Assembly: GCA_964625285.1 (NCBI GenBank)
Contig: CAZVBB010000001.1
Span: 1-26,585, forward strand
Source of the DNA: an uncultured bacterium
Lineage (GTDB): Bacteria > NPL-UPA2
DNA: 26,585 bases
Direction of reading: 5' to 3'
Shown: piece after piece, positions 1 through 26,585 of the stretch
How positions within the stretch are numbered: the stretch's first letter is position 1
Layout: each line of letters opens with the position of its first letter
Position numbers and translations under genes: made by a program
The notes under the pieces: model-generated
The model's database searches: none
Seen by the model: only the letters and a program-made list of their open reading frames with translations
What the model was told of the DNA's origin: nothing

Positions 1-58
1 GATGGCAGCGGTTGTTCCTACATTACCACTTCCAATAATACTTATTTTCATTTTATGC

Positions 59-511
59 CTATTGACATGGCTCACCACCGCCTGACCTAGCCGGGGCCAG
101 GAGCCGATCCCGTGTGATCGGCTTTCCAAGTGTGCAAGCGAAAAGGAGACGATTGAACAATTGATGACCCCAATATCGCCGATTGAATCGATAACACGCC
201 TCAAAGAGGTACCGCTGAAGATGCTTTGTGGAGACCCCACGGTGAGGCCCTCGCAAGACCGCCTTGACATTGGAGATAAATTTGTGCGTCCACGGAAGCA
301 GATAACCAGCTATTTTGGGGTTCACGAGGATAACACGATGGTGCTCAAGATTCTTATCCTTTGCCACTTTCCCATAGGATTTCCAACCATCCGTTCGAAT
401 CTTCTGAATCAGAGACTCTTTATCTTGTTGGTCGATCCCCAACCAATCCAGCACGCCACCGATCGCTTCTGCAGCGTAAAAAACATAAAAACATAGGGAC
501 ACTTCCCGCAT
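59..511 (-). pseudogene. IS1595-family (ISXO2-like DDE) transposase remnant, C-terminal part only
   Basis: Motifs IRTDGWKSY, H..ISNVKA.LRG.H.GVS.KHLQRYL.E..YRFNRR are typical of IS1595 transposases. The N-terminal Zn-ribbon and first catalytic Asp region are absent. Confidence 0.8.
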
Positions 512-603
512 TATTTTTCCTTTTCTTCTTTTTCTTCTTTGTGTTGATAAATATGGGAAGTGTACCTGTGTTTTATGTCAAGAAAAATAGAACCGTCCCC
601 TTT
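487..603. repeat. Imperfect inverted repeat pair plus AATAGAACCGTCCCC motif
   Basis: AAACATAGGGACACTTCCCGCAT (489-511) pairs imperfectly with ATGGGAAGTGTACCTGTGTTT (553-573). AAAAATAGAACCGTCCCC (583-600) resembles motifs near 25760-25810. Confidence 0.55.
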
Positions 604-605
604 CT

Positions 606-1055
606 CTATATGCTTCTTGCTATCCTTTCGTAATCCTTTCCAACCGGCTTAAAGATAATGCGTCTCTTGTTTTTGCCAGAGACAATTAACTCAATCCGAA
701 AGTACTTATCAGGAAGAGTATCTTCAATTTTCTCTGCCCATTCAATAACGGTCACTCCTTCTCCACAAATGTATTCATCATAGCCAGTTGATTCAATTTC
801 CTTTGCTGTTTGCAATCTAAAAAAATCTACGTGATAAAGAGGAAGCCTGCCGCGGTGCTCTTTAATGATGACAAATGAAGGGCTGCTCACATAATTTTTT
901 TTTATACCAAGGCCCATGGCTATTCCCTGAGTTAGGCAAGTCTTTCCTGCTCCTAACTCTCCAAACAAGACAATGAGGTCACCTTGCCTGAGAGCTTTTC
1001 CTATCCTCTTACCCACTCCCCTTGTCTCAGCAGCGCTTTTTGTTTCAAGTAGCAT
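606..1055 (-). CDS. tsaE: tRNA threonylcarbamoyladenosine biosynthesis ATPase TsaE
   Basis: GELGAGKT P-loop, VSSPSF, LYHVDFFRL and IEWAE motifs; 149 aa. Confidence 0.95.
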   Translation of the reverse strand: MLLETKSAAETRGVGKRIGKALRQGDLIVLFGELGAGKTCLTQGIAMGLGIKKNYVSSPSFVIIKEHRGRLPLYHVDFFRLQTAKEIESTGYDEYICGEGVTVIEWAEKIEDTLPDKYFRIELIVSGKNKRRIIFKPVGKDYERIARSI

Positions 1056-1061
1056 TTTAGA

Positions 1062-1112
1062 AGAGATTTTTGAGAATTTCAGAAATCTCTGAGTATTTTT
1101 TCAGAGACCTCT
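1062..1112. repeat. Double-hairpin intergenic repeat family, copy 1 (fused form)
   Basis: AGAGATTTTTGAGAATTTCAGAAATCTCT-GAGTATTTTTTCAGAGACCTCT matches the copies at 2564, 12541 and 17793. Confidence 0.8.
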
Positions 1113-1122
1113 ATAAAACTCT

Positions 1123-1151
1123 TTGACTTTTGCTTCACCTAAAGGTAGAAT
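1123..1151 (+). promoter_or_regulatory. Sigma70-type promoter of the tRNA pair
   Basis: TTGACT (1123-1128), 17-bp spacer, TAGAAT (1146-1151); tRNA-Leu starts at 1161. Confidence 0.8.
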
Positions 1152-1160
1152 AATCAAAAG

Positions 1161-1244
1161 GCCGGGATGGTGGAACTGGCAGACACGCCAGCTTGAGGGG
1201 CTGGTGGGAGCAATCCTGTAGGGGTTCAAATCCCCTTCCCGGCA
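1161..1244 (+). tRNA. tRNA-Leu(GAG)
   Basis: Acceptor GCCGGGA/TCCCGGC, anticodon arm CCAGC-TTGAGGG-GCTGG, long variable arm, GGTTCAAATCC T-arm; CCA not encoded. Confidence 0.97.
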
Positions 1245-1250
1245 GCAGAG

Positions 1251-1324
1251 GGGCGGTTAGCTCAGTCTGGGAGAGCGCTACCCTTACAAGGTAGATGTCA
1301 CTGGTTCAAACCCAGTACCGCCCA
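1251..1324 (+). tRNA. tRNA-Val(TAC)
   Basis: Acceptor GGGCGGT/ACCGCCC, anticodon arm CTACC-CTTACAA-GGTAG, GGTTCAAAC T-arm; CCA not encoded. Confidence 0.97.
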
Positions 1325-1328
1325 TACA

Positions 1329-1434
1329 AGTGTACCAGTACACCAGTCACCAGAGCACCAGTTTATAAGTTAACAAGTTCACAAGTTTACCGTTCTGGGT
1401 TCTGAATCTTTAAACCTTTGAACTTCTAAACCTT
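1329..1434. repeat. Degenerate 7-8-mer tandem repeat tract
   Basis: CACCAGT, ACAAGTT and AACCTTTG-like units; shares ACCGTTCTGGGTTC with the tract at 5830-5950. Confidence 0.7.
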
Positions 1435-1447
1435 TCCCCTCTTTATT

Positions 1448-1984
1448 TCAAAAAAAGATGCTCCCTCGTATATTTCCCTGAATGATAATTTTTTTAATTT
1501 CTTCTTCTTCAGTGAAGTAGATTGTTATTTTATCCCCATAAAGAATGTTTTTTCCTCGCTGTATCTTTACGCTTCCCTCAAGGACTATGAGCAGTTTTTC
1601 TGGCTCATATAGCATCATGTCGGAATGATGGATAATTATCTCCTCTTCCAGGCTAATTACCCCGTTTCCTTCTTCAATCTCCATCTTTTCAGTTTCCTGC
1701 TCCCACTTTCCTTGCCTGCCTGCAAGCTCAATGAAATGCTCACTTTTCGGGAACAACCTCTTAATTTTGGGTTCTTCTATCACGACAGTTCTGTCCTGCA
1801 AGAGGGTGGCAGAAGCTCCACTTAACTGGAGCACTGGCTCTCCTCCCTCAACTCTCATATGAGAAAATTCTATTACTCTATCTCCAATTCCTTCTCGAAG
1901 AGGTAGCTCATCGCCTTTTGCAAAAAAGAATCCATTCCCTGTGAAAATTACCACCAGCCCCATATAAAGAAGCCGCTTAAACAT
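1448..1984 (-). CDS. LptC/LptA (OstA-like beta-jellyroll) LPS export protein
   Basis: N-terminal hydrophobic segment, IEEPKI and L.GSVKIQRG.N.LYGDKITIY motifs, position right after kdsC. Start moved to ATG 1984 to avoid overlapping kdsC. Confidence 0.6.
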   Translation of the reverse strand: MFKRLLYMGLVVIFTGNGFFFAKGDELPLREGIGDRVIEFSHMRVEGGEPVLQLSGASATLLQDRTVVIEEPKIKRLFPKSEHFIELAGRQGKWEQETEKMEIEEGNGVISLEEEIIIHHSDMMLYEPEKLLIVLEGSVKIQRGKNILYGDKITIYFTEEEEIKKIIIQGNIRGSIFF

Positions 1985-1986
1985 TT

Positions 1987-2535
1987 TCAGCTTTGTCCCA
2001 TTGAACGCATTTCCAATATTTTTTTCCATTTCCCTTGCGATTTAAGTATGAGCTCTATTATCTCACGCACAGCACCTTGCCCACCAGAAAGATGAGTTAC
2101 ATAAGTAGCTTTTTTCTTTACTTCTTTACAGGCATTGGGAACGCTTGCCGCAAACCCTGCCCTTCTCATAATAGATAGGTCAAGAATGTCATCACCAATA
2201 TAAGCTACTTCCATATCATTTAATCCATACTTTTTAAGAAGTTCTTTGTAGGGTTCTTCTTTTTTACTCACTCCCTGATATACATCATCTATACACAACT
2301 CTTGTGCTCTTTTTTCGGTTGCTCTGGAGAAACGACCAGAGATGAGTGCTGTCTTTAGCCCGGCACTTCTGGCAAGCACCATTCCCTCTCCATCAAGAAC
2401 ATTAAAAAATTTAAATTCCTCATTGTTGCTTCCTATAACAATTCTCCCATCAGTAAGCACTCCATCTACGTCCATAACAAGCATTTTTATTTGTCTTGCC
2501 TTATCTATTATTTTTTTCGTCATTCTCTTTCTCAT
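1987..2535 (-). CDS. kdsC: KDO-8-phosphate phosphatase (HAD family)
   Basis: MDVDGVLTDG, FNVLDG, IGDDILD and GGQGAVRE motifs. Confidence 0.93.
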   Translation of the reverse strand: MRKRMTKKIIDKARQIKMLVMDVDGVLTDGRIVIGSNNEEFKFFNVLDGEGMVLARSAGLKTALISGRFSRATEKRAQELCIDDVYQGVSKKEEPYKELLKKYGLNDMEVAYIGDDILDLSIMRRAGFAASVPNACKEVKKKATYVTHLSGGQGAVREIIELILKSQGKWKKILEMRSMGQS

Positions 2536-2563
2536 ACAAGTGCATTAAACGTATTTCGTTTTA

Positions 2564-2660
2564 AGGGGTCTCTGAAAAAATACCCAGAGACCTCAAAAAA
2601 TCTGTGTAATCCATATTTTATCTGTGTAATCAGAGATTTCGGACTTTTTCAGAAATCTCT
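2564..2660. repeat. Double-hairpin repeat family, copy 2 (reverse orientation), overlapping the kdsA 3' end
   Basis: AGGGGTCTCTGAAAAAATACCCAGAGACCTC ... AGAGATTTCGGACTTTTTCAGAAATCTCT, with two ATCTGTGTAATC units between. Confidence 0.8.
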
Positions 2661-3508
2661 TTAACAATTTTATCTATTTCTTTTAATTTCTCCAGAAGTG
2701 GTTTCAATTCATCTGGAGTAAGCATATTTTGCCCATCACAGGGAGCAGTTTTTGGCTCAGGGTGAACTTCAAAAAAAAGTCCATCGCAGCCAGCAGCAAC
2801 TGCTGCGCGGGCAAGAACTTCTGCATATTTCTTTTCTCCTCCTGAAAAATCACCACCACTTCCAGGAAGTTGCGTACTATGGGTAGCATCAAAAATGACC
2901 GGGTAACCCAAGCTTCTCATTATTGGAAGTGAGCGCATGTCAACAATCAGATTGTGGTAACCGAAGGATGTTCCTCTTTCAGTGAGGATAATATTCTCAT
3001 TTCCACCCGACCTTACTTTTTTAATAACATTTTCCATATCTTCGGGAGCGAGAAACTGTCCTTTTTTGATGTTGACTGCCTTACCACAATGTCCAGCCGC
3101 CAGTAACAGAGCTGTCTGGCGGCAGAGAAATGCAGGGATTTGAATCAGATCCAGCGTCTCAGCTGCCAGCTTTACTTCTTCCTGGCAGTGAACATCAGAT
3201 GTAACAGGAACTCCAACCTCTTTCTTTACTCTCGCAAGAATTTTCAACCCATCTTTTATCCCTGGACCCCGAAACGAATCAATTGATGTGCGATTGCCCT
3301 TATCGTAAGATGCCTTAAAAATAAATGGCATTCCAATTTCTTCACTTATCTTTTTTATCCTCTGAGCTATTTCAAGAGAAAGGGCTTCACTTTCAAGAAC
3401 GCAGGGACCAGCAATAAGCACCAGTGGACTTGCGCTTCCGATTGACACACCCCCTACTCTTACTTGCTTCTGCGCAATAAATTCTTGATTATTGATATTT
3501 GGCTTCAT
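2630..3508 (-). CDS. kdsA: KDO-8-phosphate synthase
   Basis: IAGPCVLE, FKASYDKGNRTS, QIPAFLCRQT, KKGQF, ERGTSFGY, DATHS and FFEVHP motifs. Confidence 0.96.
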   Translation of the reverse strand: MKPNINNQEFIAQKQVRVGGVSIGSASPLVLIAGPCVLESEALSLEIAQRIKKISEEIGMPFIFKASYDKGNRTSIDSFRGPGIKDGLKILARVKKEVGVPVTSDVHCQEEVKLAAETLDLIQIPAFLCRQTALLLAAGHCGKAVNIKKGQFLAPEDMENVIKKVRSGGNENIILTERGTSFGYHNLIVDMRSLPIMRSLGYPVIFDATHSTQLPGSGGDFSGGEKKYAEVLARAAVAAGCDGLFFEVHPEPKTAPCDGQNMLTPDELKPLLEKLKEIDKIVKEISEKVRNL

Positions 3509-4463
3509 TGAGTTCTTCTATGGAAACAGTAGCCGTGCCCATTTTCCCCACAACTATCCCGGCAGCAAGATTTGCCAGAGACGCTGCTTCCTGCAAAGTA
3601 GCTCCACAGGAGAGGGTAAGGGCAAGAGTTGCCACAACGGTATCTCCTGCTCCGCAAACATCATAAACCTCTCGAGCAATGGTAGGAATATGGACAATCC
3701 CTCCATTCTTCTCAAGCAGACACATGCCATCTTCCCCTAATGTAACTAACACTGCTTCTTTAACTATCTTACTAAGAATCTGCCGACCCGCATCTTCTAT
3801 TTCTTTTTTTTCTTTGACCTTCATCCCAATAAATATTTCAGTTTCCTGCCTGTTTGGAGTAATAATACTTGCACCCTTATATAATGAAAAATCTCTCCTT
3901 CCAGGGTCAACAATTATTCTTTTCCCCGTTTCAATAATTGTTCTGGAAAGCTCTTGTGTTATTACACCATTGCCGTGATCTCCGACAATGATTACTTCAA
4001 TATCATTGAGATGCTTAAGACAATATGCAGAAATACTCTCCCTGACGGAGCCAGTAACTTCTCGTTTCTTTTCTTTGTCAATTCGCGCTAATTGCTGTTG
4101 CTGGGCAATGATACGGGTTTTTGTTGTTGTTGAATATTCATCAAGAATCATTAATCCCTGTGTGTCAATACCCTTTTCTTTCAGTTTCTTACAGAGAATT
4201 TTTCCATAAAGGTCATCCCCTATTACGCCACTGAGCAGGGCATTTCCTCCGAGCATGCGAATGTTATTAGCAATATTAGCCGCTCCTCCTGGCATAAATG
4301 ATTCTTTTGTCACTTCAACGACGGGGATTGGAGCCTCACGAGAAATACGAGAAACCTCTCCCCAAAGAAATTCATCTACCATAACATCGCCCACTACAAG
4401 GACTTTCCCCTCATGAAAGCGAGAAATTATCTCTCTTTTCCTATGTTCATTAAGAATTTTCAC
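3489..4463 (-). CDS. rfaE1: D-glycero-beta-D-manno-heptose-7-phosphate kinase (RfaE domain I / HldA)
   Basis: VGDVMVDEFLWG..SRISREAPIPV, GGAANIA, TPNR.E and DVCGAGDT motifs. Confidence 0.92.
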   Translation of the reverse strand: MKILNEHRKREIISRFHEGKVLVVGDVMVDEFLWGEVSRISREAPIPVVEVTKESFMPGGAANIANNIRMLGGNALLSGVIGDDLYGKILCKKLKEKGIDTQGLMILDEYSTTTKTRIIAQQQQLARIDKEKKREVTGSVRESISAYCLKHLNDIEVIIVGDHGNGVITQELSRTIIETGKRIIVDPGRRDFSLYKGASIITPNRQETEIFIGMKVKEKKEIEDAGRQILSKIVKEAVLVTLGEDGMCLLEKNGGIVHIPTIAREVYDVCGAGDTVVATLALTLSCGATLQEAASLANLAAGIVVGKMGTATVSIEELNEAKYQ

Positions 4464-4949
4464 TTAAAGAGTTCTCCTATAGCTGGCTCCAATTCTTTCA
4501 AGGAGACTTTGCGTTGAACGCTTATTAACCTCTGAAGCAATCATTACCTCTCCACCGATCTTCTCCATAATCTTTCTTTCTGCTATTTCCTTCCTCCGGT
4601 AATCTCCACCTTTCACTAAAATATGAGGTTCTAACAAGCTAATTAGCTCCTCAGTGGTATCTTCAGGAAATATAATTACATAGTCAACGAAATAAAAAGA
4701 AGAGAGGATTTCTGCTCTCTCTTCCTGAGGGACAACAGGCCTCTTGTTTCCTTTAAGTTTCCTTGTGGAGCTGTCACTATTTACAGCTACAATCAGTATG
4801 TCTCCTTTTCCTTTTGCTTCTCTCAGATAGCGAATATGCCCAATGTGGATAAGATCAAAACATCCATTGGTAAAAACTATTTTTTTTCCGACTTTTTTTT
4901 CATATTTAATAATCCCTGTTAATTCATTTCTGTCAACGACCCTACCCAT
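4464..4949 (-). CDS. rfaE2: D-glycero-beta-D-manno-heptose-1-phosphate adenylyltransferase (RfaE domain II / HldC)
   Basis: FTNGCFDLIHIGH, VAVNSD.S...LKG..RP and LVKGGDY motifs. Confidence 0.93.
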   Translation of the reverse strand: MGRVVDRNELTGIIKYEKKVGKKIVFTNGCFDLIHIGHIRYLREAKGKGDILIVAVNSDSSTRKLKGNKRPVVPQEERAEILSSFYFVDYVIIFPEDTTEELISLLEPHILVKGGDYRRKEIAERKIMEKIGGEVMIASEVNKRSTQSLLERIGASYRRTL

Positions 4950-4951
4950 TT

Positions 4952-5006
4952 AACTCTACCTCTTACTTCTCACTTATAGTTTATAGTTTATAGCGTATAT
5001 AGCTTA
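4952..5006. repeat. Heptamer tract (TTATAGT-like)
   Basis: CTTACTT CTCAC TTATAGT TTATAGT TTATAGC GTATATAGC TTA; overlaps the DUF3108 stop codon. Confidence 0.55.
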
Positions 5007-5777
5007 TGACTTATTACTTACCTCTCTGTTAATCAGCATTATCCACACCAGACCAAGAGCGCCATCCCCTCTGATGAGAAGGGGCAGCCTGTATTTATCA
5101 TCGCTAAACCATATTTGAACCTTGCTTCCTTCCTTAAAAAAGTCTCCTAACCCCACTCCTTCAGGGGTAGACTCAACAACAATTATATTTCTTCTGCGCC
5201 ATTTTCTTCTCTCTAAAGTCTCAAATTTAGCTTCTATGTTATGTTGCCCTGTACTAATATTCACGAAAATTGACTCTCCAACATTAAGTGGCCCTGTCCT
5301 CAGGTAATAAAAGGCGGTAGAGAGTACGTCTCTGGCATCAGGAGCGATAGAAACAGAGCTGAACGTCACATCATTATGAAATCTTTCTGCTACCTCCTGC
5401 TCCCGGTCAAAAATAACGAGCCTGCTTCTTTTCTCATTTCTTATCTCTTCTGTGCTCCTATAAGCAACAGGCAGAAGAGTATTTTTATCAATTAATGATT
5501 CTGATATATTGACCAGCGGGTATAGGAGTGAAATAGGAAAGAAAGTGCGCGAGGTAGTAAGGAGGAAATAGACCTCCTGCTCCTGCCACTTCGTTTTTCC
5601 TGCTTCCATAGTTATGGTCCCCACTGGCACTCCAAAATGAACCCGAAAAGTAAGTTTTTCTCCTACAGGAAATTCCTTCCTCTCCCAGTGCGGTGGTGAG
5701 TAAGCATCATAGGAAAGAGTACCCCCCCCAGAAGCAATGGCAAGGAATACCGCTACTCCAATCATCTTAATTTTCAT
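5004..5777 (-). CDS. DUF3108-like exported protein
   Basis: Signal peptide, GEKL.FRVHFG.PVGT..M, and C-terminal IWFSDDKYRLPLLI typical of DUF3108. Confidence 0.7.
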   Translation of the reverse strand: MKIKMIGVAVFLAIASGGGTLSYDAYSPPHWERKEFPVGEKLTFRVHFGVPVGTITMEAGKTKWQEQEVYFLLTTSRTFFPISLLYPLVNISESLIDKNTLLPVAYRSTEEIRNEKRSRLVIFDREQEVAERFHNDVTFSSVSIAPDARDVLSTAFYYLRTGPLNVGESIFVNISTGQHNIEAKFETLERRKWRRRNIIVVESTPEGVGLGDFFKEGSKVQIWFSDDKYRLPLLIRGDGALGLVWIMLINREVSNKS

Positions 5778-5829
5778 CTAAATCATCCGTATTTTACAAT
5801 CCCTAGTAAAAAGGGATCAAAGTCTCCAA

Positions 5830-5950
5830 TGCACCAGTCCACCGTTCTGGGTTCCGGGTTCACTGTTCTGGGTTCTGGGTTCTGGGTTCTGAACCTTTGA
5901 ACTCCGAACCTCTGAACCCTGAACCCCTAAACCTTTGAACCCTTGAATCC
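5830..5950. repeat. Mirror-image heptamer arms (GGGTTCT)n / (GAACCCT-like)n
   Basis: TTCTGGGTTCCGGGTTC...TTCTGGGTTCTGGGTTCTGGGTTCTG is followed by roughly complementary GAACCTTT/GAACTCC/GAACCCT units. Confidence 0.85.
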
Positions 5951-5987
5951 TTTTCTCACTCTTTACGGATTATATCATTGGCTATTT

Positions 5988-7042
5988 TTATGTCAATAAT
6001 AAGCGCAGCTTTTCAGCTACTTCGGAAACTGTTATTTCTCGGATGCAGGAGATATGGGAACAGTTCTTTTTCCAGCAAGAAAGACAAGGAAGGTCATTCT
6101 TAATAACAATATTTCCCTCTCCATAGGGACCATTTCTAATTGGATCGGTTGGACCATAGAGCCCGATAACCTTTTTCCTTAACGCTGTTGCCAGATGCAA
6201 GGGGCCAGTATCTGAGGCGACCAGTACTTCACACCTCTCAATAAGTGCAATTAATTCCCCTAATGTAGTTGGAGGGGAGACGATTGGAGCTGAATGAGAA
6301 AGGTTTTTAATTTTCTCTGCATCCTTTCTTTCTCCCGGTCCATAAGTGATAATAACGGATACGTCAGTAAAATTTGTCTTAATTTTATCAGTTAGAAGGG
6401 CATATTTTTTTAGTGGCCATCTCTTGGTCAGCCAGGTAGCTCCAGGGTGAAGAATGACTATTTTTCGTCTATTATCTATCTCTTTCTTTAAAAATGCATC
6501 AATATACTTTTTCTCTGCCTCGCCGGTGGTAATTCCAAAAGAAATTTCTCCTATTTCAGCTCCCACCCGCCGTGCAAAGTTGAGATTTTTATCAACAATA
6601 TGAGATGCTCCACCCTCACTTACTTTAAAATTCGTAAAAATGGTGCTCGGCCATTCTACTCTGAAACTGCCTGCCTCAAAACCCAATCTTATTGGAGTCC
6701 GGCTTAGCCAAGCTAATACCCCTCCCCTCATATCTCCCTGTAACTCAAGCAAGAGGTCATATCTATCTGCCTTTAATTTCCTGATAAGCTGAAGAAGATG
6801 TTTAAGCATAGTTGGAATTGGCTCATTTTTTTTGAAGATGATTACTGAGTTTAAGGCTGGATGCCCACTTAATATATCCTCCAGTCCAGCACGAACAAGC
6901 CAGGATATGTGAGCATTAGGAAATCTTTCCCTCAGAGCATTAAGAGTGGGCAGAGCATGAACAACATCACCTAAGGAGCTAAGCTTAATAATGAGGATTC
7001 GCTCATTTTTTTTGTTTTTAAGTATTTCTTCCAGGAATTCAT
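5988..7042 (-). CDS. Glycosyltransferase family 9 (LPS heptosyltransferase, WaaC/WaaF-like), with an apparent frameshift near the 5' end
   Basis: The frame of ORF 5988-6809 stays open upstream through RILIIKLSSLGDVVHALP (about 7001-6951) to a TGA at 7068-7070 without ATG/GTG/TTG. The ATG at 7042 is one base out of frame. C-terminal HPGATWLTKRW and DTGPLHLA.A motifs. Confidence 0.88.
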
Positions 7043-7060
7043 CTCTCCTTTGCTCTTTTA

Positions 7061-7120
7061 CAGGCTGTCACAAAACACGCTCCAGCCTGTAATCAAGGGC
7101 GGCACTTTTGTGACGCCCTA
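7061..7120. mobile_element. 60-bp MITE, copy 1, 7-bp TSD
   Basis: TIRs CAGGCTGTCACAAAA / TTTTGTGACGCCCTA (12/15). Flanked by TCTTTTA at 7054-7060 and 7121-7127. Near-identical copy at 16940-17000. Confidence 0.85.
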
Positions 7121-7603
7121 TCTTTTAGCCTTGAATTTTTTCTTTGAAGTGGGGATAAATTTTCTTTTTAATGTTCCCCCAAACTCCTCTGCCCTTCTAA
7201 TGTCTCCTTCATCAGGTTTTCCTTTGTTAATTCCCCCGATGAGTTTTAATGGTCCATTTGTATCAAATCCTTTACAGAAGAATTCTCCGACAATGTCAAA
7301 TCCCTTTTTTAATAATCTCTTTTTTAGTGACCTGTGCAGGAGCCATTTTACTATTATCCCTGAGGTTGAGAAAATAAATGCTTTTTTGTTCTTTGAGTCA
7401 GGCAATCTATCTACGAGATTTAGGATAGTTCTGTGATGCCTCCAATAATAAATCCCCGAGCCAAAGCCAATCAGATCATATTCCTGAATACTATTCACTT
7501 CCTTTGGCTTTAATAGTTTTGCTCCGAGAGTCCTGGATATTGACACGGCAATCTTTTCGGTGTTGCCATGATGAACCGAAATACATACTACCAATGCTTT
7601 CAT
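7118..7603 (-). CDS. Flavodoxin family protein
   Basis: SVHHGNTEKIA, DLIGFGSGIY, FIFSTSG, GEFFCKGFDT.G and NKG.PDEGD motifs; GGAGG 5 nt before ATG 7603. Confidence 0.85.
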   Translation of the reverse strand: MKALVVCISVHHGNTEKIAVSISRTLGAKLLKPKEVNSIQEYDLIGFGSGIYYWRHHRTILNLVDRLPDSKNKKAFIFSTSGIIVKWLLHRSLKKRLLKKGFDIVGEFFCKGFDTNGPLKLIGGINKGKPDEGDIRRAEEFGGTLKRKFIPTSKKKFKAKR

Positions 7604-7677
7604 TTTCACCTCCAAATTACAAGCTGTCCTCTTTGATCAAAAAAGTCACCGGTGCACCAGTCAATAGGCGGGACATC

Positions 7678-7876
7678 CTTGTCCCGCTCTTTAAAATTAC
7701 AAGCACCAAACCACAAATTACAAACAAGCACCAATGACCAAAATTACAAACAATGGATGAGATTCTTCGGGCTTCGCCCTCAGAATGACAACAAGGTTGT
7801 CAGTTTTGAACATTTGGTGATTTGAATTTGTGATTTGTTTGTGATTTGGAATTTGTATATTGTGATTTTAGCATTG
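7678..7876. repeat. Composite heptamer-arm element, copy 1, with a central GTCATT/AATGAC-family module
   Basis: 7678-7719 is identical (42 bp) to 22034-22075. A/C-rich left arm, T/G-rich right arm. Module 7757-7802 occurs inverted at 22075-22120. Confidence 0.88.
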
Positions 7877-7952
7877 CTCTATGCCCTATGCTCTATGCCC
7901 TCTGCCCCTTGAACCCTTGACCCCTTTCTTATAGAAATTTTTCAAATTCCTG

Positions 7953-8600
7953 CTATAAAATTTTCTCGGCAAGCCCGCGGGCATTCTCCATGCTTATATC
8001 CAGCTCTTCATTGCTTAATCCTGCTCCATAACCTATTTTCTCCATCATTTCAGGAGCTATTAAATCTAATGAAGAATGAGCATCACTACCAATAATAAGC
8101 CCTGTCCTCGCCTCTCTGGTAATTTTTGCAATGTGTCCATTGGTGAGTGAGTGTCCCTTGCGACATGATATTTCCAGAAAAATACCCTTCTCTGCTGCAA
8201 GTCTTGCCTCTTCCAAGCTAATTAATCCGGGATGAGCAAGAATATCTATCTCCGCCTTCAGTGCCATCCTGTTTGTTCCCGAAAGTACTGGTTCAACGAT
8301 CGTCTCGCCATGAACAAGAATCAGCTTTGCTCCTAATTTTCGTGCTCTCTTTGCTGCATCTGCAATTGATTCAGCAGGAATGTAAGTTAACTCTGCTCCG
8401 GGAATTACCTTGATGCGCATAGTTTTATTCAATTCTGCACACACCTTCACAAGTTGAGGAATGACAGTTTCAATATTTGAGATGTCAATGTGGTCAGTGA
8501 TTCCCAGTATTGTATATCCTTTATCTTCAAAACGCCGGGCAAGTTCTGAAGGGGCAAATGCCCCATCGCTCAAAAAAGAATGGCTATGCAAATTAATCAT
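7953..8600 (-). CDS. PHP-domain phosphoesterase (histidinol-phosphatase-like family)
   Basis: NLHSHS..SDG, GITDH, ILAHPG and GSDAH metal-binding motifs. Confidence 0.85.
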   Translation of the reverse strand: MINLHSHSFLSDGAFAPSELARRFEDKGYTILGITDHIDISNIETVIPQLVKVCAELNKTMRIKVIPGAELTYIPAESIADAAKRARKLGAKLILVHGETIVEPVLSGTNRMALKAEIDILAHPGLISLEEARLAAEKGIFLEISCRKGHSLTNGHIAKITREARTGLIIGSDAHSSLDLIAPEMMEKIGYGAGLSNEELDISMENARGLAEKIL

Positions 8601-8618
8601 TATTCCTTATTCCTTCCG

Positions 8619-8978
8619 TCAGGATAACTCATTTTCTTCTAATCCAAAATGATGTCCAATTTCGTGCTCAAGAACATCCTGGATGTTTTGCCTTAGCTCT
8701 CTCTCAGTCCTAGAAATTGCCTCAATTGATTTCTGGTAGATGATTATAGTATCAGGAAGAACATTCCCATATTCTCTTCCTCTATTTTTAAGTGGAATGC
8801 CCTTGTATAGCCCTAAAAGAAGATGCGAATGAGCTGTCTTTCGTTCATTTAGAACTTCTGTTGATGGCACATCTTCTACTATTATTTCAGAATTTTCTAT
8901 TCTACTCACAAATTCCAGTGGCAATTTATCTATTGCCTCTTCCACCAATTTTTTAAAATCTTCTCTTTTTAAATTCAA
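8619..8978 (-). CDS. Zincin-like metallopeptidase family protein (TTG start)
   Basis: LLGLY.GIPL, LPD.I.IYQ and VLEHEIGHHFG (HEXXH) motifs. Confidence 0.85.
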   Translation of the reverse strand: MNLKREDFKKLVEEAIDKLPLEFVSRIENSEIIVEDVPSTEVLNERKTAHSHLLLGLYKGIPLKNRGREYGNVLPDTIIIYQKSIEAISRTERELRQNIQDVLEHEIGHHFGLEENELS

Positions 8979-9037
8979 GCTTTCTAACTTATTGTAATTA
9001 CTTAAATTAAATACAACTTGTTAATAAATCACTTTAA

Positions 9038-9448
9038 CTACTTTTGGCAGTCAAGATAGTCTTGCAGTATCTCCTGCGCTGCTACTTTATGAATAATCTG
9101 CTTGCGCTTTGTCCGTGAAAGATTAGCTTCCAACAAGTGTCTTTCAGCGGCAGAAGTCGTTAGTCGTTCATCCCATGTCTCCACCGGTAATTCCACCTTA
9201 TGGCAAAATTTAGCAATAAATTCAATCACTTTTTTTGCTTGTTTTCCTTCCTTCCCGCTCATCTCAAGCGGAAGTCCAACTATCACTTTCTTAACTTGAT
9301 ATTCTCTTGCAATCTCTCCCACCCTATTAAAATCCTTTGCCAAAGAAGACCGCTTAATTACTTCAATAGCTTGAGCAATTAAGTGAAGCTCATCACTCAC
9401 AGCAATTCCAATAGTTTTATCCCCGACATCTAAGCCTAATATACGCAT
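9038..9448 (-). CDS. ruvX: Holliday junction resolvase-like RuvX/YqgF
   Basis: ILGLDVGDKTIGIAVSD, VGLP and WDERLTT motifs; downstream of alaS. Confidence 0.93.
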   Translation of the reverse strand: MRILGLDVGDKTIGIAVSDELHLIAQAIEVIKRSSLAKDFNRVGEIAREYQVKKVIVGLPLEMSGKEGKQAKKVIEFIAKFCHKVELPVETWDERLTTSAAERHLLEANLSRTKRKQIIHKVAAQEILQDYLDCQK

Positions 9449-9459
9449 TTTAGTTAATA

Positions 9460-9800
9460 CAATTTTTAAATTTTAAATCCGAAATCCTAAACAAATCCAA
9501 AACCTTAAACTCTAAACAAATCCCAAATTACAAATCCCAAATTACAAACAAGCACCAATGACCAAAAGACTGCTTCGCAGTCATCCTAAGCCCTTCGCTT
9601 CCTGTCATTCTGAGCGAAGCGAAGAATCTCATGGCGCTCAGGGCAGGCTCCGCGAAGGATCTCATAAGATTGCCACACCCTCACTTTGTTCGGGTTCGCA
9701 ATGACAGCTCTGTTGTCATTTTTACTTTGTAATTTTGCATTTTGCATTTTGCATTTTGCATTTTGATTTTTGATTTTCATTTACCCTCTGCCCTTTGCCT
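9460..9800. repeat. Compound repeat: heptamer arms around nested GTCATT...AATGAC palindromes
   Basis: AAATCCC/AAATTAC units, GTCATTCTGAGCGAAGCGAAGAATCTC, AGATTGCCAC...CGCAATGAC, and (ATTTTGC)4 at 9732-9759. Confidence 0.85.
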
Positions 9801-12499
9801 ATCCCTCTTTGCATAGAGGCAACTATTTGCGGCACTTTTAATAGGGCATCGCTAAGTAGGGCAGCATTTTTTCCTCCAGCCTGCGCATACTCAGGGCGCC
9901 CCCCACCACTGCCACCGATAATACTGGCAACTTCTTTAATAATATTACCAGCATGGAATCCTTCCTTAATCAAATTGTCAGTCACCCTTGTTACAAGGAA
10001 AGCCTTCTCTCCAACATTAGACCCCAATACAATGACACCCTTATCAACTTTTTCTCCTAATGTATCTACCATTGAACGGAGCTCTTCAGGAGTAGCTTCT
10101 TTAATTTGCGAAGAGATTATTTTTATGTCATTGATAACCCTCGCCTCTTCTATCAACTTCTCGACTTCTTTTCTCATCTCCTTTTTTCTTGAGAGATTAA
10201 TTTCCTTCTCAAATGCTCTTATCTGCTTCAAGAGACTTTCTACTTTATCCCGAACTTCCATTGATGAACTTTTTAGTATTTGCCCCACTTCTTTCAATAA
10301 TTGCGACTCATCTCTTAACATTTGCCATGCTACTTTTCCGCTTACTGCTTCAATCCTCCTTGTCCCGGCAGCAATGGAGCTTTCGCCAACAATGTGGAAA
10401 ATTCCAATTTCACCTGTTGCTTTAACATGAGTCCCCCCGCATAACTCATAGCTGTAGTCTCCAATCTTCACCACTCGCACACTCTCCTCATATTTTTCTT
10501 CAAAAAGAGCAATTGCTCCCTCTGCTTTTGCATTCTTAAAAGTAGTATAATTAATAGCTATTTTTTTATTCTCTCTTATTTTCTCATTAACCACTTCTTC
10601 AATACAATTAAGCTGTCGTTCATCAATTTTCTTGAAGTGCTTAAAGTCAAATCGTAATCTTTCGGGCGAAACAAAAGAGCCTAACTGAGTAATGTGTTCA
10701 CCCAGTGTCCGCCGCAGGACATTTTGTAGGAGATGAGTAGCTGTATGGTTACAAGCCGCTGCCTGACGCTTTTCGGAATCAACCAGAGCGCTAAATTGCT
10801 CCTGAAGGCCGATTTTTCCCTGAACAACTACTCCTTGATGAATAATAATATCGCCTTCTTCACCATTTACTTTTCTGGTATTCATAACCTCTATTTTTGT
10901 CTCATTTTTACAAAGGATGCCCGTGTCTCCCACCTGCCCGCCACTCTCAGGATAAAATGGAGTTTTGTCCAGAATAATTTCTACTTTATCTCCCTTTGAG
11001 GCAGATGGTGTTAACCTTCCTTCCCTGATGATTGCAAGCACTTTAACATTACATTCTAATGTTTTATAGCCAACAAATTCAGTACTTTTAATAAGCTCTT
11101 CTTCCCCAAGTATCTCGAAAGTAGAGGTAACCTTAGCGGAATCTGATACAAGAGCAGTTTCACTGCCGTAAAAATGAGCAACCTTAGATTCTCTATCAAG
11201 GCGAGCCTGCTCCTGCTGCTTTCGCACTTGCTCGTTGAATTTATCACGATTTATCGTAAAGCCATTTTCTCTAGCTATCTCGGAAGTTAAATCTATTGGG
11301 AAACCATAAGTATCATGCATCTTAAATGCTATTTCCGCTGGGATTTCATTTTTTTTGCTTCTTTTTGATTCCTCAATCACTTTGATAAGAATTTCCATTC
11401 CTTGCTCAAGCGTGCGTAGGAACCTCTCTTCTTCACTGAAAACGACCTGGGTAATGTACTCTCTGCGAGAAGTGAGCTCCGGATACACGTTTTTCATCAA
11501 ATTAGCAACTGTAACAACGGAGGTATAAAGAAAAGGTTCGTCAAGAGAAAGCATCTTTTTACCGAGCAATAAATGAGCCTGACGCACTGCCCTGCGAATC
11601 AGTCGGCGCAATACATAGCCTCTCCCCTCATTTGCCGGTGAAACTCCATCACTAATCAAAAACGTTGCTGCTCGCAAGTGGTCTGCCATTATCCATAGAG
11701 CAGATTCCTCTGCTTTACTACTTACCTTTAGGGTCTCAGCAATAGAGCTAAGAACGGGACTGATAAGACTGCACTCAAAAATCACTTCACTTCTTTCCAC
11801 TAAAAAGAGTGCTCTTTCCAGTCCCATGCCAGTATCAATGTTCTTCTGGGGCAGAGGGGTTAGATTTCCATTAGAGGTGCGGTTAAACTGAGTAAAAACG
11901 AGATTCCAGAGTTCAAGAAAGCGATCGCAGCCGCAGCTGGGACTGCAACTTTTTTGCCCGCATCCTTTCTCTTTCCCGCGGTCAAAAATAATTTCTGAGC
12001 ATGGCCCGCAAGGACCTGTGGGTCCCATGTTCCAAAAGTTGCTTTCTTCTCCGAGACGGACAATCTTTGTCTCAGGAATACCAATCTTTTTCCAGATGTG
12101 ATATGCCTCATTATCATCTCTAAAAATACTGACCCAGAGTTTCCTCTCGGGCAACTTCAGAACTGAGGTAACAAATTCCCATGCCCAGGTAATAGCGTCA
12201 TTCTTAAAATAATCGCCAAATGAGAAGTTACCGAGCATCTCAAGAAAAGTAAGATGACGCGCTGTATAGCCAACATTTTCAATGTCAGTGGTGCGAAAAC
12301 ACTTCTGGCAGCTCACCACACGAGAAATATCGCTCTTCTTACTGCCTAAGAAGAAATGTTTAAACTGATTCATCCCTGCCCCCGTAAAAAGCAGAGAAGG
12401 GTCATCTTCAGGAATAAGCGATGAACTTGCTACTATCCGATGTCCACGCTCAGCAAAAAAATCAAGAAAACTTTTCCGTAACTCATCAGCATTCATCAA
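9722..12499 (-). CDS. alaS: Alanyl-tRNA synthetase
   Basis: LLFTGAGMNQFK, TFLEMLGNFSFGDYFK, DTGMGLER, HTATHLL, CGGTH and GGSGGGRP.AQAGG motifs; repeat-derived C-terminal tail. Confidence 0.98.
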   Translation of the reverse strand: MMNADELRKSFLDFFAERGHRIVASSSLIPEDDPSLLFTGAGMNQFKHFFLGSKKSDISRVVSCQKCFRTTDIENVGYTARHLTFLEMLGNFSFGDYFKNDAITWAWEFVTSVLKLPERKLWVSIFRDDNEAYHIWKKIGIPETKIVRLGEESNFWNMGPTGPCGPCSEIIFDRGKEKGCGQKSCSPSCGCDRFLELWNLVFTQFNRTSNGNLTPLPQKNIDTGMGLERALFLVERSEVIFECSLISPVLSSIAETLKVSSKAEESALWIMADHLRAATFLISDGVSPANEGRGYVLRRLIRRAVRQAHLLLGKKMLSLDEPFLYTSVVTVANLMKNVYPELTSRREYITQVVFSEEERFLRTLEQGMEILIKVIEESKRSKKNEIPAEIAFKMHDTYGFPIDLTSEIARENGFTINRDKFNEQVRKQQEQARLDRESKVAHFYGSETALVSDSAKVTSTFEILGEEELIKSTEFVGYKTLECNVKVLAIIREGRLTPSASKGDKVEIILDKTPFYPESGGQVGDTGILCKNETKIEVMNTRKVNGEEGDIIIHQGVVVQGKIGLQEQFSALVDSEKRQAAACNHTATHLLQNVLRRTLGEHITQLGSFVSPERLRFDFKHFKKIDERQLNCIEEVVNEKIRENKKIAINYTTFKNAKAEGAIALFEEKYEESVRVVKIGDYSYELCGGTHVKATGEIGIFHIVGESSIAAGTRRIEAVSGKVAWQMLRDESQLLKEVGQILKSSSMEVRDKVESLLKQIRAFEKEINLSRKKEMRKEVEKLIEEARVINDIKIISSQIKEATPEELRSMVDTLGEKVDKGVIVLGSNVGEKAFLVTRVTDNLIKEGFHAGNIIKEVASIIGGSGGGRPEYAQAGGKNAALLSDALLKVPQIVASMQRGIGKGQRVNENQKSKCKMQNAKCKITK

Positions 12500-12540
12500 A
12501 ATATCCCCTCGCTAATTTCGAAATTCAAGTACCTTTAAAT

Positions 12541-12606
12541 GAGATTTCTGAAAAAGTCAGAAATCTCTGAAATCAGAGGTCTCTGAGTATTTTTTCGGAA
12601 ACCTCT
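12541..12606. repeat. Double-hairpin repeat family, copy 3, in the probable alaS leader
   Basis: GAGATTTCTGAAAAAGTCAGAAATCTC-TGAAATC-AGAGGTCTCTGAGTATTTTTTCGGAAACCTCT. Confidence 0.85.
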
Positions 12607-12617
12607 TAGATAGGAGT

Positions 12618-12646
12618 ATAATAAGACAGATTTGCTTATTTGGCAA
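12618..12646 (-). promoter_or_regulatory. Putative sigma70 promoter for alaS-ruvX
   Basis: Minus strand TTGCCA (12646-12641), 17-bp spacer, TATTAT (12623-12618). Confidence 0.5.
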
Positions 12647-12680
12647 AGGATTTTTGCTCTATTGGGGAAAAATATACTCG

Positions 12681-12763
12681 CCCCGTTAATTCACAGCAGA
12701 GGAGAAAGGCATCATTTTGTAACTGAAGTTCGTCGTAATTTTCAGGAGTATGAATTAACGGGG
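12681..12763. mobile_element. 83-bp MITE, CCCCGTTA-ended family, 4-bp TSD
   Basis: Perfect 13-bp TIR CCCCGTTAATTCA / TGAATTAACGGGG; CTCG on both sides (12677-12680, 12764-12767). Confidence 0.85.
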
Positions 12764-12960
12764 CTCGCAGAATATGAGGTTAAATGCTTTGGAAATTATG
12801 ATTGGCGGTGAGTATATCATCGCCCAGAGGACGATGAGCCCCTGGCTCATTTGGTGTAAATATGTCAAATGTGGAGACTTGTTCCTTTTCTTTTTTTGGT
12901 TTCCTCACACTTGCCCCTGATGAGCTCAGGGGCTTGCTTCGAGAGATAGCAGAAGGCCGG

Positions 12961-13401
12961 TTATGTCATGTAATTTCCGGTGATATACTTTTCAAGTTCT
13001 CGAATGGTGAATTGCTGATCCGAGATGAGATGCTTGACCACATCGCCAATGCTCACGATTCCGATCAACTGGTCATTCTCCATGACCGGCAAATGGCGGA
13101 TGCGCTTGGCTGTCATCAGCGCCATGCAATTTTCCATCGTATCTCCCGGGTTTATGTAGAGCACCTTCTGGGTCATCAATTCGCCAACAGATGTCTCTTT
13201 AGAAGACTTTCCTTTCAGGATTACCTTCCGGGCATAATCGCGTTCCGAAAAGATGCCGACAACCTTCCCTTTGTCGATAACTAGCAAAGCTCCAACATTC
13301 TTGTTAGCCATTATTTGCAATGCCTCGTACACGGATGCCTTTGACGCTATTGAGCAGATATCACTGCCTTTAGCTCGTAGGACTTGTCTCACGGTAATCA
13401 T
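12961..13401 (-). CDS. CBS-domain pair protein
   Basis: NVGALLV...GK.VGIFSERDYARK, V.ELMT, M.AKRIRHLPV and GIVSIGDVVK motifs. Confidence 0.93.
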   Translation of the reverse strand: MITVRQVLRAKGSDICSIASKASVYEALQIMANKNVGALLVIDKGKVVGIFSERDYARKVILKGKSSKETSVGELMTQKVLYINPGDTMENCMALMTAKRIRHLPVMENDQLIGIVSIGDVVKHLISDQQFTIRELEKYITGNYMT

Positions 13402-13449
13402 ATGCTGGCCCTCCTTTATTTGGTAGTTGTCTAAGCACTGGTCATGCCA

Positions 13450-13484
13450 TTAGCACTCTCGCCTGGCCAGTGCAACACATTATA
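13450..13484 (-). promoter_or_regulatory. CIRCE-like (HrcA) operator just downstream of a TATAAT -10 box
   Basis: TTAGCACTC-N9-CAGTGCAAC at 13450-13476 (one arm 9/9, other 6/9 versus TTAGCACTC-N9-GAGTGCTAA). Minus-strand TATAAT at 13484-13479. Confidence 0.6.
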
Positions 13485-13488
13485 ATTT

Positions 13489-13631
13489 TAGTAAATATTC
13501 AGTGAAAGCCTCCAATTTTAGGCACATAGGCACTAAGGCACTAAGGCACAGAGTTTAATAGCAGAGCATTTTTCTTTGTGCCTTTGCCACTTTGTGCCTT
13601 TCAGTCAACGGAGTTGACTGAGTATTTACTA
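13489..13631. mobile_element. TIR-bounded element with internal GGCAC(T)A / TTTGTGCC octamer arms
   Basis: TAGTAAATATTCAGT / ACTGAGTATTTACTA (14/15), plus a subterminal hairpin TCAGTCAAC-GGA-GTTGACTGA. Confidence 0.7.
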
Positions 13632-13681
13632 TTTTTACCACCTTAACCCACCGCTGTCAAGCAAACAGGCGACCCATGTAA

Positions 13682-13742
13682 AGACTCGTTAGAAATGTCT
13701 ACTTTTAAATTTCCTTAACAGGTCCCTAATTTCTAAGAGTCT
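13682..13742. mobile_element. Degenerate relative of the CCCCGTTA(GAAA) MITE family
   Basis: AGACTCGTTAGAAAT ... ATTTCTAAGAGTCT inverted ends with one indel. Confidence 0.55.
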
Positions 13743-13818
13743 AGCCATAAAAATAAATCCTTTCTCTTTAATTCTTCAGCAGAATGAGGTAAGTATTCAG
13801 TAAACCCAGTCATTATTT

Positions 13819-13869
13819 GTAGTGGCAAAGCTTGCTTTGCCTTTAATGCCGAGCAAGCTCGGCTACTAC
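13819..13869. repeat. Inverted doublet of GTAG-type REP sequences (REPIN-like)
   Basis: GTAG-TGGCAAAGC-TT-GCTTTGCC, 6-nt spacer, GCCGAGC-AA-GCTCGGC-TA-CTAC. Confidence 0.75.
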
Positions 13870-13953
13870 ATCAATAACAATAAAGACTTCACTCAAGTAT
13901 TTATCAGCCAACGGTGTTCTACTAGAGTATTTACAGAATTAAAAAGGATTATA

Positions 13954-14463
13954 TCAAACTGAATTGAATATGTCAAATGTGGAGACCTGACCCTCTATAT
14001 CTGCTATCACCTGAGATATAACTTCTGTGGAGAATCCTCTTCTTCTTAGATAGGAGTAAAGACGGCGATTACGGGTTATAGGGTCAAGATTTCTATAGCT
14101 CTTTAGTTTGTTATGTGCCAGGGCAAGAGCGAGACTTTCTTCGCTTCTTTCTGCAAAAATACTCTCGCATACTTCAGTAATAATCTCAGGTGCAATTCCT
14201 TTCTGCCATAACTCTTGAGAAAGAAGTTCTCTTCCTATAGGTTTGTGGGAAGTGCGTGCTTGTGCCCATGAGCGAGCAAATGCTCTGTCATTGATAAGGT
14301 TGAGCTCGCTTAAGTGCTGCAACACCACCTTGATAGTTGCATCTTTGTATCCTTTTACTCTTAGTCTATCAGATAGTTCTTTGAAGCTTCGCTGGCGATA
14401 AGTAAGGAAGTTAAGCGCACACTCTTTTGCTTTTTTTTCTTCCTCAGAGGTAATCGCTGTCAA
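13954..14463 (-). CDS. recX: Regulatory protein RecX (TTG start)
   Basis: ALNFL.YR.RS..EL..RL..KG, LINDRAFA, ELWQKGI and L.RRGF motifs; context downstream of recA. Confidence 0.9.
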   Translation of the reverse strand: MTAITSEEEKKAKECALNFLTYRQRSFKELSDRLRVKGYKDATIKVVLQHLSELNLINDRAFARSWAQARTSHKPIGRELLSQELWQKGIAPEIITEVCESIFAERSEESLALALAHNKLKSYRNLDPITRNRRLYSYLRRRGFSTEVISQVIADIEGQVSTFDIFNSV

Positions 14464-14465
14464 TT

Positions 14466-15887
14466 CTATTTCGCCTCAATAGCAAAAAATAAATTGCGTC
14501 CTTCCCTGCGGACCTGCAAGAGAACCCCATTTCCACTTTCAATTCTTTCTACCACTTGCCTATAGTCTTCTAAATTTCCAATTGAGATGTGATTTATTTC
14601 TTTGATAATATCTCCTATTCTTACTATACCTGCCGCTGGACCATCTGGTTTAACACCTACAACTATAACCCCTTCTTCCCTATCAGCCTCCCTTACCTTA
14701 AAGCCGAGCTTTTCTTCAATTATTCTTTCTCCTCTTATCATCGCCAGTTCCTCTGTAGCCGGCATCTCGTCTAATTTAACGATGATTTCTTTTTCATTGC
14801 CATCTCTGATAATTTTTACTGTTGCTCTTTTCCCCGCTCCGGCTCTGGCAACCTCGCGCTGTAAATCATGAATGGTAAGAACCTCTTTTCCTTCAAATTC
14901 TTTGATTACATCTCGCGCTTTAAGTCCTGCTCTTGCCGCTGGCCCTCCAGGAATAACTTCATTAATCAATACTCCTCTATCATCAGGCTGAATGATTACT
15001 CCAAGCCAGCCTCTTTTGACTATTCCTTCTTTGCGAAGTTGATTATAAATATCTTTTACCATGTTAATGGGAATGGCAAAGCCAAATACCATTGGCATGC
15101 CTGCACCACGGGTTATAATAAATGTATTCACCCCAATTACTTCGCCACGGCTGTTTAAGAGCGGGCCCCCGCTACTTCCTGGGTGAATAGGGGCATCAGT
15201 CTGAATAAAGTCTTCAAAATGCACCATTCCAAATCCAGTGCGTCCCTTTCCGCTGATAATCCCTGCCGTTACTGTATGCTCAAGACCAAAAGGATTACCC
15301 ACGGCAATTGCCCATTCTCCCACCCTTATCTTCTCAGAATCGCCGAGACGCACTGTTGGCAGGTCTTCCGGAACATCAATTTTAATCATTGCCAGATCAG
15401 TAAGGGGGTCAGTACCTACGACCGTAGCCGGGATTCCTTTCTCGTGCCTGTATAGCCTTACCATTATCTCATCAACATCTCTAATCACATGATAGTTAGT
15501 AATAATGTAGCCATCTTTGTTTATAATAAAACCTGAACCTAATTCAGCAATCTGATGCTGAGGTGCTCTCGGCTCTCTTTCCCAATGCCGTCTGAATGGC
15601 CTGAAGAACTCGGGAAACATCTCCTCAAAGGGCCTAAAGAAGCGTTCCATCTCTCTATGTGGGTCAGCAACTCTCTGCGTGGTAATAATCTGGACAACAG
15701 ACGGCTTTACTTCTTCGGCAACCCTCACAAAGAGACTTTCTGTCTCTTCTAATTGTCGAGGTGCTGCCCAGATAAGTTCTGCTGGCTTTTCTATCCTTGC
15801 TGAAAAGGAATCAAAGCCAATGCCAGCAACTATTCCCAAAAGAAGCACAGGTACTAACCAAATTGCCGATACTCCTCTCTCTTTCAT
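14466..15887 (-). CDS. degP: Do/DegP/HtrA-family periplasmic serine protease with two PDZ domains
   Basis: GSGFII, TNYHV (His), D.LTDLA (Asp), GNPFGL and PGSSGGPL (Ser) motifs, plus two PDZ-like repeats. Confidence 0.92.
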   Translation of the reverse strand: MKERGVSAIWLVPVLLLGIVAGIGFDSFSARIEKPAELIWAAPRQLEETESLFVRVAEEVKPSVVQIITTQRVADPHREMERFFRPFEEMFPEFFRPFRRHWEREPRAPQHQIAELGSGFIINKDGYIITNYHVIRDVDEIMVRLYRHEKGIPATVVGTDPLTDLAMIKIDVPEDLPTVRLGDSEKIRVGEWAIAVGNPFGLEHTVTAGIISGKGRTGFGMVHFEDFIQTDAPIHPGSSGGPLLNSRGEVIGVNTFIITRGAGMPMVFGFAIPINMVKDIYNQLRKEGIVKRGWLGVIIQPDDRGVLINEVIPGGPAARAGLKARDVIKEFEGKEVLTIHDLQREVARAGAGKRATVKIIRDGNEKEIIVKLDEMPATEELAMIRGERIIEEKLGFKVREADREEGVIVVGVKPDGPAAGIVRIGDIIKEINHISIGNLEDYRQVVERIESGNGVLLQVRREGRNLFFAIEAK

Positions 15888-15889
15888 TT

Positions 15890-16912
15890 TTAACCTCCCG
15901 ATTCTGCTACTGATAGTCCAGCAGCTTTTTTTGTCTTGTTAGTAATTTCTGTGATGAGTTCTGGATGCTCTTTCAAGTAAATTATTGCTTTTTCCTGTCC
16001 ATGCCCGATTTTTTCCTTGTTGTAGGTGAGCCAGGAACCTGATTTTTCAACAATGCCATACTCTATGGCAGCATCAAGAATGCTCCCCTCCTTTGAGATT
16101 CCCTCACCATAAATGATATTAAATCTTGCCTCATGGAATGGAGCAGCAAGTTTATTCTTGGCAACCTTTACTCGCACTTGATTACCAATCTCCTTCGTTC
16201 CATCCTTAATTGGCTCCTTTCTGCGAATATCAAGTCGTATTGAAGCATAGAATTTGAGTGCTCTTCCGCCTGGAGTAACCTCTGGATTGCCAAACATTAC
16301 TCCAATCTTTTCTCTTATCTGATTGACGAATATGACCGATGTTTTTGATTTGCTGATAGCAGCGGTGAGCTTGCGCAGCACCTGAGACATCAAACGTGCC
16401 TGGAGACCCATATGGCTATCTCCCATCTCTCCTTCAATCTCAGAGCGTGGGACAAGAGCAGCTACTGAATCAATAACTATTACATCAACGGCATTTGACC
16501 GCACGAGTGTTTCCACTATTTCCATCGCCTGCTCCCCCCAGTCCGGCTGGGAGACAATAAGAGCATCTATATTTACCCCTAACTTTCGGGAATAATCCGC
16601 GTCGAGAGCATGCTCAACATCAATAAAAGCTGCTGTCCCACCCTGCGCCTGCGCCTCTGCCACGATATGAAGCGCCAATGTCGTCTTCCCCGAGGATTCA
16701 GGACCAAATATTTCTATCACTCTTCCTCTGGGAACGCCGCCAATTCCGAGTGCAATGTCAAGACTAAGCGCCCCGGTAGATATTCCTTCCACCTCTGCCG
16801 CTGCCTTACTTTGCCCCAGTCTCATAATTGAACCTTTACCAAACTGCTTCTCAATCTGAGAAAACGCCAGGTTAAGTGCACTTTCTTTATCAGCTCTTAT
16901 CTCTTCTACCAT
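15890..16912 (-). CDS. recA: Recombinase A
   Basis: [26 protein letters not shown] and [10 protein letters not shown] motifs. Confidence 0.99.
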
Positions 16913-16939
16913 CTTAATTCTCCTATCTTTTATTAGCTA

Positions 16940-17000
16940 CAGGCTGTCACAAAACACGTTCCAGCCTTGTGATCAAGGGCGGCACTTTTGTGACGCCCTA
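16940..17000. mobile_element. 61-bp MITE, copy 2, 11-bp TSD
   Basis: Same sequence as 7061-7120 except for a few substitutions and a 1-nt indel. TTTATTAGCTA at 16929-16939 and 17001-17011. Confidence 0.85.
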
Positions 17001-17004
17001 TTTA

Positions 17005-17583
17005 TTAGCTATTTTTGCCAATTTCCACTATATGAAGCGATGAATGTTGCGCTCCCTCCGGCTTGAGAATACTCTTCATTACCTTTATTTTTTTAGCCAT
17101 CAGTAAGCCTCCATCCCAATCTTCATTTGCCTTAATTGTTCTTATCAGTCCTTCTTTATTCTTTGCCGATCTCACCCTTCCAAGCGTCAGATGAGGATGG
17201 TAATCTCTCCCTTCTTCTGGAAACCCGCATCGCTTAAGAAGACCGCTAAGATTCTGACTGATAACGAAAAGTGTTTTACTTTCTTTTATACCTGCCCAGA
17301 TTACTCGCGGCCTCTTCAAGTCGGGAAAGACGCCTATCTTTGAGAGAAAAAGTTTAAACGGTTCAATATTACAGACAGAGTCTTCAGTCGCTTCAAAAAT
17401 AGGCTTCAGGTGAGAAACATAACCTAAAAATCTTAAGGTAAGATGAATGTTTTCAGGCACTACCCACCTAACGTCAGCGTCACACTTTTGTAATTTTTTC
17501 TGAATGTCAGCCAGCCTCTGCTGCACCTCCTCATCTATGTCTATGGCAATAAACACTCTATTTTTATCTTCGCTGTTTACCAT
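17005..17583 (-). CDS. thpR: RNA 2',3'-cyclic phosphodiesterase (2H phosphoesterase)
   Basis: FIAID, HLTLRFLG and PHLTLGR motifs. Probable start ATG 17583. Confidence 0.92.
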   Translation of the reverse strand: MVNSEDKNRVFIAIDIDEEVQQRLADIQKKLQKCDADVRWVVPENIHLTLRFLGYVSHLKPIFEATEDSVCNIEPFKLFLSKIGVFPDLKRPRVIWAGIKESKTLFVISQNLSGLLKRCGFPEEGRDYHPHLTLGRVRSAKNKEGLIRTIKANEDWDGGLLMAKKIKVMKSILKPEGAQHSSLHIVEIGKNS

Positions 17584-17598
17584 AATAACCAATGAATA

Positions 17599-17628
17599 AT
17601 TATACAACAGGTAAGCAAAAAATAGCAA
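17599..17628 (-). promoter_or_regulatory. Putative promoter for thpR-recA-degP-recX
   Basis: Minus strand TTGCTA (17628-17623), 18-bp spacer, TATAAT (17604-17599). Confidence 0.45.
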
Positions 17629-17690
17629 CAATATCAAAAAGGTTCAAAGACACAAGTTATATCTATTAAACTGGTGCCTCATTTTCAATC

Positions 17691-17771
17691 GAGCCCCTTG
17701 CAAAAATCCCGAAAATATCACTTTGTTCGGAATGACAAAAAGGGGAATTCTCATACTTTTGCAAGAGCCTC
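17691..17771. mobile_element. 81-bp MITE related to the GGCTGTCACAAAA family
   Basis: GAGCCCCTTGCAAAA / TTTTGCAAGAGCCTC inverted ends; AATC on both sides (17687-17690, 17772-17775). Confidence 0.7.
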
Positions 17772-17792
17772 AATCTATATTTTTTAGCATGT

Positions 17793-17975
17793 AGAGATTT
17801 CCGAAAAAGTCCGAAATCTCTGAAATCGGTGTAATCTGACCCGAAGGGTCATTCCGAGCGAAGCGAGGAATCTCAATGAGATTGCTTCGGCAAGTTCCCT
17901 CGCTGTCGCTCGGGACAAGCCTCGCAACGACGTCGGTGTAATCAGAGGTATCTGAATATTTTTTTCAGAGACCTC
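17793..17975. repeat. Double-hairpin repeat family, copy 4, interrupted by a GTCATT...AACGAC palindrome
   Basis: Hairpin A 17793-17821, insert 17837-17932 flanked by TCGGTGTAATC (17826-17836, 17933-17943), hairpin B 17944-17975. Confidence 0.85.
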
Positions 17976-18480
17976 ATGTAAGAGTTCTTTTTATCAGCTT
18001 TAGTGCTGCCTCAGAGGCACGTAATTTTATTGTGTTTCGTTCTCCTGTAAAGTGATGTTCTTCGCAGATGACCCTGTTGCCATCAGCAAGCCCCAGATAA
18101 ACAAGTCCAACAGGTTTTTCTGTCGTTCCTCCTCCTGGACCAGCAATCCCGGTTATAGCAATGCCAATGTCAACAGAGCTTGATTTTCTTACTCCATCTG
18201 CCATTGCCTCTGCTACTTGAGGGCTGACGGCGCCAAACTTTTTAATCATTTCCGGAGGGACTCTCAGGAGTCTAATCTTTGCTTCATTACTATAAGCAAT
18301 AATTCCCTCATGGAAATAACATGAGCTTCCGGGTACATCCGTTAACTTGCTGGAGACAATGCCCCCGGTACAGGACTCAGCAACAGCTATTGTTTTATTC
18401 TTTGAAATCAAAAGGTCGGCGACGGTTCTCTCGAGAGACTCCCTGCCCACCTCATGAGGGCAATTCCCTTTTGAGTTCAT
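17974..18480 (-). CDS. cinA: CinA C-terminal domain / NMN amidohydrolase PncC
   Basis: AVAESCTGG, PGSS.YF, GAVS..VAEAMA and TGIAGPGGGT.EKPVGLV motifs; no N-terminal MoCF-like domain. Confidence 0.88.
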   Translation of the reverse strand: MNSKGNCPHEVGRESLERTVADLLISKNKTIAVAESCTGGIVSSKLTDVPGSSCYFHEGIIAYSNEAKIRLLRVPPEMIKKFGAVSPQVAEAMADGVRKSSSVDIGIAITGIAGPGGGTTEKPVGLVYLGLADGNRVICEEHHFTGERNTIKLRASEAALKLIKRTLT

Positions 18481-18493
18481 ATTAGTATGCTTC

Positions 18494-18657
18494 CAAGAAA
18501 ATTCGTCGCTTCGCTCCTCATTTCCTTCCCTAAGGGGCTCCGCCCCTCGGGCGTCCGCCTGAGGCGGACTGTCACCCCATGAGGGAAACCAGATTGTTTC
18601 CCTATAAACTTCTCCTAATCCGCATAGGAAAGGTTTTATACTTTCCTATGCTACAAG
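18494..18657. repeat. 164-bp multi-hairpin repeat, copy 1
   Basis: Direct repeat of 19422-19565 with an extra 20-bp hairpin segment at 18533-18552. Confidence 0.92.
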
Positions 18658-18662
18658 GGACT

Positions 18663-18923
18663 TTATTTTTTGAAGACAACATCATTGCCTCGCACTCTCT
18701 CATTAACTTTGATACCTACGGCGTCTCCTTTCTTTCCTTCAGAGATAGAATCGTGCTCTATCTGCATGGAAGCGACATCCTGCTCAAAATCCGTTGTATG
18801 TCCCTTGATATGAATTTTGTCTCCAATTTTGAGTGGAGCAGTCAGCTTAATAACTGCAACCCCTACCTTATCAAAGTAGTGAGTAATCCTTCCAATCTCC
18901 TCCTCATTTCTTTCCTCTGTCAT
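18663..18923 (-). CDS. Small EF-Tu domain II / peptidase U32 C-terminal-like beta-barrel protein
   Basis: IGRITHYFDKVGVAVIKL...LKIGDKIHIKG.TTDFEQ.V.SMQIEH..I..GKKGD.VGIKV; 86 aa with a Shine-Dalgarno-like GGAGGTG upstream. Confidence 0.75.
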   Translation of the reverse strand: MTEERNEEEIGRITHYFDKVGVAVIKLTAPLKIGDKIHIKGHTTDFEQDVASMQIEHDSISEGKKGDAVGIKVNERVRGNDVVFKK

Positions 18924-18978
18924 CTTATTTTCACCTCCCCGATTAATAAATAATCTATAGTTGAGAGCCCAGAGTCGT

Positions 18979-19419
18979 CTACTTTTCCCACGTATTTCCT
19001 AAGTATTTTGCTTCTCCACAAAACTGATTTTGATAAGCCTTTTTTATATCTTCTTCTATATCAGGACGAAAGTCTATTTCTGAAAGAGAATTAAGGTCAA
19101 TCCTTTCTACACCTTCAAGGATTTCCTCACTACCTAATTTTAGCTCACCGCCCAATATTTTTCCAGTGAAATAAAGGTCAATTGTATGGCGGTGCCCATC
19201 CGGAGGAATGGTATCCCCGATAAATACAAGTTTTCCTAATTCTATCCTGAGATTTATCTCTTCTTCTATCTCCCTTATTGCCGTTTCTTTTAGCGTCTCT
19301 CCATATTCTACTGTACCGCCTGGAAGAACCCAATAACTATGCCCTCTTTTACGATGTTTAACAAGATACAGCCTTCCATCTTCAATTAGAATAAGAGATA
19401 CTCTTATTTTGGGATACAT
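18979..19419 (-). CDS. NUDIX hydrolase
   Basis: WVLPGGTVEYGETLKETAIREIEEEINL Nudix box. Start placed at ATG 19419 because the upstream ATG lies inside the repeat. Confidence 0.88.
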   Translation of the reverse strand: MYPKIRVSLILIEDGRLYLVKHRKRGHSYWVLPGGTVEYGETLKETAIREIEEEINLRIELGKLVFIGDTIPPDGHRHTIDLYFTGKILGGELKLGSEEILEGVERIDLNSLSEIDFRPDIEEDIKKAYQNQFCGEAKYLGNTWEK

Positions 19420-19421
19420 CT

Positions 19422-19565
19422 CAAGAAAATTCGTCGCTTTGCTCCTCATTTCCTTCCCTAATCCGCCTCAGGCGGACTGTCACCCCATGAGGGAAACCAG
19501 ATTGTTTCCCTATAAACTTCTCCTAATCCGCATAGGAAAGATTCTATACTTTCCTATGCTACAAG
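19422..19565. repeat. 144-bp multi-hairpin repeat, copy 2
   Basis: Near-identical to 18494-18657 apart from the 20-bp segment. Confidence 0.92.
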
Positions 19566-19577
19566 CTATGCCTCATT

Positions 19578-20699
19578 TCATTCGGCAACCTGCATAGGAT
19601 TGAAATTCCTACTCTTTAAGTTATCTTCCATTTTGTTCATTAATTCATTTAGTCCTATTTTTTTCAGGGCAGAAATTGGAATACCATCAGGAAATTCATT
19701 CTGGATTTGGTGTCTCTCAACAGCACCCGGGACGAGGTCTATTTTATTAAGAGCAGTGATAATCGGGATTTCTCCTGCTCCAATTTCATTGAGAACGTTC
19801 AGGACAATCTTATTTTGCTCTTCTCGCATAGGATGGCTTGCATCTAAAACATTAATAAGGATATTTGCTTCAGCAACCTCTTCAAGAGTTGCCTTAAAAG
19901 CAGCAATAAGGTTATGCGGAAGTTCTCTGATAAAGCCAACCGTATCTGTTATAAGAATTTCCCTGCCAGAAGAAAAAAATACCTTCCTCGTCGTGGGATC
20001 GAGCGTTGAGAAAAGCTTATCCTCAACTGCTACGTTAGAATGACCCAGTGTGTTCAGGAGAGTTGACTTTCCAGAGTTCGTGTATCCAACGAGCGAGGCA
20101 ACTTGAAAAGAATGACTCTTTCTTCCTTTTCGCAACAATGTTCGATGTTTTTTTACTTTTTCTATTTGCTCTTCAATTTTCCCGATACGGAGACGAATTG
20201 CCCTGCGGTCAATCTCCAGTTGAGGCTCACCATGCCCTCTTCCACCTAAGACTCCCCTAACTTGCGAAAGTCCAACCCCCTTCCCTGTAAGTCGGGAAAG
20301 AAAATGCTTCAGTTGCGCTAACTCCACCTGTAGCTTCCCTTCTTGTGACCGCGCCCTCTGTGAGAAGATGTCAAGTATAAGTTGAGTTCGATCAATTATT
20401 CTTGCATTAATAATTCTTTCCAGGTTACGTTGCTGAGTAGGGCTAAGTTCATTGTCAAAAATCACCAGGTTACATCCTGCTTCGCTAATTGCCCTTTCTA
20501 TTTCTTCTGCCTGACCTTGACCAATGAAAGTTGCTGGATTTACCCTTGTTTGTCGGAGTGTAGTGACAAAGCCAATTTTAGCTCCGAGGGTCTCTGCGAG
20601 TAGCTTCAATTCAGCAATGGCATTCTCCAACCCCCAGCGACGGGGGCCTGGCTTAATCAAGACAAGCGCAGCCTTCTCCTTATCCCGTGTAGAAAACAT
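19578..20699 (-). CDS. hflX: Ribosome-splitting GTPase HflX
   Basis: LILDIF.QRA.S.EGKLQVELAQL, GYTNSGKS, DTVGFI and NKID motifs; AAGGAGGT upstream of ATG 20699. Confidence 0.95.
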   Translation of the reverse strand: MFSTRDKEKAALVLIKPGPRRWGLENAIAELKLLAETLGAKIGFVTTLRQTRVNPATFIGQGQAEEIERAISEAGCNLVIFDNELSPTQQRNLERIINARIIDRTQLILDIFSQRARSQEGKLQVELAQLKHFLSRLTGKGVGLSQVRGVLGGRGHGEPQLEIDRRAIRLRIGKIEEQIEKVKKHRTLLRKGRKSHSFQVASLVGYTNSGKSTLLNTLGHSNVAVEDKLFSTLDPTTRKVFFSSGREILITDTVGFIRELPHNLIAAFKATLEEVAEANILINVLDASHPMREEQNKIVLNVLNEIGAGEIPIITALNKIDLVPGAVERHQIQNEFPDGIPISALKKIGLNELMNKMEDNLKSRNFNPMQVAE

Positions 20700-20725
20700 T
20701 GTTTTAATAATTACCTCCTTGAGGT

Positions 20726-21637
20726 TCAACCTCGTAAGACTGGTGTTATCCACTTTAAAATTAGTTCTTCGCTTCTGCCTTTATCAGCGTCAATCCAGTG
20801 AATACGGCTTTCCTTGCGAAACCATGTAAGCTGTCTTTTAGCATATCTTCTGGTATTGCGTTTTGTGAGCCTTTTTGCCTCTTCTAAATCATAATTACCC
20901 TTGAGATAACCGCAGACTTCTTTATATCCGAGCCCCTGCATAGATGGGAGATGTTCTCCATATCCTTTATTTAGTAAGTTCTCCGTTTCAGCAATAAGGC
21001 CAGCGTTAAACATTCTCTCAACTCTATCTTCAATCCTATTATAGAGATTCTGAATGGTTCTCATTAACCCGATTATAACAAGATTTAGTTCACTGTCTTT
21101 TCCAACAGATTGAAAAGATGAAAATGGTTTTCCAGTGATCTTATAAACTTCAATAGCCCTGATTATTCTTATAACATCATTGGGATGGATTTTTGTAGCC
21201 GCAGGCGGATCAAGAGCTTGCAGGCACTTGTGAAGACGTGCTGACCCAAACTGCTTTATTTCTTCTTCCAATTCTTTCCTTATCTTCGGGTTCTCTCCAC
21301 AGTCAACATCAAGTCCGTTTGTCAAGGCTCTTAGGTAAAGTCCACAGCCGCCAACTAATATTGGAACTTTCCCCTTTTTTTCTATTTTCTTGATCGCTCT
21401 CCGTGCATCCCGGCAAAACTGCCCGGCACTGTATTTTTCATTCGGAAAAATAATGTCAATGAGGTGGTAAGGCACTTTTTCCTGCTCCGCCTTCGTTGGT
21501 TTTGCCGTTCCAATATCCATATATTTAAAGACTTTCCTTGAGTCAACGGAGATAATTTCTCCTCCTATCTCATGAGCTAATTTTGAGGCAGTCCCTACCT
21601 TTCCGACCGCCGTAGCGCCACAAATAGCAAGAATCAT
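20726..21637 (-). CDS. miaA: tRNA dimethylallyltransferase
   Basis: ISVDS, MDIGTAKP, PYHLIDI, ILVGGCGLY, GLGYKE and YAKRQLTWF motifs; variant P-loop GATAVGKV. Confidence 0.95.
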   Translation of the reverse strand: MILAICGATAVGKVGTASKLAHEIGGEIISVDSRKVFKYMDIGTAKPTKAEQEKVPYHLIDIIFPNEKYSAGQFCRDARRAIKKIEKKGKVPILVGGCGLYLRALTNGLDVDCGENPKIRKELEEEIKQFGSARLHKCLQALDPPAATKIHPNDVIRIIRAIEVYKITGKPFSSFQSVGKDSELNLVIIGLMRTIQNLYNRIEDRVERMFNAGLIAETENLLNKGYGEHLPSMQGLGYKEVCGYLKGNYDLEEAKRLTKRNTRRYAKRQLTWFRKESRIHWIDADKGRSEELILKWITPVLRG

Positions 21638-21644
21638 TATTTGT

Positions 21645-21968
21645 TCACTCCCGCATTACCTCCGTTACCCATTTAAGATAGCTTGAGTTGACATCTTCTA
21701 CTTTCAGCAGCACTATCTCCGGAACCTCATAAGGATGGATTTCTTCTAATCTTTTAAATGTCGAGCTTAGAAGCTTATCCGTTGTTTTCAAAAAAAGTAT
21801 GCACTCATCGTCTGTCTGGATTTTCCCTTTCCAGAAATACTTGCTTTTTACTGAACCAACCCTGTTCACACAGGCAACGAGCTTTTCTTCAAGCAATAGA
21901 TTTGTAATCTCTTCTGCCTTGTCTTCAGGACAAGTAGTCATAATCAGCTTCAATTTTCCCTCTGCCAT
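21645..21968 (-). CDS. cutA: Divalent-cation tolerance protein CutA
   Basis: LLEEKLVACVN, S.YFWKGKI and HPYEVPEI motifs. Confidence 0.93.
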   Translation of the reverse strand: MAEGKLKLIMTTCPEDKAEEITNLLLEEKLVACVNRVGSVKSKYFWKGKIQTDDECILFLKTTDKLLSSTFKRLEEIHPYEVPEIVLLKVEDVNSSYLKWVTEVMRE

Positions 21969-21999
21969 GACACCCCTCTTCTTTTATCAAGCTATCTCT

Positions 22000-22024
22000 G
22001 TCGGGGTAAACTCTGCCCGACTAC
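22000..22024 (-). repeat. Single GTAG-type REP
   Basis: Minus strand GTAG-TCGGGCAGAGTTTACCCCGAC, an imperfect palindrome. Confidence 0.5.
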
Positions 22025-22033
22025 CATCAAATT

Positions 22034-22300
22034 CTTGTCCCGCTCTTTAAAATTACAAGCACCAAACCACAAATTGACAACCTTGTTGTCATTCTGAGGG
22101 CAAAGCCCGAAGAATCTCATGTCATTACTACTAACAGTGAGATTCCTCGCTCCGCTCGGAATGACTTGCAGAGCAAGTCAGTTTTGAACATTTGGTAATT
22201 TGAATTTGTTTGTGATTTGACACAAAGTGTCTCACTTAATTTAAGGTTACAGAAAATTATAGCCGTGATGGGAATTTGTATATTGTGATTTTAACATTGC
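22034..22300. repeat. Composite heptamer-arm element, copy 2
   Basis: Shares the 42-bp left end, TCAGTTTTGAACATTTGGT and GGAATTTGTATATTGTGATTTTA with 7678-7876. Confidence 0.88.
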
Positions 22301-22331
22301 ATTTTACCCTCTGCTCTCTACTCTCTACTCT

Positions 22332-23810
22332 CTACTCTCTGCTCTCTGCTTTTCCTTCCAGCGCCCATTGACAAGCCCCAGTAATGGTAACCGACACTAA
22401 ATCTCCAATTATACCTTTTTCTCCTTCGAAAACAACAACTTTATTTGTCCTTGTCCTACCTAATAATTTGAAAGGAGCTTTTTTCTTTGTTTCCCCAGCC
22501 AGCACCTCAACTCTTCTGCCAATCAGGTTTTCATTTCTCCTAACACTTATTTCCCCCTGAACCTCCTGGAGCCTCTTAAGCCTGTCCTTCTTTACGTTTT
22601 CAGGGACTTCATTCTTCATCTTTGCTGCCTCAGTTCCTGGACGAATAGAATATTTATACATAAATGCGTTGTCAAATTCAACCTTTCTTACTATATCAAG
22701 TGTATCTTCAAATTCCTTCTCGCTTTCCCCGGGAAAGCCAACAATAAGGTCTGTCGTTATTGATAATCCTGGAATGGTTTCTCTTGCCTTTGAAATAAGG
22801 TTTAGATAAAAATCTCTCGTGTATCCCCTGTTCATCAGTGCAAGGATTCTATTTGAGCCGGACTGCAGTGGAAGGTGAAGATGCTCGCAGACCTTTGGTA
22901 AGTCAGAAACCGCCTTCAGTAAGCGCGGAGTTACCCCTGATGGATGAGAAGTAATAAAGCGGATGCGTTTCACTCCATCAATACCGTTAATCTCTTCAAG
23001 CAAATCTGCAAGGTCAATATTTTTCCATCCATTGGTCGTTTTCAATCTGGATTTATATGAAGTAATATCCTGCCCAAGAAGCAAAAATTCCACAAAACCC
23101 TGTTCTGTTAGATGGACTATTTCATCAACAATTTCTTCAAGTCCCCTACTCTTCTCCTTTCCTCTCAGATATGGAACCACGCAATATGAGCAGAATTTAC
23201 TACATCCTCTCATAACTGCTAACGATGTGCTAATCTTTCCATCTTTTATGATTGGAAGATTAGTAAACCCCGTTAGAAAGGATGGGGCTTTGAACCCCAC
23301 CCTTTCTTGAAATAAGGATGGCAATTTATATTCATCCCCACCCCCAGGGGTGGGGCTTTCTAACGGGGTAAATGGCAGTTTGTCACTTTCTCCAATATCA
23401 ACAATTCCCTTTGTTGCTTTCGCCTCATTCAAGAGCTCCCCTATTCGGTGGAAACTATGTGTCCCGCAAACCAGACTCACGGAAGGAAAGCGACGAATAA
23501 TTTTTGCCCCTTCTTTCTGAGCCATACATCCACACACCCCGATAGTTAATGGCTTACTCTCTCTAATCTTTGATAATCGCCCCAGTTCACTCCACACCTT
23601 ATTTTCAGCGTGCTCTCTTACGCTACAAGTATTAAGTAAAACCACATCAGCCCTTGAGGCATCATCTATAAGACCATATCCATCGCCGGTTAAAATACCC
23701 GCCATAATCTTTGAATCATACTCATTCATCTGACAGCCGAATGTCTTAATATAAACCGAGGGCTTTCTTTGGGCGAAAGTCTTCATAGGTTTACGGTTGT
23801 TTTTAGGCAT
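22332..23810 (-). CDS. miaB: tRNA-2-methylthio-N6-dimethylallyladenosine synthase MiaB, with a 35-aa MITE-derived insertion
   Basis: TFGCQMNEYDS, LNTCSVRE.AE, GCSKFCSYC (CX3CX2C), HLPLQSGS, TDLIVGFPGE and TRAM domain. Confidence 0.96.
   Translation of the reverse strand: MPKNNRKPMKTFAQRKPSVYIKTFGCQMNEYDSKIMAGILTGDGYGLIDDASRADVVLLNTCSVREHAENKVWSELGRLSKIRESKPLTIGVCGCMAQKEGAKIIRRFPSVSLVCGTHSFHRIGELLNEAKATKGIVDIGESDKLPFTPLESPTPGGGDEYKLPSLFQERVGFKAPSFLTGFTNLPIIKDGKISTSLAVMRGCSKFCSYCVVPYLRGKEKSRGLEEIVDEIVHLTEQGFVEFLLLGQDITSYKSRLKTTNGWKNIDLADLLEEINGIDGVKRIRFITSHPSGVTPRLLKAVSDLPKVCEHLHLPLQSGSNRILALMNRGYTRDFYLNLISKARETIPGLSITTDLIVGFPGESEKEFEDTLDIVRKVEFDNAFMYKYSIRPGTEAAKMKNEVPENVKKDRLKRLQEVQGEISVRRNENLIGRRVEVLAGETKKKAPFKLLGRTRTNKVVVFEGEKGIIGDLVSVTITGACQWALEGKAESRE
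23268..23368. mobile_element. 101-bp MITE inserted in frame in miaB
   Basis: TIR CCCCGTTAGAAAG / CTTTCTAACGGGG; TAAA at 23264-23267 and 23369-23372; 101+4 = 105 bp = 35 codons. Confidence 0.92.
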
Positions 23811-24204
23811 TTAATTCCTCATCAGGAAACATCATTTTAACAAACTTTTCTGCTTCTTCTATGTCTTTCTCAAGGGTTTTCCGCTTAGGAATCGAAGAAA
23901 TAGGTAACGGATAGCGCTCTATTAGATAATAAGATGATATCCGTTTACAAATCTCTCTAAATGACTCCAGGGAAGGTTTATATTTGACAGCGTCATCTAA
24001 AAGAGCGTCAAGGTCATGTATCTTTTTTAGGGCCCACCCCGATTGCAATAAGAAAGCCTTTATATACTTTTCCAGTGCTTGTTGCAGGAAAAAAGCAGTA
24101 GCTTCCATATCATTTTCTTTGAGCATTATGAAAATACGACGCCAATCCTTTCTCGCATATTTTAGCCAATCTGGTGGGTACAATGAGTTTTTTGCCTCTT
24201 TCAT
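23803..24204 (-). CDS. HEPN-domain protein (QQA.EK..KA / K.HDL / RYP subtype)
   Basis: QQALEKYIKA, KKIHDL and YY..ERYP motifs; coupled to the MNT gene. Confidence 0.88.
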   Translation of the reverse strand: MKEAKNSLYPPDWLKYARKDWRRIFIMLKENDMEATAFFLQQALEKYIKAFLLQSGWALKKIHDLDALLDDAVKYKPSLESFREICKRISSYYLIERYPLPISSIPKRKTLEKDIEEAEKFVKMMFPDEELNA

Positions 24205-24518
24205 AGTTCTACTCCTGTTTTTAAAATCTCTTCAATGAATTGATCGCCTATTCTTATTTTTTCTTCCAACTCAGATTGATTGAGCACTATGGGGAAAAAG
24301 GGTAGTCCATAACGAAGGTTATGAGCAATTGTTTTGACTCTTGCCATTCTCTCAAAGAAATCTTCAGTGGTTGGTGCGATCACCAATAAATCCACGTCAC
24401 TATCTTCCCCTGCCTCACCTCTTGCATAAGAGCCGTAGAGGATGACCTTTTCGGCACGATATTCTTTCTTTAACCGTTCGCTTATCCTTCGCAGTCGTTC
24501 AGAAATTTCCTGGTTCAT
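24201..24518 (-). CDS. Minimal nucleotidyltransferase (MNT)
   Basis: VILYGSYARG....DSDVDLLVI (GSX10DXD); 105 aa. Confidence 0.92.
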   Translation of the reverse strand: MNQEISERLRRISERLKKEYRAEKVILYGSYARGEAGEDSDVDLLVIAPTTEDFFERMARVKTIAHNLRYGLPFFPIVLNQSELEEKIRIGDQFIEEILKTGVEL

Positions 24519-24596
24519 AACACCACCTTCCTAATTGGCCGTAATACCGAAGATGTCACGCATAGCGTGAGACTTTTATGTAAATTGTGGTTTTCA

Positions 24597-25052
24597 TCAT
24601 TTTAATTTGGATTTTTGCAATGAATTGAGTAAGCTCTTCATCCGTTCTAAGAATTTTAATGAGTATCTTATGGCTTTCTTTGCTTCTTCGTCAGTGGAGA
24701 AAAAACTTAAATCATATTGATCAACATGCCTTATTTCTCTATGATAGTCAAGTAATTCAATCCATTTTTTCTCAAGTTTATTTGTTTTAACATATTTTTC
24801 TTCCAGATAGCGCGCTACGCATGCGTGGCTTTTCTCTCGATAGCCATCATAGAAAAGGATTGCCCGTGCGGAGTGGAACATTACCATATAAGACGCGAGA
24901 ACTGAAGAATCAAACGCCTTACCATTGAGTGTCTTATGGGATTCATCTAACCATTTTTCTGCCTTGTTAATAGACTGCATAGCTTTATCGTGTGAAGCGG
25001 GAACCTTTCTCAACAACCCTTTTTCTATGCAATCTTTATATCTGAATGCCAT
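24597..25052 (-). CDS. HEPN-domain protein (UPF0332-like subtype)
   Basis: SY.VMFHSARAIL..DG..EKSH and REIRH..QY motifs. Confidence 0.85.
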   Translation of the reverse strand: MAFRYKDCIEKGLLRKVPASHDKAMQSINKAEKWLDESHKTLNGKAFDSSVLASYMVMFHSARAILFYDGYREKSHACVARYLEEKYVKTNKLEKKWIELLDYHREIRHVDQYDLSFFSTDEEAKKAIRYSLKFLERMKSLLNSLQKSKLK

Positions 25053-25584
25053 CTTTTACTCCATATAGAACTATAGAACCAAACACAAGCGAATGATAAA
25101 ATAATGGGTCATCTTTTTTTGTCTTCTCTATTTTTTTATCAGTTAAAAATAAAGGCTTGATATTTTTAATCTCTTTGTGCAGCTTAGATGTTAGAGAGGC
25201 TAATTTTTCTTCGCTTACATCACTAACTTTTATCCATAAATCAATGTCTGAATCTTCAGTATTTTCTCCTTTTACACAACTTCCATATAATCCTACCGCC
25301 TGAATAAAAGAAAACCCTTTGAAGATGTTGAGGTTGGTGTTTTTTATGTTAAGTAAAATCTTGATTCCCTTGACCAAAGAAGAATCAGTTATAACAACTT
25401 TTCCTTTTGCTCTTCTTTTAAGGATGCTCATTTTTGTTAGGATATCAAAATATTTAGAAACAAGCCCCTTACTCAATCTTAATTGATTAGCAATATTATT
25501 AACGCTAATATTGCCGGTTTTAAAAACAATCGCCTGTAAAATTTTTATTCTCTCTTTAGTGGAAAATATTTTTTCCATGTTCAT
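25036..25584 (-). CDS. Winged-HTH + minimal nucleotidyltransferase
   Basis: N-terminal SVNNIANQLRLSKGLVSKYF HTH; LYGSCVKGENTEDSDIDLWI. Confidence 0.88.
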   Translation of the reverse strand: MNMEKIFSTKERIKILQAIVFKTGNISVNNIANQLRLSKGLVSKYFDILTKMSILKRRAKGKVVITDSSLVKGIKILLNIKNTNLNIFKGFSFIQAVGLYGSCVKGENTEDSDIDLWIKVSDVSEEKLASLTSKLHKEIKNIKPLFLTDKKIEKTKKDDPLFYHSLVFGSIVLYGVKDGIQI

Positions 25585-25588
25585 CTCC

Positions 25589-25657
25589 TATAAACAAATA
25601 GTTTACAATCTATAAACTTATAGTTCATATTTTATAAACCTTTGCCCACATTGTCAA
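25589..25657 (-). promoter_or_regulatory. Sigma70 promoter with a phased operator array
   Basis: TTGACA (25657-25652), 17 bp, TAAAAT (25634-25629). TATAAAC at 25589, 25611 and 25633; palindromes TAAAC-N5-GTT(T/C)A. Confidence 0.75.
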
Positions 25658-25849
25658 AGGGAATCTTTTTAAGGGGGAAATAGGCCTTAGCCTGTTTGTG
25701 AAGGTGGGATTTTCTTCTTTAGTTCGGGTAGTTCTGGACACACCATGCTTAATTGCCTTAAAATAGAGCCGTTGTCCCCTATTATACTTGAAAAATTAGA
25801 ACCGCTCTTTTTTTATTCCTTTCCTAATGCTGAAAAATTTCTGTTTCCT

Positions 25850-26585
25850 TTAATCCTTCATTTCCCAATGCCCACCAAAATCCGGTCCAATACGCCTGAT
25901 ATATCCAGCATCTTTTAATTTCGTAAAATGCTTTTGGATTGCAGAAGTGTTAATACCGATTACCTCTGCTAATTCTTTTCTCGATATTTTAGGATTCGCT
26001 TTTATTGCCCCAAGTATTCTTTTTTGTTTATCATTCAGAATAATTTTCTTCTGACCCGACCTCTGACCACCTGTCTGACCACCTGTCTGACCACCACCCA
26101 AACCTTCGCCTTCTTCCCACTTAGGTCGATAAAAGACCACCGCAAAACCAGTCTTGAGCCGATTAAACTCAACTCGAACACCTACAGCAACACACTCATC
26201 ATGAATGCGCTTAATGCCGCTTCCCCAGCGCTCAATATCTTTAGATTTATACACTGTCTCTGCAATTAAGGGATTCCGTAAAATCGAGTGTTCATGCCCG
26301 GAGAAGAAATCCTCAGGATTAATCTCTGAGGGGAAAAGGCCTGGGTTATAAATCTCAATTCGATCCTTAAAAATTGCCACCTCATTGCCTTTGGGATTTT
26401 CGAAATCACGATGGCAGAGTGAATTTCCAATAGCTTCAGAAATAGCCCTGACCGGGACCTCAGGTATCTCTTTACGACGACTCTCGCTTAAATCGGCCCG
26501 CCACTTCATATTACCATTAACATAAACTTTCTGCCAACCATTTGTCCGACAACCGTTCCATCATCCTTAATACCAAAATACAATT
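25850..26585 (-). pseudogene. AlbA_2(Schlafen-like)/HATPase_c_4/wHTH ('RecG-like') regulator, apparently internally deleted and frameshifted; runs off the window
   Basis: ORF 25850-26509 has EAIGNSLCHRD, IEIYNPG, RNPLIA, E.WGSG and a C-terminal HTH. A different frame at 26583-26530 reads LYFGIKDDGTVVGQ (AlbA_2-like) and stops at the ORF start. Confidence 0.6.
26051..26098. repeat. 12-bp coding tandem repeat (GGQT)n
   Basis: CTGACC recurs at 26051, 26063, 26075 and 26087, encoding GGQTGGQTGGQRSGQK in the linker before the HTH. Confidence 0.8.

Follow-up and report, generated by a model that had tools for sequence, protein, structure and literature searches.

Heptamer arrays known as STRR and small dispersed repeats (SDR) occur in heterocystous cyanobacteria, where they reportedly form intergenic tandem heptamers with small hairpins nested in the arrays and in each other; the canonical STRR units are CCCCAGT, TTGGTCA and CAACAGT. 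To our knowledge, the literature does not link these arrays with cargo genes or with the intervening sequences of rRNA. The REP, BIME and REPIN sequences of proteobacteria are short extragenic palindromes that are present in multiple copies between the genes of operons, often as inverted doublets, but they are not built of tandem units. The intervening sequences of 23S rRNA genes in Salmonella, Leptospira and Coxiella, which are found with an S23p/PF05635/TIGR02436 gene, are palindromic, form a long stem by pairing of their terminal inverted repeats and are co-transcribed with the host RNA. Excision by RNase III has been demonstrated experimentally for Coxiella and others; the Coxiella intervening sequence, which RNase III cuts in the stem formed by its terminal inverted repeats, contains GACAGAT heptamers in tandem, more in some strains than in others (PMC4990558). 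Direct repeats of the heptamer TAACTGA have been described in Beggiatoaceae, cyanobacteria and Bacteroidetes, where they adjoin start codons and are proposed to play a role in translation (PMC4679880).

The DNA analysed here, referred to as the window, is a stretch of 26,585 nucleotides, 16% of which (4,287 nt in all) is intergenic. [quoted passage not shown] The host is a non-photosynthetic bacterium of a deep-subsurface candidate phylum; a cyanobacterial host was considered and rejected on the basis of the synteny with Unc8. An initial annotation of the window had described seven tracts composed of 7-8-nt tandem units, which we name T1 to T7 in order of position (Table 1). TRF detects arrays at all seven places, and the ten arrays in the window with a period of 7/8 or multiples (score at least 40) compare with a mean of 0.43 and a maximum of 2 in 40 dinucleotide-preserving shuffles. 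All ten are intergenic, and the tracts are bordered by protein-coding or tRNA genes that are co-directional at every tract. An assembly or chimera artefact in repeat-rich metagenome contigs would be one alternative, and Logan contigs do end at the tracts; however, four independent assemblies (three JGI samples and one SRA run) repeat the tracts without gaps at 99.97-100% identity, leaving a negligible chance that they are chimeric or otherwise artefactual.

Table 1. Repeat tracts and other elements of the window. TRF arrays have a period of 7/8 or multiples; z is the fold energy score of the interval given.
Feature	Position	Strand	TRF array	Folded interval and z	Description
T1	1329-1434	.	1334-1390	1325-1447: -0.2 (+ strand), -1.7 (- strand, G-U-dependent)	Array series immediately after tRNA-Val; right part homologous to T3
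T1 units, in order					ACCAGTN x4, AAGTTNAC x4, GGGTTCT x2, then GAAYCTTTAAACC-type
T2	4952-5006	.	4974-5007	4950-5010: +1.1 to +1.7	Short array, TTATAGT x2.9 and TATAGCGTA x2, without mirrored arm
T3	5830-5950	.	5844-5952	5825-5955: -5.8, repeat run -4.7 (+ strand); -4.8 (- strand)	Simple palindrome
T3 left arm	5844-5891				(GGGTTCT)n
T3 right arm	5891-5950				(GAACCYY)n
T4	7668-7926	.	7699-7926	7650-7930: -5.1	Composite element
T4 outer-left hairpin	7668-7687				GCGGGAC/GTCCCGC
T4 left arm	7693-7752				
T4 centre	7753-7802				Reversed GTCAT-type hairpin (7759-7789) and small hairpin GACAAC/GTTGTC
T4 right arm	7803-7870				
T4 outer array	7875-7926				CTATGCC/CCCTTGA
T5	9464-9808	.	9464-9548, 9717-9782	9455-9810: -4.2	Composite element
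T5 left arm	9464-9567				Terminates in AAATTACAAACAAGCACCAATGACCAAAA
T5 centre	9568-9712				Multi-hairpin module of ~145 nt, with GTCATTCTGAGCGAAGCGAAGAATCTCA at 9604-9631
T5 right arm	9713-9782				(ATTTTGC)n
T5 outer array	9781-9808				
T6	13520-13601	.	13520-13601	13510-13610: -5.9	Period-8 palindrome with 20-nt loop
T6 left arm	13520-13553				(AGGCACWA)x4
T6 right arm	13574-13601				(CTTTGTGCC)x3
T7	22031-22350	.	22305-22347	22025-22355: -3.1	T4-family copy with nested inserts; repeat pairs D1, D8, D18, I1, I7
T7 left arm	22034-22075				
T7 forward hairpin	22076-22119				GTCAT-type; inverted doublet with the next
T7 reversed hairpin	22139-22165				GTCAT-type
T7 small hairpin	22163-22179				
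T7 right arm	22180-22219, 22271-22300				Interrupted, then resumed
T7 insert	22220-22270				51 nt; splits right arm
T7 outer array	22305-22350				(TACTCTC)n; overlaps final MiaB codons
IS1595-like fragment	59-511				Transposase fragment
61-nt element	7067-7127, 16948-17008				Separate from the tracts; 7-10-bp target duplications relative to empty Unc8 sites

Fold energies were scored as z against dinucleotide shuffles, and both strands were re-folded with similar results. The claim that most tracts consist of a left arm and a mirrored right arm is borne out for five of the seven: T3 to T7 have terminal inverted repeats forming a long stem and exceed the shuffled controls in this symmetry, a check that the initial annotation had named, with z between -3 and -6, while T1 lacks a convincing DNA palindrome and T2 lacks symmetry of any kind. 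The stem of T3 is made of 6-bp helices with single mismatches between them and an empty apex, whereas other hairpins occupy the centres of T4, T5 and T7, the three tracts for which such hairpins had been noted. Both strands fold about equally well, and the folding therefore does not point to RNA as the form under selection; the orientation of the T4-type arm relative to its neighbours is not fixed.

The initial annotation further stated that the unit sequences differ from site to site within a conserved architecture. This is correct only in part: several tracts are members of the same multi-copy families, and the arms therefore vary less than claimed. The inner arms of T4 and T7 are 97-98% identical although they lie at unrelated loci, a 29-nt arm core is common to T4 and T5, and T1 and T3 have in common the succession CACCAGT...CCGTTCTGGGTTC...AAACCTTTGAAC (repeat families D12/D13). 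The dispersal extends beyond the window. In two runs of the source metagenome, the summed contig depth over the tract bins is ~12-70 times that of a single copy (T3, ~25-fold; T4, ~70-fold for the left and centre and ~12-fold for the right; T5, ~50-fold for the centre and ~18-fold for the right), figures to which further organisms in that metagenome may contribute, and the metagenome contigs contain variant copies in which identical arms surround other centres. An exact 22-mer of the T4/T5 arm recurs in other metagenomes, on 42 contigs; by far the most copies lie within a palindrome, and some of the hosts are G+C-rich. One of these copies is an intervening sequence in a 23S rRNA gene (L162; Rfam LSU, 403 bits), which bears four such insertions.

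The initial annotation had stated that similar arms flank small four-helix-bundle or GxxExxY genes in other genomes. For the four-helix-bundle family (TIGR02436/PF05635) this proved accurate. Genes of confirmed family membership, which span many phyla, are flanked by mirrored period-7 arrays: 65 such arrays lie within 300 nt of 80 genes, compared to 25 in the other, 3.7-fold larger sequence, an enrichment of ~10-fold, and period-14 arrays at the same loci number 31 near the gene versus 11 far from it. Upstream and downstream units are reverse complements of each other. The upstream flank scores a median of 15 against the reverse complement of the downstream flank, but only 9 in direct comparison and 8.6 after shuffling (n=80 loci). 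The genes share the orientation of their upstream neighbour in 74/78 cases and of their downstream neighbour in 66/74, at a distance of ~60 nt. GxxExxY (PDDEXK_3) genes likewise lie between mirrored arrays (inverted score 18 versus 9.5 direct and 8.5 shuffled, n=80 loci), but not of heptamers: here the arrays near and far from the gene number 69 versus 16 for period 8, 38 versus 22 for period 9, and 0 versus 13 for period 7. Units of the GGCGCAAA type form period-8/9 arms around PDDEXK_3 genes. T3, T4, T5 and T7 have the architecture of these loci with period-7 arms, and T6 has it with period-8 arms, of the type that flanks GxxExxY nuclease genes. The units of T2, T5 and T6 match cargo-flanking arms (L258, L201 and L329); the T2 unit agrees at 19/20 positions with a heptamer arm 5' of a four-helix-bundle gene in L258, and the right arm of T6 at 19/20 with an arm 3' of a GxxExxY gene in L329. 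The window itself encodes neither protein, as had been stated: Pfam searches of 30 ORFs, essentially all long ones, and a motif scan of the window for PF05635/TIGR02436 ORFs or remnants returned none, and tblastn of the window with four-helix-bundle, GxxExxY and GIY-YIG proteins gave a best E of 0.13 and no match inside the tracts.

These data bear directly on the possibility that the tracts are plain slippage microsatellites that arose in place from a short unit, with no element involved. Several observations would fit slippage: the outermost arrays of the homologous tracts T4 and T7 differ in copy number and unit sequence, as heptamer number differs among Coxiella strains (PMC4990558), and T2 and, in part, T1 are arrays without arms. 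It offers, however, no route to a reverse-complementary second arm, and it leaves unexplained the near-identical arms at unrelated loci, the excess depth, the exact 22-mer in unrelated metagenomes and in a 23S rRNA gene, and a repeat period that changes with the gene enclosed. A simple microsatellite has one unit and is local, armless and undispersed, a description that would fit T2 alone. Slippage as the origin is thus largely refuted for T3 to T7 and highly improbable as an account of the tracts as a whole.

Comparison of orthologous spacers, covering T1 to T5, revealed the presence/absence differences that had been proposed as a check. In Unc8, the spacers corresponding to T1, T3, T4 and T5 measure 14, 3, 9 and 6 nt, respectively, and the coding sequence aligns right up to the tract edges. 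This polarity relies on a single sister genome, Unc8, which is streamlined (~1 Mb; PMC6305446), so that these four tracts may instead have been lost from it. The spacer orthologous to T2 measures 6 nt in Unc8 and from 3 to 13 nt in the more distant relatives L011, L013 and L015, and from these sequences T2 is judged to be the derived state. None of the three outcomes that had been named as arguing against an element, namely lack of symmetry, of presence/absence differences and of gene association, was found, and the interpretation as an element is supported.

The location of every tract between co-directional genes, together with the long and stable stems in the fold calculations, is also what one would expect of regulatory hairpins (terminators, attenuators or mRNA stabilisers comparable to REP/BIME) that are selected by the host and neither selfish nor mobile. 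Structured heptamer-repeat spacers are said to occur in cyanobacterial nif operons, which would fit such a role. Against this, the sister species has the same gene order with spacers of a few nucleotides and no structure, and the arm sequences recur in unrelated bacteria and inside rRNA. Moreover, tracts enter the coding ends of AlaRS, whose reading frame extends into the right arm of T5, and of MiaB; the T6/GGCGCAAA-type octamer is found four times within the AlaRS gene of Unc8, and related units lie within its AlaRS and IspG genes, a pattern that resembles insertion rather than design. We therefore regard a primarily regulatory origin as unlikely, while secondary domestication of tracts may have taken place.

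Among mobile elements, ordinary MITEs moved by a DDE transposase come to mind, as the tracts are multi-copy and non-coding with inverted ends, the window carries an IS1595-like transposase fragment, and another window element, of 61 nt, has target duplications. However, by-eye alignment with the empty Unc8 sites revealed no apparent target-site duplication at the edges of T1, T3, T4 and T5, no link between the transposase fragment and tract ends was found, and no candidate mobilising enzyme for the tracts was detected in the window. The arms are in addition internally periodic, with a period that tracks a small cargo gene other than a transposase, which makes MITEs a very unlikely explanation.

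We consider it probable that the tracts belong to a class of small, palindromic, repeat-armed insertion elements present across bacteria, either as members without a gene or as reduced derivatives. In this class, short units in tandem would make up each arm, with the second arm reverse-complementary to the first. Full-length members would hold one small gene of one of two kinds between the arms: the units would be of 7 nt where it encodes the four-helix-bundle protein ('23S rRNA intervening-sequence protein') and of 8-9 nt where it encodes the GxxExxY PD-(D/E)XK nuclease. The classical 23S rRNA intervening sequences would fall within it. Insertion would occur within transcription units, that is, in rRNA helices and in tiny spacers of co-directional genes, with gene-bearing members in sense orientation. 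The element would be transcribed together with the host RNA, its arms would pair into a long imperfect stem, and RNase III would probably cleave this stem, so that the element leaves the rRNA or, in the window, the cistrons of an operon are separated, which would make the insertion tolerable. In the NPL-UPA2 lineage, such elements may have been amplified to tens of copies, widening spacers whose counterparts in the sister species measure 3-14 nt; GTCAT-type hairpins would later have invaded three of the tracts at their apical loops, and array length would afterwards drift through slippage. That the elements are mobile is suggested by their distribution.

Of the systems described above, the 23S rRNA intervening sequences come closest, sharing with the tracts the palindromic layout, the tandem heptamers in an arm and, for the T4/T5 arm type, a copy inserted in a 23S rRNA gene. 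In contrast to them, the window copies are gene-less and lie between protein-coding or tRNA genes, outside rRNA; the arrays that form their arms are much longer, three copies carry nested hairpin modules, and in this organism co-transcription and cleavage by RNase III are presumed. Like STRR and SDR sequences, the tracts are intergenic tandem heptamers with nested hairpins; TTGGTCA lies inside the T4/T5 arm (CCAATGACCAAA) and CACCAGT is one base off CCCCAGT, but most window units differ, as does the host. The initial annotation had described the element class as possibly unnamed, which does not hold for its gene-bearing 23S rRNA members, the classical intervening sequences, or for the cyanobacterial heptamer arrays, known as STRR. 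With REP, BIME and REPIN sequences the tracts have copy number and extragenic palindromes in common, but they lack the GTAG or CGTC tag, and no RAYT transposase was seen. The TAACTGA repeats resemble them as intergenic heptamer arrays with units common to distant phyla and no evident transfer mechanism, but are described without mirrored arms or cargo genes (PMC4679880). A wider reading, which we offer tentatively and hold to be somewhat short of probable, would unite STRR arrays, 23S intervening sequences, orphan four-helix-bundle/GxxExxY genes and gene-less palindromes in one selfish class inside transcription units. The cargo protein would make or read its arms (the four-helix-bundle protein those of 7-nt units, the nuclease those of 8-9-nt units), and it would spread in a way that no known transposon does, perhaps through a single-stranded intermediate that targets hairpin loops or short spacers.

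The hairpins in the centres of T4, T5 and T7 constitute a second family, the GTCAT type, which is present in >120 genomes. Among the ORFs within 250 nt of 128 GTCAT-type hairpins no RAYT transposase was seen, and the sole recurrent family is a small GIY-YIG gene (3/128). GTCAT-type hairpins form doublets in 53/118 cases.

The tracts T1 to T7 had been described in the initial annotation as gene-less intergenic arrays of 7-8-nt tandem units, most of them composed of a left arm and a roughly reverse-complementary right arm. Arrays with periods of 7 or 8, or multiples of these, are indeed present at all seven sites. TRF at a score of at least 40 detects 10 such arrays in the window, compared to a mean of 0.43 and a maximum of 2 in 40 dinucleotide-preserving shuffles, and all 10 are intergenic, with intergenic sequence making up 4,287 of the 26,585 bases. 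The mirror layout was assessed by folding the tracts against shuffles, and a rerun on both strands gave a similar outcome. It is borne out in T3 to T7 (z from -3.1 to -5.9), five tracts out of seven, but not in the remaining two: T1 is a succession of differing arrays with weak, G-U-dependent pairing on the minus strand (z -1.7), while T2 is a plain array showing no symmetry relative to its shuffles. In the predicted fold of T3 the stem is made up of 6-bp helices in series, separated by single mismatches. Comparison of G-U pairs and strand asymmetry indicates that both strands of the tracts fold about equally well, and an Rfam scan of the window at permissive thresholds returned two tRNAs and chance-level matches, nothing else.

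Positions of the features discussed, with folding scores against shuffles, orthologous spacer lengths and summed contig depths
Feature	Position	Folded interval	z	Spacer, window (nt)	Spacer, Unc8 (nt)	Summed depth
T1	1329-1434			123	14	
T2	4952-5006				6	
T3	5830-5950	5825-5955	-5.8	210	3	1,067
T4	7668-7926	7650-7930	-5.1	337	9	left and centre 2,964; right 493
T5	9464-9808	9455-9810	-4.2	356	6	centre 2,037; right 750
T6	13520-13601	13510-13610	-5.9			
T7	22031-22350	22025-22355	-3.1			
AlaRS frame within T5 right arm	9722-9805					
MiaB final codons	22332-22350					
HtrA-like segment unaligned to Unc8	14475-14690					
Double-hairpin element, 61 nt, copies 93% alike	7067-7127, 16948-17008					2,326
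Palindromic repeat family, four spacers	1056-1117, 2559-2668, 12534-12608, 17787-17975					
Solitary GTCATTCCGAGCGAAGCGAGGAATCTCA hairpin	17848-17878					
Direct repeat, ~164 nt	18494-18657, 19422-19565					
Transposase fragment	59-511					
HEPN/nucleotidyltransferase gene pairs	23803-25584					
Period-22 array	25588-25639					
Octamer array in Unc8 AlaRS	5860-5893 (Unc8)					
Insert in Unc8 IspG	4090-4165 (Unc8)					
Non-syntenic Unc8 spacer	4640-4800 (Unc8)					
GIY-YIG genes, hairpin 0-27 nt before start codon	4732-5127 (L019), 1131-1508 (L103), 4664-5002 (L129)					

The genes of the window all lie on one strand and include TsaE, LptA, KdsC, KdsA, a heptosyltransferase, RuvX and AlaRS as well as RecX, HtrA, RecA, HflX, MiaA, CutA and MiaB. 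A Nostoc-type cyanobacterium, considered as host on account of STRR-like units, was ruled out by this gene content and by synteny with the NPL-UPA2 genome Unc8. The top match among genomes belongs to 'candidate division NPL-UPA2 bacterium Unc8', one of whose contigs is syntenic with window positions 1123-17508 at 86-92% DNA identity. Unc8 comes from hyperalkaline serpentinising groundwater and is an acetogen whose genome measures ~1 Mb (PMC6305446). The coding alignment reaches the tract edges. Comparison of the orthologous spacers, which covers T1 to T5 (T6 falls in a region of rearrangement relative to Unc8, and T7 lies beyond the end of its contig), shows T1, T3, T4 and T5 to be present in the window where Unc8 has spacers of only 3-14 nt. 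As the T2 spacer is short in Unc8 and also in three remoter relatives (3-13 nt), T2 is derived in the lineage of the window; other spacers of these three relatives carry 7-8-nt tracts of their own. An assembly artefact is excluded as the origin of the tracts, since four further, independent assemblies encoding the exact RecA of the window agree on them at 99.97-100% identity without gaps. No indel variants were seen in the tracts in the two DNA runs in which the window was found, both from one 2015 aquatic metagenome study; no RNA run contained the window. The near-identical contigs L007-L010 represent the same strain, so that within-population polymorphism is not readable from them.

Repeat-armed inserts can evidently also persist inside coding regions. 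In Unc8, the AlaRS coding region contains the T6 octamer AGGCACAA four times and IspG a heptamer-hairpin-heptamer insert, and a non-syntenic spacer holds a GTCATTGCGAG-type hairpin pair together with a 22-nt tandem repeat. In the window, the AlaRS frame extends past the end of Unc8 homology and into the T5 right arm by ~28 codons (925 aa versus 895 aa in Unc8), and the final codons of MiaB are supplied by the T7 array, (TACTCTC)n; both C-termini have thus been reshaped by the insertions. Separately, the HtrA-like protease gene has ~215 nt with no aligned counterpart in the Unc8 gene; these may represent an extra or diverged PDZ segment.

Judging from shared sequence, the tracts did not arise independently of one another. 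T4 and T7, whose flanking genes are unrelated, have in common 45 nt at the left end (98% identity), 33 nt of the right inner arm (97%) and 56 nt of the right outer part (84%). T5 shares a 29-nt arm core, AAATTACAAACAAGCACCAATGACCAAAA, with T4, and CACCAGT, GGGTTCT and AAACCTTTGAAC parts occur in both T1 and T3. The tract centres are modular. That of T4 combines one reversed hairpin of the type GTCATTCYGAG...GARGAATCTCA (GTCAT-type) with a small hairpin, GACAAC/GTTGTC. T7 has the 50-nt module of T4 in inverted orientation (96% complementary), extended to an inverted doublet by an additional reversed hairpin, and both sides of its small hairpin are altered relative to T4 (GACTTGC/GCAAGTC). The centre of T5 is a ~145-nt module with several GTCAT-type hairpins. 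Single-copy contig depth is ~40 in one of the DNA runs and 25 in the other; depths in the first, summed over contigs at least 90% alike (see table), indicate tens of copies per family in the source community, most simply located in the window's own genome, with possible contributions from other organisms. Some contig joints connect T4 arms with different centres.

An exact 22-mer of the T4/T5 arms, CAAACAAGCACCAATGACCAAA, was found on 42 contigs from other JGI metagenomes, at 39 distinct places, with flanking genes that differ widely in G+C content. It mostly forms the inner part of a palindrome, (AAATYCC/AAGCACC)n followed by a loop or hairpin and (GGAATTT/GGTGCTT)n, often enclosed by extra layers of other heptamers; a few copies are truncated by a contig end or have no obvious partner arm. 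On contig L162 the 22-mer falls within a gene for bacterial 23S rRNA (403 bits with the Rfam LSU model), so that rRNA intervening sequences, too, include the tract type of the window. The rRNA helices of this gene are interrupted at four places, by insertions of ~150-165 nt or by heptamer tracts, and two of these places match classical sites of intervening sequences, in helices 9 and 25. Slippage accounts for drift in unit number, but a reading of the tracts as pure slippage products fails, as it leaves unexplained their architecture, mirror symmetry and dispersal and the identity of arms across genomes. That they are hairpins designed by the host for regulation is hard to square with sister-species spacers devoid of such structure and with the recurrence of the same arms in rRNA and among unrelated bacteria, even if later domestication is possible.

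The initial annotation had also linked such arms to four-helix-bundle (TIGR02436) and GxxExxY genes. The association is real, sharper than described there, and emerged only from a gene-first search: a duplex-energy screen for arm-flanked ORFs mainly tracked G+C content and was uninformative, and no four-helix-bundle motif turned up in 1.2 Mb of loci centred on hairpins or arms. The search for four-helix-bundle genes began from a hand-written consensus, and its matches were verified as TIGR02436 (117-146 bits, cut-off 24) and PF05635 (148 bits). At the best 80 loci, from many phyla, scoring the upstream 260 nt against the downstream 260 nt in reverse complement gives a median of 15, compared to 9 in direct comparison and 8.6 with shuffles. 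Within 300 nt of the gene, 48 kb in total, there are 65 period-7 arrays, versus 25 in the remaining 179 kb, a 9.7-fold enrichment; the corresponding counts are 31 and 11 for period 14 and 3 and 27 for period 9. Upstream and downstream units are reverse complements of each other (as in CGTATTG/CAATACG), and unit sequence is generally locus-specific. The genes lie ~60 nt from their neighbours and agree in orientation with the upstream one at 74 of 78 loci and with the downstream one at 66 of 74, placing them inside operons in the sense direction, similar to the tracts of the window, which sit between co-directional genes.

The same analysis of 80 GxxExxY loci (PDDEXK_3, 141-156 bits) gave a mirrored-arm score of 18 versus 9.5 and 8.5 in the two controls. 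Here the arrays have period 8 (69 near versus 16 far) and period 9 (38 versus 22), while period 7 is seen only far from the gene (0 versus 13), and the units are partly conserved (CGCAAAGG/CCTTTGCG, CACAGAG/CTCTGTG). Repeat period thus goes with the cargo, the gene between the arms. T6, with its period of 8 (AGGCACWA/CTTTGTGCC), matches the arm of a GxxExxY gene at 19 of 20 positions and is of the GxxExxY type; the units of T2 and T5 match arms beside four-helix-bundle genes. The window itself contains neither cargo gene nor remnant, in line with the earlier description. That the repeat period tracks the cargo also makes it unlikely that the tracts are classical MITEs, and no target-site duplication is apparent by eye at their edges in the Unc8 alignments. 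A true MITE-like insertion, separate from the repeat-armed tracts, is the 61-nt element CAGGCTGTCACAAAACACG...GGGCGGCACTTTTGTGACGCCCTA, whose copies show 7-10-bp target duplications (TCTTTTA; TTATTAGCTA) relative to empty Unc8 sites and whose summed contig depth is ~55 times single copy.

The GTCAT-type hairpins of the tract centres constitute a second family. The pattern GTCATTCYGAG-N5-12-GARGAATCTCA matched at least 120 stretches in one-genome-per-species contigs; hosts among the matches listed include CPR bacteria, Aquificota, Chloroflexota, Bacteroidota, Cyanobacteria, Acidobacteriota and Planctomycetota, among others. In the hairpins listed, Y/R covariation is near-perfect (100 T-A, 27 C-G, 1 C-A, 0 T-G), and the apical stem varies in length while retaining self-complementarity. 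An inverted partner lies within 130 nt downstream in 53 of the 118 copies listed, versus 14 upstream. Around the matches listed, period-7 arrays are 2.5-fold enriched, and the full set of arm, hairpin doublet and complementary arm occurs in one deltaproteobacterium, one CPR bacterium and one contig from the bin of a Desulfatirhabdium MAG. The only recurrent ORF family within 250 nt is a small GIY-YIG protein (3 of the 128 hairpins listed; 0 among control ORFs). In one case (L103) its C-terminal residues resemble a translated variant hairpin, so that the gene may sit between an inverted hairpin pair, which suggests a parallel to RAYT genes between REPs and makes GIY-YIG a candidate mobilising enzyme of the GTCAT-type hairpins. 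The solitary GTCATTCCGAGCGAAGCGAGGAATCTCA hairpin lies outside the tracts, in the 336-nt gap between the LigT-like gene and CinA.

Intervening sequences carrying S23p, the four-helix-bundle protein, are already known. In that of Coxiella, terminal inverted repeats form a stem that RNase III cuts in its middle, and the excised RNA decays fast; it holds two or three GACAGAT heptamers, the count differing by strain, and its S23p gene is apparently untranslated (PMC4990558). Taking this with the results above, we think that the window tracts are probably gene-less members of this class. The elements would have entered minimal operon spacers and would be co-transcribed with the host operon; we propose that insertion was tolerated because the stem formed by the arms serves as a processing site, at which the polycistronic RNA would be cut between cistrons. 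Nested centres, rRNA insertions and the in-frame inserts of Unc8 allow the speculation that hairpin loops and very short spacers are preferred targets. Since repeat period goes with the cargo, the cargo protein may itself read or make the arms, and we suspect the GIY-YIG and PD-(D/E)XK cargo nucleases as candidate enzymes of spread.

Small hairpins nested within heptamer arrays were reportedly noted by Elhai in 2008. Heptamer arrays in cyanobacteria and a general bacterial excess are on record (PMC4692102, PMC4679880). In the literature searched we found no report of mirrored arrays bracketing TIGR02436 and GxxExxY genes in general (nor a paper on repeat arms under the protein family names), of a cargo-dependent repeat period, of gene-less copies proliferating in an otherwise compact genome outside the cyanobacteria, or of the GTCAT-type hairpin sequence, its typical peptide read-throughs or its very wide distribution. 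There is a fair chance that the tracts are the visible edge of a unified, as yet unnamed class. Heptamer arrays (1990), rRNA intervening sequences (1990) and the common four-helix-bundle and GxxExxY genes have each stood unexplained separately; our results link them quantitatively, with the arrays as arms of elements carrying either gene and with gene-less copies able to multiply until the spacers of an otherwise compact genome are full. This opens testable questions on whether the cargo protein binds or produces its repeats, whether RNase III acts on the mRNA stems and what moves the elements. In practice, the tracts fragment metagenome assemblies, seed spurious ORFs, lengthen real ones such as AlaRS and MiaB, and can sit in frame within genes.

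Further repeats in the window include a palindromic family, AGAGATTTCNGAAAAAGTCNGAAATCTCT adjoining CAGAGGTCTCTGAGTATTTTTTCRGARACCTCT, whose copy at 2536-2629 is missing in Unc8, where the spacer measures 30 nt. A direct repeat, 85-98% identical in parts, includes the palindrome GCATAGGAAAG...CTTTCCTATGC and brackets a NUDIX gene and a small ORF. An IS1595-type (ISXO2-like) transposase fragment at the window edge shows no link to the tract ends. The 265-nt gap before the last gene holds an array of CTATAAACAAATAGTTCACAAT (2.4 copies, period 22) absent from the initial annotation. Two neighbouring HEPN/nucleotidyltransferase gene pairs are probably toxin-antitoxin modules, and a related HepT-like/nucleotidyltransferase pair is present in a relative (L011).

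Follow-up and report, generated by a model that had tools for sequence, protein, structure and literature searches.

Introduction

The BOX elements of Streptococcus pneumoniae consist of boxA-boxB-boxC modules, are intergenic, measure about 100-200 nt and are confined to streptococci. The REP/BIME elements (REPINs) of enterobacteria and pseudomonads are short, hairpin-forming, extragenic and high in copy number, and form mosaics of modules inside operons, where they are co-transcribed with their neighbours and depend on an enzyme encoded elsewhere, whereas MITEs are small, non-autonomous intergenic elements that are present or absent between close relatives. A further type is provided by the IS91 and IS200/IS605 families, which have no terminal inverted repeats, carry subterminal hairpins at both ends and insert in a strand- and orientation-specific way next to a tetranucleotide, without target duplication. 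In the IS91 family the subterminal structures are palindromes, the target is CTTG/GTTC (5'-CTTG in IS91 itself) and no target duplication is made (PMC13181058).

Here we analyse two intergenic repeats in a stretch of 26,585 nt (hereafter the window) from an uncultured bacterium related to the candidate division NPL-UPA2 bacterium Unc8 (about 86-90% nucleotide identity), its closest named relative, the genome of which is about 1 Mb (PMC6305446). Both repeats are probably sister copies of a non-autonomous, directional and modular multi-hairpin repeat of about 145-165 nt present in this lineage.

Results

A repeat search of the window detected two pairs of direct repeats, 18554-18657 with 19462-19565 (104 nt, 97% identity) and 18494-18533 with 19422-19461 (40 nt, 98%), the starts of which lie 908 and 928 nt apart, respectively, and pairwise alignment confirmed that they make up two copies of the same element, as the first-pass annotation had proposed. 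Copy 1 (18494-18657, minus strand, 164 nt) lies between the stop of an 86-aa EF-Tu-domain-2-like gene and the start of cinA, and copy 2 (19422-19565, minus strand, 144 nt) between hflX and a NUDIX gene. The minus strand encodes all genes of this region, and the element has the same sense as they do. The two copies differ by exactly four substitutions, all four of them in predicted loops, and by one 20-nt segment found only in copy 1. The distances to the next ATG, earlier given as 3 and 14 nt, are in fact 2 nt for copy 2 (NUDIX ATG at 19419) and 13 nt for copy 1 (cinA ATG at 18480).

In gene sense, copy 1 is organised as CTTG-TA-H1-linker1-H2-linker2-H3-H3b-H4-CTTG, with every module on the minus strand. 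The first hairpin, H1 (18622-18651; 19530-19559 in copy 2), has the form GCATAGGAAAG-N8-CTTTCCTATGC and is followed by linker 1 (18604-18621; 19512-19529), which reads GGATTAGGAGAAGTTTAT. Next comes the core hairpin H2 (18582-18603; 19490-19511), AGGGAAAC-AATCTG-GTTTCCCT, and then linker 2 (18569-18581; 19477-19489), CATGGGGTGACAG. The H3 hairpin (18554-18568; 19462-19476) is TCCGCC-TCA-GGCGGA in copy 1 and has a TGA loop in copy 2, a difference that had been described as an inversion of the loop and is really one change of its middle base. H3b (18534-18553) corresponds to CGCCCGA-GGGGC-GGA-GCCCC and is absent from copy 2. Finally, the H4 module (18494-18533; 19422-19461), TTAGGGAAGGAAATGAGGAGCGAAGCGACGAATTTTCTTG, is a terminal hairpin that contains an ATG, pairs AAG with CTT at its base and ends in CTTG. 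The three hairpins quoted in the first-pass annotation were all found in both copies, and the H1 and H2 patterns matched in the window only at copies 1 and 2, when shuffles led to expect 0.00 and 0.12 matches. On folding, the gene-sense strand gave z-scores of -5.3 and -4.7 and the opposite strand one of -4.9.

The ancestral operon, miaB-cutA-miaA-hflX-NUDIX-86aa-cinA-thpR-recA, was compact, and its gene order is kept in five sister lineages. In the loci of these lineages (P0002-P0006), there is a 16-nt overlap between hflX and the NUDIX gene, the gap between the 86-aa gene and cinA is 9-24 nt, and a search for the modules of the element found none of them. Similarly, positions 18495-18653 and 19420-19624 have no counterpart in a 15-kb contig from a relative of about 89-92% identity. 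As both junctions are empty in the five sister lineages, the elements are insertions rather than ancestral leaders, and from these comparisons they appear to have inserted at both junctions in one NPL-UPA2 lineage, the sampled relatives all being without the repeat there. The junctions at these sites measure 2-21 nt or overlap in Unc8, and hold 63-394 nt of repeats in the source lineage.

In gene sense, copy 2 is immediately preceded by a lineage-specific segment of 59 nt (19566-19624, minus strand) that stands in place of the 10-12 nt of the relatives. hflX acquires from it a new C-terminus (DNLKSRNFNPMQVAE; stop codon 19578-19580), and the last bases of the segment, CATAG, immediately precede the CTTG of copy 2. 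This segment was considered as a collapsed copy of the element and rejected, as its alignment score (25.5) falls inside the shuffled range (23.0 +/- 4.2).

The element is one of several repeat families that fill the intergenic gaps of this NPL-UPA2 lineage. A neighbouring family of 63 nt (16938-17000) shows a 9-bp duplication, meaning that true MITEs coexist in the genome.

Homologues of the element were found in the same organism and in others, so that the pair in the window is not all that exists. A third copy from the same organism (L047) follows efp, at a site that is empty in three relatives. Two full-length homologues (L017 and L023), following a GH4 gene and another gene, belong to a metagenome-assembled genome labelled as Syntrophomonadaceae; one copy, seen at the same locus in two samples (L027/L028), overlaps the tsaE stop; another (L051) lies upstream of an ECF sigma gene, and an Unc8-like genome has a core-only copy (L052; 42.5 bits, E = 1e-7) within the 5' UTR of a small gene. 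Apart from the Syntrophomonadaceae-labelled genome, three other metagenome contigs thus carry homologous copies beside unrelated genes. The sequenced copies are all intergenic, and their neighbours vary (hflX/NUDIX, EF-like/cinA, efp, GH4/fucosidase, tsaE, ECF sigma). The true homologues recovered by scanning genome contigs with the H1 hairpin were L017 and L023 only, most matches being unrelated palindromes of Lachnospiraceae/Clostridia, and one locus (L019) having H1 alone in common. The scan of metagenome contigs added one further locus, seen in two samples, and a protein-database search with spurious ORFs translated from the element returned two proteins only, which led to L047 and L051. 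No match to the element was obtained in the viral contigs, the plasmid collection or the phage collection scanned, and the family was also detected in hot-spring, subsurface, groundwater, vent and sediment metagenomes.

In the source metagenome, depth reached 4500-5280 over linker 2 and H2, compared to 25-46 on single-copy flanks (runs X1 and X2), linker 2 being the most repeated segment. The family is thus present there at roughly 100 or more copies per genome-equivalent, a value obtained from summed contig depth to which other organisms may contribute. The H1 version of the window copies is rare, with a depth of just ~3-4 times single copy. As only copies 1 and 2 have this rare H1 version and a private linker 1, there is a good probability that they derived from each other through a local copying event.

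The order of the internal modules is the same in all copies. The H1 hairpin appears with compensatory changes in L047 (GTATAGGAAT/ATTCCTATGC) and in L051 (GTATAG/CTATAC), the position of H3 is occupied in other copies by unrelated hairpins, and the alternative versions of H4 in L047 and L027 retain AAG/CTT at the base and CTTG at the end. H1, H3 and H4, the hairpins that flank a conserved core, are exchangeable modules. With respect to H3b, its restriction to copy 1 within the window was confirmed, but the description of it as an extra segment was not: L017, L023, L027, L047 and L051, all homologous copies, have it as well, so it is ancestral and was lost by copy 2.

The core of the family consists of GGATTAGG, which belongs to linker 1 and is invariant across all copies, followed by H2 with an invariant AATCTG loop and by the nearly invariant CATGGGGTGACAG. 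Among five distinct H2 sequences, five of the nine stem pairs showed changes on both sides, 97.8% of cells were paired, and the covariation score was reached by none of 500 shuffles. A further compensatory change, A18582G plus T18603C, was found in runs X12 and X23. On paper, GGAUU could form a pseudoknot with AAUCU in the H2 loop, but all five of its pairs are invariant, leaving no covariation to support it, and a fully paired loop of 6 nt is sterically unlikely; the idea was rejected.

These data bear on an alternative in which the whole element, or its core alone (GGAUUAGG, H2 and CAUGGGGUGACAG), is mainly a functional RNA module of mRNAs that selection keeps and for which spread is secondary. 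The module might serve in processing or stability, bind a protein, or act as a portable cassette for translation re-initiation. The covarying stem with its invariant loop and linkers would be expected of such a module, and so would the core-only copy in the 5' UTR of a small gene. The centre of the element, and not its ends, is best conserved and most repeated, which is the reverse of the norm for transposon-derived repeats and fits a functional RNA or a protein-binding core. In addition, all six copies with readable context are co-oriented with the adjacent gene, and the frames opened by the ATG of H4 meet the neighbouring coding sequences: in copy 2 this ATG is in frame with the NUDIX gene, in copy 1 it opens a frame of 14 codons the stop of which overlaps the cinA start (ATGA), and in L051 its frame stops 2 nt before an in-frame GTG. 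The sense strand also folds better than the antisense strand by 12-18 kcal/mol in all seven copies, but this advantage does not settle the matter, since both strands have similar z-scores and the asymmetry is largely compositional.

On the other hand, the same operon exists without the element in five sister lineages, meaning that it is not needed for these genes, and elsewhere it accompanies unrelated genes at differing positions, 3' of some and 5' of another. More than 100 copies with exchangeable modules are, besides, typical of selfish repeats. When the window was searched with Rfam 15, only two tRNAs were above the gathering thresholds, and nothing credible was found on the element at E values up to 10, or on four other copies at E values up to 1. 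Scans for signals detected no terminator-like site (a G+C-rich stem plus a U run) between 18300 and 19800 and no promoter inside the elements, and a literature search for the motif sequences and for NPL-UPA2 repeats gave nothing relevant. Consequently, the repeated cis-regulatory leader that had been envisaged is not supported as the main explanation: the element is missing from the orthologous operons, its other neighbours are unrelated, no Rfam family matches it, and neither a terminator nor a promoter signature accompanies it. Taken together, it is rather unlikely that the element is mainly a functional RNA.

Turning to the insertion of a mobile repeat, CTTG was found at the 3' end of all seven sequenced copies and directly 5' of three of them (copy 1, copy 2 and L027), the other four having no exact 5' CTTG. 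H1 begins 2 nt past the 5' CTTG, and at the other end the 3' arm of H4 leads into the final CTTG. In Unc8, the empty site 1 reads CTCTTG followed by AGGAAGCAT, its one CTTG falling precisely on the junction between them, and the filled site reads CCCTTG[...CTTG]GAAGCAT, which is off a clean insertion by 2 nt (AG). No CTTG is present at the empty site 2. At the compared sites no target duplication was seen beyond CTTG, and the repeat search found no inverted-repeat pair joining the ends of the element, only hairpin arms. The sequence ATAGCTTG was tried as a strand-specific terminal signature and discarded, since it appears twice on each strand of the window; it is a recurrent feature at several insert ends.

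In the roughly 35 kb readable for the organism (the window plus L047), no HUH-type transposase, RAYT (REP-associated tyrosine transposase) included, was found, and the sole transposase trace was a fragment of IS1595 (DDE) at 59-511. It is possible, although tentative, that the element is mobilised in trans by cut-and-join or copy-in at CTTG, most likely by a transposase of the HUH type. Such an enzyme would be encoded elsewhere, most likely be of the IS91, IS200/IS605 or RAYT kind, and recognise the hairpins; insertion at CTTG would leave CTTG on both sides without making a longer duplication. More tentatively, the copies might persist because the polycistronic mRNA reads through them, in keeping with the lack of terminators, H4 supplying an ATG with a frame into NUDIX in copy 2 and onto the cinA start in copy 1.

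A more specific version, in which the element would be of the REP/BIME type and mobilised by a RAYT, was suggested by the GTAG that abuts H1 in both window copies, and agrees with the high number of extragenic hairpin units. The GTAG cue itself was confirmed in the two copies, but it is not conserved in others, being replaced by GAAG in L027, L023 and L047 and by AAAG or TAAG in L017 and L051. Furthermore, the element is a directional string of four to five different hairpins instead of a palindrome of 20-40 nt or an inverted doublet, and Pfam scans of the window ORFs gave no RAYT, as was the case for the readable sequence as a whole. A REP/BIME assignment is therefore improbable.

The copies bracket a block of two genes (18663-19419, minus strand), a NUDIX hydrolase gene (18979-19419, or to 19449 if the ATG of H4 is used) and the gene of an 86-aa barrel protein described as 'translation elongation factor-like' (18663-18923), and it had been suggested that the pair could excise, circularise or amplify them by recombination. 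Direct repeats of 104 nt with 97% identity at 908 bp would be a suitable substrate, but both genes are native members of the operon, in the same order in all relatives, and the contigs of two source runs, which rare variants could escape, contained neither a 908/928-bp skip nor a back-joint, making this reading very improbable. A contig joint that 'goes back 187' is most likely an artefact of the reference being cut between the copies. A simple local duplication of one intergenic segment, without a wider family, hardly deserves credit, because despite the mutual closeness of the two copies (97% identity, the same rare H1 and a private linker 1) there are homologues in this and other organisms, the core is over-represented more than 100-fold and both sites are empty in relatives.

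Discussion

The reading of copies 1 and 2 as a structured, non-autonomous repeat, which was one of the options of the first-pass annotation, is supported by the empty sites in five sister lineages, by the dispersed high-copy family and by the covarying stem with a fixed loop. The locus shows clearly what the junctions of a streamlined genome look like before and after small structured repeats have invaded it. In practical terms, these repeats break assemblies, as contigs terminate inside them, and they make gene callers extend ORFs into them.

With its covarying central hairpin, the invariant loop of this hairpin and its recurrence in unrelated organisms, the element is, in addition, a tractable candidate through which to find either a new mobilising enzyme or a new RNA or protein-binding module. 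As a more speculative idea, which we regard as unlikely, the core (GGAUUAGG, the covarying hairpin with its fixed AAUCUG loop and CAUGGGGUGACAG) might serve an undescribed mobilisation system as its recognition module, or be a functional RNA common to subsurface and serpentinite-associated phyla. If so, the exchangeable flanking hairpins and the CTTG joint would let the core colonise even the overlapping junctions of streamlined genomes of ~1 Mb.

None of the defined repeat classes tested accommodates the element. It has no constant association with a gene or pathway, as a cis-regulatory leader would. What it shares with MITEs is a small size, non-autonomy, an intergenic position and a presence that varies between close relatives; unlike them, it has neither terminal inverted repeats nor a duplication beyond CTTG. 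With REP/BIME it shares the short, hairpin-forming units at high extragenic copy number, the module mosaics inside operons and, presumably, co-transcription with its neighbours and dependence on an enzyme from elsewhere. It differs from them in that GTAG is not conserved and in that, instead of short palindromes in inverted pairs, the window holds direct repeats in which four to five different hairpins are arranged directionally around a conserved central one. The descriptive likeness to BOX extends to the intergenic position, to a size in the same range, to modules that are present, absent or exchanged and to a predicted stable RNA fold, the difference being that BOX is confined to streptococci whereas the present family occurs in several uncultured subsurface lineages. 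Finally, in contrast to IS91 and IS200/IS605, the centre and not the ends is best conserved, the readable sequence of about 35 kb contains no such transposase, and the CTTG rule of IS91 does not hold at site 2 or at several of the 5' flanks. Nevertheless, the element has in common with both families the absence of terminal inverted repeats and the hairpins close to both ends, and perhaps also a strand- and orientation-specific insertion by a tetranucleotide without target duplication; as with the target of IS91, CTTG ends every copy and marks the junction of the empty site 1.

Two copies of a multi-hairpin element in a native operon

The genes around copies 1 (18494-18657) and 2 (19422-19565) of the intergenic element are all encoded on the minus strand, and both copies read in the sense of these genes. 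Along this strand, miaA (20726-21637) and hflX (19578-20753) are followed by copy 2, the NUDIX hydrolase gene (18979-19419), the gene of an 86-aa protein (18663-18923), copy 1 and cinA (17974-18480), and then by thpR/LigT and recA. The first-pass annotation of direct repeats was confirmed as a real and non-trivial observation, as two blocks align between the copies (104 nt, 97% identity; 40 nt, 98% identity). Within the window, the copies are set apart by four substitutions and by 20 nt that only copy 1 has. Both copies lie close to the next ATG, as had been described, at corrected distances of 2 nt (copy 2) and 13 nt (copy 1) instead of 3 and 14 nt.

In gene sense, the element begins with CTTG-TA and hairpin H1 (GCATAGGAAAG-N8-CTTTCCTATGC), followed by GGATTAGG..., H2 (AGGGAAAC-AATCTG-GTTTCCCT), CATGGGGTGACAG, H3 (TCCGCC-TCA-GGCGGA), H3b (GGGGC-GGA-GCCCC, found in copy 1 only of the two window copies) and H4 (GGAAGGAAAT...ATTTTCTT), with a final G at the 3' end. 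Each of the four substitutions maps to a predicted loop. Folding compared to shuffles gave z values between -4.7 and -5.3 on both strands, and the H1 and H2 patterns, which chance would not give, had no further match in the 26.6-kb window.

The window shares its gene order with contig NDHY01000009 of the candidate division NPL-UPA2 bacterium Unc8, at 86-90% nucleotide identity. This MAG of ~1 Mb comes from serpentinised groundwater (PMC6305446). In Unc8, the counterpart of the 86-aa protein is called a 'translation elongation factor-like protein' and has 87% identity, and Pfam EF-Tu domain 2 is present in most of the remoter homologues. The NUDIX and 86-aa genes between the copies are native operon genes, not cargo. 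The same two copies were present in four JGI metagenome contigs essentially identical to the window, one of which breaks off inside copy 1. The proposed excision or amplification of the two-gene block was not supported, as contigs of the two source runs show neither a deletion nor a circle joint from one copy to the other.

Both sites are empty in relatives

Five lineages (P0002-P0006), with 80-87% identity to the window in the 86-aa protein, were compared. From the 86-aa gene to cinA (site 1), the distance is 9-24 nt in these lineages except in L036, a different NPL-UPA2 lineage with an unlike, unrelated 222-nt insert (4650-4872) right after the common ...GCATGCTAAT. At the hflX/NUDIX junction (site 2), a 16-nt overlap (ATGTATCCCAAAATAA or a close variant) was found in all four lineages with a readable hflX end, the short P0002 contig being left out. 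Element modules were not found in any of the relatives' loci. Furthermore, a 15-kb groundwater metagenome contig (run X3) that matches the window at ~89-92% identity lacks precisely 18495-18653 and 19420-19624, and both gaps recur in the matching metatranscriptome contigs of that sample (X5). As the hflX/NUDIX overlap is found in close as well as remoter relatives, the parsimonious reading is that insertion took place in the lineage of the window.

Site 1 reads ...TAAAGTCTCTTG|AGGAAGCATGCTAATATG when empty in Unc8, and ...TAAAGTCCCTTG[TAGCATAGG...TTTTCTTG]GAAGCATACTAATATG when filled in the window. At site 2, ~10-12 nt are replaced by 205 nt, consisting of the 144-nt element and a 59-nt segment whose kinship with the element was not demonstrable. 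With this segment, the hflX C-terminus reads DNLKSRNFNPMQVAE where relatives have AAIECIPK. The last 15 hflX codons (19578-19624) are thus lineage-specific inserted sequence, and the eight codons lost are those that overlap NUDIX in relatives.

A dispersed family with a covarying core

The family comparison rests on five distinct sequences, among which GGATTAGG, the H2 loop AATCTG and ...GGGGT(G/A)ACAG show little or no variation. The H2 stem occurs in compensated versions (AGGGAAAC/GTTTCCCT, GGGGGAAAG/CTTTCCCCC, GGGGGAAAT/ATTTCCCCC, AGGGGGCAT/ATGCCCCT and, in L052, AGAGAAAC/GTTTCTCT), with both-sided changes in five of its nine pairs and 97.8% of cells paired. Its covariation score was reached by none of 500 shuffles and collapsed in slid registers; as H2 was absent from the retrieval patterns, this covariation is not an ascertainment effect. 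Compensated variants were also found for H1 (GTATAGGAAT/ATTCCTATGC and GTATAG/CTATAC). Unrelated hairpins take the place of H3 in L027, L051 and many metagenome contigs, and H4 has at least three versions, every one with an AAG/CTT stem base and a terminal CTTG. Since H3b is present in all homologues but copy 2, it was lost from this copy. Only copies 1 and 2 have the linker GGATTAGGAGAAGTTTAT and a rare version of H1. Each is the nearest relative of the other, suggestive of local copying.

A scan for the H1 hairpin in one genome per species revealed two full-length homologues, 77% identical over 160 nt, on two contigs of one MAG labelled Syntrophomonadaceae, one of them 51 nt past a GH4 gene. 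A metagenome scan added the L027/L028 variant, in which the tsaE TAG stop lies inside H1. A search for spurious ORFs translated from the element yielded a third copy in the window's organism, after efp in L047, and the L051 copy, from a different metagenome, which precedes a gene for an ECF sigma factor. The efp site lacks the element in three related lineages, with a gap of 57-81 nt compared to a 726-nt composite insert in L047 (2620-3347). This insert also contains more repeat modules, the final GGATAGCTTG lying exactly where homology to relatives restarts, and a called 125-aa ORF (P0121) with element sequence at its N-terminus and a C-terminus resembling a membrane peptide.

With a covariance model of the core (H2 and its two flanking linkers), a copy consisting of the core alone was detected in an Unc8-like genome, where it lies within a small gene's 5' UTR (42.5 bits, E = 1e-7). 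In the two runs holding the window (X1 + X2), summed contig depth was 25-46 in the flanks vs. 4500-5280 over linker 2 and H2, and only 135-420 for the window's H1 version and 260-650 for its H4 version. The core is therefore over-represented >100-fold in the source runs, a depth to which other community members may add, in agreement with three copies in 35 kb of readable sequence of the organism. Core and full-length variants were also found in hot-spring, subsurface, groundwater and hydrothermal-vent metagenomes. The dispersed homologues and the two sites empty in relatives support the earlier suggestion of a structured non-autonomous element.

An ATG within H4

H4 version 1 contains GGAAGGAAATG, with an ATG on the minus strand at 19447-19449 in copy 2 and 18519-18521 in copy 1. 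The former lies 10 codons upstream of NUDIX, in frame, and its use by gene callers yields a 156-aa protein; the latter starts a frame of 14 codons, the stop of which (TGA) shares bases with the cinA ATG, as ATGA. In L051 (~1300-1345), the stop of the corresponding frame is followed, after 2 nt, by an in-frame GTG belonging to the sigma factor gene. The rough joint chance of this arrangement in both window copies is a few percent. It is suggestive only, but the H4 ATG may provide translational re-coupling and so explain why tightly coupled junctions tolerate insertion.

Other repeats in the window

Seven junctions shared with Unc8 measure 63-394 nt in the window vs. 2-21 nt in Unc8, where miaB and cutA overlap. 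Four of them (7609-7954, 9454-9805, 17634-17975 and 21956-22351) are 340-394 nt mosaics of hairpins and short tandem repeats, compared to 5-21 nt in Unc8. These longer junctions, the two element sites and the several repeat families point to a general, lineage-wide invasion of intergenic space, the relative being streamlined.

Between thpR and recA, a 63-nt two-hairpin element (TAGGGCGTCACAAAAGTGCCGCCC...CAGGCTGGAACGTGTTTTGTGACAGCCTGTA, 16938-17000; second copy at ~7059-7129) has imperfect inverted termini around GTCACAAAA and a perfect 9-bp direct repeat, GCTAATAAA, on both sides, one copy of which is present at the Unc8 empty site, as for a clean target duplication; this insert, one of those at the junctions shared with Unc8, is a classical MITE insertion. 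A hairpin family of the form GTCATTC(C/T)GAG(C/G)G(A/C)AGC..GA(G/A)GAATCTCA was found at 17848-17878, 22135-22165, 7757-7806, 22071-22120 and ~9560-9640, and in L047 at ~3150-3200; its loop resembles the interior of H4 (GAGGAGCGAAGCGACGAAT), and sampled 31-letter words of the element occur in many sediment and groundwater metagenomes. Another, AGAGATTTC(C/T)GA-N5-TC(A/G)GAAATCTCT then CAGAGGTCTCTGA.TATTTTTT, lies at 1056-1117, 2559-2668, 12534-12608, 17787-17839 and 17937-17964, and the depth of 810-1064 over 17900-17970 in X1 + X2 indicates that it is also high-copy. Short tandem repeats in intergenic inserts (22271-22350, 5800-5950, 9700-9770, 26050-26095) include AGTAGAG/AGCAGAG 7-mers, GGTTCAG-type, CAAAATG and a 12-mer.

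The H1 stem also occurs elsewhere. Multi-copy palindromes TTTTTATT-GCATAGGAAAG-N8-10-CTTTCCTATGC-AATAAAAA in Lachnospiraceae and Clostridia (L005, L007-L010, L012, L014, L016, L020, L025) have the look of bidirectional terminators or of a REP-like family; common descent with H1 is improbable. In a Planctomycetia MAG (L019, 3505-3535), an H1 hairpin whose loop is of the same type (TATAAAATA) lies beside other long hairpins without the core, so H1 circulates as an independent module.

On the minus strand, the window also encodes a truncated IS1595-family (ISXO2-like) DDE transposase (59-511), matching the C-terminal half of the domain only, and two adjacent, toxin-antitoxin-like HEPN + nucleotidyltransferase (MNT-type) gene pairs (23803-25584), a related pair being found at another position in the locus of Unc8.

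Proposed mode of insertion and relation to known elements

The comparisons show that a directional, structured repeat with dispersed copies was inserted in the lineage of the window alone. CTTG was found at the 3' end of all seven sequenced copies and directly 5' of three, and at empty site 1 the only CTTG coincides with the junction. The six copies with readable context are all in gene-sense orientation. This fixed orientation, the subterminal hairpins and the lack of inverted termini or a longer duplication are traits shared with single-strand (HUH) transposition, and IS91 in particular has a 5'-CTTG target, no duplication and subterminal palindromes (PMC13181058). From the CTTG ends and the structure, insertion by an HUH-like, CTTG-directed single-strand reaction can be tentatively proposed, but site 2 has no CTTG when empty and the best-conserved part of the element is its centre, not its ends. 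No HUH gene was found in the sequence of the organism that was read. The main rival, a functional RNA or protein-binding role of the core, is compatible with HUH-like insertion and seems improbable.

A strict-sense REP, to which a GTAG cue had pointed, was ruled out as GTAG is not conserved in the family and the unit is neither a palindrome nor an inverted doublet. A MITE was ruled out by the absence of terminal inverted repeats and of any duplication beyond CTTG, and an intrinsic terminator or promoter by a scan. Rfam gave no match for the element. The best classification is as a new family of short intergenic repeats, structured and non-autonomous, which is similar to REP/BIME, BOX and HUH-derived elements, yet falls outside every class tested.

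Follow-up and report, generated by a model that had tools for sequence, protein, structure and literature searches.

A 101-bp hairpin element carried in frame by the miaB gene of an uncultured bacterium and the large repeat family to which it belongs

Elements of the IS200/IS605 family normally lack terminal inverted repeats and are expected to show a bias toward the lagging-strand template; the PATEs and the Nezha-type MITEs are non-autonomous derivatives of this family. The palindromes of the REP/RAYT system are 20–40 nt long. IS608 inserts 3' of the tetranucleotide TTAC, which is recognised by a guide, AAAG, located 5' of the hairpin foot, and its excision is seamless (PMC3201880, PMC5934647); the left guide, GL, is AAAG (PMC5934647). 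For REP/RAYT, the tag found 5' of the palindrome is GTAG or CGTC (PMC3733652; PMC8266576). The Rickettsia palindromic elements (RPEs) are palindromic repeats of about 100–150 bp, present in frame in unrelated housekeeping genes, whose peptide is compatible with the fold and conserved between copies (PMC10969869). Classical bacterial MITEs also give occasional in-frame fusions to host ORFs, and a 2024 review called such fusions by prokaryotic MITEs, of which the RPEs are the extreme case, "not unusual" (PMC10969869). By analogy, the element described here is closest to the RPEs in its effect, to IS608-type elements and REP/RAYT in its mechanism and to MITEs in its form, and it departs by one defining feature from each of the mechanistic families to which we compared it.

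The window, that is the whole stretch of 26,585 nucleotides that was analysed, carries the 101-bp element at positions 23268–23368, with TAAA at both borders (23264–23267 and 23369–23372). On the plus strand, CCCCGTTAGAAAG at 23268–23280 has its exact reverse complement, CTTTCTAACGGGG, at 23356–23368, which makes the inverted ends perfect over 13 of 13 bp; both the sequence and a script agreed with the initial annotation, which had described perfect 13-bp TIRs bounding 101 bp and flanked by TAAA. An exact scan of the window with the CCCCGTTAGAAAG 13-mer gave no match beyond these two ends, and no second copy of the element was found within the 26.6 kb. The family alignment (see below) orients this non-autonomous hairpin element, which is missing from the closest miaB orthologues, on the minus strand; its top strand is thus the minus strand of the window, which is also the miaB sense strand. 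Read in this direction, the flanking TTTA of the 5' side (23369–23372, TAAA on the plus strand), presumed to be the original target copy, precedes the left arm, CCCCGTTAGAAAG (23356–23368), which holds the family-wide 10-mer CCCCGTTAGA and whose AAAG end abuts the 5' side of hairpin A. Hairpin A (CCCCACCCC TG GGGGTGGGG, 23336–23355) is supported by the fold and by compensatory changes among 80 family members (helix 2), and hairpin B (GGGTGGGG TTCAAAG CCCCATCC, 23281–23303) by the fold and by covariation (helix 3). The AAAG of the hairpin B loop is conserved, the loop positions being at least 90% conserved in the family alignment. The right arm, CTTTCTAACGGGG (23268–23280), delimited by sequence and by the exact 13-mer scan, is followed on the 3' side by the second TTTA (23264–23267) and then by CT, which yields the family target consensus TTTACT. 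The RNA fold of the element segment reached −54.4 kcal/mol, with a z-score of −5.3 relative to shuffled controls (−5.1 for the DNA fold).

The host gene, miaB (22332–23810, minus strand), encodes a protein of 492 aa and was assigned by Pfam and by alignment, every cluster cysteine being intact. Its product contains the UPF0004 (residues 19–116), Radical_SAM (residues 199–372) and TRAM (residues 430–487) domains, and matches the solved MiaB structures 7MJV/7MJZ with an E-value of 2.6e-92. The N-terminal Cys triad and the CxxxCxxC motif are both present, and C62, C95, C203, C207 and C210 are invariant in the alignment. Element plus one TAAA amounts to 105 nt, encoding MiaB residues 148–182, TPLESPTPGGGDEYKLPSLFQERVGFKAPSFLTGF. 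Among the six frames that run through the element, the only one without a stop is the frame used by miaB, which leaves the gene open, with the element predicted to be translated. A search of 5.8 billion sequences retrieved as the three closest MiaB homologues P0002, P0003 and P0004 (76%, 74% and 70% identity, respectively), all without the 35 residues, and the gap in the DNA of their genes relative to the window is exactly 105 nt. The empty sites read CCA/CCG TTT TCT AAT CTT, keeping a single TTT(T/A) at the insertion point, where the window reads CCA TTTA-101 nt-TTTA CTAATCTT. A single 35-aa insertion relative to homologues is exactly what had been expected from the sequence, and the preserved frame, calculated from an element plus one repeat of 105 bp, holds under either of the insertion mechanisms considered below, both giving a net gain of 105 nt. 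Its position between the UPF0004 domain and the radical-SAM region was also borne out, Pfam and the 7MJV alignment placing the insert in the linker. The P0002 gene (L001) has an in-frame insert of its own about 20 codons upstream, distinct from this one and 33 nt long, with the same terminus at its start (CCCCGTTAGAGG...). An independent JGI contig (3300030092, L125), 99.79% identical to the window over 4.3 kb, has the same insert in miaB, and an assembly artefact is therefore unlikely; the nine SNPs that separate the two sequences all lie outside miaB. Two close populations at least have the insertion in a fixed state. Filled and empty alleles were sought in metagenome_contigs with an exact 26-mer across the junction on its miaB side, which had 0 matches.

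The pattern CCCCGTTAGA-N66-96-TCTAACGGGG was scanned in a collection of species-representative genomes and a stricter 13-mer pattern in a metagenome collection. At least 120 stretches matched in each of the two, so that the terminal motif, which the initial annotation had proposed to look for elsewhere, does recur; since the scan was built on it, the 10-mer CCCCGTTAGA is present in every family member. All the genome-collection matches listed come from MAGs, and the matches listed belong to the Omnitrophota, many Patescibacteria, the Planctomycetota (Brocadia included), the Desulfobacterota and other "delta" lineages, as well as to the Thermodesulfovibrionia, Nitrospirota, Spirochaetia, Cloacimonadota, Stahlbacteria and Edwardsbacteria. 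Viral contigs gave 0 matches, and blastn against plasmids gave one chance match of 30 nt only. Literature searches on the two 10-mers returned unrelated primers only, and a search on MITEs in CPR/Omnitrophota returned nothing relevant; this large, phylum-spanning family of elements seems not to have been described previously. Its interiors are very diverse, and the arms continue beyond the 10-mer with covarying bases. Element lengths cluster at 90–115 nt, with mini forms of 29–31 nt, and one MAG contains identical 94-nt copies at several loci. Identical 4-mers flank 73 of the 143 listed copies (compare with a permutation mean of 11.1 and a maximum of 21); in the 13-mer set, they flank 87 of the 119 listed copies, and in 76 of these the 4-mer is TAAA/TTTA. 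The subfamily of the window is organized as arm, hairpin A, AT-rich centre, AGAAAG, hairpin B and arm. In an alignment of 80 sequences, 93.4% of the cells of hairpins A and B were paired, against at most 61% when the partners were slid, and 83 double-sided changes were counted (compare with 42.7±9.2 in shuffles).

When the copies were oriented by their internal sequence, TTTA stood on both sides in 74 out of 104 cases and TAAA on both sides in none, and this coupling between flank and orientation holds in unrelated subfamilies too. The reconstructed target is asymmetric: there is no upstream signal, and TTTA is followed by C (81%) and then by T (68%). The miaB site from which the element is removed, CCATTTACTAAT, fits this TTTAC-T target. 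A duplication produced by the staggered cut of a DDE transposase should neither couple the flank to the orientation nor give an asymmetric target. The label "MITE with TSD" thus needs to be qualified: the repeated flank reported by the initial annotation stands, and the empty site has one copy, but the flank is tied to the orientation and the target is asymmetric, which suits a staggered-cut duplication less well. By analogy with the IS200/IS605 family, the flank pattern is better explained if the element enters 3' of a target tetranucleotide and brings its own right-end copy. Two other readings of the junction were discarded: a model that assigns both TTTA copies to the element is ruled out by the orthologous empty sites, which retain four nucleotides (TTTT), and an attC-like or lox-like recombination site at the arm-TTTA-arm junction was set aside, the targets having no similarity to the arms.

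A classical MITE, i.e., a deletion derivative of a DDE-type IS that moves as double-stranded DNA, by means of a transposase binding the 13-bp inverted ends and making a 4-bp staggered cut, and leaves a true TAAA/TTTA duplication, is a possible but doubtful origin for the family. Perfect terminal inverted repeats are its most conserved feature, identical 4-bp flanks occur far above chance, the flanks taken without orientation resemble a palindromic R-TNNA-Y target, size, AT-rich targets and intergenic preference are all typical of such elements, and a replication-strand bias is absent. The family also shares with the Correia, ERIC, RUP, Chunjie and QMITE elements its TIRs, short direct repeats, stable fold, small size and non-coding nature; unlike them, it has a flank coupled to orientation, its parental IS is not known, and it spans phyla rather than one genus. 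The 74:0 coupling and the asymmetric target are what a symmetric transpososome should not yield, and no element of 0.4–4 kb with the family ends encodes a transposase in the about 1.57 Mb of flanking sequence. Indeed, pairs of ends 0.4–4 kb apart in these flanks enclose housekeeping genes only, a DDE transposase was looked for between the copies and next to them in the same 1.57 Mb and not found, and when 907 ORFs of these loci were clustered all against all, they yielded housekeeping families only. A likeness to piggyBac/IS1380 (ends CCC...TAGAAAG, 4-bp T..A flank) was considered and dropped, the flank being asymmetric and orientation-specific and no DDE gene having been found in these flanks.

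The reading that we prefer is that an HUH/Y1 transposase acting on single strands, of the IS200/IS605 or RAYT type, mobilises the element in trans. The element would insert 3' of a TTAC-type tetranucleotide in a single orientation, and the apparent target-site duplication would consist of the target tetranucleotide and the element's own copy at its right end. With a slash for cleavage, the top strand would be organized as TTTA(C)/, linker, AAAG-hairpin ... AAAG-hairpin, linker, TTTA(C)/, and pairing between the perfect inverted arms, once single-stranded, would bring both cleavage sites close to each other. In a recent ancestor of the bacterium, a copy of the CCCCGTTAGA...TCTAACGGGG family entered TTTAC-T in the region of miaB for the flexible linker between the N-terminal methylthiotransferase (UPF0004) and radical-SAM domains, the net gain of 105 nt corresponding to the 101-nt element and the second TTTA. 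On the oriented strand, AAAG is found directly 5' of the CCCC...GGGG hairpin A, and the AAAG of the hairpin B loop precedes, on the 5' side, an alternative terminal hairpin, CCCCG...CGGGG, a guide-like arrangement that recalls the AAAG/TTAC pair of IS608. Since the arms of hairpins A and B are of opposite polarity, these are not two copies of one recognition hairpin. As in IS608 and the IS200/IS605 family, a T-rich tetranucleotide adjoins the insertion, the orientation is unique, a CCCC...GGGG hairpin has AAAG on the 5' side of its foot, the subterminal hairpins are kept by compensatory change, and the target is otherwise unchanged. Unlike these elements, the family has perfect inverted arms of 10–13 bp and the same tetranucleotide at the left and right cleavage sites; it shows no lagging-strand bias, and no tnpA or tnpB lies between family ends in the about 1.57 Mb of flanks. 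The likeness to REP and BIME sequences lies in the high copy number, the mostly extragenic hairpins and the conserved tetranucleotide 5' of the stem; the mini forms of 29–31 nt are REP-sized, RAYT-like genes are found near some copies, and one RAYT locus is syntenic and looks single-copy. In contrast to REP, the tag of the family is TT(T/C)A, and most copies, at about 100 nt, have a repeated flank and contain hairpins in their interior.

No transposase, tnpA and tnpB included, that shares the family ends or is bounded by them was found in the about 1.57 Mb of flanks, where five Y1_Tnp/RAYT-like genes were counted (5 of about 240 loci), an adjacency to RAYT weakly above chance. In L172, the stop codon of the RAYT-like gene is overlain by an element, and this locus was found because it bears the element. 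At the conserved locus of its orthologues, another copy lies 46 nt downstream in six contigs (L246–L251) that encode the identical protein P0291; two other variants of the orthologue, in three contigs (L252; L259/L260), have no element. Around the Y1_Tnp gene of L141, the inverted repeat is a different one. Replication-strand bias, estimated by proxies (n = 76), was absent, with ratios of 40:36 relative to GC skew and 36:40 relative to the coding strand. The perfect 10–13-bp arms as the most conserved feature of the family, the lack of lagging-strand bias and the lack of a transposase tied to the ends all speak against the Y1 model, and we give single-strand mobilisation by an HUH/Y1 enzyme about an even chance.

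We then considered the copies located inside proteins. The element and one flank were removed in silico, and a copy was counted as intragenic when the restored ORF had at least 60 codons on each side. By this measure, 23 of the 235 listed copies (about 10%) lie in restorable ORFs, compared with 51% of random positions at the same loci; intragenic copies are thus about five times rarer than expected. The length plus 4 is a multiple of 3 in 19 of the 23 intragenic copies and in 93 of the 212 other copies (odds ratio 6.1, Fisher p = 6e-4), which is the enrichment that the initial annotation had proposed to look for. The miaB-type copies would be the surviving minority left once selection has removed the disruptive intragenic insertions. 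At least ten proteins besides the MiaB of the window contain in-frame copies; with the frame enrichment, they give substance to the earlier proposal that this family can insert into ORFs and keep translation open. Pfam confirmed as hosts a Memo-like protein, an IorA-like TPP enzyme, an MBL-fold protein, a PMT_2 glycosyltransferase (four orthologues, same site), a DUF6785 protein, a GH57 branching enzyme, MnmG, a UvrD/PD-(D/E)XK helicase-nuclease and an LUD+CCG oxidoreductase. Most of these copies are located between or beside Pfam domains, and those of MnmG and DUF6785 interrupt the domain match. The element is read in three frames, giving TPLES...FLTG, YPVRK...LSNGV or NPVRK...LSNGV. Peptides like FTPLESP/FLTGF, which had also been suggested as a query, were indeed retrieved: a profile of the TPLES peptide (FTPLESP...FLTGFT) matched 324 protein-cluster representatives, mostly short ORFs called over intergenic copies, together with a few long proteins. 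Copies within genes stay 94–100% identical while the host gene diverges to 65–80% (PMT_2 orthologues). Like the RPEs as they have been described, the element is thus found in frame in several unrelated ORFs, to which it adds a conserved peptide; unlike the RPEs, which are confined to Rickettsia, the family occurs in MAGs of many phyla, with arms CCCCGTTAGA...TCTAACGGGG, an orientation-specific TTTAC target and a mostly intergenic location.

What the element does to the MiaB protein was approached by structural comparison and modelling. The alignment with 7MJV splits into MiaB residues 16–136 and 192–487, the linker having 22 aa in 7MJV and 55 here. In the AlphaFold2 model (19-sequence alignment, pTM 0.73), residues 142–180 have a pLDDT below 50 and no secondary structure, and the flanking domains are confident; the model suggests that the 35-residue insert is probably a disordered surface loop. 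The MiaB protein that bears the insert probably still works, and the mRNA structure of −54 kcal/mol within the miaB ORF could lower its expression. Had the insertion inactivated miaB, or did the element leave the mRNA in the manner of an intron, no working protein would contain the 35-residue segment. The very stable hairpin within the ORF is compatible with this, and the insert is known from two near-identical strains only, so that selection since the insertion is not measurable. Against it, the sole open frame among six is the one used, the ORF is otherwise intact with all the catalytic cysteines conserved, and at least ten other genes have frame-preserving, stop-free copies, a frame for which removal at the RNA level has no need; the PMT_2 orthologues, moreover, have kept the insertion in frame with flanks that have diverged to 65–80%. 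No Rfam family, ribozyme or intron signature is found at the element, the Rfam E-value search of its region giving nothing near any gathering score, and we regard inactivation or RNA-level removal as improbable. Finally, that the segment would be an assembly artefact or a native variable linker can practically be set aside even though the MiaB linker varies in length and more distant homologues carry other inserts there, since two independent assemblies agree, orthologues at 70–76% identity precisely lack the segment, and it matches more than 200 copies elsewhere in its complete architecture, both at the ends and in the interior.

Altogether, the best explanation taken as a whole, which we hold with high confidence, is that an abundant mobile hairpin has a copy in the miaB linker, where it is translated as a loop, and that its mobilisation is likely of the Y1 type and in trans. 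More speculatively, the CCCCGTTAGA...TCTAACGGGG elements might form an undescribed, phylum-spanning superfamily of hairpin transposons, mobilised as single strands by domesticated Y1/RAYT-type enzymes, with an IS608-like guide/target logic next to perfect inverted arms, and acting as a source of linkers, a reading that we put forward as tentative and rather unlikely. If true, the superfamily would be a general source of new linkers, comparable to the RPEs, in Patescibacteria, Omnitrophota, Planctomycetota, Desulfobacterota and others, its elements could also enclose cargo such as tRNA genes, and the 94–100% identity of the copies would mean that re-insertion is still going on, that gene conversion takes place or that the nucleic acid itself has a function.

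The miaB case is not new as a phenomenon because the RPEs of Rickettsia have already shown that small repeats can insert in frame. This precedent, invoked by the initial annotation, stands, and the newness of the case is weaker than had been implied, in-frame fusions by MITEs being "not unusual" (PMC10969869). The parts worth following are the size of the family, its phyletic breadth and its hybrid architecture. The in-frame insertion of a selfish repeat, to our knowledge documented so far for Rickettsia above all and for a few further genera, is among the few one-step routes to a new protein segment in bacteria. For annotation, hundreds of spurious "hypothetical proteins" in the databases (FTPLESP...FLTGFT) are the translated repeat. 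One family is found here in a tRNA-modification enzyme of an essential pathway and in at least ten other proteins of uncultivated lineages. It provides a sizeable natural set of sites that tolerate insertion, mostly between or beside domains, as well as a testable link between MITE-like perfect arms and single-strand HUH transposition.

Elements of the family, defined by the arm motifs CCCCGTTAGA and TCTAACGGGG, were also found in nested and tandem arrangements. In four loci from the collections (L059:2334-2438, L064:2274-2409, L087:893-1054 and L118:2935-3022), mini elements lie within full elements, and right ends are duplicated together with the flanking TGAA. These arrangements show that family members insert into one another.

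The arms can also enclose complete genes. Five complete tRNA genes, namely Thr (L034:4971-5060), Val (L044:431-539), Ala (L068:1140-1248), Val (L070:1366-1476) and Ala (L092:5057-5166), are each enclosed by a pair of arms, CCCCGTTAGA and TCTAACGGGG; in L034 no gap separates the arms from the tRNA gene. The flanks of these arm pairs are mixed, TTCA on one side and CYYG/CRRG on the other. Such pairs may have arisen by capture of the tRNA genes as cargo, or the elements may target tRNA flanks.

Other copies are located in protein-coding genes. Four orthologues of a PMT_2 glycosyltransferase gene (L136:1050-1155, L173:822-927, L190:259-364 and L226:2269-2374) carry the same 98-nt element at one common site. 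Identity among the four genes is 94-100% within the element but only 65-80% in the adjacent coding DNA. Constraint at the nucleotide level, gene conversion or recurrent insertion could account for this difference. A RAYT-like gene adjoining an element (L172:106-744) contains the segment GLALPNQGAASSAPTKD soon after its HUH motif (HVH). As this segment resembles the LINQAPT-type repeat peptide, it may be another in-frame repeat insertion. A transposase fragment lies at the window edge, where a 150-aa ORF (59-511) matches the IS1595-type DDE transposase domain PF12762 over the domain's C-terminal half only (E = 2.4e-10); it is unrelated to the element's 4-nt flank.

The window contains several other repeats. 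A mosaic block of about 250 nt, with 84-98% identity, is common to two intergenic regions (7675-7917 and 22031-22340) and includes a 50-nt inverted pair (7757-7806/22071-22120) whose translation is MRFFGLRPQNDN, as well as GTCATTCCGAGCGAAGCGAGGAATCTC (17848-17878/22135-22165). This block, in which the JGI contig L125 terminates, resembles the widespread 'ARNDK/QNDN'-type repeat found across numerous MAG annotations. A separate family of palindromes of about 31 nt (AGAGATTTCTGAAAAAGTCAGAAATCTCTGA) occupies at least four intergenic regions (1054-1117, 2559-2668, 12534-12608 and 17787-17975), and the metagenome contig L141 carries one such palindrome (7905-7935) together with four CCCCGTTAGA elements. 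Finally, direct repeats of about 145 nt (18494-18657 and 19422-19565), 97-98% identical and spaced by 908-928 nt, flank small ORFs that lie between the gene for the ThpR-like protein and that for HflX.

Directly upstream of miaB are two tandem nucleotidyltransferase/HEPN pairs (23803-25584; L125:8209-9984), with type I restriction-modification genes farther upstream in L125; a 70% relative has a similar pair upstream of its miaB (L004:1906-3110). At the 3' end of miaB (22305-22350), a 14-nt tandem repeat (GCAGAGAGCAGAGAGTAGAGAG...) encodes the final five codons and the stop (AESRE*), whereas orthologues end in ...GKIN; this tail is a second repeat-derived alteration of the gene, besides the element. 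In the MiaB protein alignment (A1), the more distant homologues P0043, P0013, P0041, P0010, P0007 and P0027 contain other long repeat-like inserts, for example SINRTPT...GLINQAPTD, DKSDRYNT repeats and GETDARKGDV repeats. The inserts fall in two places: in the interdomain linker, like the element, and beyond the ...NSY motif in the radical-SAM domain. MiaB linkers seem repeatedly to have accepted foreign segments.
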